This document shows positions 1 through 64,000 of a DNA stretch of 64,000 nucleotides, one piece after another. The stretch lies in the NCBI GenBank assembly GCA_963701965.1, contig OY969695.1, forward strand, positions 3,328,001 through 3,392,000. Direction: 5' to 3'. The position numbers and the translations under genes are program-made. Under the pieces are notes generated by a model that had not been told where the DNA came from, made no database searches, and saw nothing but the letters and a program-made list of their open reading frames with translations. Every line of letters begins with the position of its first letter. Position 1 is the first letter of the stretch. This DNA is from an uncultured Gemmatimonadales bacterium. Its GTDB lineage: Bacteria; Gemmatimonadota; Gemmatimonadetes; Gemmatimonadales; Gemmatimonadaceae.

Positions 1-179
1 AGTTCTGGCTCGAGGCGAAGAAACTCGGCGACCTCCGGCGAAACCCGTCCGTTCCGCTGGACAGCGTTTTGACCGATAAGGCCGGTACGGCGTTCTATGG
101 GGTGGGTGGTGGGAATTTCGGGAGCACGTTCTGCGCCCCGATCCCGCCGGAGGAGACGAGCGCCAACCCGAACTTCTAG
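1..179 (+). CDS. RagB/SusD-family nutrient-uptake lipoprotein, 3' fragment
   Basis: Frame 3 reads FWLEAKKLGDLRR...FCAPIPPEETSANPNF*, matching the SusD C-terminal pattern (F-x-E-x-R/K-x-x-DLRR ... PIP-x-x-E-x-x-x-NPN). Truncated by the window edge and absent from the ORF track. Confidence 0.75.
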   Translation, partial: FWLEAKKLGDLRRNPSVPLDSVLTDKAGTAFYGVGGGNFGSTFCAPIPPEETSANPNF

Positions 180-186
180 GCCCGTC

Positions 187-915
187 ATGCGACTCATCGA
201 CGCCTACGCCGTCGGGGCCACGACGGTCGCCCTCGTCCTCGCGGTCGTCGCGCTCCGGGAAGCGCGGCGATCGCGGTTCGATGCCCTCACGGTCGGCCGT
301 ATCAACGTCGTGGAGCCGAACGGCACGCTGCGCATGACGATCTCCAATCATGCGCAGCTGCCCGACCCCGTGATCGGCGGGAAATCGTACCCGCTCCGGA
401 CCGGCACCGGCGGCGCCGGCGCCGGCATCATCTTCTTCAACGATGAGGGCAACGAGAACGGCGGCCTCGTGTACACCGGCCGCACCACGCCGGCCGGTCC
501 CGAGGCCGGCGAGTCGTTGACGTTCGATCAGTTCAATCAGGACGAGACGATGACCCTTTCCTACGGCGAAGGAGAGCACCGGCGCACCGCCGGTCTCAGC
601 GTCGCCGATCGCCCGGAGGAGTCCATCCAGGCGTTCGCCGAGAGCGCCATGGTCTTCCATCGCCTGCCCGACGGTCCCGAGAAGAATCAGCGGATGCAGG
701 CATTTCAGGATCGCATGCGCGCCCTGGGGCAATACGGCGGAGCCAATCGCCTCTACGCCGGCAAAGGCGCGAACAAGGAGGCCGTGGTGTCGCTGGCCGA
801 CCCCAAAGGCCGGCCGCGCATTCGCATGCAGGTCGATTCGACCGGCGACCCCACGCTCGTGTTCCTCGATACGGCGGGTCGCGTGACCTATCAGGTGCCG
901 GCGAAGGGCAAATAG
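187..915 (+). CDS. Uncharacterised exported/membrane-anchored protein (paralog of 15277..15963)
   Basis: ATG at 187 just after the SusD stop; N-terminal hydrophobic helix; motifs RINVVEPNGTLRMTISN, FFNDEGNENGGL, LTFDQFNQD. Confidence 0.75.
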   Translation: MRLIDAYAVGATTVALVLAVVALREARRSRFDALTVGRINVVEPNGTLRMTISNHAQLPDPVIGGKSYPLRTGTGGAGAGIIFFNDEGNENGGLVYTGRTTPAGPEAGESLTFDQFNQDETMTLSYGEGEHRRTAGLSVADRPEESIQAFAESAMVFHRLPDGPEKNQRMQAFQDRMRALGQYGGANRLYAGKGANKEAVVSLADPKGRPRIRMQVDSTGDPTLVFLDTAGRVTYQVPAKGK

Positions 916-1895
916 CGCATGTGGCGCTCCAACCAGCGCCCGTAGAGCGCGATGCCGCCGCTCCCTGCCAGATACACCAGGCCGACGAACAAATAAGCCT
1001 CGGTCGAGAATCCCAGCCATAGGGGATCCTGCGCCGCCAGCCGCGACGTGTTCAGAAGATCGAACAGCCCGATGATCACGATCAGGCTCGTGTCCTGAAA
1101 AAACCCGACCGCGATCGAGATGAACGACGGGATCACCGTGCGGAGCGCTTCCGGCAGGATCACCAGGCGCATCGCCTGCCACCAGCTGAGGCCGAGCGCG
1201 AGCGCCGCTTCCAGGCGCCCCTTGGGAACGATCTGGAGCCCTGACCGCACGGCTTCGGCGAGATACGCCCCCGCGAAGACGATCACCGCCGCTTGGGCCA
1301 GGAACAGCTTGTCGATCGCGATGCCCGTTGGAAGCGCCAGCGGAAAGATGAGCACAGCCAGGTAGAGCACGGCGATCAAGGGGATGCCACGGACGACCTC
1401 CACGATCGTCGTCGCGATCGTACGGGCGACCCCGTCGCGCGAGCGACGGCCCAAGGCCAGCAGGATCCCCAGCGGGAACCCCAGTGCCAGGCCGATCGCG
1501 GTGATCATGATAGTCACCGGCAAGCCACCCCACTGCTGCGTCGGCACCGGCTCCAGTCCCGCCCCGCCGCCCAGCAACCAGAAGACCCCGGCGAGTCCGA
1601 CGCCCCACGCGACCAGCAGAGTCTTGCCCCAGTGGCGCGGCGCGCCACTGAAGGCGATGAGCAGCAGGAGGGCCACCGTGGCCAGTGCGGCGCGCCAATG
1701 CAGCCCTGGCGGGTAGAGGCCGTAGAGAATAAACGGCAACTTGTGGCCGATGAACGCCCAGCACGCCCCGTGGGCCGCCCGGCACGCCGCCGGCGTCCCC
1801 GTCCACGTCGCGTCGACGATCGCCCATCGCAGAAACGGGAACGCGACCGCCGCGGCGACAGCGATGACGACGGCCGTAACCACCCGCCGTCTCAT
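891..1895 (-). CDS. aapM: Amino-acid ABC transporter permease (AapM/BztC-like)
   Basis: GACWAFI, WGGL, VRGIPLI, AYLAEAVRSGLQ (EAA loop), FQDTSL. ATG at 1895 overlaps the upstream stop. Confidence 0.85.
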   Translation of the reverse strand: MRRRVVTAVVIAVAAAVAFPFLRWAIVDATWTGTPAACRAAHGACWAFIGHKLPFILYGLYPPGLHWRAALATVALLLLIAFSGAPRHWGKTLLVAWGVGLAGVFWLLGGGAGLEPVPTQQWGGLPVTIMITAIGLALGFPLGILLALGRRSRDGVARTIATTIVEVVRGIPLIAVLYLAVLIFPLALPTGIAIDKLFLAQAAVIVFAGAYLAEAVRSGLQIVPKGRLEAALALGLSWWQAMRLVILPEALRTVIPSFISIAVGFFQDTSLIVIIGLFDLLNTSRLAAQDPLWLGFSTEAYLFVGLVYLAGSGGIALYGRWLERHMRYLPFAGT

Positions 1896-2824
1896 CGGAG
1901 CAAGGCGCGGTTGTAGCGATTGAGCGCAGCCGCCACCGTGAGACTCAGGGTGAGATAGACCACGACCATGATCAGCATAGTCTCGATGCTGTGTCCGGTC
2001 TGGTTGCCCGTCGTATTGAGGACACTCACGATATCGGGAAACCCGATGGCGACCGCGAGACTCGAGTTCTTGATGAGGCTCACGCAGTTGGTCGCCAGGA
2101 GCGGCACCATGGCGCGGAGCGCCTGCGGGACGACGACCCATCGCACCGCCTGTCCACGCGAAAGCCCCAGCGCGTAGGCCGCATCGATCTGCCCCCGGGG
2201 GACGGCGAGGACGGCGCCGCGCACGACTTCGGAGATGTGCGCCGCGTGGTGCAGCACCAACGCGATGAGCAGCGCCGCGAACTCGGGCGAGAGCAGCACA
2301 CCACCGACGAAGTTGAACCCGGAGAGGTGCGGCACGTCGCCCGGCAGGGGCAACACCAATCCCCGGTCAGACAAGTAAATGCCCGGCGGCAACGCTATCG
2401 CGTGCCGCGCGTCGGGTAACCCATGCAGCAGCCCCGCGAGAAGCAATAGCAAAAGAAGAAGGGGCGTCCCGCGGAGGAGATCGACCAGCGCAGAGACGAG
2501 GGCGCGAAGCGCCCGAGTCTGAGAGAGACGAAGGATCCCCAGGACGAATCCGAACGTGACGGCGAGCATGCCGCCGAGCACCGCAACCCGCGCCGTGTTG
2601 GCCAGCCCCACGGCCAGCGCGCGGGCGACACTATCGGCCGGACTGTAGCGCAACCAGGCCGTGTCGCCGATCTCGAAGTTCGCCGGCTGCCGGAGAAAAT
2701 CGAAGCCGAGCGTGATGCCGCGCTGGTCGAGACTGACCAGCGTGTTGTGGCCGAGCCAGAGCAGAAGACCGACGATCGCCGCGAGGGCGAGACTATCGAA
2801 AAGGCGGCGAGTAGAGAAGGCCAC
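1892..2824 (-). CDS. aapQ: Amino-acid ABC transporter permease (AapQ/BztB-like)
   Basis: GFDFL..PANFEIG, GLANT, GFNFVGG...SPEFAAL, IKNSSLAVAIGFPD. Confidence 0.85.
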   Translation of the reverse strand: MAFSTRRLFDSLALAAIVGLLLWLGHNTLVSLDQRGITLGFDFLRQPANFEIGDTAWLRYSPADSVARALAVGLANTARVAVLGGMLAVTFGFVLGILRLSQTRALRALVSALVDLLRGTPLLLLLLLLAGLLHGLPDARHAIALPPGIYLSDRGLVLPLPGDVPHLSGFNFVGGVLLSPEFAALLIALVLHHAAHISEVVRGAVLAVPRGQIDAAYALGLSRGQAVRWVVVPQALRAMVPLLATNCVSLIKNSSLAVAIGFPDIVSVLNTTGNQTGHSIETMLIMVVVYLTLSLTVAAALNRYNRALLR

Positions 2825-3806
2825 CGTCGGTCCACAGCTTGTTCAACCCGCGGTCCATGCCCAGCGGCGTCTTCGGGCCCAGGTGACGCTCGAAGATCTC
2901 TCCGTAGTTGCCGACCTTGGTGATGACGTTGGCCGTCCAGTGCGGGTCCAGGCCGTACCCGTTGGTCACGCCCGGCTCGAGTCCCAGAAACCGCCGGAGC
3001 GCGGGATCGCTACTGGAATCGAACTGCGCCACGTTCTTCTGGGTGATACCCAGCTCCTCGGCCTCGATCGTGGCCCGGAAGACCCAGGTCACGGTCTCCA
3101 ACCATCGCCCGTCCCCCGCGCGCACCACCGCCGCAATGGGCTCCTTGGAGATGCGATCCGGTAGAATCACGTAGCCGCGGGGATCGGCGAGCATCGTCCG
3201 GGTCGTGGCCAGGCCGGCGCCATCCTGGCTGATCGCGTCACATCGGCCGCTGGCCAGCGCGCTGACGGCGGCGCGCAGATCTTCCATGACGACCGGGTGG
3301 AACGTGATGTGATTCCGGCGCGCGAAATCGGTGAGATTGAGCTCCGTCGTCGTGCCCTGCTGCACGCAGATCGTGGCGCCATCCAGCATGGCCGCTTTCG
3401 TCGCCTTGGACGTCTTCGGCACCATGAACCCTTGGCCGTCGTAGAAGTACACGGGGCCAAAGTGGAACGGCTGCTGCATGACGCGGCCGATCGTGAGCGA
3501 CGTGCCATTCGCCAGCACGTCGACTTCGCCGGACAGGAGACCCGAGAATCTTTGCTGTTGGGTGTATGGAATGAACCGCGCCTTGGCGGGATCGTTGAAC
3601 ACGGCGACCGCGATGGCCCGGCAGAAGTCCACGTCGAACCCCTGCCACTGCCCGGCGTCATCCGGCGTCGCGAACCCCGCGCCCGGCGTGATGCCGCAGG
3701 TCACCACTCCCCGGGCTTTGACCGCATCCAGCGTCGCCGGCGACTTGGCCGCCGTCCCCGCCGCACATCCCACCAACACCGCGACCACGCCGACGTATCG
3801 GATCAT
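2793..3806 (-). CDS. aapJ: Amino-acid ABC transporter substrate-binding lipoprotein (AapJ/BztA-like)
   Basis: Lipobox LVGC; TLDAVKARGVVTCG, GFDVDFCRAIA, YFYDGQGF, ISKEP, VGNYGEIFER, GGLLYSPPFR. Confidence 0.9.
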   Translation of the reverse strand: MIRYVGVVAVLVGCAAGTAAKSPATLDAVKARGVVTCGITPGAGFATPDDAGQWQGFDVDFCRAIAVAVFNDPAKARFIPYTQQQRFSGLLSGEVDVLANGTSLTIGRVMQQPFHFGPVYFYDGQGFMVPKTSKATKAAMLDGATICVQQGTTTELNLTDFARRNHITFHPVVMEDLRAAVSALASGRCDAISQDGAGLATTRTMLADPRGYVILPDRISKEPIAAVVRAGDGRWLETVTWVFRATIEAEELGITQKNVAQFDSSSDPALRRFLGLEPGVTNGYGLDPHWTANVITKVGNYGEIFERHLGPKTPLGMDRGLNKLWTDGGLLYSPPFR

Positions 3807-4969
3807 GCCAGCCGCTGCAACGCCGACGCGAGATCGGCAATGAGATCGTCCGGATCCTCGAGGCCGACGTGGAACCGCACGTAGGGCCCCTCCTCGGTCC
3901 ACGACGACGCCGTGCGGTGCCCTTTGGGATTCATCGGAATCGCCAGGCTCTCGAACCCGCCGAAGCTCACGCCCATGCGAAAGAGGCGCAGGCTGTCGAG
4001 CATGGCATCGATCTTGGCCTTGGGGACGGGATGGAAGACGACCCCAAAGAGCCCGCTCGCGCCCGTGAAGTCGCGCTTCCAGAGCGCGTGTCCGGGGTCG
4101 CTGGGCAGCGCCGGGTACACGACCCGCTTCACCTCGGGTCGTCCCGCCAACCACTCGGCGACCCGCAGCGCGTTGCGCTGGTGTCGCTCCAGGCGCAGCC
4201 CCAAGGTGCGCAGTCCCCGCAATGCGAGATAGGCGTCGTCGCCGTTCACGCAAAACCCCAACTCGGCCACCGCGGAGCGAACCCGCTCGTAGAGCGGCTC
4301 CGTGGTGGTGATCGTGCCCATCATGAGATCCGCGTGCCCGCCAATGTACTTGGTGACCGCTTGGATCGATACATCGACGCCGTGGGCGATGGCCGGGAAG
4401 AAGTACGGGCTGGCCCAGGTGTTGTCCATCAAGACGACGGCGCCAGCGGCGTGAGCCGCGGCCACGATCGCCGGCACATCCTGCACCTCGAACGTGACCG
4501 ATCCCGGCGACTCCACGAACACGACGCGGGTGTTGGCCCGCAGCAGCGACGCGATGCCGGCGCCGACGAGCGGATCATAGTACGTCGTCTCGACGCCAAA
4601 CCTCTTGAGGTGCAAGTCGCAGAATCGACGCGTGGACGCATAGGCGGTATCGACCATGAGCAGGTGGTCCCCGGCCTGGAGCGTCGCTTGGAGCGCGACC
4701 GTCGCCGCCGCGAGCCCGGACGGCAGCAGCATGGCCCGATAGCCGCCTTCCACCGCGGCGATCGCCTGCTCCAACGCGAACGTCGTCGGCGTGCCGAGCT
4801 GCCCATACCGCACGACGTCGAACCGGGTCCGCGGATCGCGCCCCTTCTCGTACTCGGCGACCGTCGGGAACACGATCGTCGAGGCGCGGTAGACCGGCGG
4901 GTTCACCGCGCCGTGGCGATCCTGTGGATCGCCTCCGGCGTGCGCCAAGAGCGTATCCAGTCGGGACAC
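3803..4969 (-). CDS. metC: Cystathionine beta-lyase (Cys/Met metabolism PLP enzyme)
   Basis: VNPPVYRASTI, YGQLGTPT, ESPGS.TFEVQD, DNTWA, AVTKYIGGHAD (PLP Lys), SFGGFESL, GLEDPDDLIADL. GTG start at 4969 inferred. Confidence 0.9.
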   Translation of the reverse strand: MSRLDTLLAHAGGDPQDRHGAVNPPVYRASTIVFPTVAEYEKGRDPRTRFDVVRYGQLGTPTTFALEQAIAAVEGGYRAMLLPSGLAAATVALQATLQAGDHLLMVDTAYASTRRFCDLHLKRFGVETTYYDPLVGAGIASLLRANTRVVFVESPGSVTFEVQDVPAIVAAAHAAGAVVLMDNTWASPYFFPAIAHGVDVSIQAVTKYIGGHADLMMGTITTTEPLYERVRSAVAELGFCVNGDDAYLALRGLRTLGLRLERHQRNALRVAEWLAGRPEVKRVVYPALPSDPGHALWKRDFTGASGLFGVVFHPVPKAKIDAMLDSLRLFRMGVSFGGFESLAIPMNPKGHRTASSWTEEGPYVRFHVGLEDPDDLIADLASALQRLA

Positions 4970-4971
4970 GG

Positions 4972-6363
4972 CTACCGCGCGCGCAGGCGCTCGAGCGTCC
5001 GATGCGCGGCCGCCGCGCTCGGGGCGCCGCGCGCGCCAAGCACGGCGGCGTAGTGCTTCCAACCCCAGATGTTGCCCGGCCGCCGGTCGGTGCGCTCGGC
5101 CAGGAGACTCGCGGCGACGTCCAGCCGCCGGGCGCGCCAGGCGGCGTCGATCAGCAGCTGGTCGAACAGGTCGCGCTGCGCATGACTGCCGCCAATGCGC
5201 CGGAACCGCGGGCGGACCGGCACGAGCAGATCCACGACATCGCCGTAGGCGCCCCGGCGGTGCGCCAGCACGGCCCGGGCCAGCGGCAGGCCCACATCCG
5301 CCATCACACTCGCTTCGGTTCCGCGGTCCCCCGCCGCGAACCGACCGCAGGACTCCACGAACCGGTCGATCGCGGTCGCGTCGTCGGTGGCCGCCAATGC
5401 CATGAGATAGTGGACGTCGGCGAACACCAGCGCGTGATCCTTCTCGTGGCCGCGGGCGCACGACCCCAGCTCGCGCCACCGCGTACCGACGTCGACCCCG
5501 CCCTGCTCCAGGCGCCATAGCAGAGACACCGCGTTCGTCACGTCCAGGTACTCGTCGGTCGACTGCTGGCGGACTTCGCGGTCGTACAGCTCGAGCACGC
5601 GGTCGAACTGTTCCAGGTCCAGATGAAACAATGCTTCGTGCCAGCGGAGGTGCAGCGCGAAGTTGTTGCAGCCGGTCCAGTGGTCCGACACCCGGTTGAT
5701 CCACGCCAGCCCGTCGCGCAGGCGTCCTTGCATCTCCGTCACGTGCGTCACGGCGTGTGCCGCCCAGATGTCGCTGGGCTCGAGCTCCACGGCCTGGCGG
5801 CCCAGCGCTTCGGCCTGGGTGTAGTCGCCCGACTCTTCCAGGCCGTACGCGTAGCACCCCAGGACGAAGTGATAGCCCGGCGTATCGGTGCTCCAGGCTG
5901 GAAGGACGCGCGCGACCGTGTCGCGCATGCGCTCGCTTTCGCCCAGATACGATAGGACGAACTGGGAGATGCGGAGCGCGAGGATGTCGCGCGGGTAGGC
6001 GTCGAGCAGGCTGTCCCAGTGCCGGGCCGCATCGCGCATGTCGCCCGCGGTCCAGGCCGAGAGTGCCGCGATGTGCAGCGCTTCGCGGCGGGTCCCCGGC
6101 TCCCGTGCGGCCGCCGCCGTGGCCCGGGCCAGGGCCGCGCCCGCGTCGGTGAACCCGTCCCGTTTACTGGCCGCCATGCGGAGGTAGCCGTCGAGGCAGT
6201 GCGCCAGGATGCAGTGCGGGTCGGCGGCCAGGAGATTGGCCAATAGCTCGCGCGTATTCGTGCGGGCGCCCAGGTAAGCGTGCACCGTGCCGTCGAGCTG
6301 CCGCACGATCTCCGGGCTCGCCCCCGCGACCGGTTGGTCCCGGGCATCGCGGAAAATCGGCAT
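4972..6363 (-). CDS. Tetratricopeptide repeat protein 38 (TTC38)-like protein
   Basis: YPRDILAL, AYGLEESG, WAAHAVTHVTEMQGR, HLRWHEAL, SLLWRL, IGGSHAQRDLF. Confidence 0.85.
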   Translation of the reverse strand: MPIFRDARDQPVAGASPEIVRQLDGTVHAYLGARTNTRELLANLLAADPHCILAHCLDGYLRMAASKRDGFTDAGAALARATAAAAREPGTRREALHIAALSAWTAGDMRDAARHWDSLLDAYPRDILALRISQFVLSYLGESERMRDTVARVLPAWSTDTPGYHFVLGCYAYGLEESGDYTQAEALGRQAVELEPSDIWAAHAVTHVTEMQGRLRDGLAWINRVSDHWTGCNNFALHLRWHEALFHLDLEQFDRVLELYDREVRQQSTDEYLDVTNAVSLLWRLEQGGVDVGTRWRELGSCARGHEKDHALVFADVHYLMALAATDDATAIDRFVESCGRFAAGDRGTEASVMADVGLPLARAVLAHRRGAYGDVVDLLVPVRPRFRRIGGSHAQRDLFDQLLIDAAWRARRLDVAASLLAERTDRRPGNIWGWKHYAAVLGARGAPSAAAAHRTLERLRAR

Positions 6364-7352
6364 CAGGCCGGATCCGTGATCCAGTACCGGACGATGGGGT
6401 CGCCGGTGTTGACGACTTTATGGGTCCAGATCAGTCCCGCCACACCGGCGCCTGGCGAGGAGAGCCGTTCGACGACTGTGCCAAACACATTGCAAATCTC
6501 GGCGATTTCCTGGCCTTTGGCTATTGTGTCGCCGATCGAGACCTTGAGGCGCAGCAAGCCGGCGCGCGTGGCGCGGATCACAATGCGATCGCGGGCCGCG
6601 ATCCGGGCGCCATTGGTCGGCGGGCCTCCGTCGATCATCCCCAAGTAGCGCATGACGTTGACGGCGCCGTCGACGTGCGTCCGGACGTCGGCTTCCTCGA
6701 GCGTGCCATTGCCGCCCGACTCGGCCAGGATCGACACCACACCATTGCGCGTGGCCGCGAAGTTGAGCGAACCCGGAAAGGGCGGGATGGTGCTGCCCGC
6801 GGTGGACAGCGAAATCAAGCGCGGCGTGAATGCCCGGGCCAACGCCTCGCCCTCGGCGTCGAGCGCCGGCTGGCCGGTCATCGAATAGCCGGCGAATGCG
6901 AGGAGGTCTTCGCCCAGGTCGCCGGCGTGGAAGTCAATGTGATACCGCGCTCTGCCAATGACCTCCTTGAGCAGCACATCGGCCAAAATCTCGGATGTCG
7001 AACCGTCGGCGCGGCCGGGCGCGATCTTATTGAGGTTGAGCCCGTCCAGTGGCGACACGAACCCCGTGCGCTGCTCGAACATGCGCATGTTCGTCACCGG
7101 GACGGCGATCACGGCGCCCCGGAGGGCCCGGGGGTCGAGCGTCTGCGCCAGCCGCATGACGGCGTCGATCGGCGCGTATTCCGTGGCGTGAACGCCCGCG
7201 GTGAAACAGAGCACGGGCCCGTCGTCGCGACCATTGATGATCACGAGCGGTACGCGGACGGGCCCGCCCGCGGTCTCACCGATTGTCAACCACCCTTCGG
7301 CCCGCGATCCGCTGTCGGCCGCGACCTCGCGTATCGCGAGCGGCGCCTTCAT
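6363..7352 (-). CDS. Succinylglutamate desuccinylase/aspartoacylase-family deacylase (M14-like)
   Basis: AGVHATE Zn motif, DGLNLNKIAPG..DGS, IDFHAG, catalytic E in AESGG, C-terminal barrel-sandwich hybrid domain. Confidence 0.88.
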   Translation of the reverse strand: MKAPLAIREVAADSGSRAEGWLTIGETAGGPVRVPLVIINGRDDGPVLCFTAGVHATEYAPIDAVMRLAQTLDPRALRGAVIAVPVTNMRMFEQRTGFVSPLDGLNLNKIAPGRADGSTSEILADVLLKEVIGRARYHIDFHAGDLGEDLLAFAGYSMTGQPALDAEGEALARAFTPRLISLSTAGSTIPPFPGSLNFAATRNGVVSILAESGGNGTLEEADVRTHVDGAVNVMRYLGMIDGGPPTNGARIAARDRIVIRATRAGLLRLKVSIGDTIAKGQEIAEICNVFGTVVERLSSPGAGVAGLIWTHKVVNTGDPIVRYWITDPA

Positions 7353-8521
7353 CCGGCGGGGTAGGCGTTGGCCAAGCGGCGCACGCCCTCGTCGATCTCG
7401 TCGTGCGTGGCGTGGCTGAACGCGACGCGGACGTGGTGTTTGGGATGGGGGACGTCGGTGCGGGCGAAAAACGCCCCGCCCGAGAGCACGCTGACGCCGC
7501 AGGCGCCGGCGCGCGCGGCCAGCGCCGCGCCATCGACATCGCTCGGCAGCGTGAGCCACACGTAGTAGCCACCCTCGGGAACGTGCATCGATGCCTCGGG
7601 CAAGTCGCGCTTGAGCGCCGCGACCATGCGGTCGCGGTGGCCGCGATACGTCTCCTGCACGCGCACGGTGTGCGCCTCCAAACGCCCCGCGGCGCAGAAC
7701 TCCAGGATCGTCCGCTGGGTCAGCGGACAGGAACCCGCGTCGGTCTTGAGCTGGGCCATCCGGGCCACGAAGATCGGGGGCGCCGCGGCCCAGCCCACCC
7801 GGAGCCCGGGCGCCATCAGCTTCGAGAAGGTGCCCAGCTGGACGACCACGTCATGCGTGTCGAGCGCCTTGAGCGATGGCACGGATGCGCCCTCGAACCG
7901 GACTTTTCGATACGGACTGTCTTCTATGATATAGATGCCGTGGCGAACGGCCAGCGCGATCAGCGCCTGGCGGCGCTCGACCGGCATGGTGATCCCGGTC
8001 GGGTTGTGAAAGTCCGGAACGTTGTAGATGAACTTGGGCGCCGGACGGCCCTCGCTGGCCAGGCGGTCGAGCAGCGCCGACAACTCGGCCACGTCGAGCC
8101 CCCCGTCGTCCTGCCCGATCTCGTGGAACGTGGCGCCGAAGCTCCGAATGATGGGGATGGCGCTGAAATACGTCGGCGCGGTGACGACGACGCTGTCGCC
8201 CTCATCGAGCAGCACGCGGCACATCAGCTCGATGGCGTGCTTGGCGCCGTTGGTGACGAGGATGTTTTCGGCCCGGACCCGCGCGCCATCGGCTTGCATG
8301 TATTCCGCGATCCACTGGCGCAGCTCGCCGAGCCCGGCCCGGGGCGCGTACTGCAGCGTCTCCGCGCGACAGTGGGAGAGGGCGGTGGCCGCCTCCCGGG
8401 TGAGGTCGGGGAGCACGCCGGGAAAGGCGTGGCCGGAATCGAACGAGATGGTGCCGGCGGGTGCCGGTGCTGCCATGGCCGACGACAGATGCGCCGCGCG
8501 CCGCGCCCAGGAAACGTGCAT
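7349..8521 (-). CDS. PLP-dependent aminotransferase class I/II (LysN/ARO8-like)
   Basis: ISFDSG, LQY, VTNGAK, PDFHNPTG, EDSPY, GTFSKLMAPGLRVGW. RBS GGAGG 9 nt upstream of ATG 8521. Confidence 0.9.
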   Translation of the reverse strand: MHVSWARRAAHLSSAMAAPAPAGTISFDSGHAFPGVLPDLTREAATALSHCRAETLQYAPRAGLGELRQWIAEYMQADGARVRAENILVTNGAKHAIELMCRVLLDEGDSVVVTAPTYFSAIPIIRSFGATFHEIGQDDGGLDVAELSALLDRLASEGRPAPKFIYNVPDFHNPTGITMPVERRQALIALAVRHGIYIIEDSPYRKVRFEGASVPSLKALDTHDVVVQLGTFSKLMAPGLRVGWAAAPPIFVARMAQLKTDAGSCPLTQRTILEFCAAGRLEAHTVRVQETYRGHRDRMVAALKRDLPEASMHVPEGGYYVWLTLPSDVDGAALAARAGACGVSVLSGGAFFARTDVPHPKHHVRVAFSHATHDEIDEGVRRLANAYPAG

Positions 8522-8541
8522 GCCCGAAGGCCTCCGTGGCA

Positions 8542-8579
8542 TTTGTACGGACAAAATAACGCGACGTATATGTACGGAC
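8542..8579. promoter_or_regulatory. Tandem candidate GntR/HutC-family operator
   Basis: TTTGTACGGACAAA palindrome at 8542-8555; second TGTACGGAC at 8571-8579; lies between the operon start and the GntR gene. Confidence 0.65.
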
Positions 8580-8610
8580 CTAATCCGCGTCGGTCAAGTA
8601 CGCCTACTGG

Positions 8611-9375
8611 CTAAACCTGCTGCCGGACGAGGCTCGTGACGTAGGTGAAACGGTCCGCGGGGTGGATGGCGCTGGAGAGCTCGATCAGCGTGCCGTCGGG
8701 TTGGTAATAGCGGCGCACGGCGCGCAGCGCCGGACTGCCGATCTGGGCGCGCAGGAGCCCGGCCTGCCGCTTACTCAGGCTCATGGCCTGGATGCTCTGT
8801 TCGATACGCGCGATGTGAATCCCGTACACTTGCTCCAGCATCGCCGAGATGGGACCGGCCACGGTGCCCAGCCGCTTTTCGATGTCGGGGAGGCCGGCGT
8901 CCACGTACGCGGTCGTCATGCAAATGGGGCGCGGATCGCTGGGGATCGTGCGGAGGCTCGTCACCTTGAGCCAGGCGTGGCCCTCGCGGCACTCCAGGAG
9001 TTGGGCCAGCGTCGCGTCGCAGATGACCCGTTTCTCGGCGATGATCTCGATCCGCGTCTCCTCGGCGTACTGGAGGAGATCGCTGATGGAGTTCGTCGGC
9101 TGCCGGTAGCTGACCGGCGACAGCTGGGCCACGACTTCGGTGCCGGTCCGGCGCCGCCGGGAGATGAGCCCCGCATCCCGCAGCAGCCGCAGCGCCTCCC
9201 GTACTGTCGACCGGCTGGCGTGATACTTGGCGCACAGCTCCAGCTCGGTCGGGAGCAACTCGCCGACCGGATACGTGCCGGCGCCGATCTTGGCGGTCAG
9301 CTCATTGGCGATGCGGCGATACCGCGGTCGCAACGCCGCCGTCCGCCGTCCGTCTCGCGCCGCGTTACGTGACAT
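8611..9375 (-). CDS. GntR-family regulator with UTRA domain (HutC subfamily)
   Basis: [38 protein letters not shown]-terminal ALRAVRRYY...[13 protein letters not shown]. Confidence 0.9.
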
Positions 9376-10166
9376 CGTGTTGCAGAATCTTCGCGACGCT
9401 TTGCGTCGCAAGATCCTTCTTCGGTTGGACCGATCCTGGCTTCGCCAGGATCTTGGAGAGAAATTCGCGGGCCCGCGCGCTGTGCGGTTCCGTAAAGAAC
9501 GCATTGGTATCGCGATCCTCGACAATCCGCCCGTGGTCGATGAACAGGATACGGTCCGCCACCTGCCGTGCGAATGCCATTCTCGTGCGTCACCACCAGC
9601 ATCGTCATGCCCTCCGCCGCTAGCGCGACCATGACATCGAGGACTTCGCTGATCATCTCCGGGTCGAGCGCCGACGTCGGCTCGTCGAACAACATTGCCT
9701 TGGGATCCATGGCCAGCGCCCGGGCGATCGCGATCCGTTGCTGTTGTCCCCCGGAGAGCGCCGCCGAATATTTCCGCGCTTGATCCGCGAGGCCGACCCG
9801 CTCCAACAGCGCCATCGATCGCGCCGTGGCCGTGCGCTCATCCCGCCGCAACACCCGCATCTGCGCCAGATTCAAGTTGTCGAGCACCGTCCGATGGGGA
9901 AAGAGCTCAAAACTCTGGAATACCATCCCGATCCGCGCGCGCAGCGCCTGGAGATCGGTGCCCGGCGCACACACCGAGACGCCGTCCACCAAAATGTCGC
10001 CCGAGTCGATGCTTTCGAGCCTGTTGATGCACCGAATGAGCGTGCTTTTGCCCGATCCCGATGGTCCGCAAATCACGACCACCGATCCCTTCGCGACCGT
10101 CGTCGAGCACCCGTCGAGCACACGAAAGTCGCCATACGACTTCGTGATGTCCCGGATTTCGATCAT
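9365..10166 (-). CDS. Polar amino-acid ABC ATPase (GltL/AapP-like), frameshifted near 9581
   Basis: [28 protein letters not shown]. After VVTHE an extra A (cac gag A atg gca) shifts the frame; [13 protein letters not shown] continues in ORF 9365..9580. Confidence 0.88.
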
Positions 10167-10191
10167 CGGGAGGGCGGACGGTGTGAGCAGA

Positions 10192-10225
10192 AGGGTAACA
10201 TCGGGTCGGCTCACACGAGTGTCAA
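10192..10225 (-). promoter_or_regulatory. Candidate sigma70 promoter for the ATPase-GntR unit
   Basis: Minus strand TTGACA (10225-10220), 17 bp spacer, then GATGTT; an overlapping TGtTACCCT is an alternative extended -10. Confidence 0.45.
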
Positions 10226-10284
10226 GCCGAAGCGGGGCGCGTCGACGAGTAAGGGCTGGCGCGGTGCGTAGTTGTCTTAGACGC

Positions 10285-11550
10285 GTGATAGTCTCTCGTG
10301 TTCTGGCAGGCGCGATGGTGTTGACCCGGGCGCTTGGCGCCCAAGCCGACACTTCGGCCGTCCTGCTCACGCCCGCACGCGTCTTCGACGCCCCCGCGGG
10401 TGTGACGCACGAGGGTTGGGCTGTCCTCGTGCGCGGCGCCCACATCGCCGCCGTGGGCCCCCGGGCGACGATCGCCGCGGGTGGTGCGCGGACGATCGAT
10501 CTACCGAACACGACCCTGTTGCCCGGGCTCATCGACGCCCATTCGCACCTGTTCCTCCACCCGTATATCGAGACGCCATGGGCGGATCAGGTCCTCAAGG
10601 AGCCGTTGGCGCTACGCGTAGCGCGCGCCACCATGGCGGCGCGCCGGACACTGCAAGCGGGGTTCACGACGCTCCGCGATCTCGGCACCGAAGGCGCCGG
10701 TGACGCCGACGTCGGGGTCAAACAGGCCATTGATCAGGGGATCATTCCGGGGCCCCGGCTCTTCGTCGCGACGCGGGCCATCGTCGCCACCGGCTCCTAC
10801 GGGCCCCACGGCTATGCGTTCGCGGTACCCCAAGGTGCGGAGGACGCCAGCGGCGTCGAAGGCGTGATGACCGCGGTCCGGCATCAGATCGCCAACGGCG
10901 CGGACTGGATCAAGCTCTACGCCGACGGCTCGGCGAGTCCGAGCGGGCAGATCGAGGTGACGTTCTCGCTGGACGAGCTCAAAGCCGCCATGGATGTCGC
11001 GCACGGCGCCGGCCGACTGGTGGCCGTGCACGCCCGGAGCGTGGAAGGGGTGCGGCGGGCCGTCCTCGCGGGCGCGACGACCATCGAGCACGCCGACTCC
11101 GCATCGAGCGAGGATTTTCGTCTGATGGTCGAGCACGGCGTGGCCTTGTGTCCGACGCTGGCGGGGACCGAGAGCGGCTATCTGCGCAACGGATGGAAAA
11201 AGGGGACTGACCCCGTGCCGCCCGGCGTCGCTCTCAAACACCACGCTTTCCAGGCGGCTCGCGCCGCCGGTGTCACGATCTGCAATGGCAGCGACGTGGG
11301 TGCCTTTCCCCACGGTGACAATGCCCACGAGCTGGAGCTCCTGGTCGAATACGGCATGACGCCGGTGGAGGCGCTGCAAGCCGCCACCTCCGTCGATGCC
11401 AAAGTCCTGCACCTCACCGACCGCGGGATCATCGCCCCTGGTCTCTTGGCCGATCTCGTCGCCGTCAATGGGGATCCGACGCGCGACATCCATGCCCTTC
11501 ATCACGTCCGCCTGGTCCTCAAGGGCGGCGAGGTCGTTTCTCTCCAATGA
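10285..11550 (+). CDS. Secreted amidohydrolase (Xaa-Pro dipeptidase-like, metal-dependent hydrolase A)
   Basis: [40 protein letters not shown]; signal-peptide-like N-terminus; start approximate. Confidence 0.88.
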
Positions 11551-13595
11551 TCACGCGTACCGTGTGCGGCGCGACCCTGCTGCTGGCCCTGACCGCCGGC
11601 GCCCAGTCCGCCAAGCGTCCGATGACGTTCGACGACATCATGTCGATGCGTTCCCTGGGCGGCATCGAGATCTCGCCCGATGGGCGCTCGGTCGTCTATT
11701 CGGTGAGCGGTTGGGAGAAGGCCGAGATCCCGGTTCGGCGATCCCACCTGTGGCTCGTGCCCACGGCGGGCGGGACGCCGCATCAGCTCACCTTCGGCGA
11801 CCGGGGCGAGTCGTCGCCCGCCTGGACTCCCGACGGCCACGCGATCGCTTTCATTACTGCCCGCGGCACCGGCGACGAGGGTCAGCGGCCGCAGGTGTGG
11901 TTCCTCCCCATCGATGGCGGGGAAGCGCGGCAGATCACGCACGCCCATGACGGCGCCGAGAGCTTCTCCTGGTCGCCGGACGGAACGCAGCTCGCGTATC
12001 TGAGCGTCGACTCCGTTCCGCGCGCCGAGGAAGCGAAACTCAAGCGGCACGACGACGCGCAGGTGTTCGAGAGCGGCGGGCGGACGACGCACTTATGGGT
12101 GGCGAACGTCGCCACCGGCCAGACCGTCGAACTCGTGCACGGCAACTATACCCTCAGCGCGCTGGCGATTGGCGGCATGCCCCAATGGTCGCCCGATGGC
12201 ACGCGCATCGCCTTCGTGGCGTCACCCACCGGTCTCCTGCGCGATCTCCGCGGGACGGTGTACGTGGTGACCGTCGCCACCAAGGCGGTGGAGCGCGTCG
12301 GGCAACAGTATCGCGCCGCGCCGATCACGTTGACCCAGCCGGCGTGGTCGCCGGACGGGCACACGCTGGCGTTCGCCTCCTTTCCCCAGAGCGACACGCT
12401 CATGGGGGACAGCATCCCGGCACCGGTGCTCAACAACGGCGACATGGTCTTGTACGATCTGGCCACGAAGCAAAGCAAGACCGTGCACGATCCCAAGCTC
12501 GAAGTCACGCTGATGCAGTTGCAGTGGACGCCCGACGGGCGATCGTTGCTCTTCTCCACCAACGACCGCGTGTATGAGAGCGTTTTCGCTTTCGATCTCG
12601 CGTCCGGGGCGTTCCGTCGCGTGACCGACAAGACTATCGTGCGCGGCCTGTCGGTGAGCCGGGATGGCCAGCACGTGGCCTTCGGTATGGAGACGCACGA
12701 CGCGCCGCGCGACATCTACGTGAGCGATCTGCGCTTCACCGCGCCGAAGCGACTCACCACGATCAACCCGCAGCTGGCCGACGTCGCCCTCGGGCAGACC
12801 GAGTTGATCACGTGGAAGAGCGCTGGCGGCCCCGAGATCTCGGGCGTCCTCCTCAGGCCGGTCGGGTATCAGGCCGGCCGGAAATATCCGCTGCTGGTCG
12901 AAGAGCACGGCGGCCCGACGGGCGCCAGTATCGACGACTTCAAGGCGACGCCCACATCACCGGGCCAGGTGTGGGCCGGTGAAGGGTGGGCCGTGCTCTA
13001 TCCCAACCCCCGGGGGTCGGAAGGATTCGGCGAGTCGTTCATGCGCGCCAACATCAAGGACCTGGGCGGCGGCGATTATCGCGACATCATGGCCGGCGTC
13101 GACGACGTGATCCGCCGCGGCGTCGTGGATTCGAGCCGCATGGCGTTCATCGGGTGGAGCTACGGCGGATACATGACGGCCTGGGTCGTCGGTCACACGT
13201 CGCGCTTCAAGGCCGCGCGGATGGGCGCGGGGATGTCGGATCTGCTCAGTATGTACGGCACCAGCGAGATCTCCGGCTATATCGGCCTGTTCGAAGGCGG
13301 CATGCCGAGCGCGGAGACGATGGAAGTGTACCGGAGGCAGTCGCCGCTCACGTACGCGGATCACGTGACCACTCCGCTCCTCATCGAGCACGGCGCGGCC
13401 GATCCCCGCGTGCCGCCCGGGCAGTCCATTCAGTTCTATCGGGCCCTGCACGATCGTGGCAAGACCGCGGAGCTGGTGCTGTATCCCCGCGAGCAACACG
13501 GATTCACCGAGTACTATCACCTGCTGGACCGCATGCAGCGGGACTCGGCCTGGATCACCAAGTACACGCTGGGCACGCCAACGACGGTCCAATGA
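11547..13595 (+). CDS. S9-family peptidase (acylaminoacyl/dipeptidyl aminopeptidase)
   Basis: Signal peptide, WSPDG beta-propeller repeats, HGGP, GWSYGG nucleophile, D (ADPRV) and H (EQHG). Confidence 0.93.
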
Positions 13596-15292
13596 GACGG
13601 TGCTCCGCCGCGCGCGCTTCGCTAGCGCTCGCGGCGCTCGCGGTGGTCGGCAGCGCGATGGGTGCGCGTGTGGTGCTCGCACAGGCTGTCAGCGTCTCGT
13701 TTGCGCGGTCGGTCCGGGCGGAGCCCGTGACCGGCCGCGTGTTTCTGTTCGTCTCGAACGACAGCACGCCGGAGCCACGCTACCAAGGCGGCGCCCTGGG
13801 AGCGAACGCGCCGTTCTTCGGCAAGGACGTCGCGGGAGTGGCGCCGGGTCAGCCGATGACCCTGGCCGCGACGACGCCCGGTTTCCCGCCATGCACGTTG
13901 AGCGCGCTCCCACCAGGCGACTACTTCGTGCAAGCGCTGCTCAACGTGTACACGGAGTTCCACCGGTCGGACGGGCATACGATCTGGGCCCACAACGACC
14001 AGTGGGAGGGGCAGCAGTTGGCGTCCTCGCCGGGGAATCTGGTCAGCGCCGTACGCAAGGTGCACTTGGGGCCGGGCACGACGTTGCGACTCGATCTCTC
14101 CCAGGTGATCCCGCCGGTTGTCGTCCCCGCGGACACGAAGTGGGTCCGGCACGTGAAGATCCAAAGCGCGATCCTCACGAAATTCTGGGGCCGCCCGATG
14201 TACTTGGGCGCCGTGGTGTTGCTGCCCAAGGACTACGACGCGCATCCGGATGTCGCGTATCCGGTCGACTACGAGCAGGATCACTTCAGTCTGGCGCCGC
14301 CCTATCACTTCCAGGAAGAGCCGGTGTACCCGGTGGATTCGCTCGAGGTCGGGCACCGCGCGTGGGTCGTCAACATGCGGCGCGGCGAGGGCTATCAGCT
14401 CTATAAAGACTGGAGCAGCGATAACTTCCCGCGCCTTCTCATGGTCACGTTCCTGCACCCGACACCGTACTACGACGACTCGTACGCCGTGAACTCGGCG
14501 AACAACGGCCCGTATGGCGACGCGATCATGCAGGAGCTGGTGCCCTATATCGAATCGCACTTTCGCATCATCAAGGCGCCCTACGCGCGCGTGCTGAGCG
14601 GCGGCTCCACCGGCGGGTGGGAGTCGTTGGCCCTCCAGGTCTACCATCCTGAATTCTTCGGCGGCGCGTGGGTCTACTATCCGGACCCGGTCGACTTTCA
14701 CAACTGGGCGCTGATCGACATCTACCGCGACACGAACGCGTTCCGCGCGCCAGGCTCCACATGGTTGGATTTTGAGCGGCCATTCCTGCGCACGCCCGAA
14801 GGGCAGGTCATGCTCACCGAGCGTCAGGAGAGCCAGCTCGAAGCGGTCCTCGCCTCGCACGGGCGCTCGGCCGAACAACAGGAAGCGTGGGAATCGGTGT
14901 ATGCGCCCGCCGGACCGGACGGATACCCGCTGCCCCTGTGGGACCGACACACGGGCGTCATCGATCATGCCATCGCCGATTCCATGCGCGCCCGCGGGTT
15001 CGATCTGCGCGACTACATGCAGGCGCGTTGGAACACGATTGGATCATCGCTCGTAGGGAAGCTGCACTTCTACACGGGCGACATGGACCACTTCTATCTC
15101 AACCTCGCGATCTACGACGTCCAGAAGTTCCTCGAGACCACGGACTACGCCGGCTCGTTCGACTTTGGCCGTCCGCTCAAAGGCCACGGCTATCGCCCAA
15201 CCGCCACCGGCGTGATGCTGCGGTGGATGGCCGACGAGATCGCGAAGCACGCTCCTCCCGGAGAGGTAACCACCGCATGGCACTATCGCTGA
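13592..15292 (+). CDS. Secreted alpha/beta-hydrolase (putative esterase) with N-terminal beta domain
   Basis: VLLPKDYD, DSYAVNSANNGPYGDA, GGSTGGW nucleophile elbow, PDPVDF. ATG overlaps the upstream stop. Confidence 0.8.
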   Translation: MRRCSAARASLALAALAVVGSAMGARVVLAQAVSVSFARSVRAEPVTGRVFLFVSNDSTPEPRYQGGALGANAPFFGKDVAGVAPGQPMTLAATTPGFPPCTLSALPPGDYFVQALLNVYTEFHRSDGHTIWAHNDQWEGQQLASSPGNLVSAVRKVHLGPGTTLRLDLSQVIPPVVVPADTKWVRHVKIQSAILTKFWGRPMYLGAVVLLPKDYDAHPDVAYPVDYEQDHFSLAPPYHFQEEPVYPVDSLEVGHRAWVVNMRRGEGYQLYKDWSSDNFPRLLMVTFLHPTPYYDDSYAVNSANNGPYGDAIMQELVPYIESHFRIIKAPYARVLSGGSTGGWESLALQVYHPEFFGGAWVYYPDPVDFHNWALIDIYRDTNAFRAPGSTWLDFERPFLRTPEGQVMLTERQESQLEAVLASHGRSAEQQEAWESVYAPAGPDGYPLPLWDRHTGVIDHAIADSMRARGFDLRDYMQARWNTIGSSLVGKLHFYTGDMDHFYLNLAIYDVQKFLETTDYAGSFDFGRPLKGHGYRPTATGVMLRWMADEIAKHAPPGEVTTAWHYR

Positions 15293-15963
15293 AGACCTAC
15301 ACGATCGTCTCCACGACGGTCACGGGCATTCTGGCGCTGGCGGCGTTCGCCCAGAAGACCCACTTCAAGGAGATCGACGTCGAGCGCATCAACATCGTCG
15401 AGAGCGACGGCCGCATGCGCATGTCGATCTCCAACGCCGAGCTCTCGCCGGGCTGGGTGTTTCGGGGGAAGACGGTGCCCGGTCGGCCGAAGGAGGCGGG
15501 GATGATCTTTTACAATGACGAAGGCGAGGAGAACGGCGGCCTCATCTTCGGCGGCAAGAAAGTCGACGGCAAGATCCAGTCGTTCGGGCATCTGTCGTTC
15601 GACCAGTACGACCAGGACCAGGACATCTCGCTGGACTACCAGCAGGAAGATGGCCATCGCCGCGCGGGCATCGGGTTCTACGACCGGCCAAACACGCCGA
15701 TCATGGACATGGTCGACCAGCAGCGCACGATCACCAAGATGGCCGACGGTCCCGGCAAAGACTCGGCGCTCAAAGCGCTGAGGGTCGGATACGCGCAGCG
15801 GGCGTACATCGGTCGCGATCCGGGTCGCGCGTCGATTGTCGTACTCTCCGACCCGATGAACCGGCCGCGTCTCCGCATGACGGTCGACTCCCTGGGGCAA
15901 GCGAGCATCGAGTTCCTCGACGAGGCCGGGAAGGTGACGCGTCGCCTGAGCGGGGCCGACTAG
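15277..15963 (+). CDS. Uncharacterised exported protein (paralog of 187..915)
   Basis: EIDVERINIVESDGRMRMSISN, FYNDEGEENGGL, LSFDQYDQD, RPRLRMTVDSLG. Confidence 0.75.
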   Translation: MALSLKTYTIVSTTVTGILALAAFAQKTHFKEIDVERINIVESDGRMRMSISNAELSPGWVFRGKTVPGRPKEAGMIFYNDEGEENGGLIFGGKKVDGKIQSFGHLSFDQYDQDQDISLDYQQEDGHRRAGIGFYDRPNTPIMDMVDQQRTITKMADGPGKDSALKALRVGYAQRAYIGRDPGRASIVVLSDPMNRPRLRMTVDSLGQASIEFLDEAGKVTRRLSGAD

Positions 15964-16874
15964 AAGGCGGGCGCCCCCCGCCCGACGACGAGCGGTTTTT
16001 CGAGCGCATCCAACCGGGCCGCGCGCAACACGCGCCGGCCCGCGGGCGAAAGCAAATACGCCACGAACCGCTCGCCGGCCGACTTGTGTGGCGCGGCCGT
16101 CGGGATCGACAACGCATACACGATCGGCTCGCCGCGGAAGGTCACCGTGTCGCCGGCCTTGGCGCCGCGCACGCGCACGACCGCACGCGCGTACGCCATC
16201 GAATCCGCGGGACTGCCGAGGTCCATGGCCTCGGGCAAGCGCACGTATCGGAGGTGCGCCGCCAGCGCGACGGACTCGTAGCCCCACGCGTAGTCGAGAT
16301 CGCCGGTCTGGAGTAACGCCACGAGATCGGCGGACTTGGGGCGCATGTTGCGCGGCGGCGCCGCCTTCTCCAGCGTCGCGGCCAGACCCGGCTGCTTGTA
16401 CTGCTGCTCCGCCAGCTGGAACACGAGCAACGCGCGATACCCCGCGGGGTCGAGATCCGGGTCGGATCTGCCTACCTCGACGCCCGGCCGGGTAATGGTC
16501 TTGACCCAGTTCTGGGCCGAGATCGTCTGGGCGCCCTTGGACCGATCCGTATAGGCCAGCACCATACGGTTGCGGGCGAACGCCGCGTACCACGTCGTCT
16601 GCGCCGGCATGAGGAGGCGCGGGAAGATCTCGTAGTCGGCCAGCGCGATGACATCGGGAATGCGGCCCAGGTCGAGCAGTTTGCGCGCGGTCTCGAGACT
16701 ACCGGCATTCTCCTGCAGCAAGACCGCCGGCGTATGCACCGCGAACGAATCGAAGGCCGCCTTGAGGGGCAATGCCAGCGTGCCCGCATCGAACACGACG
16801 ACGGTGTCGCTTGCCGTCCCCGCGCGCGGCATGGCGGCGAGCGTCGCCGCGGCTGCCAGGGTGAGCCAGTGCAT
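15960..16874 (-). CDS. Tungstate/molybdate ABC substrate-binding protein (WtpA-like)
   Basis: AGTL, AGSLETARK, DVIALADY, GRSDPDLDPAGYRA, GDLDYAWGYESVA, GEPIVYALSIP; signal peptide. Confidence 0.8.
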   Translation of the reverse strand: MHWLTLAAAATLAAMPRAGTASDTVVVFDAGTLALPLKAAFDSFAVHTPAVLLQENAGSLETARKLLDLGRIPDVIALADYEIFPRLLMPAQTTWYAAFARNRMVLAYTDRSKGAQTISAQNWVKTITRPGVEVGRSDPDLDPAGYRALLVFQLAEQQYKQPGLAATLEKAAPPRNMRPKSADLVALLQTGDLDYAWGYESVALAAHLRYVRLPEAMDLGSPADSMAYARAVVRVRGAKAGDTVTFRGEPIVYALSIPTAAPHKSAGERFVAYLLSPAGRRVLRAARLDALEKPLVVGRGAPAF

Positions 16875-16956
16875 GCCGCAATGTAAGGGAACGTTGGGTC
16901 ATGACAAAACCTTGACATTATTGGACGAACGGGGCGAAACGCCGTATGATCACCCT

Positions 16957-17517
16957 ATGCGTATCCCATTGGTGGTATTCGTCGCGTGTGTCGCCACGTC
17001 TCACGTGAGCGCCGCGCAAAGCGCGCCCGACCGCGCCGCGGCCCTCGAAGTGCGCAAGCAGTTCCGGGCCGACCTCGACACGATGTACAACAAGTTCTAC
17101 TCGCTGGCCAACGCGATCCCCGCCGACAAGTACGCCTGGCGGCCGGCGCCCGGCGTGCGCTCCATCGGCGAAGTGTTCATGCACGTCGCCAGCGAGTTCT
17201 ATGTCTGGACGCCGCTCTCCTACGGCGCCAAGCCGTCCCCCGTCATCCCCGGGCGGGACGAGGCGTCCATGAAGAAGTTCGAGGCGATGTCGACCAAAGA
17301 CGACGTGCTCAAGAATCTGAAGGACGGGTACGCCTACACGAAGACCGCGCTGGACGGCCTGGACCCGGCGGCGATCACCGGCGCGCACAAAATGTTCGGT
17401 GGCGAGCATACGGTGATCGACATGTCGTTCGGGATGGGTGGCGACCTGCACGAGCACCTGGGCCAGCTCATCGCCTACGCCCGCTCCAACGGCGTGACGC
17501 CACCGTGGAGTAAATAA
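16957..17517 (+). CDS. Secreted DinB-family protein
   Basis: Signal peptide; IPADKYAWRPAPGVRSIGEVFMH ... HEHLGQLIAYARSNGVTPPWS. Confidence 0.9.
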   Translation: MRIPLVVFVACVATSHVSAAQSAPDRAAALEVRKQFRADLDTMYNKFYSLANAIPADKYAWRPAPGVRSIGEVFMHVASEFYVWTPLSYGAKPSPVIPGRDEASMKKFEAMSTKDDVLKNLKDGYAYTKTALDGLDPAAITGAHKMFGGEHTVIDMSFGMGGDLHEHLGQLIAYARSNGVTPPWSK

Positions 17518-17523
17518 GCGATC

Positions 17524-17544
17524 AGGTTCCCAGGCCGGGAACCT
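17524..17544 (+). terminator. Stem-loop after the DinB gene
   Basis: AGGTTCCC-aggcc-GGGAACCT, perfect 8-bp stem; no U-tract. Confidence 0.4.
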
Positions 17545-17562
17545 CGACGTACAGGAGAAATC

Positions 17563-17832
17563 ATGCCGGCTCATGCTCGGCGCCTCGATACCGCGTCGAC
17601 GATAGTGATCCTGGCCACGGTCATCCTCTTTCTCGTGGCGTTGTTCGAGAAGGGGCTCACGCATGACCTGTTGCTCGAGGCCGGTGTGTTTCTCGTCTCG
17701 ACGAAGATCGTGCTCATGAGCGCGAAGCAGGCGCTCTCGCAGGAGGCGACGCATGCGAGGCTCGATCAGATCGAGGCCACGCTCGGACGCATCGAGCGGG
17801 TGGTGGGGCCCAACTCGACCGGCGCTCGTTGA
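17563..17832 (+). CDS. Small two-TM hypothetical membrane protein
   Basis: AGGAG RBS; two hydrophobic helices followed by a coiled-coil-like tail. Confidence 0.7.
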   Translation: MPAHARRLDTASTIVILATVILFLVALFEKGLTHDLLLEAGVFLVSTKIVLMSAKQALSQEATHARLDQIEATLGRIERVVGPNSTGAR

Positions 17833-17840
17833 CGTGCGCG

Positions 17841-19557
17841 TTAGCGCGCCGCCGTGAGTTCCTCGCGACGGCGCTTCGCGTGCTTCCGGTGCTTCTTGCC
17901 CTTCCCTCGCTTCGCAGACTTCGCGTGCGCCGCCAGGGGTGCGACGGTGAGCAACGTCGCGAGATTGGTGCCGATCGGTGAGCCGAGGCCGCTGGCGGCG
18001 TCCCATCCGATCGTGGCATCGTAGCCGACGTTCGTGTGCGATTCGTAGGTCACCCGATTGTCGCCACTGGTGACATCGCGGAACGCGGACCCCGGCGCCA
18101 TCGCGTAGAGTTGCGGGTTAATGAACCCGACGCGTCCGCCGAGTTTTTGGTTGATGCGCGCCACAAGCGCCGCCCACAGCGGGGCGACGGCGCTGGTGCC
18201 GCCGACGGCGATGGCCTCGCTGCTCAAGTAGAATGTTGTACCCGGAGTCCGGATCTCCATCACCAGTGACGTCCGGCACGCCCCGCCCGGTGCCGCCAGC
18301 CGCGGCCTTCTGGTACGCCGGCGACGGGAACGCGGTGCTGATGCCGCCACCCGTGGCGCCGAACGATCCGTCCGGCCCGGCGTCGGTCGAGATGTCGGCC
18401 GAGTGTTGGTTCCAAACGGATTCCCTGGCGATGGTGTTGCCGTTGGCGATGAGTCGCGTGCCGCCGCAGGCGAGCGCGAACGGGCTCGATGACGGGAAGT
18501 CGACATGTGCGAGCCCGTCCCACCCCTTTGGCCCCATGTCCGCCGCCCCATCATCACCGGCGGCGACACACACCGTGATGCCCAGCATGGCCGCGGACTG
18601 CAGCACCTGATCGAACTGCTGCTGGAACCCGGTGCCCGCCTCTTGCTCGGGGCCGCCCCAGCTGATCGAGATGACGGATGGATTATGCGTGCGATCATGC
18701 ACCGCCGCCGTCAGCGCATCGAGAAAGGACTTCGACCCCCGATCGTTCTTCGCGAAGTAGACCACAATGGTGGCCCCCGGCGCGATCGCGCCGGCGACCT
18801 CGATGTCCAGCACGACCTCGGCGTCATCGGGACCACCCGGCGCATTCGTGGCGCCGTCGATCGACACCGGAATGACCGTCGGCATCGGCACCGGCGGCGT
18901 CAGGCTCGCGAAATAGTGCTCGAGGTCCGCGGGTCGATACCCGCCTCCCAGCTCGATGATGCCAATGGTCTGGCCCGCGCCGGTGACCCCGGTCGGGAAA
19001 TCGTAGAGACTCGCAATGGTCCCCGGGTCCATGGAGCCCGCCCCGTCGCTGGCGGCGGCGGTGGCGCGACGGATGCGGACGTGGCGTTTGGCGACCGGCC
19101 GGTTGTCGAGACCAAAGACCCCTTCGACAATGGGCGCCAGATCCGCCGGGATTTTCACCGAGCCTGTACGGCCCCGGTACGTGCCGTGTGGGTAACTGTA
19201 GACCTGGAGGGTCACGCCAAAGGCTTTGCTCATGTCCGCGACGGTGCCCGACACCAGGACACTGCGGCTGGCGGCCGTCGCTTTGACCACGGTCAGGTCG
19301 TTGTCCTTGGCGAATTTCCGTACCTTCGCCACGTCCTTGGGATCGGCTCCGTAGCGCTTCTCGAACGCCGCGTGGTCGAGGATCGGCGGACGGGCCAATG
19401 GCGCCAGCAGGTCGGCCTTGGGCGGGAGCGGATGCCGCGGACGGATCCGGATCGTAACCTCCACCCGCTCATCGGGCGCCGCCGGCGCGATGACACGGGC
19501 CCCGGGCAGCGGGTTCTTCTTACTGCCCCGGACGGCGACGGTCTTCTTTGAGGGCAT
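17841..19557 (-). CDS. S53 peptidase (kumamolisin/sedolisin) with pro-domain, frameshifted near 18225
   Basis: Pro-domain; GIIELGGG, AEVVLDIE (catalytic E/D), ISISWG, AAGDDG, RGVPDV; GGTSAVAPLWA (catalytic Ser) lies in the second frame. Confidence 0.9.
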
Positions 19558-19622
19558 GTACTAACGCTAGTGGCTGCATGAGCGGGGAGAGGGGGTCCGG
19601 CCGATTTGTTACTCGTCCCCGC

Positions 19623-19651
19623 TTGACCCGATTAGGATACTGGCGTAGGGT
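19623..19651 (+). promoter_or_regulatory. Sigma70-type promoter of the efflux operon (probably leaderless)
   Basis: TTGACC-N17-TAGGGT, then 7 nt to ATG 19659. Confidence 0.6.
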
Positions 19652-19658
19652 ATTGCCT

Positions 19659-20771
19659 ATGGTCGTGACCCGCGGTGCCTGTGCCGCGGTCGCCGCTATG
19701 GTGGCGACCGCGGCCGGTTGTTCATCGAAACCGGCGGCCGACGCCGGGCCGGCATTCGTCGCGCAGGCCAATGGCGCCGTCCAGATCCCCGAAGGCTCGC
19801 CGCTCCGGTCGGGGCTCGTGTTCGACACGGCGCGGACCAGCGTCCGGAGCGACGTGGTGTTGGCCACGGCGTCCGTCGAGTCGGACCCCGTGCACACCGT
19901 CCCGATCTTGCCGCCGCTGGCCGGCCGCATCATCGCGTTGAACGTCCGCCTCGGCGAGGCCGTCCACAAAGGCCAGCCGCTCCTGACGCTGGATTCGCCC
20001 GACTTTACATCGGCGCAGGCCGACTACGACCATGCGCTGTCGGCCTACCACCAGGCCAAGAACAACCTGGCCCGCCAACACGATTTGGCACAGTACGGGA
20101 TCGCGGCGCAGCGCGACGTGGAACAGGCCGAGACGGACTTTGCCCAGGCCGCCGGCGATCTCCGTCGCAGCGCGGCGCATCTGACCCTGCTCGGTGTCGA
20201 CACCGCGCTCGCCCTCAAGGAGCAGGCGCTGGTCATCCGCTCGCCCATTGCCGGACGCGTCACCGACCTGACCGTCGGCGTCGGCGAGTTCCATAACGAC
20301 CCGACGATCTCGGTGATGACCGTCGCCGATCTGGCGACCGTGTACCTCACGGCCAACGTCCCCGAAAAAGACGTGCACGCCATTCAGCCCGGGGAGCGCG
20401 CGGTGGCGGTGCTCAGCGCCTATCCCACGGATACGCTGCGCGGCATCGTCGCCATGGTCAGCGACGTCGTCGATACGGCGACGCGCATGACCAAGGCGCG
20501 GGTGCGCGTCGACAATCCCACCGGTCGTCTCAAACCCGGCATGTACGGCATGATCACGTTTGCCGCGCATCCGCGGCCCACGATTGTGGTGCCGGCCACG
20601 TCGCTGCTCCAGATCGGCGACTCGAGCTACGTCTTCGTCGAGACGAAACCGTGGACGCTCCAGCGCCGGCCGGTGATCGTGGGGAACGTGGACTCGGGCC
20701 GCGTGGTCGTCCGTGAGGGCCTCTCCGGAGGCCAGCGCGTCGTCGCCAGCCAGGTGGTCCTCTTCCAGTGA
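19659..20771 (+). CDS. RND efflux periplasmic adaptor (CzcB-like lipoprotein)
   Basis: AAGC lipobox; PLAGRI, IRSPIAGRV, VADL, TRMTKARV.VDNPTGRLKPGM. Confidence 0.9.
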   Translation: MVVTRGACAAVAAMVATAAGCSSKPAADAGPAFVAQANGAVQIPEGSPLRSGLVFDTARTSVRSDVVLATASVESDPVHTVPILPPLAGRIIALNVRLGEAVHKGQPLLTLDSPDFTSAQADYDHALSAYHQAKNNLARQHDLAQYGIAAQRDVEQAETDFAQAAGDLRRSAAHLTLLGVDTALALKEQALVIRSPIAGRVTDLTVGVGEFHNDPTISVMTVADLATVYLTANVPEKDVHAIQPGERAVAVLSAYPTDTLRGIVAMVSDVVDTATRMTKARVRVDNPTGRLKPGMYGMITFAAHPRPTIVVPATSLLQIGDSSYVFVETKPWTLQRRPVIVGNVDSGRVVVREGLSGGQRVVASQVVLFQ

Positions 20772-23700
20772 TCGACTACATCGTCGGGTGGTGTCTCAAC
20801 CGGCGGGTGCTGGTGATGGTGCTCTTCGTCATGCTCGCCGGCCTCGGGGTGTACTCGTGGTACCAGCTGTCGCTGGAAGCCTACCCGGACATCGCCGACA
20901 CGACCGCGCAGGTCATCACCCAGTATCCGGGGCATGCCGCCGAGGAGATGGAGCAGCAGATCACGACGCCGCTGGAGCGGGAGCTGGCCGGGACGCCCGG
21001 ACTCCAGGTCATGCGCTCCCGCACGACGTTCGCGCTGTCGCTCATCACGCTGGTGTTCCGCGACGGGGTCGACGACTACTGGGCGCGACAGCGCATCAAC
21101 GAGCGGATCCAGGGTATCACGCTACCGCCGGGTGCGACGCCAGGGCTGGATCCGATCAGCTCGCCCGTCGGGGAGATCTATCGATACACGGTCGAATCCA
21201 AGCAACGGACCCCGCGCGAGCTCAAGGACCTGCAGGACTGGGTCGTCTTTCCGCAGCTCAAGCAGGTGTTCGGTGTCGCCAATGTGACGCTCTTCGGCGG
21301 CGAGACGGTCAGCTTCCAGGTCGTCGTCGACCCGGCCAAGCTGGCGCAGTTCGGGCTGGGGCTGCGCAATGTGGAGAACGCGATCACCACGAACAACGCC
21401 AACGCCGGCGGCAGTGTGCTGGTCACGGGCGAGCAAGGGGTGGTGGTCCGCGGCATCGGCCTGATCACGTCGCTCGATGACCTGGCCAACATCGTGGTCA
21501 CGCAAAAAGGCGGCGTCCCAATCTTTTTGCGCGACATCGGCGCCGTGCGGCTCGGCACGCTGCAGCGCGAGGGCATGGTGGGGAAGGACGCGAACCCGGA
21601 CGTGGTCACGGGTATCGTGCTGTTGCTGCGCGGCGTCAACCCGTCGCCCGTGCTGGACTCGGTGCACGCCAAGGTCGCGCGGCTCAACGGCGGCCTGCTC
21701 CCTCCCAATGTCAAGGTCGTGCCGTACATCGATCGCACGAACCTGATCCACACGACGATCCATACGATCTCGCGCACGTTGACCGAGGGGTTGCTGCTGG
21801 TGACGCTGGTGACGCTGCTCTACGTCGGGAGCCTGCGTGGAGCGATCCTGATTGCCCTCACGATCCCGCTCTCGCTCCTGTTCGCGTTCATCTGCATGCA
21901 CCTGACCAATGTGCCCGCGAATTTGCTGTCACTCGGTGCAATAGACTTCGGCATCATCGTCGACGCGTCGATCGTGCTCGTGGAGACGATCCTGCGCCGC
22001 CGCGAGTCGCACCCGGACTCCGAGCTCACCGAGGCGGACGCCCGATCGGCGGCGGTTCAGGTGGCGCGGCCGATCTTCTTCGCCACGCTCATCATCATCA
22101 CCGGCTATTTGCCCCTCTTCGCGTTTCAGCGCGTGGAGCGCAAGCTGTTCACGCCGATGGCGTTCACCATCGGGTACGCGCTGATCGGGGCGCTGGCGAC
22201 GGCGCTCCTTCTCATGCCGGGACTGGCGTACGCGATGTACCGGAAGCCGAGCAAGCCGTATCACAACGCCGCGCTGGCATGGCTGACGGTCCGGTACGAT
22301 GCCCTGCTCCAGCGCGTGCTCAACCGGCCGCGACTCGCCATCATCCCGGGTATCGCGGCAGCGGTGCTGGCGGTCATCGCTGGCGCGACACTGGGCCGCG
22401 ATTTTCTGCCCTGCCTCGATGAGGGCTCGATCTGGCTCCAAGCCCAGCTCCCGCCGGGGATCTCGTTGCAAAAAGGCAGCGAGATGGCGGCCCAGCTGCG
22501 CCAGGTCGTGCGGACGTTCCCCGAAGTCTCCTACGTCGTGACGCAGCTCGGGCGCAACGAGGACGGGACCGACCCGTGGACGCCGTCGCACATCGAAGCC
22601 TCGGTCGGCCTCAAGCCGTACGATACGTGGGGCGGGGACAAGCAGGCGCTGATCCGCCGGATGGACGCACGATTTCAGACGATGCCGGGCTTTCAGGTAG
22701 GCTTCTCGCAGCCCATGATCGACGGTGTGCAGGACATGATCGCCGGGGCCCATAGCCAACTCGTCATTCGGGTATTCGGGGACGATTTCCGGGAGACGCG
22801 CCGGATCGCGGAGTCGGTGCGCGACCTGCTGGCGTCCATTCCCGGAGCGGCCGATCCGGCGATCGATCAGGAGCCGCCGCTGCCCCAGCTGCAGCTGGTC
22901 ATCGACCGCGCGGCGGCCGCGCGGTACGGCATCAACGTCTCCGACATCGCCGATCTCATCCAGACGGCCATCGGCGGCCAGGCGCTGTCGCAGGTCTTTC
23001 TCGGCGAGCGGCGCTATGACGTGACGGTGCGGTTTGCCGACTACGCGCGCAACAGCGCCGAGGCGATCAGCAATCTGCAGCTGGTCACGGCGTCGGGCGC
23101 GCGCATCCCGCTGTCGCAGGTGGCCGACGTGCGCCAGGGGTCGGGCGAGAGCACGATCACGCACGAGAGCGCGCGGCGCCATCTCACGGTCAAGCTCGAC
23201 CTCCGTGGCCGCGATCTCTCGACGTTCATCGTCGACGCCAAACGGGCGATCGAGACGAAGGTTCCGTACGATCACCAGCACTATTCCATCGAGTGGGGCG
23301 GCGAGTTCGAGAATCAGCAGCGGGCACAGGCGCGCTTGGCGGTCATCGTCCCGGCGGCGTTGGCGTTGATCTTCGTCCTGCTGTACGGGCAGTTCGGTGA
23401 CCTGGGATACGCGGGGTTGATTCTGCTCAACGTGCCGCTGGCCCTCTTGGGCGGCGTGCTGGCCCTCCACCTGCGGGGCATGACGCTCAACGTCTCTAGC
23501 GCGGTGGGATTCATCGCGCTGTTCGGCGTGGCCGTCCAAAACGGCGTCATCATGGTCGCCAACCTGAATCGATGGCGGGCCATGATCGGGGTATCGGTGG
23601 TGGACGCGGCGCGGCACGGCGCCGGGGAACGCCTGCGCCCGGTGCTCATGACGGCGAGCGTGGCGACGCTGGGCCTCATGCCGGCCGCGTTGGCCCATGG

Positions 23701-23842
23701 CGTGGGGAGCGACGTGCAGCGGCCGCTGGCGACGGTCATCGTCGGCGGGCTGATTACCGCCACGGCGCTCACCTTGATCGTGCTGCCGGCGCTCTATGTC
23801 GTGCTCGAGGAACGTCGGGCGCGGAAGCAGGCCTTGGTGTGA
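20768..23842 (+). CDS. CusA/CzcA-family heavy-metal efflux RND transporter
   Basis: 1024 aa; EAYPDI, GEIYRY, ANLLSLGAIDFGIIVD, GFIALFGVAVQNG, RLRPVLMTA, QRPLATVIVGGL. Confidence 0.93.
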   Translation: MIDYIVGWCLNRRVLVMVLFVMLAGLGVYSWYQLSLEAYPDIADTTAQVITQYPGHAAEEMEQQITTPLERELAGTPGLQVMRSRTTFALSLITLVFRDGVDDYWARQRINERIQGITLPPGATPGLDPISSPVGEIYRYTVESKQRTPRELKDLQDWVVFPQLKQVFGVANVTLFGGETVSFQVVVDPAKLAQFGLGLRNVENAITTNNANAGGSVLVTGEQGVVVRGIGLITSLDDLANIVVTQKGGVPIFLRDIGAVRLGTLQREGMVGKDANPDVVTGIVLLLRGVNPSPVLDSVHAKVARLNGGLLPPNVKVVPYIDRTNLIHTTIHTISRTLTEGLLLVTLVTLLYVGSLRGAILIALTIPLSLLFAFICMHLTNVPANLLSLGAIDFGIIVDASIVLVETILRRRESHPDSELTEADARSAAVQVARPIFFATLIIITGYLPLFAFQRVERKLFTPMAFTIGYALIGALATALLLMPGLAYAMYRKPSKPYHNAALAWLTVRYDALLQRVLNRPRLAIIPGIAAAVLAVIAGATLGRDFLPCLDEGSIWLQAQLPPGISLQKGSEMAAQLRQVVRTFPEVSYVVTQLGRNEDGTDPWTPSHIEASVGLKPYDTWGGDKQALIRRMDARFQTMPGFQVGFSQPMIDGVQDMIAGAHSQLVIRVFGDDFRETRRIAESVRDLLASIPGAADPAIDQEPPLPQLQLVIDRAAAARYGINVSDIADLIQTAIGGQALSQVFLGERRYDVTVRFADYARNSAEAISNLQLVTASGARIPLSQVADVRQGSGESTITHESARRHLTVKLDLRGRDLSTFIVDAKRAIETKVPYDHQHYSIEWGGEFENQQRAQARLAVIVPAALALIFVLLYGQFGDLGYAGLILLNVPLALLGGVLALHLRGMTLNVSSAVGFIALFGVAVQNGVIMVANLNRWRAMIGVSVVDAARHGAGERLRPVLMTASVATLGLMPAALAHGVGSDVQRPLATVIVGGLITATALTLIVLPALYVVLEERRARKQALV

Positions 23843-25272
23843 GCCCTGCGGTGAGGCGGTGCGTACTCCTCCTCGGCTTCGGCGCCAGCCACGCGGTGGG
23901 CGCCCAGCCGGCCATCCCCATCCCCGAGACGCCGCTGCCGCCGATCGCGGTGCTCGACCGCGAGCCGGTGACGCGACTGACACTCACCGAGTACGTCGCG
24001 CAGGTGGGCCAACTCAATCTGGACTATGCGGCGCAGGCGTTCGCGGTGCCCATCGCCCAAGCCCAAGTCTCCGTCGCGCACCTCTTCCCGAATCCCACGC
24101 TGTCCTGGGGCGGGGGCTTCGATGTCTCCGGGCAGCATCAGGCGACGTCGTACGACATCTCGCTGGCCCAGACGATCTTGCTGGGCGGCAAGCGGGGCGC
24201 GCGGACGGACGTGGCGCGGGGACAGCTGGCCGCGGCCCAAGCGCAGCTCGACGATTTTCTGCGGACGCTGCGGGGCACCGCGGCCACTGCCTACGCCGAC
24301 GCGGTGCATGCCGAGCAGGTGTATGCGCGCAAACGGCAGACGGCGGGGGATCTCGACCGGCTGGTGGCGGTGAACGAGCGGCGAATGCGGGCCGGAGACA
24401 TCGGCGAGATCGACGTGGTGCAGTCGCGGGTGGGGGCCGCGCAGTTTCGCGGCGAGTTGGTGGCGGCGACGAATGACGTGCGCACGACGCGGCTCGCCAT
24501 GACGGCGCTCTTGACGCCCCGGCAGGTCGACACGCTCATCGCGCCCGGCGCGCCGGTCGAGTTGGTGTCCTTGCCGCCCATCCCCCGGGACGCGCCGCTC
24601 ACGCCGGCGCTCGTGCAGCCGGCGCCGGCCGGCGAGATGGCGGGCGGGCGAGCCGTGCCTCCCGGACTCGACGTCGATAGCCTGGTGCGGGCGGCGGTCG
24701 ACTCCCGGCCGGACGTCGTCGCGGCGCGCCGGTTGCACGACGCGGCGGCGGCAGGCATCCGCGTCGCCAAAGGCGACCGGTGGTCGGACATCGATCTCTC
24801 CGTCGGGACGTCGTATTTCACCAAGGGGACGAACGCGCTGGATCCGACGCCGCAGTTCTCATCGATCAACGTCGGCCTCTCGGTCCCACTCCCCTTTTCC
24901 AACTTCACGCACGGGGAGCTCTCGGCGGCGCGCTACACCGAGAAGCAGGCGGCCAAGACGCTGCAATCGACGGAGTGGAAGGCGGTCATCGACGTGCATC
25001 AGGCCTGGACCAGCTACCAGGCATCGGTCATCCAGATCGCCCAGTACACCGGCGGCGTCCTGGTGGACGCCGAGCGCGTGCGTCGCGCCAAGCTGTACTC
25101 CTACGAACACGGCTCGGCCTCGCTGCTGGACGTCTTGAGCGCCGAGCAAACGACCAACGACGTCTACCTGGCGTCATACGACGCGCAGCAACAATATGCC
25201 CACGCGCTCATCGGTCTGGGTCAGGCGACGGGCCAGTGGGCGTTCGTGTACGCCGGCCTGGAGTCGCGCTAG
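23839..25272 (+). CDS. TolC/CzcC-family outer-membrane efflux protein
   Basis: FPNPTL, LGGKRGAR, SRPDV, YEHGSASLLDVLSA; third gene of the RND operon. Confidence 0.88.
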   Translation: MSPAVRRCVLLLGFGASHAVGAQPAIPIPETPLPPIAVLDREPVTRLTLTEYVAQVGQLNLDYAAQAFAVPIAQAQVSVAHLFPNPTLSWGGGFDVSGQHQATSYDISLAQTILLGGKRGARTDVARGQLAAAQAQLDDFLRTLRGTAATAYADAVHAEQVYARKRQTAGDLDRLVAVNERRMRAGDIGEIDVVQSRVGAAQFRGELVAATNDVRTTRLAMTALLTPRQVDTLIAPGAPVELVSLPPIPRDAPLTPALVQPAPAGEMAGGRAVPPGLDVDSLVRAAVDSRPDVVAARRLHDAAAAGIRVAKGDRWSDIDLSVGTSYFTKGTNALDPTPQFSSINVGLSVPLPFSNFTHGELSAARYTEKQAAKTLQSTEWKAVIDVHQAWTSYQASVIQIAQYTGGVLVDAERVRRAKLYSYEHGSASLLDVLSAEQTTNDVYLASYDAQQQYAHALIGLGQATGQWAFVYAGLESR

Positions 25273-25279
25273 TCGCCCC

Positions 25280-25507
25280 TTAGAGCAGTGGCGGCGCGTG
25301 CAATGTGGCGTAGTGCTTCTCCGCCTCTTCGGCGTGCTGGGCCGCGAACGTGTGGTGCGCATGCGCGACGTACGCGTGGTATCCGGCCCTCTCGTGGTTG
25401 CCGGCGTCGTGGTGCTTCGCGGCCTCGAGATGATGCCGGGCCGCCTGTTGATAATGCTCGGCGGCCTCGCGGTGGTGCGTGGATCCGGAATGCGGTGACA
25501 TGGACAT
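25280..25507 (-). CDS. Small His-rich helical protein
   Basis: 16 His in 75 aa (HHREAAEHYQQAARHHLEAAKHH...); TATAGT upstream at 25536-25531. Confidence 0.8.
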   Translation of the reverse strand: MSMSPHSGSTHHREAAEHYQQAARHHLEAAKHHDAGNHERAGYHAYVAHAHHTFAAQHAEEAEKHYATLHAPPLL

Positions 25508-25572
25508 TTCCCCGGGCGACGGTCGCGCCCACTATAGCGCGCCGTCGCCTGGTTCCGCCAGTCACGGCGCGC

Positions 25573-27710
25573 TTACTGCCGGGCCATGACCATCCGGATC
25601 AAATCCTTGGGGTCGACCAGGTGATCCTGCGTGTCGGCCCCCGCGTGCAGCTCCACCCAGTCGATCGTGCCGTTGAACACGCCGTTCGGCGTGCTCGCCT
25701 CGTCGGGTGTCACCGGCGTGCCAGTGAAACGTCCCACGTCCGTCGTTTCATCCAGCGAGTAGGCATTCGGAATCGTGCGGTCGACGCGCCCGCGCCCGAC
25801 TTCCTTGCCGTCGACCAGGACCACGGCGGTCCCCCCTTTGCCGACGCCACCGCCATCGTACGTGAATTCCATCCGAATCTGGTGCTTGCCCGCCGGCACC
25901 ACCGACTTCCCCTCCACCACGTAGCGTTGCGCGCCGAGGAAGTTGTAGCAGTACATCGGCCGCCCGTCTTTCATGTAGATCGACCAGCCGCCGAACTTGC
26001 CCCCTTGCTCGACAATGTTGCCCTGGCCGGGCGCACCGTCGGGTAGCGCCACTTGCGCCGTGATCGTGTGCGATTTGTTCTTGAGGACGAGGACCGAGTT
26101 TTCCTGCAGGCGCTTCATGCCCGCCGCCAGGATCTGCGTGTCGCCCCGGATCAACTCCGGCCGCCCCGCCAGGTCCGCGTTGAACCGTTCGATCCGCCGA
26201 TCGTCGAGCGGGAGACAGTAGTACTTCGCGGCCTCGATCAAGAACAAGCGTTGCAACTCGGCGAGGCGACCGGGTTCCTGTGTGGCCAGGTCGCGAGCCT
26301 GCGACCAGTCCTTGGTCGTGTCGTACAGCTCCCAACGGTCTTCGTCGAATGGCGTCGCGGAACTCTCGGAGACCCAGGGCGGCGCGTGTATGGTGCTGGC
26401 GATCCACCCCTGATGATAGATCCCCCGATTGCCGCCGATTTCGAAATACTGGGTTTCGTGTCGTTCGGCGGCATTGGCATCGTCGAAGCTGTAGGCCATG
26501 CTCACGCCATGAAACGGCGTCTGTTGCACTCCATTCACCGCCGTCGGCTGCGGGAGTCTGGCGGCTTCCATGATCGTCGGCGCGACGTCGATCACGTGGG
26601 TGAACTGCGTCCGCATCTGGCCCTTGGCCTTGATGCCGAGCGGCCAGTGCACGATGCAGCCGTTCCGCGTGCCGCCGAGGTGCGACGCGACCTGTTTGGT
26701 CCATTGATAGGGTGTGTCCAACGCATGCGCCCATCCGACCGCATAGTGATTGAACGAGTCGACGCCGCCCAGCTTGTCGAGGTTGGCGATCATGACCTCT
26801 GGCGCATCCAGATCCTGGGCGCCGTTGAACATGTACCCTTCGTTGAGCGTCCCATGGAGCCCGCCCTCGGCCGACGCGCCGTTGTCGCCGATGATCAGGT
26901 AGACCAGGGTGTCGCGCAGGATCTCGATCTTCTCTAGATCATCCAGCAGTCGACCGATATGATGATCGGCGAATTCCAAAAATCCGGCGTAGACCTCCAT
27001 CTGCCGCGCCAATGCTGGTTTGAGCTTGGCATCGATCGTGTCCCAGGCCGGGATGTCCCCGTGGCGCGGGGTGAGGACGGCGTCCTTGGGGATCGTGCCC
27101 AGTTGCTTTTCCCGGGCAAAGATTTTCTCGCGCAGCTTGTCCCAGCCGTCGTCGAACTGCCCTTTGTACTTGTCGGCCCATTCTTTCGGGACGTGGTGCG
27201 GCCCGTGGGCCAGCGGTCGAACGGTCCGACCGGGCTTGTCTCCCACGTTGGCGTCTCGTGCGCTTTGCCGAACTGCGCGGTGCTGTAGCCGTTGAGTTTG
27301 AGCATCTCGGCGAGCGGCGCACAGTAGTTCGGCCGGATGCCCGAGTAGCCAGGAGCCGACGTGGCGATCTCGGTGATGCCGCCCATGCCCACATAGTGGT
27401 GATTGCGTCCTGTGAGCAGCGCGGCCCGCGTGGGGGAGCACAGCGCCGTGGTGTGAAAGCGCGTGTACCGTAACCCATCGGCGGCGAGCCGCTCGGCGTT
27501 CGGTGTGTTGATCACGCCCCCGAACGCGCTCGATGAGCCGAACCCCGCGTCATCGATCAGAATGACCAGCACGTTGGGCGCGCCTTTCGGTGGGCGCAGC
27601 GGTTCGATCGGCGGATACTTGGCCGCCGGGTCGGCGGCGGAGAATGGTCGCACGCCTTGGTACGGCTGATCGGGAATCGGGAGTGTCTCGCGCTGCACGG
27701 TCTTGTTCAT
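25573..27710 (-). pseudogene. Arylsulfatase (FGly-dependent, Cys-type) with an internal frameshifting deletion near 27205
   Basis: N-part: LIDDAG, CSPTRAALLTGR, FGKAH...FDRWPTG. C-part in another frame: PHHVPKEW, GDNG, HVIDVAPT, LamG-like C-terminus. The usual GF-x-YFYGF...PFF-x-Y segment is absent. Confidence 0.85.
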
Positions 27711-28930
27711 CGCGTCTCCGGCTTGTTCCAGGTATGGGAGAACGAACGCCACCGCGTCCGACGCGGGCTATGCGACTTAGGTCGAAGGGCGAGCGCGGCG
27801 AACGGAAACAGGAACACGGATATCATTCCCGCGCCCACCAACGCCGCCGCGTTGTCCGTGCGCATCCGACCGGTGGCGACGCCGATCTCGGCGATGGCCA
27901 CGATCAGCGGGAGGCCGGTAGCCGAAAACAGCGCCAGCGGCGCGAGGTCCGCGCGCGGGAGGTCGCCGCGGTAGAGCACGACCGGCGATCCGCGCACCAG
28001 GAGCATGAGCGCGAGAAACACCGGCAATCGGAGCAGGCTGCTGGCCGATGCGATCAGGGCGTGCAGATCGAAGTGGACTCCGCTCGTGATGAAGAAGATC
28101 GGTACCAGAAATCCAAACCCGATCCCGTCCAGCTTCTCGCGGAGGGGCGCCCCCGGGTGATCCCTCGCGGCGAGCGACACCACCATGCCGGCCGCGAACG
28201 CGCCAAGAATGAGATCGAGGCCGAACCGCTGCGCCAGATCCACGAGCGCGACCAGGAGCAGGAGGGAGACGCGAACCGGGAGTTGGTTCGAGGCGTGCAT
28301 GCCGCGCCCAAAGAGGCGGACCGCCGTCGCCGGGCGATACCGCACCGCGACGATCGCGGCCGCGAGCGCGACGGCGGCAAACGTGAGCAAGAAAGCCACG
28401 TGTGCCGCGCGCCCCGTGCGGCCCGTGAACACCAATGCCATGAGCACGATCGGACCGAACTCGCCCATGGCGGCCGCCGCCAGCGCCATCGAGCCGAAGC
28501 GTCCCTCGATCTCGCCGGAGTCCCGCAAGATCGGGATCAGAATGCCCAGCAATGTCGTGCACAGTGCGATCGTCACCAGGACCGTGGCGCGGAGGAATCC
28601 CGACAGGTGCAACAGCACCGCGATCACGGCCGACAGGCCAAGCGAGATCAACCAGCCCTTGGCGGCGAGCTGTAGGGGCCGGCCGCGGACGCGCGTGAAG
28701 TCGACCTCCAGTCCGGCGAGAAAGAACAGAAAAGCGAGGCCCAGCACGCCAAGGAACCCCAGAGCGCCCCCGGCCGCCGTGAGCTTGAGCACTTGTGGCC
28801 CGATCACGATGCCGAATGCGATCTCGAGGACAACGGCGGGCAGACGCCGCCGCAGCGGCAAATCGGCGATCAAGGGCGCCAGCACCGCGACCGCGGACAC
28901 GACGAGCAGCGCGACCAGATCGACTTCCAT
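27707..28930 (-). CDS. Cation:proton antiporter (CPA2, Na+/H+ exchanger family)
   Basis: LPAVVLEIAFGIVIGP, FLAGLEVD, ILGAFAAG, GFGFLVPIFFITSG; about 12 TM helices. Confidence 0.9.
   Translation of the reverse strand: MEVDLVALLVVSAVAVLAPLIADLPLRRRLPAVVLEIAFGIVIGPQVLKLTAAGGALGFLGVLGLAFLFFLAGLEVDFTRVRGRPLQLAAKGWLISLGLSAVIAVLLHLSGFLRATVLVTIALCTTLLGILIPILRDSGEIEGRFGSMALAAAAMGEFGPIVLMALVFTGRTGRAAHVAFLLTFAAVALAAAIVAVRYRPATAVRLFGRGMHASNQLPVRVSLLLLVALVDLAQRFGLDLILGAFAAGMVVSLAARDHPGAPLREKLDGIGFGFLVPIFFITSGVHFDLHALIASASSLLRLPVFLALMLLVRGSPVVLYRGDLPRADLAPLALFSATGLPLIVAIAEIGVATGRMRTDNAAALVGAGMISVFLFPFAALALRPKSHSPRRTRWRSFSHTWNKPETR
27774..27783 (-). promoter_or_regulatory. GACCWAGGTC-type box upstream of the sulfatase
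   Basis: GACCTAAGTC on the minus strand about 64 bp before ATG 27710; no clear -10 at 26 bp; lies in the antiporter 3' tail. Confidence 0.4.
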
Positions 28931-28970
28931 CGGGATCAAGCGTGGCGACCCAAGACGAAGCGGACAATAC

Positions 28971-28998
28971 TACCTAGGTCCCAGATCCGACCAAGGTC
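28971..28998. promoter_or_regulatory. Two GACCWAGGTC-type boxes in a divergent promoter
   Basis: TACCTAGGTC 28971-80 (minus: 26 bp to CACGCT) and GACCAAGGTC 28989-98. Confidence 0.7.
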
Positions 28999-29051
28999 TA
29001 ATGGGCTCACCCGCGCGCTCCCGCCGAGTGTACATCAGGCAGGGAGGACCC

Positions 29052-29612
29052 ATGCATCGCATTGTGATCGCGCTGATGACACTCAGCGCTTCGGCGGTGG
29101 CCGCGCAACAACCGCCAGCCGGCCAACCGCAGACGAGCCCGGGACAAGTCGCACCGACGACGCCGGCGACGAGCCAACCGGCGAACCAGCTCTCGTCGAG
29201 CCTCGGGGTATACGCGTTCCCGGGGAAGGGCCAGACCGCTCAACAGCAACAGCAGGACGAGTACGACTGCTACGGGTGGGCCAAGCAGCAGACCGGGATC
29301 GATCCCAATGTGCCGGCTCAGCCGCCGGCGCAACCGGCCGCGAACCAACCCTCGGGCGCCGCGGTCGGAGGAGCAGCGAAAGGCGCGGCCGCGGGTGCGC
29401 TGATCGGTGTCGCAGCCGGCAATGCGGGCACGGGTGCGGCGGTCGGAGCGGCAGCCGGTGGAGTCGGTGGGGTCAGGAAGAAGAAGAAGACCGAGGCCGC
29501 GCAGCAGCAAAAGGCTCAGGAGACGGCGAAGCAAACCGCCGACTCGACCAAAGCGACGTTCGGGCGCGCCTTCAGTGCCTGTATGGAGCCCAAGGGCTAT
29601 ACGATGAAGTAG
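29052..29612 (+). CDS. Secreted glycine-zipper protein
   Basis: GGAGG RBS; signal peptide; FPGKGQTAQQQQQDEYDCYGWA; GAAKGAAAGALIG zipper; FSACMEPKGY. Confidence 0.85.
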   Translation: MHRIVIALMTLSASAVAAQQPPAGQPQTSPGQVAPTTPATSQPANQLSSSLGVYAFPGKGQTAQQQQQDEYDCYGWAKQQTGIDPNVPAQPPAQPAANQPSGAAVGGAAKGAAAGALIGVAAGNAGTGAAVGAAAGGVGGVRKKKKTEAAQQQKAQETAKQTADSTKATFGRAFSACMEPKGYTMK

Positions 29613-29631
29613 TCGAAGTAGTCGACATGTA

Positions 29632-29673
29632 GTCCAAAGTCGACTAGGCGGCGGCGCGCGCGGCGGATAGCCT
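29632..29673 (+). promoter_or_regulatory. Box plus -10 promoter for the DUF1622 operon
   Basis: GTCCAAAGTC-N26-TAGCCT-N7-GTG. Confidence 0.65.
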
Positions 29674-29680
29674 GTCGCGC

Positions 29681-30022
29681 GTGGCGCACGATACGTTCGA
29701 GCAGGTCGTTGACTGGATCGGCCTCGGCGTCGACGCGGGTGCCGCGTTGTTGATCGCGATCGGCGCCATCGAGGCGTTCGTGCGCTCGATCCACGCACTG
29801 ATCACGGGGAAAGAAACGGCGGGCGAGCGGAAGGCCGCCTGGCTGCGCTTCTCGGTCTGGCTCCTCCTGGCGCTCGAGTTCGAGCTGGCGGCCGACATCA
29901 TCAAGAGTGCCATCGCGCCCACATGGACCTCGGTCGGGCAGCTCGCCGCGATCGCCGTCATCCGCACGTTTCTGAATTATTTTCTCGAACACGACATCGA
30001 ACGTGCGGAGCACTTGGCATGA
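29681..30022 (+). CDS. DUF1622 membrane protein
   Basis: LLLALEFELAADII.SAIAPTW...GQLAAIAVIRTFLNYFL..DIE. Confidence 0.9.
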   Translation: MAHDTFEQVVDWIGLGVDAGAALLIAIGAIEAFVRSIHALITGKETAGERKAAWLRFSVWLLLALEFELAADIIKSAIAPTWTSVGQLAAIAVIRTFLNYFLEHDIERAEHLA

Positions 30023-30387
30023 ACCAGAATTCGCTGTCGGACCACCTGGCCAACGAACGGACCTACCTGGCGTACGTCCGGACGACCATCGCCCTCATCA
30101 GCTTCGGCATCACCATCAACCGATTCAGTCTGTACCTGATCCAGCTCAAGGAATTGGACCCGACCCCAATGGGCCGCCGGCTATTCCTCGCGGACACGGA
30201 GCAGTTGGGGTTCACGATGGTGATCGCCGGGATTGTGCTCATCATCTGGTCCGCCATCCGCTATACCGTCGTGAGCAACCAGATCGAACGCGGCGAGTTC
30301 GTCCCGAACCGGACCATGATCTGGCTCATGACCGTGGGGATCCTGGCCCTCGGCGCGCTCAGCGTCATATGGTTGTTTCAACGGTAG
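30019..30387 (+). CDS. DUF202/YidH-family membrane protein
   Basis: DHLANERTYLAYVRT..ALISFG; 3 TM helices. Confidence 0.9.
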   Translation: MNQNSLSDHLANERTYLAYVRTTIALISFGITINRFSLYLIQLKELDPTPMGRRLFLADTEQLGFTMVIAGIVLIIWSAIRYTVVSNQIERGEFVPNRTMIWLMTVGILALGALSVIWLFQR

Positions 30388-31223
30388 AGACGATTGACGA
30401 GCGGTCACTCCGCCATCCATGGGAGTGGCCGGTCTTTGTTGGTACCGTGACGGTCAATCTCGCGCTCCTGGTCGGCGCCGTCCTCGTCATCGCCTACGGC
30501 CCGTCATGGTTGGCCGACCATCCCTTCTTGAAGAGGTGGGCCGAGCATTTGCGGGCGTTGGCCGTGGCCGCGCTCCTGGGTGTGCCGACCCTCGTGTTCC
30601 TTCGCAACACGCGCCATGCCCTCACCCACGGGAACGGCATCCTGTTGTCTGCGGACCAGATGCCGGACATCCACGGCCTGCTGACGCGGCACTGCGCGGC
30701 GTTGGGCATGCCGCTGCCGACCCTCTACGTGTCCCAATCGGAGTCCCATCTGGCGCGCGCCTACTCGTCCTGGCGGGACCACTATATCGTGCTCGGCACC
30801 AACCTCCTGCAGGCGGACATCGGCGCCATCGCCAATGCATTGGGATTCCAGATCGCGCGAGAGGTCGGTCGCCTTCGGCTCGGTCACACCGTGTGGTGGG
30901 ATGAGCTGCTCGTGTCCTATGTCGTGCGCATTCCCGTTCTGCGGAATCCGCTGGGTCAGATCCGCACCTACTCGGCGGATCGCTACGGCGGATTTCTGGA
31001 ACCGCATGGCGTGCGCGGCCTCATCGCCTTGGCCGCGGGACGCCGCATGTTACCGCGGGTGGACGTGGGCGCATACTTGCGCATGCCGCCCGACACGCCG
31101 CACCTCACGGCGCTCCTGGCGCGGTGGAGCAAGGCCACACCACCCGTCGCGCGCCGGGTGCACACCCTCTACCGGCTGGGCCTCTTCAAAAGTTCAATGT
31201 CAGCGTCAGCGCGAGCGCATTGA
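30369..31223 (+). CDS. M48 peptidase-like membrane protein lacking the Zn ligands
   Basis: Two TMs; QMPDIH, PTLYV, FQIAREVGRLRLGH (HExxH position), TYSADR, TPPVARRV. Confidence 0.7.
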   Translation: MVVSTVETIDERSLRHPWEWPVFVGTVTVNLALLVGAVLVIAYGPSWLADHPFLKRWAEHLRALAVAALLGVPTLVFLRNTRHALTHGNGILLSADQMPDIHGLLTRHCAALGMPLPTLYVSQSESHLARAYSSWRDHYIVLGTNLLQADIGAIANALGFQIAREVGRLRLGHTVWWDELLVSYVVRIPVLRNPLGQIRTYSADRYGGFLEPHGVRGLIALAAGRRMLPRVDVGAYLRMPPDTPHLTALLARWSKATPPVARRVHTLYRLGLFKSSMSASARAH

Positions 31224-31836
31224 CATCATCGACCGTCGGGTCCTTGTCGTTCTTATGGACCAGGCCAAAGTCGATCGATGCCTGCTTCGTGAACTGCCAC
31301 TCGGCGCCGATCTGCGTCTCGATCCGCGTGAACATCTTCTTGACCAAGTCGTAGTACGCCTCCGTCTGCAGGTACGGCGTCACCGAGTGATGGTCGCCCA
31401 GGTCCACGCCCCGTTCAATGCGCGGCCGATTGCGGTAGCGCGGCTTGAAGTCATTGCTGAGCCACCGAAAATCGAACCGGTTCCGGTCCTGAAAGCGAAA
31501 GGAGGATGGGAGGTCCACGCTGAATGTCGCCGCGGCCACGGCGCGGTTCTCGTCCGAGGACGGATTCGCCACCGATCCGAGGTAGCTGTAGCCACCGCGC
31601 ACCGATACCCAGGACGCCAGCTTCGAGTCGATGTACGCACCAACCTCGAGTTGATGGAACTGGATCTCGCGCGAATCGGTGTAGTTCGTCAACAGCAGCA
31701 GCCGGGTGCCTGGGATCAGCGTCTTGTAGGCATCGATCTCGGGCCAGAACTCCCAGTGCACGCCCTGGGCGCGCACCGGCCAGGCGGCGAGGCTCAGCAG
31801 TCCCATCACGCCCGCGAGACGGCGCGCGCCTCTCAT
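31186..31836 (-). CDS. Outer-membrane beta-barrel (DUF2490-like)
   Basis: Signal peptide; ENR, DRNRFDFRW, RYRNR, C-terminal LTLTLNF. Confidence 0.75.
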   Translation of the reverse strand: MRGARRLAGVMGLLSLAAWPVRAQGVHWEFWPEIDAYKTLIPGTRLLLLTNYTDSREIQFHQLEVGAYIDSKLASWVSVRGGYSYLGSVANPSSDENRAVAAATFSVDLPSSFRFQDRNRFDFRWLSNDFKPRYRNRPRIERGVDLGDHHSVTPYLQTEAYYDLVKKMFTRIETQIGAEWQFTKQASIDFGLVHKNDKDPTVDDVNALALTLTLNF

Positions 31837-31843
31837 CGAACGA

Positions 31844-31918
31844 ATCTTGGGTGGCGCTCGCGCGGACGCCTACGTCGACCTAGGTCGAATAGTCGCGCGC
31901 GCCGCCGCGGTGTAGCGT
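31844..31918. promoter_or_regulatory. Perfect box serving divergent promoters
   Basis: TCGACCTAGGTCGA palindrome (core 31877-86). Plus: N26-TAGCGT-N6-ATG 31925. Minus: N27-CAAGAT-N7-ATG 31836. Confidence 0.75.
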
Positions 31919-31924
31919 GCTACT

Positions 31925-32437
31925 ATGCCTATTCGCCACCTCGTCTGGCTCCTGTTCGGGGTTGGTTGTACGACCCTGCAGACCCACGACGACTATGATC
32001 CGAGCGCCAACTTTGGCGCCTATCACACGTACGTATGGAAGAACACGACGCCGGCCCAGAATCCCCTGGTGGACCAGCGCATCGTCACCGCGGTGGACGA
32101 ACAGCTGGCCGCGAAGGGACTGCGCAAGGCCGACTCAGGCGCCAGCGACCTCTTCGTCACGTACCACGCCGCGGTGAACCAACGGCTCAACGTCCAGTCG
32201 TTCGGGTACGGCTACGGTGCGCCCTATGGCGGAAGCTGGTCGTCGACGAAAACGGTCACGGAGATTCCCGAGGGCACGCTGATCGTCGACCTGGTGGACA
32301 TCAAGAAGAACAACCTCGTGTGGCGCGGCACCGCGCAAGACGAGCTTCGCCAGTCGGATAGTCCCGAGCAGGCCCAAAAGCGGGTGAGCAGCGCGGTGCA
32401 GACGATGTTCGCCAAGTATCCACCGCGCGGGCGATGA
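31925..32437 (+). CDS. DUF4136 lipoprotein
   Basis: Lipobox GVGC; DYDPSANFGAYHTY.W, EGTLIVDLVD...LVWRG, MFAKYPP. Confidence 0.9.
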   Translation: MPIRHLVWLLFGVGCTTLQTHDDYDPSANFGAYHTYVWKNTTPAQNPLVDQRIVTAVDEQLAAKGLRKADSGASDLFVTYHAAVNQRLNVQSFGYGYGAPYGGSWSSTKTVTEIPEGTLIVDLVDIKKNNLVWRGTAQDELRQSDSPEQAQKRVSSAVQTMFAKYPPRGR

Positions 32438-32455
32438 GCGCGGGCCGTTCGGTCC

Positions 32456-34024
32456 GTGCCTCATCGGTGTTGGCTCTGGGCCGCTGGACTGATCGGCGTT
32501 CACGCCCTCGGCGCGCAGGACACCGTGCGGAAGATCGAGATCTCGACGCAACAGGTGTTCGATTCCGCGGACGCGGCATCGTCCACGCTCTTCCGCATCA
32601 TGAATCTGATCCACATCCCGACACGGGCGTTCGTCGTTCAGCAGGAGCTGACGTTCGCCACTGGCCAACCCTACGACGCCGCCGCCATCGCGGAATCCGC
32701 TCGTAACCTGCGCGCCCTCGGGATCTTTCGCGCCGTGGATATCGATACGGTGCGCACGCCGGATCCAGCCGGGCTCATCGTCCACGTCAACACGCACGAC
32801 GCGTGGACGACGAATCCCCAGATAAAATTGCAGACGAGCGGCACCGAAGCGACGGTCGGTGCGGGCCTGCGTGAGACGAACTTTCTCGGGACGAACACCG
32901 TTCTCGATGTGGCCTACGAGCGCAATCCGGACCGGTCGGTGCTCACCCTCGCGGCGGCGCGTCCGCGGCTCGTCGCCAGCACCGTCGGTGTCGACTTCAA
33001 CTACGAGGGTCGAAGCGATGGCACCGACCTCTCGGCCACCGTGTCGGCGCCATTCTTCCACCTTTCTACACCGGCGAGCGGATCGCTGAACGGGGTGAGG
33101 ACCGATATCCGGGTGCTCCAATTCCGCGACGGGAACGGCGAGCCTTTCCGTGAGGTGCGCCAGCGGTCGGATGCCCTCATCGGCGAAGGCGGATTCAAGA
33201 TCTCGGCGTCGGAGTCCGGATACCTGCGCGCCGGACTCGACGCGCAGATCCGGCGCGACGGCTTTCAGCTCGAGTCGGACACCAGCCCGTTTCCCAGGCC
33301 GGTGACGGCCGCGTTCGGTCCATGGGTCGAGTACCGGCACGTACAGTATCTGTCGACCCGCGGTTACGAAGCCTTTGGTCGTGACGAAGACGTCGACCTT
33401 GGGCTCACCGTGCGCCTCGCCGCCGCCATCGCCCCGGGCCCCTGGGGTTATCCCCATGGTGGTATCGGGCCATCGCTCACGCTCGCGACGGGTCAACGCA
33501 TACCGGTTGGGTTCGTGCTCGAGCACTTCGAGGCCAATGGCTTGCTCACCAGCGTCGGCGTCGATTCCGGCGCCATCACTGCGGGCGTGACGGCGGTGTT
33601 CCAGGCGGGGGAGCGTCACATGGCCGTGTTGCACGCTGACGGCGGCGTGCGGTCGAATCCCTATCCCGGCGAGGAGTTCGACCTCGGTCTCGGCTACGGT
33701 GCCCGAGCGTATCCCGCGCACGCGTTTACGGGCGACCGCTATTACATCACGAGCGCCGAGTATCGCTACATCATCGTGCCGAACGCCTTTGGTCTCTACG
33801 CCGTGGGACTGGCCGCCTTTGTCGATCAGGCGGGGGCGTGGTTTGCCGGATCTCCGGCGCGCTCCGGTACCGACGCGGGGCTCGGACTCCGGTTTGGCTC
33901 TCTCCGGTCGCCGACGGGCGGCATGATTCGGATCGATCTCGCGTTTCGCGCCGCGACGAGTGCCCAACCGGCACAGTGGGTCATCGCGGTTGGGAAGGGG
34001 TTCGCCTTCGACCTGCCTCACTGA
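32456..34024 (+). CDS. Omp85/BamA-TamA-like outer-membrane protein (one POTRA-like domain plus barrel)
   Basis: ESARNLRALGIF, ETNFLG, GARAYP..FTGDR...SAEYR, IRIDLA, GFAF near the C-terminus. Confidence 0.75.
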   Translation: MPHRCWLWAAGLIGVHALGAQDTVRKIEISTQQVFDSADAASSTLFRIMNLIHIPTRAFVVQQELTFATGQPYDAAAIAESARNLRALGIFRAVDIDTVRTPDPAGLIVHVNTHDAWTTNPQIKLQTSGTEATVGAGLRETNFLGTNTVLDVAYERNPDRSVLTLAAARPRLVASTVGVDFNYEGRSDGTDLSATVSAPFFHLSTPASGSLNGVRTDIRVLQFRDGNGEPFREVRQRSDALIGEGGFKISASESGYLRAGLDAQIRRDGFQLESDTSPFPRPVTAAFGPWVEYRHVQYLSTRGYEAFGRDEDVDLGLTVRLAAAIAPGPWGYPHGGIGPSLTLATGQRIPVGFVLEHFEANGLLTSVGVDSGAITAGVTAVFQAGERHMAVLHADGGVRSNPYPGEEFDLGLGYGARAYPAHAFTGDRYYITSAEYRYIIVPNAFGLYAVGLAAFVDQAGAWFAGSPARSGTDAGLGLRFGSLRSPTGGMIRIDLAFRAATSAQPAQWVIAVGKGFAFDLPH

Positions 34025-34051
34025 GAATCGGTTCACCGGACCACGGATTCG

Positions 34052-34693
34052 TCAGTGTGCGAATCCCAGGCCGACGCCGATGGAGAGGAATCGCATGCTC
34101 TTGTTGTCATCCGTCGGGAGGAAGCTCCCGGCGTTCACGGGCCAGTTGTAGCGCGCGTATAACGCGATCTGACCACCGTTGGACAAGCCGATCAGGACCC
34201 CGAGCTCCGGCGCCCAGCCGAAGATCCAGTTATCCGTGTTGAACGTGACGGTTCCGATGTCGAACGTTTGATGGATGTAATAGACCCCCAAGCTGGCCCC
34301 GATGAACGGCTTCAGGTTGCTTTCAGAGCTCATGTGGAAGTAGTAATCCCCGCCGACCATGAAGGGGAAAATGTTGAGATCGCGATACTGCGTGCTCTGA
34401 ATCGTGCCCGCACCGTTCTGCTGGAACGTGAAGTTGATCGGGTTGTTCGTTTTCCAATACAACTCGGTCCATCCGAACGTCGTCCCGACAGAAAGCGTGT
34501 GATCCGGATTGAGGTACCGGCGAAAGTCCAGATAGAATCCGAGCCAGCTGTCATTATCCGTGAACGCCTTCGCGTCGTTCGTCGGCACCGAATAGTTGTA
34601 GCTGATGATGCCGAATTGGTCCTGGGCGCGGACGGGCGAGACCATGACGGCGCTCGTGAGCGCGGCGGCAGCGAGCCAGCAATGCATGCTCAT
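34052..34693 (-). CDS. Eight-stranded outer-membrane beta-barrel protein
   Basis: Signal peptide; alternating strands, KPFIGASLG, GWAPELG, IGVGLGF; ATG overlaps the lipoprotein stop. Confidence 0.8.
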   Translation of the reverse strand: MSMHCWLAAAALTSAVMVSPVRAQDQFGIISYNYSVPTNDAKAFTDNDSWLGFYLDFRRYLNPDHTLSVGTTFGWTELYWKTNNPINFTFQQNGAGTIQSTQYRDLNIFPFMVGGDYYFHMSSESNLKPFIGASLGVYYIHQTFDIGTVTFNTDNWIFGWAPELGVLIGLSNGGQIALYARYNWPVNAGSFLPTDDNKSMRFLSIGVGLGFAH

Positions 34694-35340
34694 TTGGGCG
34701 TCAGGAATGGGGAAGCCGTGAACATCTGATTGATCCGCGTCGGAATGCGCGATGCGACCGAGCTCGTGCCGTTGAGCAAGCCGTTCGCGCCGCCCAGCCA
34801 AACGATCGGCAGCTTCTTGTTCACGGTGTCGCGATTCTTGTTGTCGAGCATCGAAACGAACACCGTGCCGGTCGTGTAGCTGTACGGCACCGCATACGTC
34901 GGGTAGTAGTAGCTATAGGTCGGACCATAGGCGCCGCTCCATCCGGGCCACCAGCCCCAGTAGTTCCAGTACGGGTAGCTCACGACCCCGACCGTGGTCG
35001 AGGATGTCGCATTGACGAGCAACACGAGATCCGCCGTCGCCGCGTTGGACACCTGCGTGAATCCCAACGTGTTCATGTTCTGTTGAACGCTGTTGAGCAC
35101 GAGACCGTCGTTGGCGTGCGAGACATTGTCGGTCTGGCCCGCCGTATCGAGGTGCACCACCGAATCGGGTAGCGCATAGGTCTTATACGTCCCGAACGGA
35201 GCCGCCTTGTCGTAGATCGTCGTGACCGTGTCGAAGTCGGACACGTCAGTGGAGCGATCCGGGTAGCATGAAGCGACGAGTACCATGGACGTGGTGAAGA
35301 GGCTGAGCCAGTGCCATCTCGAACCGAGCATTGCCTGCAT
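34690..35340 (-). CDS. DUF4136-like lipoprotein with a Trp/Tyr-rich insert
   Basis: Lipobox VASC; YKTYALPD, YWGWWPGW, YTTGTVFVSM, INQMFTASPFL. Confidence 0.8.
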   Translation of the reverse strand: MQAMLGSRWHWLSLFTTSMVLVASCYPDRSTDVSDFDTVTTIYDKAAPFGTYKTYALPDSVVHLDTAGQTDNVSHANDGLVLNSVQQNMNTLGFTQVSNAATADLVLLVNATSSTTVGVVSYPYWNYWGWWPGWSGAYGPTYSYYYPTYAVPYSYTTGTVFVSMLDNKNRDTVNKKLPIVWLGGANGLLNGTSSVASRIPTRINQMFTASPFLTPK

Positions 35341-35455
35341 GGACCCCCCAACCTGCGATCGACTGGACTCATGATCGGCCTTGGGGCTTGTCACCGGCCA
35401 TTGGCTCTTGGTCGACACTCCGGTTAAGTTGAGCCTGGTTGGTCAGGAGGCTGTG

Positions 35456-35905
35456 TTGTTTGGGATCAAGGTGACGACCCCGGTGGTGACGAACGCCGAT
35501 GGCTGGTCTCACGCGGGTGGCGAGCTCAAGGTGGGCGACGAGTCGCTCAAGTTTCTCGTCGACCTCACGTGGTGGCGCGTGGCCGATTACGAGCACCAGT
35601 GGCGTGACGCGATGGACCGTCTCGCGCACGGGACGCGGGCGACCGCGCTGGTCACCGCGTACGCCGGACCGGGGGGCCCGCACCGGATGTGGGCACTGTG
35701 GCGGGACGATGACTTCGTGTACGTCCAGGAGCACATCGTCGTGCCCACCGACCTCGACACGCCATTCGACCCTTCGCACCCCGACGCGCACGTCGGCGCG
35801 CGGATCAGCCCCGAACACGGGGCGCCCATCGCCGAGTGGCGGATTGAGTTGCTGCACGTCCTCGCCGCGGCGTTCGGCATTCGCTGGCCGCTGTACCCCC
35901 GGTAA
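35456..35905 (+). CDS. CdiI-like immunity protein (resembles the Enterobacter cloacae CdiI family)
   Basis: AGGAGG RBS then TTG; MFGI...LTWW..ADY..QW..A...L...TAL...W.L..DDDFVYVQ...G.PIAEW; pattern recalled from CdiI-ECL. Confidence 0.6.
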   Translation: MFGIKVTTPVVTNADGWSHAGGELKVGDESLKFLVDLTWWRVADYEHQWRDAMDRLAHGTRATALVTAYAGPGGPHRMWALWRDDDFVYVQEHIVVPTDLDTPFDPSHPDAHVGARISPEHGAPIAEWRIELLHVLAAAFGIRWPLYPR

Positions 35906-35926
35906 CGCCAAGAAGTCGCAGGCGTA

Positions 35927-35968
35927 TACCTAGGTCCAACTGATAGGGGATCGCGCTCGCGATACGAT
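35927..35968 (+). promoter_or_regulatory. Box plus -10 promoter
   Basis: TACCTAGGTC-N26-TACGAT-N7-ATG 35976. Confidence 0.75.
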
Positions 35969-35975
35969 GAGCGGC

Positions 35976-36896
35976 ATGCGCCGCGTGCCCCTGCTTCTAT
36001 CGCCTTTGCTCGCGGCGTCGATCGCCCACGCGCAGGCGAACGTGCCGCAGTTCCGCGGCGACTTCGGACTCAACTCCGGCACGCAGCCGCCGCCTGGCTC
36101 ATACGCCGGTGTCTTCTTCAGCTACTACGATCCAGACAAGATCATTACGTCGGATGGGACGGCGATCACCCGGCTGCGTATCGACCAGAGCGCCCTCGCT
36201 CTCCTCCTGCAGTGGGTCTCGGATTTCACCATTCTCGGTGGCGCCCACTACAGTACGCTGATCGCGATTCCCTGGGCCAACATCGCGATCGCCACACCGA
36301 ACGTGAGCAACGAGACCAAATGGGGGTTCTCGGACCTGTACGTCCAACCCCTGAACCTCGGTTGGCACTTGGGCCGGGCGGACGTGCTCGGCACCGTCGG
36401 CACCTACATGCCGACGGGCCGCTTCACCAATGGCGCGCGCAATAATACGGGCCTCGGCATGTGGACCGTGGAGCTGGGCGCCGGCGGGACCGCGTATCCG
36501 GACGAAAAGAAGCAATTCAACGTGGCGACGTACGCCACCTTCGACATTCCCGTGTCCTACGTGCGCGGCACCGACCGGCGCGCGGGAGCGATCCTCACGC
36601 TCGAGGGCGGCGTTGGCCACACGCTGATCAAGGGATTTGGCGCCATCGGTGCCGCGTACTATGCGCAATGGAAGGTGACGTCGGATCACAACTACACGCT
36701 TCCGCCGGGCTTCCAATCGAAGGACTTCTACTTTGGAGTCGGCCCCGAGCTCTCGATACCGATTCCCGTCGTGAAGTCGCTGCCGTTCTTTCTGACACTC
36801 CGATACTACTTCGAGACCGGTAATCGCGTCGCAACCGAAGGCAACTCGTTCATCGCGACCTTCACGGTCGCCAATCCCTCCCCGCCGCCGAAGTAG
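35976..36896 (+). CDS. SphA/Phenol_MetA_deg-family outer-membrane channel
   Basis: PPPGSY, GFSDLYVQPLNLGWH, PTGRF, NTGLGMW, YYAQWKVTSD, GPE. Confidence 0.8.
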   Translation: MRRVPLLLSPLLAASIAHAQANVPQFRGDFGLNSGTQPPPGSYAGVFFSYYDPDKIITSDGTAITRLRIDQSALALLLQWVSDFTILGGAHYSTLIAIPWANIAIATPNVSNETKWGFSDLYVQPLNLGWHLGRADVLGTVGTYMPTGRFTNGARNNTGLGMWTVELGAGGTAYPDEKKQFNVATYATFDIPVSYVRGTDRRAGAILTLEGGVGHTLIKGFGAIGAAYYAQWKVTSDHNYTLPPGFQSKDFYFGVGPELSIPIPVVKSLPFFLTLRYYFETGNRVATEGNSFIATFTVANPSPPPK

Positions 36897-37715
36897 TCAT
36901 TTCGGTGCGGGGAACAGGAGAGACAGGATGAGGCGAAGCTGGTCGCGCCCCGCGGCCGTTGGGCGGGCGACGGCATTGTAGTATTGGAGCCCGAGGCTCA
37001 CGGAGCGCTTGCCGATCGTCGTGACCTTGGTGATGCCGAGTCCCAGCGGGACCGTCCATTGCGTGCCGTGGGGCCCGCTCCAATTGGCGGTGATCAAGGG
37101 TGACGTGCTGATCGCCCACCCCACTCCAAAGTTGAAATTGACGAACGGCTGAAACGTCAGGATGTTGACCTCGGACGGTCCACCGGGGCCGGCGATGGTC
37201 CAGATCTGATTGATCAGCGCGCCATAGACCCAAGGACCATTGATCTGGAGCGCGACCGCGGCCGGACCAAACCCCCAGTCTCCCGTGCTCACCGCAGAAT
37301 TGGTGGCGGTGGGGAACGAGAAGACCGGGCCGATGCCCCAGATGATGTCCCCTGGTGTCGCCGGTGTCACGAACAGCTGCTCCTGGATGTCCCCGAGCCC
37401 CGACTGGTTCGTCCCGCTGGGGGCGGGCACCGTCACGTAGGGCACGATCGTCCGCGCGATCAGCGTGTAGCCGGTCGTGGTCTTGAAGGGCACCACGGGT
37501 TGCACGTTGAGCAGCAGCGATGATTCCTTCCCCAGGCCACCACCCGAGAAGAAATTGAACTGGAACGGAATCGAGATGAGATCGCTGACGGGATTTTGTG
37601 TCTTCTTGGACAGCTCCGTGGCGTTGGGCGGCGGTTGTTCCTGTGCCAACGTGACGATCGGGGTGTGGAGAGCCACAGCCCCGATCGTCACGAGCACCGC
37701 TGACGACCGGCGCAT
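36897..37715 (-). CDS. Outer-membrane transporter-like protein (family often mislabelled 'neuromedin U')
   Basis: ELSKKTQNPVSDLISIPFQ, LNVQPVVPF, GLGDI, QPFVNFN, WTVPLG. Confidence 0.8.
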   Translation of the reverse strand: MRRSSAVLVTIGAVALHTPIVTLAQEQPPPNATELSKKTQNPVSDLISIPFQFNFFSGGGLGKESSLLLNVQPVVPFKTTTGYTLIARTIVPYVTVPAPSGTNQSGLGDIQEQLFVTPATPGDIIWGIGPVFSFPTATNSAVSTGDWGFGPAAVALQINGPWVYGALINQIWTIAGPGGPSEVNILTFQPFVNFNFGVGWAISTSPLITANWSGPHGTQWTVPLGLGITKVTTIGKRSVSLGLQYYNAVARPTAAGRDQLRLILSLLFPAPK

Positions 37716-38377
37716 TACTGCGGTGTATTCATCGTGGCAGTGGCTCCGGCGTTCTCCGCGGTCTCCACGACGAACACCGCGCGGCGATTCTGCATGGCTC
37801 CCGGGTCGTCCTTCTGTGCGTCGGGATGCACGAGGCGCTCCTTGCCGTAGCCCACCGTGCGCAGATGTTCGGCGTCGAGGCCCTTGGTCTGGAGATACTG
37901 CGAGACCGCGTCCGCCCGCCGCTTCGAGAGCGCGAGGTTGTAGGCCTTCGATCCCGCCGGATCGGCGAACCCTTCCACCGTGACGACCGAGCCTCCGTAG
38001 AACTTGCTCACCACCTGCGCGAACTTATCGAGCGCCGCGTAGTCGTTCTCGGCCACGGTCGCGTCGTTGAACGCGAAGTTCACCGGCACCGCGAAGCGAA
38101 TGGTGCTGCCCATGGTGGACACCGCGGTGTGGAACTGCGTGCGCAGCGAGTCGAGTGCCGCCTGCTGCTGCGCGATCTGCGTCTTGGTGTTGGCGTCATC
38201 GGCTTCGCGGGCGGCGGCTTCCTTGGCTACCGCGGCGTTGACGGAAGAATCGACGTAGGCGGTCGACACCTTGTTGCTGGCCATCATCTGGTCCTTCACC
38301 CACCCCTTCGACGCGCATGCCGCGATGAGTGGGGAGACCAGGCCCAACGCGATCGTGGACGTGAGCCGCGCGTTCAT
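37715..38377 (-). CDS. OmpA/Pal-family peptidoglycan-binding lipoprotein
   Basis: GGAGG RBS; lipobox AAC; FAFND, EGFAD..GSKAYNLALSKRRA, GYGKE, NRR. Confidence 0.9.
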   Translation of the reverse strand: MNARLTSTIALGLVSPLIAACASKGWVKDQMMASNKVSTAYVDSSVNAAVAKEAAAREADDANTKTQIAQQQAALDSLRTQFHTAVSTMGSTIRFAVPVNFAFNDATVAENDYAALDKFAQVVSKFYGGSVVTVEGFADPAGSKAYNLALSKRRADAVSQYLQTKGLDAEHLRTVGYGKERLVHPDAQKDDPGAMQNRRAVFVVETAENAGATATMNTPQ

Positions 38378-38423
38378 AACGACGTTCCTCCGGGAGATGT
38401 GGGTGTGGATCGTGTGTCCCCTC

Positions 38424-38498
38424 AACCTACGAACCCGGAGGGCACATGCCGATGTGGACCAAAGTACTATTTGCCCGGGTGTCGCCCGGATCTAGCCT
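38424..38498. promoter_or_regulatory. Box serving divergent ompA and FGE promoters
   Basis: GACCAAAGTA 38457-66. Plus: N26-TAGCCT-N6-GTG 38505. Minus: N27-TAGGTT. Confidence 0.7.
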
Positions 38499-38504
38499 CA
38501 CCCT

Positions 38505-39428
38505 GTGGCATCGGTCGAGACGCATGACATGATCTGGATCCCCAGCGGCGCTTTCCGCATGGGGTCGAACGAGCACTACCCTGAGGAGCGGCCGGTGCAC
38601 CGCGTCGAGGTCGATGGATTCTGGATCGACCGCGCGCCGGTGACCAACGAGCGATTTGCCGAGTTCGTCGCCGAATCGGGACACGTCACGTTCGCGGAGA
38701 TCGCACCGGACCCGGCCGACTATCCCGGCGCGCTGCCCCACATGCTGTACGCGGGGTCGCTCGTGTTCATCAAGCCGCGGAATCGGGTCGACCCCTGGTG
38801 GCACTACGTCGCCGATGCCGACTGGCGCCATCCGCAAGGGCCCGGCAGCTCGCTCGATGGACGCGAGAAACACCCCGTCGTGCACGTGACGTACGGCGAC
38901 GCCGCCGCGTTCGCGCGCTGGGACAACAAGGATCTTCCGAGCGAAGCGGAGTGGGAGCGCGCGGCGCGGGGCGGACTGGACGGCGCCGCCTACGCGTGGG
39001 GTGACGAGTTCCTGCCCGACGGCCGCATCATGGCCAACACGTGGCAGGGCGAGTTTCCATGGCAGAATAGATGCACCGACGGATACGAGGGGACGTCGCC
39101 GGTCGGGGCGTTCCCGCCGAATGCGTTCGGGCTGTGGGACATGATCGGCAACGTGTGGGAGTGGACCACCGATTGGTACGCGCCCCGGCATCCCGAGCCC
39201 ATCAAACCCTGCTGCATGCCGAAGAATCCGCGCGGCGGTCTCGAGGGCGAGAGCTACGATCCGGCCCAGCCCGCCATCCGCATTCCCCGCAAAGTGCTCA
39301 AGGGCGGCTCGCATCTCTGCGCGCCGAACTACTGCCGGCGCTATCGGCCGGCCGCGCGGCATCCGGAACCGATCGACACCTCGACGTCCCACGTGGGATT
39401 CCGCTGCATCGTACGTCCGGTGCGATGA
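38505..39428 (+). CDS. Formylglycine-generating enzyme (sulfatase-modifying factor)
   Basis: FRMGS..HYPEE.P, HPVVHV, LPSEAEWE, DMIGNVWEW, KGGSHLCAPNYCRRYRPAAR (both catalytic Cys), GFRC. Confidence 0.95.
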   Translation: MASVETHDMIWIPSGAFRMGSNEHYPEERPVHRVEVDGFWIDRAPVTNERFAEFVAESGHVTFAEIAPDPADYPGALPHMLYAGSLVFIKPRNRVDPWWHYVADADWRHPQGPGSSLDGREKHPVVHVTYGDAAAFARWDNKDLPSEAEWERAARGGLDGAAYAWGDEFLPDGRIMANTWQGEFPWQNRCTDGYEGTSPVGAFPPNAFGLWDMIGNVWEWTTDWYAPRHPEPIKPCCMPKNPRGGLEGESYDPAQPAIRIPRKVLKGGSHLCAPNYCRRYRPAARHPEPIDTSTSHVGFRCIVRPVR

Positions 39429-39784
39429 GGCTGCCGGGCGGCACCCTCGGAGAACGCTGGCTCCGCGAGTTGGCCGTGCTCTACCGGGTCCTGCGACATC
39501 CCAGGACGCCATGGTATGTGCGCGGCGTGGCGGCGTGCGCCGTCGGATACGTGCTCAGTCCGATTCAACTCATCCCCAGTTTCATCCCGGTCATCGGCCA
39601 ACTGGACGATGTGTGCGTGCTCCTCGTGGGCGACAAGCTCGTGCGCGCTCTGGTGCCGGATGATGTACTTGGCGAGTGCGAGATCCTGGCGCGACGAACG
39701 CCTCCCACCGCGGTGCTCGGGTTCGTCGCGTTATCGGTGGCGGCAGCGGTGGCCGTCTTTCTCGTCGCCTACTCGACGGGATAG
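39425..39784 (+). CDS. YkvA/DUF1232 membrane protein
   Basis: HPRTPWY....A...GYVLSPIQLIPSFIPVIGQLDD. Confidence 0.85.
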   Translation: MRLPGGTLGERWLRELAVLYRVLRHPRTPWYVRGVAACAVGYVLSPIQLIPSFIPVIGQLDDVCVLLVGDKLVRALVPDDVLGECEILARRTPPTAVLGFVALSVAAAVAVFLVAYSTG

Positions 39785-40380
39785 CGCATCATGGTGACAA
39801 GCCCGAAGACGCAACACCCGAAAGCCAGGGCGAGGAGTGCGGTGCGGGACGGGATCGACGGGATCTGTTGCGATATGCCGGCAAGAAAGAGGACGGACGC
39901 GAACACGACGGCCAGGAGCACGTACTGATCGCTCTGCTGGTTCGCCGCCTGCGCTTCACTGAACGCGCGCTTGGAGGCGAGCTCGAGGCGCCGGGACGAA
40001 TCCGCGAACGCGAGGCGATACTCGGGCAGCGTAAACGGGCTCGGCGCCGCGTTCGGATTCTCGAGCGGGTGACTGGCGATCCAGACATTGAACGCCGGCC
40101 GGAACTCGTCACGAAAGCGTGCACTGAGGAAACTGGCCAGGCGTTGATTGCCACTGGTGAAGGCATTGAGCCACGAGGCGAACATCCCAATGTCGACCCC
40201 CGCCCGCTGTCCCGCCTCCGTGGACATGCGTGTCGCCTCGACGCGGAGGGTGCTCGCGTCGCTGTATCGCGCCGCCTGGACGCCGCCCCACCGCGTGGCC
40301 TGGTAGCCGACCCACGACGACGCCAGGCCCGCGGCCGAGAGCAGCACCGTCGCGACCACGTCGAGTCGCGCCGGTGTCAC
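39769..40380 (-). CDS. Hypothetical membrane protein (3 TM, periplasmic loop)
   Basis: SWVGYQATRW.G.Q, FRDEFRPAF..W, PSPF.LPEY, SDQYVL..V.FASVLF; GTG overlaps the upstream stop. Confidence 0.75.
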   Translation of the reverse strand: MTPARLDVVATVLLSAAGLASSWVGYQATRWGGVQAARYSDASTLRVEATRMSTEAGQRAGVDIGMFASWLNAFTSGNQRLASFLSARFRDEFRPAFNVWIASHPLENPNAAPSPFTLPEYRLAFADSSRRLELASKRAFSEAQAANQQSDQYVLLAVVFASVLFLAGISQQIPSIPSRTALLALAFGCCVFGLVTMMRYPVE

Positions 40381-41756
40381 GGGGCCGCGAGGCGGAATCC
40401 CGCGATGAGGGTGATACTCGTGTAGTTGATCTTCGCGCCGGCCGGTAGGACGGGGGTGTCCCTGATCGTCGTCGTCAGGCCCGACTGCTGCGTGGACGAG
40501 CCGAACGCCACGTCGGCGCCGAGTACGAAATCGGACCGGCCGAATTGCCAGGACACACCACCGGTGAAGTGGTACAGATCCCACCGCGAGATGAGCGCGT
40601 TGTTGTCCTGAGCCGGGCCCAGGGAGCTGAAGTCCGTGCGAAAACTCACGTAGCCGGCGAACGTGTTCGCGAACTGGTGCTCCACGCCTATGCCACCATT
40701 GGTGACGGCATCGAGCTTCTGCTCCACTACGCCGGTCAAGGCCGCCCCGCCAGTCTGCGGCGTGAACGGAAGCGGCGACAGAATGCTATAGGCGTCCACG
40801 CTGCTGAACCACTCGCCCGCGACATGAATGGTCGTGGAGCCGACGCCGTTGCCGATCAGGTAGGAACCGCCGGCGCCGATCGCGGTCGGCGAATGGTAGG
40901 TGGCCGACAAATCCTGCTGAAAGTTGTCGGCGACCAATGGCGACGTCGGGCCATTGCCTTGCACCCCTTGATTGATGGTCGTCGCGTTTCGACCGACCTG
41001 GCCGCTCCCGAGCAACTTCAGTCCCGGCGTCGTGAGCACGATGCCGGCCCGGAGATGCGGGTACACGAACCCGACGCCGATCTTGGCCATGAGACGCCAG
41101 TGCGTGTAGGAGAAATCGTAATCGCGGAGTACAATGCCGCCGGTGCCGTTCACGCCCACCACTTCGGCGTTGGCCTCGGCGCGCTCGTTCTGGTTGCGGA
41201 CGGCAACATACGGCGTGATCCCGATGCCGATATGTTCGTTGAACGGATGCGAATACGTGATCCCGCCCCAATACTCGCCCAAATGCTGATGCAGCCGGAC
41301 CGTGCCCGTCGCCGATGAGACGTTGGGCGCGCTGATGGCCGTATCGATCGGGATGTCCCGGCCTTCAATGTCGATATCGAGACTCTGGCGCGTCAGAAAC
41401 GAGTACGCCAATCGGTCCTTACCGCCGATCTTGATCTCGCCCGCGAAGAGACTCGGCAACCCGACGACCGAGGTGCTGCCGAGCGTGCGACCCGGGCCCG
41501 CGCCGTTCACGTATTTCAGCGAGGAGTACTGATAGGCACTGCCCGCCACGGCGAACTCGTCGCGTGACGTGAGGGCGAGCGAGCCCGGATCGTAGAACGT
41601 CCCGCCGAGATCGTTCGCGCTCCCGATGACCACGCCGCCCAGGAGCTGGGCCCGCGTCCCGTAAGCGACGGTCCAATATTGCGCGTCCTGCCCGAGGGCG
41701 GACTGGGCGCCGAGGCTGCCGGCGACGCCGACGACAAACCACCATGGCCTACTCAC
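40377..41756 (-). CDS. FadL/OmpP1-like outer-membrane beta-barrel
   Basis: Signal peptide; N-terminal plug GTRAQLLGG....ND...TFYDPGSL (NPA-like); amphipathic strands. Confidence 0.65.
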   Translation of the reverse strand: MSRPWWFVVGVAGSLGAQSALGQDAQYWTVAYGTRAQLLGGVVIGSANDLGGTFYDPGSLALTSRDEFAVAGSAYQYSSLKYVNGAGPGRTLGSTSVVGLPSLFAGEIKIGGKDRLAYSFLTRQSLDIDIEGRDIPIDTAISAPNVSSATGTVRLHQHLGEYWGGITYSHPFNEHIGIGITPYVAVRNQNERAEANAEVVGVNGTGGIVLRDYDFSYTHWRLMAKIGVGFVYPHLRAGIVLTTPGLKLLGSGQVGRNATTINQGVQGNGPTSPLVADNFQQDLSATYHSPTAIGAGGSYLIGNGVGSTTIHVAGEWFSSVDAYSILSPLPFTPQTGGAALTGVVEQKLDAVTNGGIGVEHQFANTFAGYVSFRTDFSSLGPAQDNNALISRWDLYHFTGGVSWQFGRSDFVLGADVAFGSSTQQSGLTTTIRDTPVLPAGAKINYTSITLIAGFRLAAP

Positions 41757-41763
41757 GCCCAAG

Positions 41764-41805
41764 ACGCTACGGAATGCGGTGCGCGGAGGACAGTCGACCT
41801 AGGTC
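41764..41805 (-). promoter_or_regulatory. Box plus -10 promoter embedded in the kinase 3' end
   Basis: GACCTAGGTC (41805-41796)-N26-TAGCGT-N7-GTG 41756. Confidence 0.75.
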
Positions 41806-43122
41806 TAGTGTGGAGTCGGTGACGCACGGCAACGTGAACCCAATGGTGGCACCACGATCCGGATTGCTGCGGCAGAAGATGGTGCCCCCGTGCATCTCGA
41901 CGATCGAGCGGCAGATCGGCAGGCCCATGCCCAGGCCGCGCGGCTTGGTCGTGAAAAAGGGCTCGAACAGGCGCGGCATGTCCTCGGCCGCGATACCGCG
42001 TCCCGCGTCGCGCACGGCGAGCTCAATGTGCGTCGCGTCGGAGCGCTGGGCGGTCAACAGCACCCCGCCCGCCGGCGGACCATTATCGCTGGGAAGGGCA
42101 TCGAAGGCGTTGAGCAGAAGATTGAGCAACACCTGCTGGAGTTGCACGCGGTCGCCGCGCACTGGAGGCAGACCGGGCGCGACGTCGACGCGGAGCGTCA
42201 CGCGTCGGGTCGCGGCCTCGTGCTGGACGAGATGGATGGTTTCGGCGACCAATTCGTCCGGATAGAGCGGCACGCGCTCGACGGCCGCCCGCCGGAACAA
42301 CGCCCGCATGCGCGCAATGATCTGATGCGCCCGACTGTCTTCGGCGGCGATCCGGCGCACAATGTCCCGGACGCGCTCGACATTCGGGGGATCGGCATCG
42401 AGAAACAACGACCCGGCCTCGGCACTGGCGAGGATGGCGCCCAACGGTTGATTGAGCTCGTGGGCCAGCGACGCGGCCAGCTCGCCCAGTGTGGTCACCC
42501 GGGCCACGTGGACCAGCTCGGCCCCGTGCTGTTGCGCGAGGTGCTCCGCGCGCACGCGGCCAAGGGCGTTGCCGATCAGATCGCCCATCGTGCGCACGAC
42601 GTCGGTCGCGAGGCGCCGCCGCGGCCACCGCACCGTCGCGCTGCCGAGCGCCAGCAGCGTCGGGTTGGGCCACGTGGGGAGTCCGACGACCACGGCGGAC
42701 CGCATGCCCCAGCCCGCGAACGTGTCGCGGTCGTCACGGGCGCCCACCGGCAGGCGACTCACATCCGGGATGCGGATCACGCCGTCGGGCAGCGCGCGCA
42801 TGGTGTGATGCGTCAACCGCGCGTCACGCGCGTCGCCGCTCCCCGGCCGCCGAGGGATCGATCAATGGACGGACGTGACGCGCAGTCGATCGGGTGCGTA
42901 CGTCACGAGCGACGCGGACTCGGCTTCGAGCGCGGCCACGGCGTGCTTCAGGATGTGCGCGGTCGCCATGTCCGCACTGGATGCGCCTGTTCGGACATGC
43001 ACCGACGACACGGCGCGGCCGAGTGTGTTGACAATCGACCGCCAGGACGGGCCCGGCATCCAGACGCAAATATGCAAGATCGCATCCGCGGCTCGTCCGA
43101 CCGGCGTATGACCTTGGGGCAA
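41767..43122 (-). pseudogene. GAF-like plus FixL/NodV-type histidine kinase with in-frame TGA at 42862-42864
   Basis: H-box ELAASLAHELNQPL, GDRVQLQQVLLNLLLNA, DAGRGI, FEPFFTTK, GLGMGL. ORF 42862..43122 is in the same frame (VTSVH*SIP). Start uncertain. Confidence 0.75.
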
Positions 43123-43151
43123 CGGCGTGACACGCGCCAGTGCGCTATTGT
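43110..43151 (+). promoter_or_regulatory. Box plus -10 promoter of the response regulator
   Basis: GACCTTGGGG-N26-TATTGT-N6-GTG 43158. Confidence 0.6.
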
Positions 43152-43157
43152 GCAGGC

Positions 43158-43820
43158 GTGTCGAATGCGCGGGTGGCGGTCATCGAGGATGACCGCGCGG
43201 TACGCGACTCGGTCGCGGACATGCTGATGGGCGTGGGCTACCGCGTATCGGCATTCGGGTCGGCGGAGGAGTTTCTGGCTTGCGACAATGCGCCGGACGG
43301 GACGGTGAGCTGTCTCGTGGTCGACGTGCACCTGCCCGCGGCCAGCGGCGTGGAACTGCAGCGGCGGTTGGTGGCCCGGGGGCGCGCCGTCCCGACTGTT
43401 TTCGTCACGGGATACGATGACGTCCCCACGACCGTGGCGGCAATGAAAGGCGGCGCCATCGACTTTTTGCTCAAACCCGTCTCCGCGTCCGCGCTGCTGA
43501 GCGCCGTGCGATCGGCGGTGGAGCAGGGGGCGCTCACGCTGGGCGATTCGCGGGTCACCGCCAATGCCGCGCACCGTCTGGCCCGCCTCACGCCGCGCGA
43601 GCGCGAGGTGTTCACGTTGGTCAGTCGCGGGTTGCTCAACAAGCAGATCGCCGCGCAACTCGGTGTGTCGATGGCCACCGTGAAAGCGCACCGGGGCCGC
43701 CTCACCCGCAAACTTTCCGTGTCGACGGTCGCGGATCTCGTCCGTCTGGCGGATCGCGTCAGTCTCGCGCTCGCGCACGTCGACCTAGGTGGAATGGCCG
43801 CAGACGCTATCCCCGCGTAG
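43158..43820 (+). CDS. FixJ/NodW-family response regulator (REC plus LuxR HTH)
   Basis: IEDD, CLVVDVHLP, AMKGGAIDFLLKP, LTPREREV, GLLNKQIA, TVKAHRG. Confidence 0.93.
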   Translation: MSNARVAVIEDDRAVRDSVADMLMGVGYRVSAFGSAEEFLACDNAPDGTVSCLVVDVHLPAASGVELQRRLVARGRAVPTVFVTGYDDVPTTVAAMKGGAIDFLLKPVSASALLSAVRSAVEQGALTLGDSRVTANAAHRLARLTPREREVFTLVSRGLLNKQIAAQLGVSMATVKAHRGRLTRKLSVSTVADLVRLADRVSLALAHVDLGGMAADAIPA

Positions 43821-43823
43821 TCT
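43782..43823 (+). promoter_or_regulatory. Box plus -10 promoter embedded in the regulator 3' end
   Basis: GACCTAGGTG-N26-TAGTCT, 9 nt before ATG 43833. Confidence 0.7.
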
Positions 43824-43832
43824 GTCTCCAGA

Positions 43833-44195
43833 ATGTTGGTCGGGATCGTGGAAGATGACGTAGGAATGCGTCAGGGACTCTCGTGGCTGCTATCGGCCGC
43901 CCGGTTCAATGTCGTGGCGTTCTCGTCAGCAGAGGAGTTCCTGCAGCGCAGCCAAGCGGAGCGGATCGACTGCTTGGTGCTCAATGTGCGCCTGCCGGCC
44001 ATGGACGGGTTGGCGTTGCGCCGCACGCTACGCGAACGGGGGGATCAAATGCCGACAGTGTTGATCAGCGGGCATGACGACAATGCGACGCGGGAACGGT
44101 TTCGCCGCGCAGGCATCACACGGTGGTTGCGCAAGCCATTCGACGGGCAAACCCTCATCGATGCGGTGCATGATGCCATCGGCAATCTTACGTAA
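43833..44195 (+). CDS. Single-domain receiver protein with Asn at the phospho-acceptor site
   Basis: VEDD, SAEEFL, CLVLNVRLPAMDG, ISG, LRKPF. Confidence 0.88.
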   Translation: MLVGIVEDDVGMRQGLSWLLSAARFNVVAFSSAEEFLQRSQAERIDCLVLNVRLPAMDGLALRRTLRERGDQMPTVLISGHDDNATRERFRRAGITRWLRKPFDGQTLIDAVHDAIGNLT

Positions 44196-44712
44196 GACTC
44201 ATGGTGTCGCAGGCCTGCTCGGCCTTGCCCTGGCGAGCGCACCGGCACTGGCGCAGGCGTCGTTTCTCATCGGACTGGGCGGCGCGTTTCCGGCGGGCGG
44301 CATCGCCAGCCGCATCGATCCCACGTTCGCGGGGCTGCTCGGCGTGGAGATCCAGGGGAAGGAGATGCCGGTTGGTCTGCGCATCGACGACACGTACGCC
44401 CAGTTCACAGGGCCGAACGGATGGGCGGCGATCGACGGCATCACGTTCGGCGGGGTGTTCGGGGAAAAACACCCGGGCAAGCTCGAGCCGTACGCCATCG
44501 CCGGCCTTGGTCCGTATTACGTGACTGGGTCGGCGCTGGGGGCGTCGTTCGCCGGGTATCGCTCGAGCTGGGTCTTCGGCATGAATGCTGGCGGCGGGAT
44601 CAAGTACGGCGGCCGCTTTGCCGTGTTTCTCGAAGCGCGATACCATCTCATGTTCCAGGGTGGCCAGGTCCTGCAGTACATCCCGGTCATGGTCGGGATC
44701 TCCCTACGTTAG
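44170..44712 (+). CDS. Small outer-membrane beta-barrel protein
   Basis: Signal peptide ending ALA-Q; PYAIAGLG, FGMNAGGG, FLEARYH, IPVMVGI; start approximate. Confidence 0.8.
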   Translation: MMPSAILRKTHGVAGLLGLALASAPALAQASFLIGLGGAFPAGGIASRIDPTFAGLLGVEIQGKEMPVGLRIDDTYAQFTGPNGWAAIDGITFGGVFGEKHPGKLEPYAIAGLGPYYVTGSALGASFAGYRSSWVFGMNAGGGIKYGGRFAVFLEARYHLMFQGGQVLQYIPVMVGISLR

Positions 44713-45611
44713 CGCCGCTCCAGCGCCGCGCGGTCCCAGGCGCCGAGCGAGGCCGCGGCATCGTAGGTCGACTGCCAGAAGTCGAGCAGGGCCGCGTCGG
44801 GATTCGCCGACGCGCGCACGGCTTCGTACGGCAAGACCCACTCGTGAAGCGTGGTATCGTATCGTCCCGCCGCCGGCAGGATTGGCGCTGTCGGACACCC
44901 CGAGGGCTCGGGATACGCGTAGGAGTAGAACGACGCATCATAGGCGCCGCCGCCCGGCCACCAGCCGGCGCTGGAGCATTCGTGCGAATAGGACTCGCGC
45001 GTGACGCGGTCGGCGAGATGGGGAATGCCTCCCGGATGCGGTGGCGCCGCGCGTCCGGAGAATCGCGTGCAGGCGAGGTCGAAACTGCCCCAAAAGAAGT
45101 GCACGGGGCTGCACTTTCCGATGAACCGCCCCCGAAATGCGCTGAGCACACGGTCGGCCTGCGCGAGGCCGCGCCAAAATCGCGTGGCGTGTTCCGCGTC
45201 GTACGCGGCGTGGGTCTCGTCGTCGGGAAAGGGGATCGCCACCTCGACCTCGACGGGATGGGGCCAGATGTGAACCCGCAGCTTGAGATCCCGCAAGATC
45301 GACGTGTACTCGGCATAGAAATCGGCCACGGATCGCGGCGCCAACGCCATCAGGCGCTCGTCGTCATTCGTCCGCATCGCCAGCACGTGGTCCACGAGAT
45401 CGAACTCGACCTCGAGAATACGCCGGCCGGCCGGCATCGCCGATGTCGTCAGGCCACGCGCCGAGACGTAGAGGGGCACCTGCCACCAGTGATTCACCAT
45501 CGGCGCGAGCGCCAGGCGCGTCTTTCCGATAATCTGTGTCCAGAGATGTAGCGTGTCCTTCGTGTCCTGCCACTCGGCCAACGGGAGGGCCGGCCACTGG
45601 TCGCTTGCCAT
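44709..45611 (-). CDS. DUF5996-family protein
   Basis: W.DT..TLHLWTQIIGK.RL, NHWW, GKCSPVHFFWGSFDLA.TRFSGR, SHECSSAGWWPG, FYSYAYPEP. Confidence 0.88.
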   Translation of the reverse strand: MASDQWPALPLAEWQDTKDTLHLWTQIIGKTRLALAPMVNHWWQVPLYVSARGLTTSAMPAGRRILEVEFDLVDHVLAMRTNDDERLMALAPRSVADFYAEYTSILRDLKLRVHIWPHPVEVEVAIPFPDDETHAAYDAEHATRFWRGLAQADRVLSAFRGRFIGKCSPVHFFWGSFDLACTRFSGRAAPPHPGGIPHLADRVTRESYSHECSSAGWWPGGGAYDASFYSYAYPEPSGCPTAPILPAAGRYDTTLHEWVLPYEAVRASANPDAALLDFWQSTYDAAASLGAWDRAALERR

Positions 45612-45633
45612 GCCCTAAGATAAAGGAGAGGCG

Positions 45634-46137
45634 ATGTCGATGACCGAGCTGTTTCTTGCCGAGTTGGACCGCGAGTCCCCGGGCACCCGGCGCGCGCTGG
45701 AGCGCTTCCCTGATGGTCGCGGCGACTGGAGGCCGCACGAGAAGTCCATGCCGCTCGGCCGCTTGGCCGCTCTGGTCGCCAGCATGCCGGCGTGGACGGC
45801 GTCGATGATCGGCGAAGCCGAGCTCAATGTCACGAAGGGCGGCGGGTCACAGGCGGTGCCGGCGACCAGCCGCGAGCTGGTCGACTTGCACGAGCGCAGC
45901 GTCGCGACGGCGCGCGAGTTCTTGTCCAAGACCACGGACGCCCACCTGCTGACAACGTGGCGACTCGTGGCCAACGGTCGCGTGGTGAGCGAGCAGCCCC
46001 GCCATATCGCGTTGCGCGATGGCCTGTTCAATCACTTGGCCCACCACCGGGGCCAGCTCACCGTGTATCTGCGCCTGATCGGCGCGTCGGTCCCCTCCAT
46101 CTACGGGCCCTCAGCCGACGAAGGACACTTCGGCTGA
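45634..46137 (+). CDS. DinB-family protein
   Basis: AAGGAG RBS; WRPHEKSMPLGRLA, NHLAHHRGQLTVYLR, VPSIYGPSADE. Confidence 0.9.
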   Translation: MSMTELFLAELDRESPGTRRALERFPDGRGDWRPHEKSMPLGRLAALVASMPAWTASMIGEAELNVTKGGGSQAVPATSRELVDLHERSVATAREFLSKTTDAHLLTTWRLVANGRVVSEQPRHIALRDGLFNHLAHHRGQLTVYLRLIGASVPSIYGPSADEGHFG

Positions 46138-46152
46138 GGGCGACATAGTCGA

Positions 46153-48108
46153 TCAGCGCGACGCCGTGAGGGCCGGCTTTTTCACCACCGTTACCGTGAC
46201 CGACGACGGATACAGCTTCGAGTGGTGCACGGCGTTGTGGGCGACCAGACCTGAGGTCTCGTCGTAGTTGTGCCCACCGGTGTTCAGGTTGCGGTCGAAC
46301 CGCGGGAAGTTGCTGCTCGACACTTCGATGCGGAGCTTATGGCCCGCTTCGAGGTAGTCGCTGGTGTTCATCGGGCCCAGAGCCACCTTGTACACCTTGC
46401 CGGGCTCCATCAAGACCTGCTTGTCATACCCCTCGCGATATCGGACGCGCTGAATCGTCTCGTCGAGGTTGTAGGCGCGGCCGTCGGGAAAGACGTCGAT
46501 CAACTTGATGGTGAAATCCGTGTCTTTGCGGTCCGATGACACGTAGAGATTTACCGAGATGGGGCCACTCACTTCCGTACCGGTCGTGAACGCGTCCGTC
46601 GTGTAGACCAGGATGTCGGGGTGCGCCTCCTCCATCTTCCGCTGATCATACGACCCCGACGTCACGCCCGGCTGGCAGCACCCGTTGCCGCCATACGACG
46701 GCACGGGGTTCATGGGATCGTAGGTGAAGCCGTCGGGCTTGTCGGCGGTCGGACCTTTTTGCGACAACGACCCGCCGTCCGAGAGATAGAACGTGAGCGG
46801 CGACGCGCCCTTCGGGGGCCAGCTGTCCGACGACTGCCACTTGTTGAGGCCCATCGTATAGTAGCGCACCTTGGGCAGCGTATCGAGCAAGTGGTTGTTG
46901 GCGCCGTTCAGGAAGTGATCGAACCAGCTGTAGACCAGCGAGTCGTACCCATAGCGCGCATCGCCCACCCAACGCTCGCCGACGACCGTCGAATCCGTCG
47001 CCCGCTTGTACGAGCAGTGCTGGACGGGCGCGATGATCGCGTACTGGTTGTTGGCGATCTCCGGAGCCGCCGTCTTCCGGACGTGATTGAAGAGCTCGAG
47101 ATTCGGGCTGATCGACACGTCGTACCACGACATGAACCACAAGCTCGGCACCTTGAACGGCATGTCGTCGTGATACAATCCCCCGCGATACCACGCGGAG
47201 TCGTTCGGCGTGCGTTGGATCATGCGGCCGCCCGTTGCGATGCCCTTGACCGAGTCGGCGAAGATGCCGGGCGGGCCGTCGATGGCCTTGAAGATGTCCT
47301 GCTCGGGCAGATGCTTGAACGCCTCCATCCAATCGACCTTCGGGGCCGCCGGCGCCAGGTCGTAGTACTTCGCCGCGTAGTCGAGGTCGGCCTGCGACGT
47401 GCCCGGCGGGAACTTCGGCCGGACGTTCGGCGTCTGCTCCCCATACAGCCAGTCGATGAAGAGCATCTGGACCGCGCCGCCGCGATACCAGTTGCCTTGC
47501 TCGTAGAACGGACCCACCCGACCGACGCCGGCGCCGAAGCCCTGCGGCACCATCGCCGCGTGTCCCGGCGCGCCGAGCGCCGCGACACCCATCTGCCACT
47601 CGGCGGTCGAGGAACAGCCCAGCGTGCCCAGCTTGCCGTTCGACCACGGTTGCGAGTTGATCCACTTGATCGCGTCGTACCCGTCGGTCCGCGGCGGGCC
47701 CAGGATGTCCCACGTGCCCTCAGACCAGAACTTGCCCCGCTCGTTCTGCCCGACATAGGCATAGCCGCGCTTCACGGCGTCCAGGATCGCCGTCGCGTCG
47801 CGCGGGACGCCGTTCCGGACATCGAAGTAGTTGAAATTGTACGGAGTCCGAACGAAGATCGTCGCCGATTTCCCGTCCGGTCCGATCGGATGCTTCGGGC
47901 GGTAGATGTCGGTCGAGAGTCGCACCCCGTCGCGCATCGGGACCATCACCTTGTGCTCGATGATGGCCACGGACTCCAACTCCTTGTACGTGGCTTCCCA
48001 CTGAGCCATCTGCTGCGGGGTCGGCCCCGGTCGCCCCTGGGCGGCGGTCGTGCGGACCGCGGCGAAAAGGCCGGCAACGAGGAACAGGTGGCGCGCGGTG
48101 CGATGCAT
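46153..48108 (-). CDS. CocE/NonD-family hydrolase (S15-like), secreted
   Basis: [48 protein letters not shown]. Confidence 0.92.
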
Positions 48109-48214
48109 ACGTCGTGCTCCCGGATGTCTCAAAGTTGTCGACACAGTGTCAGTCTCCGGGCAAGCGCGCGAGACGCTCTGGACGTCCTGACCGAATGCGG
48201 ACATTCTCTATCGG

Positions 48215-48988
48215 ATGCCCGGGGGTTCGATGCCTGACCGCGTGCTGATAGCGACATCGGGAGCTGACAGTACCACGACAGCAGTGCGCATTGGGTGTTG
48301 GTATGCCGAACACCGGCACCTGCCGGTCGAGGCGTTCGCGGTGATCCAGCCCCTGCCATTGGAGGCGGAGACATCGGCCTCGGCGATCGACACCGCGGCG
48401 AATCTCATCCAAGAGAGCGTGGTCGCGAGCGTACGGGCACAGCTCGCCGTAGTCGCGCCGGCGAGGCCGGTGCCGATCGTGACGGAGGTCGGCATCCCGG
48501 GCGACGCGATCGCCGAGCGGGCCAATGCCGTTCATGCCGGGCTGGTGGTGTTGGGGCCGGAGGAGCACCGCCTGTTCGGCGGCAAGGTGGCTCTCACCGT
48601 GGTGCGCCGCGCCCGCGCGCCGGTGCTCGCGGTGGCCCCGGACGCGCAGGTCCGGATGACCGGGATTCTGATCGCCACGGATTTTGGGCCCGCGTCGGTG
48701 CGCGCGGCGCGTCTGGCGCTCGATCTCGCGGCCGACGACAGTCGGGTGCACATCGTTCACGTGGGTCAGACTCCCGCGAACGCGTTCTCCGATCTTAAAC
48801 TTGAGCCGCCACCGCGGGGCACGATCGAGACGCACCGGTTGGACGGCGACCCCGCGCGTCAAATCATCGCGTTCGCGCACGAAAAAGGAATCGACTTGAT
48901 CGCCCTCGGTACCAAAGGAAAAAGCCGCGTCGCGGAGTCCGTTTTGCGCGGCGCCGAATGCTCGGTGCTCATCGCCCCGCCCGAGTGA
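48215..48988 (+). CDS. Universal stress protein (two USP domains)
   Basis: VLIAT, GIPGDAI, ILIATDFG, GDPARQI, DLIALGT.G, SVLRGAECSVL. Confidence 0.88.
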   Translation: MPGGSMPDRVLIATSGADSTTTAVRIGCWYAEHRHLPVEAFAVIQPLPLEAETSASAIDTAANLIQESVVASVRAQLAVVAPARPVPIVTEVGIPGDAIAERANAVHAGLVVLGPEEHRLFGGKVALTVVRRARAPVLAVAPDAQVRMTGILIATDFGPASVRAARLALDLAADDSRVHIVHVGQTPANAFSDLKLEPPPRGTIETHRLDGDPARQIIAFAHEKGIDLIALGTKGKSRVAESVLRGAECSVLIAPPE

Positions 48989-50370
48989 ACGTCGAATTCT
49001 CCGGCGCCGCACAAGAAGTCACAGGGTCATGCCACATTCTGCGGGTGGCGGGACGCACTGTGCTCTTGGATTGCGGGATGTTCCAGGGCCACCGCCTGGA
49101 AGCCGATGCCAAGAACCGGCGCGTGCCGGTCCCGGTGGCGACCATCGACGCGATCGTCGTGTCGCACGCGCATCTCGATCACACGGGACGTCTGCCCTAT
49201 CTGGTGCACCAGGGCTACGCGGGTCCCATCTTCACGACGGCGGCCACGCGCGATATCTCGGTGGCACTGCTCGCCGACAGCGCGCACATCCAGGAGAGCG
49301 ACGCCGCGCACATCCAACGGCACGGGCGGGAGGCCGTCCAACCGCTCTACGACTCGAATGACGCGTCGCGCACCATCGAGCGCATGCAGCCGCGTCCGCT
49401 GGACGAATGGTTCGACGTCGTGCCCGGCCTACGCGCGCGCTACGGCGAGGCGGGGCATATCCTGGGCTCGGCGTCGGTGACGCTCGAGGCGACCGAACAA
49501 GGGGCCACGCGCCGGCTCATCTTCTCCGGCGACATTGGACGCTGGGGCCTCTCGATCATTCGCGATCCGGTGGCGCCGTCCGATGGCGCGCACATGGTCA
49601 TCATGGAGTCGACGTACGGGGACCGGGACCACGAGAGCGTGGCCCAGGCCCAGGAGCGCCTGGGCGATGTCGTGCGGGCGACGGCGGCGCGCGGCGGGCG
49701 CATCATGATTCCGGCGTTCGCGCTCGGCCGGGCGCAGGAGTTGATCTACGATCTGCACGCGCTGGCCCGCGCCGGCCGGATCCCGCACATCCCGATCGTC
49801 ATCGACAGCCCGCTGGCGAGCGCCGTCACCACGGTGTTCGAGAAGCATCCGGAACTCTACGACCGGACCGAGTCGATGGTCCGCGATGTGCCGCAGTTGT
49901 TCCAGTTCGACATGCTCCGCTACACCCACAGTACCGAGGAGTCCAAGGCGCTCAATACCGAGACCGTGCCGATGGTGATCATCGCCGGATCGGGCATGGC
50001 GGACTCGGGTCGCATTCTGCACCATCTGCTCCACGGCGCATCCGATCCCCGCAACACGGTACTCATCGTCGGATTCCAGGCCGAGCATACCATCGGGCGC
50101 CGCATCGTCGAGCACCGACCGACGCTCAAGATCTTCGACCAGCACGTGCCGCTCCGCGCCCAGGTCGAAGTCCTGAACGGGTACAGTGCCCACGCCGACC
50201 GCACCGAGCTGGCGAAGTGGCTCGACGCGGTGCACGCTGGCGCGCCGCAGTTGGCGCGCGTTTGCCTGGTGCATGGCGAGCCGCAGGCCCAGACATCGCT
50301 GATGGAGCGGTTCGCCGCCAAGGGGTACAAGGTGACCAACCCCGCGCCCGGTACCAAAATCGACGTTTAG
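48985..50370 (+). CDS. MBL-fold beta-CASP nuclease (YSH1/TTHA0252-like)
   Basis: GAAQEVTGS, LDCGMFQG, SHAHLDH, GHILGS, FSGD, ESTYG, SAHAD, VHGE. Confidence 0.93.
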   Translation: MNVEFSGAAQEVTGSCHILRVAGRTVLLDCGMFQGHRLEADAKNRRVPVPVATIDAIVVSHAHLDHTGRLPYLVHQGYAGPIFTTAATRDISVALLADSAHIQESDAAHIQRHGREAVQPLYDSNDASRTIERMQPRPLDEWFDVVPGLRARYGEAGHILGSASVTLEATEQGATRRLIFSGDIGRWGLSIIRDPVAPSDGAHMVIMESTYGDRDHESVAQAQERLGDVVRATAARGGRIMIPAFALGRAQELIYDLHALARAGRIPHIPIVIDSPLASAVTTVFEKHPELYDRTESMVRDVPQLFQFDMLRYTHSTEESKALNTETVPMVIIAGSGMADSGRILHHLLHGASDPRNTVLIVGFQAEHTIGRRIVEHRPTLKIFDQHVPLRAQVEVLNGYSAHADRTELAKWLDAVHAGAPQLARVCLVHGEPQAQTSLMERFAAKGYKVTNPAPGTKIDV

Positions 50371-50416
50371 CAGGGTGCCGAAAGAACGCACGCCTGCTAA
50401 ACGCGTCGGTTGAACT

Positions 50417-50437
50417 GAGCTCCGCCGCGCGGAGCTC
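50417..50437. terminator. Hairpin between convergent genes
   Basis: GAGCTCCGC-cgc-GCGGAGCTC, 9-bp stem. Confidence 0.5.
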
Positions 50438-51120
50438 TAACGCTTCAAGAAATAGCCGGCGGAGCGAACCGTCAGGATATGCTCCGGCGCCAGAGGGTCG
50501 GTCTCGACCTTCTGGCGCAGGCCCACGATGTGCGTGTCGACGGTCCGGCTCACCGTGCCGGCGTTGTAGCCCCAGACCTCGCGCAGCAGCTCCGCGCGCG
50601 ACACGATGCGGCCGCTGTGGCGGATCAAGGCCAGCAGGAGATCATATTCTTTTGGCCGGAGCTCGATCTCGGCGCCATTGCGCCGGACGGTGCGCGTCGG
50701 CGGATAGATCTCCAGTTGGCCGATCCGGATCCAGCTCGCCGGCTCGTCCTGTCGGGCCTGGGCCCGGCGCAGGAGCGCCCGTACCCGGGCCACCAACTCC
50801 AGGATCCCGCACGGTTTCGTGACGTAGTCATCGCCCCCGAGGCCAAAGGCCCGCAGCTTGTCGGGTTCGTCCTTGCGCGCGGTCAGGACCAGCACGGGCA
50901 CATCGACCTGGGCGTCGCGGATCGCGCGCAGGACGTCGTATCCGTCGATGCCGGGCAACATGAGATCGAGGATGACGAGCGCTGGCGTCTGCTCATGCAG
51001 GAGCCGGAGGCCCGTGGCGCCCTCGTGCGCCACTACGACCTCGAACCCTTCGACCTCGAGGTTGTTGCGCAATCCCGCCGCGTAGCTCTGATTGTCTTCG
51101 ACGAGCAGTATCAGCGCCAT
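50437..51120 (-). CDS. OmpR-family response regulator
   Basis: ILDLMLPG.DG, DDYVTKP, LLREVWGY, SRTVDTHI..LRQK, ILTVR.AGY. Confidence 0.95.
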   Translation of the reverse strand: MALILLVEDNQSYAAGLRNNLEVEGFEVVVAHEGATGLRLLHEQTPALVILDLMLPGIDGYDVLRAIRDAQVDVPVLVLTARKDEPDKLRAFGLGGDDYVTKPCGILELVARVRALLRRAQARQDEPASWIRIGQLEIYPPTRTVRRNGAEIELRPKEYDLLLALIRHSGRIVSRAELLREVWGYNAGTVSRTVDTHIVGLRQKVETDPLAPEHILTVRSAGYFLKR

Positions 51121-51148
51121 AGTGCTCGGGCCATATTGCCCGGAATAT

Positions 51149-52825
51149 ATGCGGAAACCCCTCGTGCCCCGGTCCCGCGGTCAGCTCCTCATCGCGCTCA
51201 CCGTCGCCCTGGCTGCCGCCTTCGGGCTCGCGGTCTGGCAGACCGGTCGGGTGCAGCACGAGCGCGTGCGCGCGGCCGTCTGCTTTTATGCCGCAAGCGC
51301 GGCGCGGCAGCTGTTGGCGCGGGCCCGCGTGCTGCTCCACGCCACGGCCGATCCCATCTTCGCTGGCGTTGGCGGCCAGGTCCCCGTGGCGCCGGGCGCG
51401 CCCCTGCCGTCGCCCGCGGTGCTGGCGCATACCGCGCAGTCGCTTGCCGATTGTCATTGCTCGCCCGCCGTCCCGGCGCGCGCCTATTTTCGCGCCAATG
51501 CATCCGACGGCCGCATCACGGTCGTGCCGGCAGCCGGCGACTCGTCAGTCACCGATACGGCGGCCATCCGGCACACGCTCACGGCCAGCGTGGCGGTGAT
51601 TCGCGCCGCGGGGGTCGCCGCGCTCCAGTCGAAGCACGACGTCATCATTGTCGCGCCCAAATACGCGTCGGACGGCGCGCTGCGCGCGATCTACGGGATC
51701 GTCATGGCGCCCGCGGCGTTCGCCGAGACGTTCGTGGCGCCGATCTTCAATCAGGTGTCGCTCTTTCCGCGCGAGTTGACGGAGCGGGGCACGCTGCCGA
51801 ATTCCGCGTTCGTCTCCTACCGCGTCACGGACTACGATGGCGCGGCCATCGACCAGTCCGCCGAGCAGTTCTCGGGGTGCACCGGGACGGCGGTGCCGGA
51901 TCCGGCGATGGCCTACGTGCTGCTTTCCCTGCGTGCGACGCCGGCCACCGCGGAGCGGTGGTCGGCGGTGGGCACGGTGCCTTCGCGCCTGCCGATCCTC
52001 GCGACGTTGCTGTTCGCGACGCTGGGCTGCGGCGCCGCCGCGGCGATCGTCGGGCATCGGGAGGCGGAGTTGGCGCGCCTCCGATCGGATTTCGTGTCGG
52101 GCGTGTCGCACGAGCTGCGGATGCCGCTGGCGCAGATCCTCCTGTTCGGCGAGACGTTGAGCCTGGGCCGCACCCGGTCCGAGGCCGCGCGCACCGAGGC
52201 CGCCGACGTCATCGTGCGGGAGGCCAACCGCCTGACGGGTCTCGTGGAGAACATTCTGTATTTCTCGCGCGTGGAGCACCACAACCTGCACGTCGCGATG
52301 GAGCCGGTGAGGCTCGGCGCCTGGACGGAGACGATCGCGGCGGCGATGGGTCCGTTGGCGGCCGACGCCGGGGCGGCCATCGCGGTGGACGTGCCCGAGC
52401 GGTTGGACGTGATGCTCGACCAGAGCGCGTTTCGACAGGTGCTATTCAACCTGTTGGACAACGCTCTCAAATACGGACCCCGCGGACAGCGCGTGTCAGT
52501 GACCGCCGTCGCTGTGGATGGCCGGGTGCGTCTGGCGATCGAAGATCAAGGTCCCGGGATTCCGGCGGCCGACGCGCGCCGCATCTTCACGCCCTTCGTG
52601 CGTCTCGATCGCGATCGACACACCGCGGTCGGCGGCTGTGGTCTGGGACTGGCGGTCGTGCGGGACATCGTGGCGCTGCACGGCGGGCGCGTGTGGGTCG
52701 AGCCGACGCCGGGCGGTCACGCCCGGTTCGTTATAGAGCTACAGCTCTCGTTCGCGGACCGGGAGAGCGGTGCGGTCCGGCTCGATGAGACCCTGCCCGG
52801 CGCCGAGGATCGTCACGTCGGGTAG
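51149..52825 (+). CDS. Membrane sensor histidine kinase
   Basis: Two TMs around a periplasmic domain; FVSGVSHELRMPL, NLLDNALKY, DQGPGI, GCGLGLA. Confidence 0.92.
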   Translation: MRKPLVPRSRGQLLIALTVALAAAFGLAVWQTGRVQHERVRAAVCFYAASAARQLLARARVLLHATADPIFAGVGGQVPVAPGAPLPSPAVLAHTAQSLADCHCSPAVPARAYFRANASDGRITVVPAAGDSSVTDTAAIRHTLTASVAVIRAAGVAALQSKHDVIIVAPKYASDGALRAIYGIVMAPAAFAETFVAPIFNQVSLFPRELTERGTLPNSAFVSYRVTDYDGAAIDQSAEQFSGCTGTAVPDPAMAYVLLSLRATPATAERWSAVGTVPSRLPILATLLFATLGCGAAAAIVGHREAELARLRSDFVSGVSHELRMPLAQILLFGETLSLGRTRSEAARTEAADVIVREANRLTGLVENILYFSRVEHHNLHVAMEPVRLGAWTETIAAAMGPLAADAGAAIAVDVPERLDVMLDQSAFRQVLFNLLDNALKYGPRGQRVSVTAVAVDGRVRLAIEDQGPGIPAADARRIFTPFVRLDRDRHTAVGGCGLGLAVVRDIVALHGGRVWVEPTPGGHARFVIELQLSFADRESGAVRLDETLPGAEDRHVG

Positions 52826-53245
52826 ACCGGCGGTGACGGTCTCCGTGAAGTAACACATCTCCGGCTGCGAGCCATTGGCGACGATGGCGCGAATGGGGAC
52901 CGGCGCGCCGACGATGGTGCGCGACTCGCCCGGCCGCAGTTGGTACGGCTCGGAGCGCAGATCACAGGCATCGGGAACAGCGGCCTGGCCATCGTAGGCC
53001 GCCGGGCCCCGGCGGTCCGGCGACGTATAGACGCTGAGCACGATCGTGCAGGCGGGATTGCCGAGCACGACGCGCCGTGGCGCGCCGGAGGTGTTGGTGA
53101 CGGTCAGCGTGGGGTACAGCATTTCCGCCGTGGCCATGGTAGAGGCCACGAACCGAAGCCCATCCCATGTCAACGACTCGTGGACGATACCATTCGGTAC
53201 CGTCGCGAGGGTCGTCGCGATCGCGCCTGCATACATCCAGATCAC
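52739..53245 (-). CDS. Hypothetical exported protein (beta-sandwich-like)
   Basis: Fills the gap downstream of the permease; TLTVTNTS, paired Cys, LRPGESRT; start uncertain. Confidence 0.5.
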   Translation of the reverse strand: MIWMYAGAIATTLATVPNGIVHESLTWDGLRFVASTMATAEMLYPTLTVTNTSGAPRRVVLGNPACTIVLSVYTSPDRRGPAAYDGQAAVPDACDLRSEPYQLRPGESRTIVGAPVPIRAIVANGSQPEMCYFTETVTAGLPDVTILGAGQGLIEPDRTALPVREREL

Positions 53246-53306
53246 GGATACACCCCAGCCTCAAGCCACCCGTAATCTGTGGGCCGCCGGTCCCGCGCGC
53301 TATTCC

Positions 53307-55898
53307 CTATTCGCCTTGCAGCGCGAGTTTCGGATCGATCGCGGTGGCGCGCCGCGCCGGAAAATAGGCCGCGGCGCCGGCCACGCCGGTCATGAAGGCG
53401 ATGGCGCCGACCAGGACTCTCGGATCGAGCGGACTGGTGTCGTATAAGAGCGATGCCATGATCTTCGACAGCGAGAGGGCGCCCAGCAATCCGAGCCCGA
53501 TGCCCAACGCGGTCACCACGAGTCCTTGACGGAGGACCATGGCCCGAATCACGCCGCGATCGGCGCCCAACGCCATCCGAATGCCGATCTCCTTGCCCCG
53601 CAGCGTCACGATGTACGACAGCACGCCGAACAATCCGACGGCGGCCAGCAGCAGCGCGACCGCGGCGAAGCTCACCAGGATCCGCATCGTGAAGATCCGC
53701 TGCGCCGAGCCTTGGCCGATCACCTCGTCCAGCGGCGCGGGGTGATCCATGACCAGACGCGGATCGAGCAACGCCAACGCCCGCCGGACGGCCGGCGCGG
53801 CATTGAGCGGCGGGCCGTCCGTGCGCACCAGCTGCACCAGCGACCAGTTGCGATCGCCGGCGAACTGACGATGGGCATAGTAGACGTAGGGTTCCGTCCG
53901 GCCATCGGGAAAGATGGCGACGTCGCCGACGACGCCGATGACGACGCTTTCCCGGTCGCCCGCGTTGAGTTGCTGACCGATCGCATCGACGCCCGGGAAG
54001 AAGCGCTGGGCCGCCGAGTGGCTGATGACGATGTGGCGGGGCACGCCGGCGTCGTCGCGCGCGTCGAACACGCGCCCTGCCAGCACGGGGATTTGTGCCG
54101 CCGCGAAGTACTGCCCGGACACCACGCGGTTGTCGGTCAGCGCGTTCTCTTCCTTGGTGCCCGCCAACGGACCGGAGAGCGCGTCCGTCCCCCACTGGTT
54201 GAATTCGCCAGTGGCAGGGAGCTTCGAGATGCCGCCGACGGCGCGCACGCCGGGCACTTGGGCGATGCGCTCGGCTAACGTTTCGTAGAAACGGGCGCGA
54301 GCCGTCGAGTCGTACGTCGCGTCGGGGAGACTCACGCGAAACGTCAACACGTGATCCGTGCCCACGCCCAGCGGGGTTTGCTCGAGACGCGCCAGGCTGG
54401 CCAGCAGCACGCCGGCGCCGACGAGCAGCACGAACGCCAGCGCGACCTGGGCGATGACGAGACCGGCGCGCAGTCGCCCTTGGCCCGCCGACGATGACGC
54501 GCCGCGCGCTTGCTCGCGGAGCGTCCCGTTCGGATCCACGCGCGCGGCGCGGAGCGCGGGCACGAGGCCGAATCCCAACGCGCTCAGCGTGGATACGCCG
54601 AGCGAAAACATCAGGATCCACGGATCGAGCGCCACCTGATCGATGCGCGGGATCGAACCGGCGCCGAGCCGCGCCAGCGCGGCCATCGCCAAACGCGCGA
54701 CGCCGATGCCGGCGACGCCGCCGGCCACGGCCAGCGTGAGGCTCTCAATGAGCAGCTGCCGCACGAGGCGCGTGCGGCGCGCGCCAAGCGCGGACCGCAC
54801 GGCGAACTCGCGGCTCCGCTCCGAGGCCCGGACCAGCAGCAGGTTGGCGATGTTGACGCAGACGAGCAGCAGCACGAGGCCTACCGCTCCGAGCAGCGCC
54901 ACGAGGGCGCGATCGGCCGTGCCGACGACGTCGGTCTTGAGGGGAACGAGTACTCCGCGGTAGTTCTTCTCCTGAGGATTGGCGATTGCGAGCGCAAGAC
55001 ACAGGGCGTCCAACTCGGCTTGCGCCTGGGTAATGGACGCGCCCGGCTTGAGGCGGGCCAGCACGGTGAGAAAGTTGTTGCCCGGCGTGAAATCACCGGG
55101 ATGGGCCGCGATGTCGACCGGGATCCAGGCATCGACCGCGCCGGAGACCGGGTCGCGGAACTCCTCCGGGCCGACGCCCACGATAGTCCGCGGGATCCCG
55201 CTCATGGTGATCGAGCGGCCGAGCGCGGAGGGATCGCCGCCAAATCGCCGCAGCCAGAACTCGTGGCTCAGGATCACGACGGGCGAGCCGATCTCCTCCC
55301 GCGACTCGAACGCACGGCCGATCGCGGGCGGCGCGCGCAGCGTCGCGAAGTAATCGGCGGTGACGGGCAGGATCTTGATCCGCTCGGCCCCGCCGCCCAG
55401 ATCGATGTCGGCCCCACGTACGTCGTACGTAAAGGTGGCCGCCGCCTGCGCGAAGGTGGAGAGCTGCGTCCGGTAGGCGTTGAAATACGGCACGCTGACG
55501 AAGCCCCGGGCGTCGCGGTCGTTCACGAAGCTCGTGTACACCCGGACCAGTTGCTCGGGTTTGCCATAGGGCAGCGGCTTGAGCAGCACGGCATTGACGG
55601 CACTGAACACTGCGGTGACGCCGCCGGTGCCGAGGGCCAACGTGAGAATCGCGACGATCGTGAAGCGCTTGCTGCGGGCCAGCGTGCGCAACGACCAGCC
55701 GACGTCGGCGATGCTGTCCTCGAGCAGTCGCGTGCCGCGCGCGTCGCGCACTTCTTCTTTGTAATTCTCTATGGCGCCAAACGCCTTCCGCCCCGACATC
55801 TCGAGATGGAACCGCATCTCCTCGGCCATCTCGGCTTCTTCGCGCCGGCGGAAGATGAGCGCGCGCACGCGCTCGGTCAGGTCGGTGAAGAGACTCAT
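53307..55898 (-). CDS. ADOP-type duplicated MacB/FtsX ABC permease
   Basis: EEMRFHLEM prefix, ILTLALG, VCVNIANLLL.R...R.REFAVR.ALGA, R.KEIGIRMALGA, PARRATAIDP..AL. Confidence 0.93.
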   Translation of the reverse strand: MSLFTDLTERVRALIFRRREEAEMAEEMRFHLEMSGRKAFGAIENYKEEVRDARGTRLLEDSIADVGWSLRTLARSKRFTIVAILTLALGTGGVTAVFSAVNAVLLKPLPYGKPEQLVRVYTSFVNDRDARGFVSVPYFNAYRTQLSTFAQAAATFTYDVRGADIDLGGGAERIKILPVTADYFATLRAPPAIGRAFESREEIGSPVVILSHEFWLRRFGGDPSALGRSITMSGIPRTIVGVGPEEFRDPVSGAVDAWIPVDIAAHPGDFTPGNNFLTVLARLKPGASITQAQAELDALCLALAIANPQEKNYRGVLVPLKTDVVGTADRALVALLGAVGLVLLLVCVNIANLLLVRASERSREFAVRSALGARRTRLVRQLLIESLTLAVAGGVAGIGVARLAMAALARLGAGSIPRIDQVALDPWILMFSLGVSTLSALGFGLVPALRAARVDPNGTLREQARGASSSAGQGRLRAGLVIAQVALAFVLLVGAGVLLASLARLEQTPLGVGTDHVLTFRVSLPDATYDSTARARFYETLAERIAQVPGVRAVGGISKLPATGEFNQWGTDALSGPLAGTKEENALTDNRVVSGQYFAAAQIPVLAGRVFDARDDAGVPRHIVISHSAAQRFFPGVDAIGQQLNAGDRESVVIGVVGDVAIFPDGRTEPYVYYAHRQFAGDRNWSLVQLVRTDGPPLNAAPAVRRALALLDPRLVMDHPAPLDEVIGQGSAQRIFTMRILVSFAAVALLLAAVGLFGVLSYIVTLRGKEIGIRMALGADRGVIRAMVLRQGLVVTALGIGLGLLGALSLSKIMASLLYDTSPLDPRVLVGAIAFMTGVAGAAAYFPARRATAIDPKLALQGE

Positions 55899-56203
55899 GC
55901 CAGCACCCAATTGACGGCGGCCGACGTGCGCTCCCACGTCGCGCGCTCGATCTCCAGTTGGCGCCGTCCGGCGGCGGTCAGCTCGTAGTACCGCGCCCGC
56001 CGGTTGTTTTCCGTGGCGCGCCAAGCGGCCGTGATCCAACCGCGCCGTTTCATACGCTGGAGGGCGGGGTAGAGCGAGCCCTGTTGCACGGAAAACACGC
56101 CGCGCGACAGCTGCTCGACGCGCTGGGCGATGCCCCACCCGTGCATGGGTTCCAACACCAGCGTCTTGAGGACCAGCATTTCCAACGTGCCTTGTAGTAG
56201 CAC
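55895..56203 (-). CDS. PadR-family regulator (acidobacterial type)
   Basis: LLQGTLEMLVLKTL, HGWGIA, GSLYPAL.R, ENNRRARYY; GGAG RBS before GTG 56203. Confidence 0.93.
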   Translation of the reverse strand: MLLQGTLEMLVLKTLVLEPMHGWGIAQRVEQLSRGVFSVQQGSLYPALQRMKRRGWITAAWRATENNRRARYYELTAAGRRQLEIERATWERTSAAVNWVLA

Positions 56204-56211
56204 CGGCGCTC

Positions 56212-56239
56212 CTGTAGACCGTCTACAGAGCACACTATA
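56212..56239 (-). promoter_or_regulatory. padR promoter with palindromic operator
   Basis: CTGTAGAC-c-GTCTACAG (56212-56228) directly downstream of the minus-strand TATAGT (56239-56234). Confidence 0.7.
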
Positions 56240-57424
56240 TCACGGGGTGGCTCCCGCCGCCAGCAGGGCGGCCCGGGTGGCCGCGTAGTCGCCGGCGGCA
56301 CGGAGCCAACTCCCGTTGGCCCCATGGTAGGCCCAGCCGATGGGCGTGCCGCTGTATCGCTCATCGATTGTCTCGACGGGCGCGCCGTGCTGCAGGAGCT
56401 CGCGAACCATGGCGACGTTGCCGTGGAAGGCGGCCCAGTGCAGCGCGGTCGCGCCGTGGTGCCCGCGCGCGTCCACCGGCCAGCCGAGGGCCAGCATACG
56501 GGAGACGGCGCGGGTGTTGTTCCGCTCGGCCATCTCGGCGATCCGCGGGCCCAGTGCCTCGGAGATCGCGACCGGGCCCTGGGCGGTCTCCTCGCTGCCA
56601 TCGGCGATAGCGACGGCCAGCCGAAGATCGGGCGTGCTGCGTTCCCACAGGAGGTCGTACACGGCCGGATGTCCGAACGCGCGCGCGACTTCGTGGGCGG
56701 TCATGTTGTGCCCCAGCGTCCAGTGGTAGATCGAGCCTCCGGCCTGGAGATTTTGTTGCGGAAAGTGCCGGTGAGACACCGTGAGGGTCACTGAGGCCGG
56801 ATCCGCGTCGAGGTGTCGTCGCACCAGGTCGATGTCGCCGAGGGCCACGGCGAGCAGGAGGTCCGTGCGGCATCCGCGCGCCACGAGCGCGCGCGCCACG
56901 TCCTGATGCTCACGTACCATGTACTGCGCGGGCGTCGACTCGTGGTCGATGGCCAGCGCATTGATGTCAGCGCCGTGGTCGAGCAGCAGGTGCGCTGTCG
57001 ACACCGTCCTCGCGCAGTGGAGCGGCGTCTGGCCATCGGGACCGTGGGCGTGGACGACGCCGGGATCGCGTGCGATCAAGGCGCGCAGGTCGGCCTCGAG
57101 GCCGAGCCGCGCCGCCGCGAACGCGTCGACGCGGGCGCCGCGCTGGATGAGATACGCGGCCAGCGCTGGTTCGGCCTGATCCAGGACACCGAAACCGCCC
57201 GCCCACCAGTGACTCTTCTGGTCGATGTCGGCGCCGGCATCGAGCAGCGTGTCGATGATCTCCCGGTTGCCGCGTTGCACGGCACCCAGGAGCGCCGTGG
57301 CACCGAAGCCCAACTCCTCGATGGGGTCATTGATATGGTCCCTCAGGTCCGGGTGCGCCGCCAGGGTGGCACGGACCGTGGCGGCATCATTTGCTTGGAT
57401 GGCACGGGCGAGATCGGACAACAT
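56240..57424 (-). CDS. Ankyrin-repeat protein
   Basis: GATALL.A, LLDAGADID, GQTPLH.A, LLDHGADINA, GATALHWAAFHG, GTPIGWA. Confidence 0.88.
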   Translation of the reverse strand: MLSDLARAIQANDAATVRATLAAHPDLRDHINDPIEELGFGATALLGAVQRGNREIIDTLLDAGADIDQKSHWWAGGFGVLDQAEPALAAYLIQRGARVDAFAAARLGLEADLRALIARDPGVVHAHGPDGQTPLHCARTVSTAHLLLDHGADINALAIDHESTPAQYMVREHQDVARALVARGCRTDLLLAVALGDIDLVRRHLDADPASVTLTVSHRHFPQQNLQAGGSIYHWTLGHNMTAHEVARAFGHPAVYDLLWERSTPDLRLAVAIADGSEETAQGPVAISEALGPRIAEMAERNNTRAVSRMLALGWPVDARGHHGATALHWAAFHGNVAMVRELLQHGAPVETIDERYSGTPIGWAYHGANGSWLRAAGDYAATRAALLAAGATP

Positions 57425-57475
57425 GTGTCGAAAACTAGTTAGCGATTCGGGTCCCGGCGCGATTAAGTTGCCCGG

Positions 57476-59095
57476 ATGACGTACCGGGTACTGATCACTG
57501 ACGAGATAGATCCCGACGGCGTGGCCGTGCTGGCCGCGGAACCTGGCTTGACCGTCGATGAAGTGCCGACGCTTTCGCGCGACGAGCTCTTGGCGCGCAT
57601 CGGCGGCTACGACGCGCTGGTTGGTCGGAGCGCGACGCGCATTTCGCCGGAGTTGCTGCGCGCGGCGCCGCGGCTTTCGGTCGTGGGCCGCGCCGGTGTG
57701 GGGGTCGACAACATCGCGGTCGATCTGGCGACCGAGATGGGGATCGCGGTGATCAATGCACCGGCGGGCAACACGATCGCGGTGGCCGAACTGTTTTTCG
57801 GGACCGTCATCGGGCTGCTGCGGCACATCCCGCGCGCGGACCATTCGATGCACGACGGCCGGTGGGATCGCTCGCAGTTCCTGGGCCGCGAATTGCGGGG
57901 CCAGACGCTCGGCATCGTCGGGCTGGGCCGCATCGGGGGCGAGATCGCGGTGCGCGCCCATGCGTTTGGTATGACCGTGGTGGCGTACGATCCGTACATT
58001 GGCGAGAGTCGCTTTCAGGGGCTCAGGGTCCGGCGGGCGTCGACGTTGGACGACCTCCTGTCCGAGTCGAGTCTCGTCACCGTCCACACGCCGCTGACCG
58101 ATGAGACGCGGGGCCTGATCGGCGCGCGCGAGATCGCGCGCCTCCCGCATGGCGCGGTCGTGGTCAACATGGCCCGGGGCGGCATCGTCGACGACGCCGC
58201 ACTCTCGACGGCCATCCGCGCGGGGCGCGTCGCCGGCGCCGTGCTGGACGTGTACGCCGCCGAGCCGCTGGCGGCGGACCATCCGCTGCGCGCGATGACG
58301 AACGTGGTGTTGACGCCGCACATCGGCGCGTCCACGGCGGAGGCGCAACGGTCCGTGGCGGTCGACGTGTGCCGGGCGGTTCGCGATGCGCTGCTGCACG
58401 GCGAGCTGTCCCAGTCGATCAACGCGGCACTCGTCGACGGCTTGTCGGCGGCCGACGTGCGGCCGGTGTTGGTCCTCACGCGGCAGCTTGCGGCCGTCGG
58501 CCGCGCCGTGTTGGCGTCGCGCGGAGCGCGCGCCATCGACCGCATCGACGTGACGAGTGGTGACGCGCTGACCGGCGCGCGCGATGCGCTGCAGGCGGCG
58601 GCGGCACTCGGCGCGTTGGCGCCGGTGCTGTCCAACGAACGCCTCAACCTGATCAACGCGCGCGCGCTGGCCGTCGCGCGCGGGATCGCGCTGTCGGCCA
58701 CGCAAGGGGCACCGTCGGACAACGGGCCCGCGCCCTATGGGGTGAGCGTGCGCGTCACCAGCGGGTCGCGCGAGATCAGTGTCGCCGGCACGGCGCATCC
58801 CGCGGGCGCGCCGCGTTTGACGCGCATCGGCTCGTTCCACGTGGATGTGCATCCCCGTGGGACGTTGCTCATCCTGGACAACACGGACGTCCCCGGCGTC
58901 ATTGGTCACGTTGGCACGGTGCTCGGCGCCGCCGGGGTCAACATCGCCGAGTATCATCAGGCGCGCCTCGCGCAGGGTGGGGAAGCGTTGGCCGCGGTGG
59001 CGGTGGACGGGCGGGTCGGTGACGATGTGCGGCACGCGTTGCTGGCACTCCCGGACGTGCACGCGGTCACCGTCGTCGAGCTGCCCACCGAGTAA
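57476..59095 (+). CDS. serA: D-3-phosphoglycerate dehydrogenase (type I, ASB plus ACT domains)
   Basis: RSAT, GRAGVGVDNI, GLGRIG, NMARGG, TPHIGAST.EAQ, N.DVPGVIG.VG..LG..GVNIA. Confidence 0.95.
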   Translation: MTYRVLITDEIDPDGVAVLAAEPGLTVDEVPTLSRDELLARIGGYDALVGRSATRISPELLRAAPRLSVVGRAGVGVDNIAVDLATEMGIAVINAPAGNTIAVAELFFGTVIGLLRHIPRADHSMHDGRWDRSQFLGRELRGQTLGIVGLGRIGGEIAVRAHAFGMTVVAYDPYIGESRFQGLRVRRASTLDDLLSESSLVTVHTPLTDETRGLIGAREIARLPHGAVVVNMARGGIVDDAALSTAIRAGRVAGAVLDVYAAEPLAADHPLRAMTNVVLTPHIGASTAEAQRSVAVDVCRAVRDALLHGELSQSINAALVDGLSAADVRPVLVLTRQLAAVGRAVLASRGARAIDRIDVTSGDALTGARDALQAAAALGALAPVLSNERLNLINARALAVARGIALSATQGAPSDNGPAPYGVSVRVTSGSREISVAGTAHPAGAPRLTRIGSFHVDVHPRGTLLILDNTDVPGVIGHVGTVLGAAGVNIAEYHQARLAQGGEALAAVAVDGRVGDDVRHALLALPDVHAVTVVELPTE

Positions 59096-59099
59096 GCGC

Positions 59100-60453
59100 G
59101 TGGGGTTCAGCACGGACGATGACGTCCGGCAGGCATTCGAAGCCGATGCATCCGGGCTTCGCCTGCGGCCCGACGCCGTCGCGCGACCGACGTCGACTGA
59201 TGAGGTCATCGCGGTGCTCGGCGGGGCCGTCGCCGCGCGCACGCCGGTCACCACGGCCGGCGCGCAGAGCAGCACGACGGGGGCCTCGATCACGGATCGT
59301 GGCCTCGTGCTCTCGATGCGGGGCTGCGACCGGATCATCGACATTGATGCCGGGGCGCGCACGGCGCGGGTCGAAGCGGGCGCGTTGGTCGCCGACGTCA
59401 AGCGCGCGGCGGCGGCGTGCGGACTCACGTGGGCGCCCGACCCCACGAGCGAAGTCGAGTCCACGGTCGGCGGGGCCATCGCGTGCAATGCATCCGGGCC
59501 ACGGACGCTGTGGTACGGCCCCACGCGCCAGCACGTGCGAGCGCTGCGCGTCGCACTGTGCGACGGGCGCATCTTGTCGCTGCGGCGGCCGATGTTCGAC
59601 AAGAACACCGTCGGCTATAGCCTTGTGCAGGATCCCGTCGACTGGTTCATCGGGAGCGAAGGCACGCTCGGCGTCGTCTTGGACGCCGAGTTGTCGTTGG
59701 TCCCGTTGCCCGACCACGTCATAGGCCTGGCGATCCCATTCTCTACCGAGGCAGCTCGCATTCGTCTTTGTTGCCGCCGCGCGCGAAGCGCGCGCGGTGT
59801 CCCCGCGATGCATCGAGTTTCTGGACGCCGAGGCGACACGGATCGCCCGCGCGGCGGGCGAGCGGCTGTCCGTGCCCGATGGAGCCAGTCTCGTGTACGT
59901 GGAGCAAGAGGCGTCAGAGAGCGCGCTCGATGCTTGGTTGGCGCTAGCCGAGACGCACGGGGCGCAGGCCGACGACATCCAGGTGTTCGACGGCGCCCCC
60001 GAGATCGCGCGAGCGCGCGCGATGCGGCACGCCGTGCCCGCGACGATGCACGAACGGGCGGCGCGGGCGCGCGCGGCCGGCGGCCGGCGCGTCTCGACGG
60101 ACTGGGCGGTGCCGTATCGCGAGCTACGCGCCGCGGTCGAGACCGCGCGGCGGTTGGCGGACGATGCGGAGATCGCGCCGGCCGTGGTGTACGGCCACGC
60201 GGGGAACGGGCATCCGCATCAGAACTACATCGCCGGGGACGCCGCCGAGCTGGCGGCGATCGAGCGGGTGGTCGAGGCGACGCTGCGGTACGTCGTGGGC
60301 GTCGGCGGTACCATTGCGGCCGAGCACGGGATCGGGAAGATCAAGCGCCGATGGCTGCCGTTGCAGCTTCTGGGCGTCCAGCTCGACGTGATGCGCGCGG
60401 TCAAGCGGGAGCTGGATCCGCACGGCCTTCTGGCGCCCGGGAACATCCTGTGA
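59100..60453 (+). CDS. FAD-linked 2-hydroxyacid dehydrogenase (GlcD/Dld/D2HGDH family), frameshifted near 59757
   Basis: PDPTS, STVGGAIACNASG, FIGSEGTLGV; second frame CIEFLD, YGHAGNGHPH.N, GGTIAAEHGIG, K.ELDP.GLL.PG. Confidence 0.88.
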
Positions 60454-61088
60454 GGTTCGCGTCCGTGGTGTTCGACGTGGACTCGACGCTGACGCGCCTC
60501 GAAGGCATCGAGTGGCTGGCGGAGCAGCGGGGGCCAGCCGTGGCGCGGGCGGTGGCGGACATGACGACCCGCGTCATGGAGGGCGCCTTGGCATTGGACG
60601 CCGTGTATGCCGAGCGGCTGGCGATGGTCCGTCCGTCGCGGGCGGATCTCACGGCGCTCGGTGAGGCCTATGCAGCGGCAGTCGTCGCGGGCGTGCCCGA
60701 GGTCTTCGACGCGCTCCGCGCGTCGAAGGTGCATATTGTCCTCGTCAGCGGTGGCCTGTTGGACGCGGTAGTGCCGTTCGCTGTCTCGCTCGGCGTACCC
60801 GCGACTGATGTCCACGCGGTCCCGTTGGAGTTCACGGCCGACGGTGCCTACGCGGGTTTCGACGCTACGTCGCCGTTGGCGTGTCGCGGCGGCAAGCCGC
60901 GGGTCGTGGAGTCTTTACATCTGCCGAGACCGATCCTGGCCATCGGTGACGGTAGCACGGACGCCGAGCTCAAGTCCTGCGTCGACGCGTTCGCCGCGTT
61001 CACGGGCGTGGCGCGCCGCGAGGCCGTGGTCGCGGTGGCCGACCATGTCGTCACGCGCTTCGCTGACATTCCTTCTCTCGTGCTATGA
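60450..61088 (+). CDS. serB: Phosphoserine phosphatase (HAD-IB)
   Basis: VFDVDSTL..LEGIEWLA, VSGG, GGK, IGDGSTD; lies in the serA operon. Confidence 0.85.
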   Translation: MRFASVVFDVDSTLTRLEGIEWLAEQRGPAVARAVADMTTRVMEGALALDAVYAERLAMVRPSRADLTALGEAYAAAVVAGVPEVFDALRASKVHIVLVSGGLLDAVVPFAVSLGVPATDVHAVPLEFTADGAYAGFDATSPLACRGGKPRVVESLHLPRPILAIGDGSTDAELKSCVDAFAAFTGVARREAVVAVADHVVTRFADIPSLVL

Positions 61089-62146
61089 CGTTCGGTACGT
61101 TCTTTCTGCCCGGGCCGACGGAAGTCCGCCCGGAAGTGCTGCAGGCGATGACGCGGCCCATGATCTCGCATCGCGGCGCGGCCTTTCAAGCGATGTTCGC
61201 CCGCGTGCAGCCGGCGTTGCAGGCCGTCTTCGGGACCGCGCACCCCGTGTTCATCGCCACGTCGTCGGCCACGGGGCTCATGGAGGCGGCGGTCCGGAAC
61301 GCGCCGGCCGGCCGGGTGCTGGCGTTGGTGAACGGCGCCTTCTCGTCCCGTTTCGCGCACGTGGCCGAGGCCTGCGGCCGCGCGGTCGAACGCTACGAAG
61401 TGCCGTGGGGGGCGGTGCACGATCCCGCCGAGGTCTCCCGGCGCGTCACCGGCGCGGCGGTCGTCACGGTGGTCCACTCCGAGACGTCGACGGGCGCGCT
61501 CAACGATGTGCGGGCGATCTCCAATGCCGCACACGCGGCCGGCGCGATGTGCGTGATCGACAGCGTGAGCGGGATTCGGGGCGCCGAGATGCGGTTCGAC
61601 GCCTGGAGCCTCGACTACGTCTTCACGGGGTCGCAGAAGGCGATGGCCTTGCCCCCGGGCTTGGCCTTTGCGGTCGCGTCGCCCGCATACCTGACCCGCG
61701 GCGACCGCGCGCAGCGCGGCGCGTATTTCGACCTCGCCGAGTACGCATCGAATGCCGAGAAGGGCGAGGCGCCGAACACGCCGTCGTTGCCGTTGTACTA
61801 CGCGCTCGACGCGCAGCGCGATCGGATCCTCGGCGAAAGCGCGACGGCCGCCTGGGCGCGGCACGCCGGGATGGCGGCGTTGACGGTGGATTGGGCGGGC
61901 GCCCACGATCTCGAGATTCTCGCGCCGAAAGGCCATCGATCGCCGACGGTGTCGACGATCGTGCTGCCGGCCGGGATCAAGAGCGACAGCATCGTGCGGG
62001 CGGTAGCCGACGCGGGATACACCATTGGGTCCGGCTACGGGAAGCTCAAGGACACGACGATCCGCATCGGCCACATGGGCGATCACACACCGGACGGTGT
62101 TGCCCGGGTGCTCCGGATCACCGCCGACGCGCTAGGGCGTCGCTGA
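61085..62146 (+). CDS. Class V aminotransferase (AGT/serine-pyruvate type), probable phosphoserine aminotransferase
   Basis: LPGPT, SHRG, VHSETSTG.LN, IDSVS, GSQKAMALPPGL, IRIGHMG. Confidence 0.88.
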   Translation: MTFGTFFLPGPTEVRPEVLQAMTRPMISHRGAAFQAMFARVQPALQAVFGTAHPVFIATSSATGLMEAAVRNAPAGRVLALVNGAFSSRFAHVAEACGRAVERYEVPWGAVHDPAEVSRRVTGAAVVTVVHSETSTGALNDVRAISNAAHAAGAMCVIDSVSGIRGAEMRFDAWSLDYVFTGSQKAMALPPGLAFAVASPAYLTRGDRAQRGAYFDLAEYASNAEKGEAPNTPSLPLYYALDAQRDRILGESATAAWARHAGMAALTVDWAGAHDLEILAPKGHRSPTVSTIVLPAGIKSDSIVRAVADAGYTIGSGYGKLKDTTIRIGHMGDHTPDGVARVLRITADALGRR

Positions 62147-62569
62147 CGGCTGGAACGGCCGCAACGCCGCATACCCCGCGTCGCGCAGGCGCAGCGTCGT
62201 GATGCCACCCAGCACGTAGACGTGCGCGTGCTTGTGTGACCGTGGCAGGCGCTGCTCGCCGGCGTAGGTGATCGCCGACCACGGGATGAAGAGGGCCGGC
62301 TGCCGGAACCGCAGGAGCAGATCGCGCTCCATGTAGAGCCCCGCGTTGGTCGGGATGAGCGTCGTCACGCGATTCTGCCCGGTCCCGCCGATCCCCATGA
62401 CCTGCCCCCGGACCGGCGTTCCCTCGGGTCGCACGTGCGTCCGGTATTGCGCCGCCAGCTTCGTCCAGCCACTCAGCTCCGCGAGCATTGCGCTCAAGGC
62501 CAACCATCCGCCCGCGACGGCAATCGGGAACCAAAAGGGCGGCGGCAACTGGTGGACCATCGTGGCCAT
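62132..62569 (-). CDS. Hypothetical membrane-anchored protein
   Basis: One TM then SGW..LA..Y, GLY, PALFIPWSAI; TACATT 6 nt before the ATG. Confidence 0.7.
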   Translation of the reverse strand: MATMVHQLPPPFWFPIAVAGGWLALSAMLAELSGWTKLAAQYRTHVRPEGTPVRGQVMGIGGTGQNRVTTLIPTNAGLYMERDLLLRFRQPALFIPWSAITYAGEQRLPRSHKHAHVYVLGGITTLRLRDAGYAALRPFQPSATP

Positions 62570-62587
62570 TGTGGTAATGTATGGCGC

Positions 62588-63895
62588 ATGCGCACCGATC
62601 ACGTCGTCGCCGGCGCCCGTCGCACCATCGCGCTGCCGGCCGCGATCGCCATTCTCGTCTCCAACATGATTGGCACGGGCGTGTTCACGAGCCTGGGTCT
62701 TCAGGTCGTGGGAACGCATACCGGCTTTGCGCTCCTGGCTCTCTGGGCCCTGGGCGGTGTCGTGGCGCTCTGTGGGGCGGCGTGCTATGCGGAGCTCGGC
62801 GCCGCCATGCCGAGATCGGGCGGGGAATACGTGTACCTCGGCGAGATTTTTCATCCGCTCATTGGTTTCCTCGGCGGATGGGTGTCGGTGACGGTGGGAT
62901 TCGCCGCGGCGGCGGCGCTGTCGGGCATCGCATTTGGCCGGTATCTCGCGGCCGTCGTGCCCGTGCCGCCGGCGGTCGGGTCTCTCGCCACGCTCGGCGT
63001 CGTCACCGGCGTCCACGCCGCCAGTCTGACCCTGTCCCGGAGATTTCAGGTCGTCACCACGGCGCTCGTCGTCGCGTTGATCATTGCGTTCATCGTGGCC
63101 GGGTTCGGGTACGGTCACGCCGAACCGGTCGCGTTTGCGCCGAGCGTCGGCGCTTGGCGCGAGGTCGGGTCGCCGCCATTCGCCGTGTCGCTCATTTACG
63201 TCTCGTATGCGTATTCGGGCTGGAATGCCGCCGGGTATGTCGCCGGAGAGCTGCGGGATCCCGAGCGCACCATTCCGCGGGCGTTGATCGTCAGCGCGAT
63301 TCTCGTCACCGTGCTCTACGTGCTGCTCAACTGGACGTTCCTGCGTACCGTCCCCGCGGGCGATCTCGCGGGCACCATCGAAGTGGGGGCGCGCTCGGCC
63401 ACGCGCATGTTCGGTCCCATCGGGGGACGCATCATGAGCGCGGTCATCGCGCTGGCCCTGCTCGCGTCGATGAGCGGGTTCGTCCTGGCCGGCTCGCGCG
63501 TCACGCAAGCCATGGTCGCGGATCTTCCCGCGCTCGCTTCCCTCGCGCGGTACAGCCCTACCGGCGTGCCGCGGGCCGCGGTCCTGGTCCAGGTGGGACT
63601 CACCGTCGTGCTCCTGCTCAGCAACGCATTCGAGCTGGTGCTGACCTATGCCGGGTTCACGCTGGAGCTCATGACCCTCTTTGCCATAGCCGCGCTGATC
63701 GTGCGGCGGAGGCGCGGCACACCGACGCCGCCCGCACTTCAGGCCTGGGGCTATCCGGCGACCGCGTTCGTCTACGCCGCGGTCAGCATTTGGACACTCG
63801 TGTTTGTCATCGCCCAGCGTCCGATCGCCGCTTTAGGCGGCGCCATTACCCTCGTCCTCGGGGTCCTGCTGTACGCCGGTCTCCGCGCACGATAG
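62588..63895 (+). CDS. APC-family amino-acid permease
   Basis: NMIGTGVF, YAELGAAMPRSGGEYVYL, YAYSGWNAA.Y.AGE..DP.R.IPRA. Confidence 0.92.
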   Translation: MRTDHVVAGARRTIALPAAIAILVSNMIGTGVFTSLGLQVVGTHTGFALLALWALGGVVALCGAACYAELGAAMPRSGGEYVYLGEIFHPLIGFLGGWVSVTVGFAAAAALSGIAFGRYLAAVVPVPPAVGSLATLGVVTGVHAASLTLSRRFQVVTTALVVALIIAFIVAGFGYGHAEPVAFAPSVGAWREVGSPPFAVSLIYVSYAYSGWNAAGYVAGELRDPERTIPRALIVSAILVTVLYVLLNWTFLRTVPAGDLAGTIEVGARSATRMFGPIGGRIMSAVIALALLASMSGFVLAGSRVTQAMVADLPALASLARYSPTGVPRAAVLVQVGLTVVLLLSNAFELVLTYAGFTLELMTLFAIAALIVRRRRGTPTPPALQAWGYPATAFVYAAVSIWTLVFVIAQRPIAALGGAITLVLGVLLYAGLRAR

Positions 63896-63905
63896 CTTGT
63901 CGCCC

Positions 63906-64000
63906 ATGCCTCTTTACATGCCGCCGCCGCGTGTCGAAGTCGTGGTCCCGGCCACACTCCGCGCCGCGCCGCTCACCGGGCGCATCTTCGTCTTCTTCTC
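63906..64000 (+). CDS. 5' fragment of a probable paralog of the 13592 esterase
   Basis: VEVVVPATLRAAPLTGRIFVFF resembles VSVSFARSVRAEPVTGRVFLFV. Confidence 0.55.
   Translation, partial: MPLYMPPPRVEVVVPATLRAAPLTGRIFVFF

What the first reader, a model, noticed from the sequence alone, without database searches (positions are those of the whole stretch)
25280..44712. Envelope island of uncharacterised genes built around a sulfatase/FGE pair and about 7 outer-membrane barrels
Seen: arylsulfatase, its maturase FGE, and barrels of distinct families (DUF2490-, Omp85-, SphA-, 'neuromedin U'-, FadL-like, two small barrels). Also two DUF4136 lipoproteins, an OmpA lipoprotein, a glycine-zipper protein, DUF1622/DUF202/DUF1232, an antiporter and a kinase-regulator-receiver triad, in mixed orientations but sharing one upstream box. 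Inference: a co-regulated module for envelope remodelling or uptake of hydrophobic or sulfated compounds, giving guilt-by-association for many DUFs.
Basis: partly seen in the sequence, partly recalled or inferred. Interest (0 to 1): 0.7.

Follow-up and report, generated by a model that had tools for sequence, protein, structure and literature searches.

The report
FixJ-type regulon of envelope genes
A 19-kb cluster of outer-membrane, membrane and sulfatase-related genes carries the same 20-base palindrome at a fixed distance before nearly every predicted promoter, so it is likely a block of genes switched on together by a neighbouring two-component regulator: a familiar kind of switch on a little-studied gene set, whose sulfatase gene is broken here.

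Summary
The gene list is largely right and the shared box is real. Nine strong and two weak copies of a 20-bp palindrome (core GACC[A/T]AGGTC) lie 21-22 nt before a -10-like hexamer, often 6-9 nt before a start codon. That puts the centre near -43.5, where NarL binds at yeaR.

The same geometry recurs at orthologous promoters in a syntenic cluster of G462, in other relatives, and before sulfatase, DUF3300 and regulator genes elsewhere in this genome. The likely reader is the FixJ/StyR-like regulator at 43158-43820 or its paralogue.

Corrections:
- The sulfatase has lost about 226 nt and is frameshifted.
- It lies 11 kb from FGE and has no signal peptide, so the cluster is not built around it.
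- The His-rich gene at 25280 belongs to the flanking efflux locus.
- The kinase stop and the receiver D-to-N change sit in a CAATG context that looks error-prone in this assembly.

No catabolic pathway supports uptake of sulfated compounds; a broad envelope/stress response fits better but is untested. One specific lead: a model supports DUF4136 (34690-35340) binding the adjacent small barrel. It is a new member of a known kind of regulon.

The parts
25573..27207 (-). arylsulfatase, 3' piece (residues 244-787 of P0122), out of frame with the 5' piece
   Evidence: tblastn 85% identity, frame -2; Pfam Sulfatase
27201..27710 (-). arylsulfatase, 5' piece (residues 1-170) with the CxPxR motif and no signal peptide; about 226 nt missing at the junction
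   Evidence: tblastn 92% identity, frame -3; motif seen
27707..28930 (-). CPA2-type cation/proton antiporter; its stop overlaps the sulfatase start
   Evidence: Pfam Na_H_Exchanger 1.2e-39
27769..27788 (.). box, score 21.9, inside the antiporter's 3' end, 68 nt before the sulfatase start; no -10 hexamer at offset 20-23
28966..28985 (.). box, score 20.0; CACGCT at offset 21 (28944-28939), ATG 8 nt further (antiporter)
28984..29003 (.). box, score 20.6, tandem with the previous one; faces the glycine-zipper gene
29052..29612 (+). glycine-zipper protein with a signal-peptide-like start
   Evidence: Pfam Gly-zipper below cut-off
29627..29646 (.). box, score 16.6; TAGCCT at offset 21 (29668-29673), GTG 7 nt further
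29681..30022 (+). DUF1622 membrane protein
   Evidence: Pfam 1e-23
30019..30387 (+). DUF202 membrane protein
   Evidence: Pfam 3.7e-17
30390..31223 (+). M48/HtpX-like membrane protein lacking the HExxH motif (reads REVGR); start codon uncertain
   Evidence: weak NCBIfam HtpX 0.0047; 44% homologue in G010
31186..31836 (-). DUF2490 outer-membrane barrel
   Evidence: Pfam 5e-21
31872..31891 (.). strongest box, score 26.0, bidirectional: TAGCGT at +21 then ATG after 6 nt; CAAGAT at -22 then ATG after 7 nt
   Evidence: orthologous box in G462, L204:8143
31925..32437 (+). DUF4136 lipoprotein-like protein (first copy)
   Evidence: Pfam 1.5e-40
32456..34024 (+). Omp85/TamA-like protein (POTRA-like region plus barrel)
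   Evidence: Pfam Omp85 5.5e-5, below cut-off; NCBIfam BamA 1.5e-12, below cut-off; TamA 5.7e-4
34052..34687 (-). small OmpA-type barrel; predicted partner of the adjacent DUF4136 lipoprotein
   Evidence: Pfam OMP_b-brl 6.6e-4; complex model
34690..35340 (-). DUF4136 lipoprotein (second copy, lipobox Cys25)
   Evidence: Pfam 3.3e-26; adjacent to the small barrel also in G462, G085, G029, G132, G010
35399..35418 (.). weak box, score 10.8, facing the DUF4136-barrel operon
   Evidence: stronger box at the orthologous place in G462, L204:5838
35453..35905 (+). CdiI_N-domain protein
   Evidence: Pfam 2.1e-15; 68% orthologue beside a box in G462
35922..35941 (.). box, score 19.3; TACGAT at offset 21, ATG 7 nt further
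35976..36896 (+). SphA/COG4313-like barrel
   Evidence: Pfam Phenol_MetA_deg 9.4e-22
36897..37715 (-). 'neuromedin U'-labelled protein: predicted 12-strand barrel with an N-terminal helix, COG4313/FapF-like fold
37715..38377 (-). OmpA-domain lipoprotein
   Evidence: Pfam 1.1e-19; lipobox
38452..38471 (.). box, score 18.0, bidirectional: TAGCCT at +21 then GTG after 6 nt (FGE); TAGGTT at -22 (OmpA)
   Evidence: orthologous box in G462, L204:4912
38505..39428 (+). formylglycine-generating enzyme, intact, with the two-cysteine motif
   Evidence: Pfam 8.3e-82; PDB 6muj 6.3e-68, aligned through the motif
39425..39784 (+). DUF1232 membrane protein
   Evidence: Pfam 6.9e-12
39769..40380 (-). unnamed membrane protein, coupled to the FadL-like gene
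   Evidence: no Pfam hit; unnamed Atlas clusters at 0.97, DUF4337 lead at 24% of members
40377..41756 (-). FadL/TodX-fold barrel with N-terminal plug
41767..43059 (-). FixL-like soluble histidine kinase (GAF-like N-terminus by inference, HisKA, HATPase_c) with an in-frame TGA at 42862-42864 that may be an assembly error
41791..41810 (.). box, score 22.5, inside the kinase's 3' tail; TAGCGT at offset 21, GTG 7 nt further (FadL-like gene)
   Evidence: orthologous box in G462, L203:6788
43105..43124 (.). weak box, score 9.4, between kinase and regulator; TATTGT at offset 21, GTG 6 nt further (regulator's own promoter)
   Evidence: strong bidirectional box at the orthologous place in G462, L204:2173
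43158..43820 (+). FixJ/StyR-type response regulator (REC + GerE HTH), intact; candidate binder of the box
   Evidence: (FixJ 7.9e-48, below cut-off)
43777..43796 (.). box, score 23.2, inside the regulator's 3' tail; TAGTCT at offset 21, ATG 9 nt further (receiver gene)
   Evidence: same position in G462, L204:1490, and in the paralogous triad at G000:1128032
43833..44195 (+). single-domain receiver; Asn at the phospho-acceptor position, possibly an assembly error
44170..44712 (+). small OmpA-type barrel
   Evidence: Atlas OMP_b-brl clusters 0.97; 52% orthologue in G462

Best explanation
The cluster is likely the densest part of a regulon in which a FixJ/StyR-type response regulator would bind a 20-bp palindrome centred about 43-44 nt before the predicted transcription start and switch on envelope and membrane genes together. 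Shown: the palindrome, its fixed 21-22 nt distance to a -10-like hexamer, start codons 6-9 nt after that hexamer at nine promoters, its conservation at orthologous promoters in another genus, and copies at the regulator genes themselves. Inferred: that the hexamers are used as -10 elements and that many transcripts are leaderless. Also inferred: a sensor kinase phosphorylates the regulator at 43158-43820 and/or its paralogue at G000:1128008-1128658, and the dimer then recruits RNA polymerase next to the -35 region, as NarL does at yeaR. The most likely output (about even odds, untested) is a broad envelope/stress adjustment through channels, lipoproteins, an antiporter and small membrane proteins, not the breakdown of one substrate. 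The sulfatase copy here cannot make a full-length protein; the intact FGE would serve sulfatases elsewhere in the genome, two of which have a box upstream.
For: Anatomy: around the 9 island sites scoring >=16, 6 of the 12 TANNNT hexamers within 60 nt lie at offset 21 and 1 at offset 22 (frequency 0.0018 per position); the hexamer was not part of the matrix. Outside the island, the 71 best sites have 9 hexamers at offsets 20-23, against mean 1.2 and maximum 3 for 25 shuffled matrices.

Other genomes, TANNNT at offsets 20-23 against the other 56 offsets: G462, 21 boxes in 140 kb, 15 against 10; 17 further FixJ-type loci, 21 boxes, 5 (all at offset 21) against 11; 11 'neuromedin U' loci titled Gemmatimonadales, 15 boxes, 5 against 3.

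Synteny: 11 orthologues (44-68% identity) lie in G462:C1:3556867-3578068, with boxes at matching promoters. A second G462 cluster holds DUF1622, DUF202, DUF2490, the CdiI-like gene and FGE, with boxes.

Regulator link: of four FixJ-type regulators in G000, the two with boxes within 5 kb are this one (3) and the paralogue (4); the other two have 1 and 0. A box-plus-hexamer pattern gives 1.19 hits/Mb in 23 FixJ-positive against 0.61 in 126 FixJ-negative genomes (p 2.6e-4; 6.5e-4 without G462), with no difference for the reversed control. Close FGE homologues are in 8 of 23 against 3 of 126 genomes (p 1.2e-5), 6 of the 8 within about 11 kb of the regulator.

Precedent: NarL binds at -43.5 at yeaR (PMC10853779), StyR at about -40 (PMC2442086), a DevR primary box at -42.5 (PMC3177182); passages read.
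Against: No binding, transcription-start or expression data. The matrix was trained on island sites chosen by eye; in leave-one-out tests 29627 was matched by 90 outside sites and 43105 by 8550. The composite pattern was written after seeing G000 and G462; even FixJ-positive genomes hold fewer hits than control hits (113 against 146), and kin are not independent. Intergenic enrichment of the top 71 outside sites (0.51) does not exceed the best shuffled matrix (0.55). A 16-mer search of 400 other genomes was at chance level. The box is not seen at 69 'neuromedin U' loci of other taxa (1 against 20) or at 20 FadL-like loci (3 boxes in 395 kb). 'Neuromedin U' does not track the regulator (3 of 23 against 6 of 126, p 0.14) and DUF4136 only weakly (9 of 23 against 21 of 126, p 0.018). 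Several FixJ-type loci have no box (L208, L209, L211, L217, L218, L220). As assembled, the neighbouring kinase is interrupted. The stress reading rests only on the kinds of genes involved.
Confidence: 0.72

Rival explanations
1. A dedicated uptake and breakdown module for a hydrophobic or sulfated compound, induced like the StyS/StyR styrene system.
For: Three barrels belong to fold classes tied to uptake of hydrophobic molecules: FadL/TodX and COG4313/SphA twice (PMC4493636, passages). The regulator's closest solved relative is 1yio (StyR by my recall). Sulfatases lie beside 21 of 80 'neuromedin U' loci, against 1.3% of random G000 windows.
Against: No oxygenase, dehydrogenase, TonB receptor or ABC importer was found in the cluster. 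The sulfatase is broken and has no signal peptide. Box-led genes elsewhere are unrelated in kind: an SBF symporter, DUF3300/DUF2950, a HAD hydrolase, OmpA-DUF937, an alpha/beta hydrolase, a glucoamylase-like protein. Linked kinases differ in their sensor domains: GAF, MASE1-PAS-GAF, CHASE3.
Confidence: 0.13
2. The box is read by a regulator of another family encoded elsewhere (a Crp/Fnr-type activator or a repressor), and the FixJ-type triads are only targets.
For: A box before a regulator gene fits a target as well as autoregulation. Several FixJ-type loci have no box. An earlier scan note assigned a similar geometry to a FixK-like reader in another lineage (e1-5457344, not tested here).
Against: Box density follows the presence of FixJ-type genes across 149 genomes. 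The GAC-N4-GTC core resembles the GGGACT half-site of DevR, a NarL/FixJ protein. The position upstream of -35, with no conserved -35 seen, fits an activator better than a repressor.
Confidence: 0.08
3. The cluster is a decaying passenger in this genome: boxes and genes were inherited together, but the system is silent.
For: A 226-nt deletion in the sulfatase, a stop in the kinase and D-to-N in the receiver, two weakened boxes, and no match in five congeners. The truncated kinase and the Asn receiver are also listed from Logan.
Against: Both point lesions lie in CAATG/CATTG, one of the most over-represented 5-mers of this assembly. Two Logan twins of island proteins differ from the window only at CATTG codons. 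The other ORFs are open, nine boxes are strong, and a second triad with boxes exists in the genome.
Confidence: 0.07

Closest known systems
StyS/StyR and the STY2 site of the styABCDE promoter (Pseudomonas fluorescens ST; PMC2442086, passages read)
   Same: REC+GerE regulator; the best solved match is 1yio at E 3.5e-41 (that 1yio is StyR is recalled). The activator site lies at about -40. The regulated genes include a transport protein (StyE).
   Different: No catabolic operon here. There are about a dozen separate promoters in both directions and more across the genome. The linked kinase is a short soluble protein. The box sequence was not compared with STY2, as no sequence appeared in the passages read.
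NarL at the yeaR promoter (E. coli; PMC10853779, passages read)
   Same: NarL/FixJ-family HTH; a single palindromic site centred at -43.5, just upstream of -35, matches the spacing found here.
   Different: The box is not the 7-2-7 site quoted for yeaR. The regulator scores far better against FixJ (7.9e-48) than NarL (2.1e-15). There are no nitrate genes.
DevR/DosR and Dev boxes (Mycobacterium; PMC3177182, passages read)
   Same: 18-20-bp palindrome with a GAC...GTC core, a primary site near -42.5, and a dispersed stress-type regulon.
   Different: The DevR half-site is GGGACT, here (T)TG(G)ACC. DevR needs at least two tandem boxes, whereas only 1 tandem pair is seen among the strong island sites. 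The targets are outer-membrane genes.
FixL/FixJ of rhizobia
   Same: The best NCBIfam hits of kinase and regulator are FixL (1e-51) and FixJ (7.9e-48); PDB 5xso at 7.5e-36.
   Different: Both are far below the equivalog cut-offs (176 against 850; 163 against 255 bits). Pfam finds no PAS domain in the kinase or in its intact G462 orthologue. No fixK or nif targets were seen.
COG4313 channels (Pput2725, SphA) and FadL/TodX channels
   Same: Predicted folds of the 'neuromedin U'-like and 40377-41756 proteins; Pfam hit for 35976-36896.
   Different: 11-14% sequence identity and no substrate evidence. FapF (a secretion channel) and a chain of Bacteroidota BAM complexes score nearly as well, so the fold does not fix the function.

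Membership tests
NarL/FixJ-family activator regulon | response regulator with REC and GerE HTH, phospho-acceptor Asp, Thr and Lys kept | tested here: met
NarL/FixJ-family activator regulon | palindromic site next to -35, centred near -40 to -44 | tested here: met
   offset 21-22 nt to the -10-like hexamer; centre about -43.5 if the start lies about 7 nt after the hexamer, which is inferred
NarL/FixJ-family activator regulon | site conserved beside the regulator in other genomes | tested here: met
   G462, G010, G215 and L029; absent at several other FixJ-type loci
NarL/FixJ-family activator regulon | intact cognate kinase | tested here: inconclusive
   in-frame TGA in the assembly; open in G462; error-prone context; no reads across it
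NarL/FixJ-family activator regulon | direct binding and activation | not testable with these tools
   needs EMSA, footprint or reporter
FixL/FixJ proper | equivalog scores and a haem-PAS sensor | tested here: not met
   below NCBIfam cut-offs; no PAS domain
StyS/StyR- or TodS/TodT-type catabolic system | adjacent catabolic operon | tested here: not met
   none among the cluster proteins scanned
DevR/DosR regulon | GGGACT half-sites in obligate tandem boxes | tested here: not met
   oriented consensus differs; mostly single boxes
Type I (formylglycine) arylsulfatase | CxPxR motif | tested here: met
Type I (formylglycine) arylsulfatase | full-length open reading frame | tested here: not met
   deletion and frame change
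Formylglycine-generating enzyme | full FGE domain with the two-cysteine motif | tested here: met
Mobile genomic island | integrase, tRNA target, flanking repeats or atypical composition | tested here: not met
Mobile genomic island | empty site in relatives | tested here: inconclusive
   cluster not matched in 5 congeners, but the two flanks are not syntenic there

The most novel reading that the evidence does not exclude
The box defines an undescribed envelope-building regulon in which DUF4136 lipoproteins dock on the outer loops of small OmpA-type barrels at the cell surface, and the co-regulated Omp85-like and FadL-fold barrels act as an accessory machine that displays them, giving a first function to DUF4136 and its neighbours. 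Support: the complex model scores 0.61 against a best control of 0.01, a mark reached by 116 of 157 solved complexes and 2 of 215 mismatched pairs (counts only roughly valid with my alignments); runs share at least 77% of contacts, partner pLDDT at least 68. The pair is adjacent in five further genomes. No solved sequence relative of the barrel was found, and one single-chain entry for the lipoprotein. The FadL-fold model also matches chains of Bacteroidota BAM complexes. The display machine itself is speculation.
Probability: 0.12. Interest if true: 0.72.

Novelty: new member of a known kind. Interest (0 to 1): 0.42.

Why it matters
It turns a list of about ten unknown-function genes into a testable unit with a defined operator, predicted promoters and a candidate regulator, in a lineage with almost no regulatory genetics. 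It shows that the 'neuromedin U' label hides a COG4313-like outer-membrane barrel, and it offers a concrete partner for DUF4136. It also warns that this assembly may carry motif-linked base errors that make false stops and Asp-to-Asn changes. The mechanism is ordinary, and notes from this scan describe similar FixJ-type boxes in other lineages, so a specialist would find it useful more than surprising.

Tried and rejected
Reads: no RNA holder was listed, so expression is untested. Run X1 gave three short near-identical contigs that span neither the sulfatase junction nor the kinase stop; one of them covers a CATTG at 29060 and agrees with the window, so not every CATTG is an error.

A 16-mer box search in 400 other genomes of the order matched 24 of them, no more than the reversed control: uninformative.

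My first guess of a TCGA-specific error was not supported: 2 of 10 candidate internal stops were TTGA. A context-wise G-to-A count on 166 aligned genes showed no excess, 1580 against 1692. Only the D-to-N count (33 against 15; 10 against 2 after TC; 118 genes), the 5-mer excess and the two Logan twins point to CGATG-to-CAATG changes.

Intergenic enrichment of matrix hits (11 of 14 at score >=16) was dropped as main evidence after the shuffle control.

Repeat search found no terminal repeats. The 20 stretches around 19 of the 81 FadL-like matches, chosen from the better-scoring ones, showed few cluster neighbours and 3 boxes, so that barrel is often independent of the regulon. The representatives search for DUF4136 (1090 proteins) came too late for the complex job and was not used.

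Literature searches for this gene set or regulon gave no relevant title in the listings; I did not open those papers. The library lacks most subscription journals, and no supplements were searched, so a description in a table or database is not excluded. Look-ups of earlier scan notes by place and by the first word set were empty.

Rejected: NarL, DevR or FixJ membership in the strict sense; a mobile island; the His-rich gene as a part.

Full report
Setting. The window is G000:C1:3328001-3392000, from a single 5.12-Mb contig of 67% GC. The lineage is probably Gemmatimonadales, an inference from the titles of the closest named homologue loci. G012 is flagged as unpublished.

Gene content. Three proposed barrels had no Pfam hit and were tested further. 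The 'neuromedin U'-labelled protein (a name from source annotations) gives a confident 12-strand barrel with an N-terminal helix. Its best solved matches are the COG4313 channel 4rl8 and FapF. The 40377-41756 protein gives a plugged barrel that matches FadL, TbuX and TodX, and almost equally a chain of Bacteroidota BAM complexes. 44170-44712 groups with OMP_b-brl clusters. The Omp85-like protein has only sub-threshold hits.

Broken genes. Against P0122, residues 1-170 match 27710-27201 in one frame (92%) and residues 244-787 match 27207-25576 in another (85%). About 226 nt are missing and the frame changes. The protein has the CxPxR motif and no signal peptide. A full-length paralogue (65%) lies at G000:2156471-2158846. 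The kinase frame has a TGA at 42862-42864, where the 60% identical G462 orthologue is open, and the receiver has Asn where G462 has Asp. Both point changes lie in CAATG/CATTG. This is among the most enriched 5-mers of G000 relative to 1.7 Mb of other loci. D-to-N differences are skewed towards G000 (33 against 15 in 118 genes). Two Logan twins of island proteins each differ from the window by one residue, both at a CATTG codon. Against this, a general context count showed no G-to-A excess, the truncated kinase and the Asn receiver are themselves listed from Logan, and no read spans the sites. Methylation-linked nanopore errors are described (PMC11610573 and bioRxiv 10.64898/2026.01.14.699587; search listing only); the platform of G000 is not given. 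I put the odds that the kinase stop is an error at about two in three. The deletion is not explained that way.

Limits of the cluster. Five congeners have no blastn match to 25.5-44.7 kb beyond the OmpA domain and kinase/regulator fragments. The 'neuromedin U' protein was not found in the 24 same-family genomes searched (23 without G012). The FadL-like protein was found in 1 of 36 same-family genomes and 49 of 400 of the class. In G001 the His-rich gene follows the RND efflux genes without the cluster, so it is excluded. No tRNA, integrase, terminal repeat or marked GC shift was seen. It is accessory DNA, not a demonstrable mobile island.

The box. Five of the genome's 12 ACCTAGGT lie in the cluster (5.7e-10). 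A palindromic matrix from 10 sites chosen by eye scores nine island sites at 16.6 or more. In leave-one-out tests four had no equal outside the island, four had 4 to 25, and two were weak (90 and 8550). The decisive feature was not in the matrix: of 12 TANNNT hexamers within 60 nt of the nine sites, 6 start 21 nt and 1 starts 22 nt after the 20-mer. At nine promoters a start codon follows an NANNNT hexamer by 6-9 nt. If transcription starts about 7 nt after the hexamer, many mRNAs are leaderless and the box centre is near -43.5. Boxes at 31872 and 38452 serve both directions. Three boxes lie in the 3' tails of upstream genes. By my grouping of ORFs, 12 of 13 putative transcription units have a strong or weak box in front; the CdiI-like gene has no hexamer in its direction. 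Pooling 64 box-plus-hexamer promoters from the window and 37 other loci gives an oriented majority of about TG-GACC(A/T)AGGTC-(C/G)AAT.

Beyond the cluster in G000. The 71 best outside sites have 9 hexamers at offsets 20-23, against at most 3 for 25 shuffled matrices; their intergenic share (0.51) is not beyond the shuffles (maximum 0.55). Box-led genes include sulfatases at 733329 and 2151385, a HAD hydrolase, an SBF symporter, a DUF3300-DUF2950-DcaP run, OmpA-DUF937, and a second kinase-regulator-receiver triad at 1.127-1.130 Mb with a box at the same place in the regulator's 3' tail. The full-length 65% sulfatase paralogue has no box at score 10.5 or more before it.

Other genomes. A FixJ-type match at E <= 1e-30 was found in 23 of 150 other genomes of the order. 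G462, another genus of the family, holds 11 orthologues at 44-68% identity in C1:3556867-3578068, together with orthologues of G000's second regulator locus. Diverged boxes stand at the matching promoters, including a strong bidirectional one between kinase and regulator, where the window's copy is weak. A second G462 cluster holds DUF1622, DUF202, DUF2490, the CdiI-like gene, a sulfatase and FGE, with boxes and hexamers at offsets 20-21. Pooled counts of TANNNT at offsets 20-23 against the other 56 offsets are 15 against 10 (G462), 5 against 11 (17 other FixJ-type loci), 5 against 3 (11 Gemmatimonadales-titled 'neuromedin U' loci), 1 against 20 (69 loci of other taxa) and 0 against 0 (20 FadL-like loci). 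So this box version is lineage-limited. A box-plus-hexamer pattern gives 21 hits against 7 controls in G000 and 22 against 8 in G462. It gives 1.19 against 0.61 hits/Mb in FixJ-positive and FixJ-negative genomes (p 2.6e-4; kin not independent; pattern written after seeing G000 and G462).

Co-occurrence is real but loose. FGE is in 8 of 23 against 3 of 126 genomes, DUF4136 in 9 against 21, 'neuromedin U' in 3 against 6. Among the best 80 of 532 'neuromedin U' loci, sulfatase lies nearby in 21, FGE in 9, FixJ-type in 9, receiver in 8, kinase in 11 and DUF4136 in 5. The rates in random G000 windows are 1.3, 0.8, 4.7, 2.2, 16.7 and 0.3%. Ten of the cluster-region proteins queried had no hit in any of the 80. 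Sulfatase orthologues in G462 and G452 have no box in 20 kb, whereas the G215 one has.

Mechanism. Shown: box, spacing, conservation and association with FixJ-type genes. Inferred: a phosphorylated FixJ/StyR-type dimer binds the box and recruits polymerase beside -35, as shown for NarL at -43.5 of yeaR (PMC10853779, passages). StyR activates from about -40 (PMC2442086, passages) and a DevR primary box lies at -42.5 (PMC3177182, passages). The signal is unknown, and linked kinases carry different sensor domains. The targets are channels, lipoproteins, ion and solute transporters, small membrane proteins and assorted hydrolases without a catabolic route, so I favour a broad envelope/stress response over substrate-specific uptake. 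The barrel folds keep the latter possible (PMC4493636, passages).

A specific lead. The second DUF4136 lipoprotein and the small barrel are adjacent in the window and in G462, G085, G029, G132 and G010. A complex model supports binding without showing it: score 0.61, best of 3 controls 0.01. The mark was reached by 116 of 157 solved complexes and 2 of 215 mismatched pairs, counts that hold only roughly with my 9- and 6-row alignments. The runs share at least 77% of contacts and the partner's pLDDT is at least 68. The contact joins lipoprotein residues 11-22 to barrel residues 70-78 and 123-125 (mature numbering). By standard OmpA-barrel topology these are outer loops, so the lipoprotein would be surface-exposed; this step is inference. 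The PDB holds one sequence relative of the lipoprotein (4f54, a single chain) and none of the barrel, so recall of a like complex is not evident from sequence.

Novelty and verdict. Five literature searches gave no relevant title. Four earlier notes of this scan describe FixJ- or StyR-type boxes on envelope, stress, sulfatase or metallophore gene clusters in other genomes (unchecked, not evidence), which lowers the surprise. The finding is real, better described as the core of a FixJ-type regulon than as a sulfatase island, and a new member of a known kind. Interest 0.42.

Noticed in passing
G000 genome-wide; examples G000:C1:4811811-4812779, 4246447-4247076, 2156471-2158846; window 42863, 43982: CAATG/CATTG is over-represented, and conserved Asp codons read as Asn in this context, including a ribosomal protein S1-like gene (name from recall) and the phospho-acceptor of a third FixJ-type regulator. 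It suggests a motif-linked assembly error or a mutational signature.
   Followed up: partly
window 18118-19557: Kumamolisin-like S53/S8 protease ORF whose last residues look out of frame; possibly frameshifted.
   Followed up: no
window 19548-25507: RND efflux set (membrane-fusion, AcrB-type and outer-membrane proteins) followed by a 75-aa His-rich protein; the same order occurs in congener G001, which suggests a metal-binding partner of the pump.
   Followed up: partly
G000:C1:1124861-1130570 (L234): Second kinase-regulator-receiver triad with a GAF kinase, a CHASE3 kinase and OmpA-DUF937, carrying three boxes at promoter positions; its regulator and neighbours are joined to the island orthologues in G462.
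   Followed up: partly
G000:C1:1650386-1656740 (L236): Box before a DUF3300-DUF2950-unnamed-amidohydrolase-DcaP run on one strand; a likely further regulon member.
   Followed up: partly
L204:1027-1390 (G462): The receiver orthologue in G462 is split by a frameshift, so this gene is damaged or mis-assembled in both genomes.
   Followed up: no
window 30390-31223: M48-like protein with REVGR in place of HExxH and no clear ATG/GTG start; likely a non-catalytic homologue.
   Followed up: partly
L024:9899, L025:9839: In two Gemmatimonadales-titled genomes a lone 'neuromedin U' gene, without the other cluster genes, keeps a strong box, the hexamer at offset 21 and an ATG 7 nt later.
   Followed up: yes
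L126:17642-20000 (G181): Omp85-like and FadL-like homologues lie side by side, convergently, in one distant genome without boxes.
   Followed up: no
G000:C1:34055 and 46545: The same 20-mer (score 16.9) with identical flanks occurs twice in intergenic DNA, suggesting a duplicated segment.
   Followed up: no
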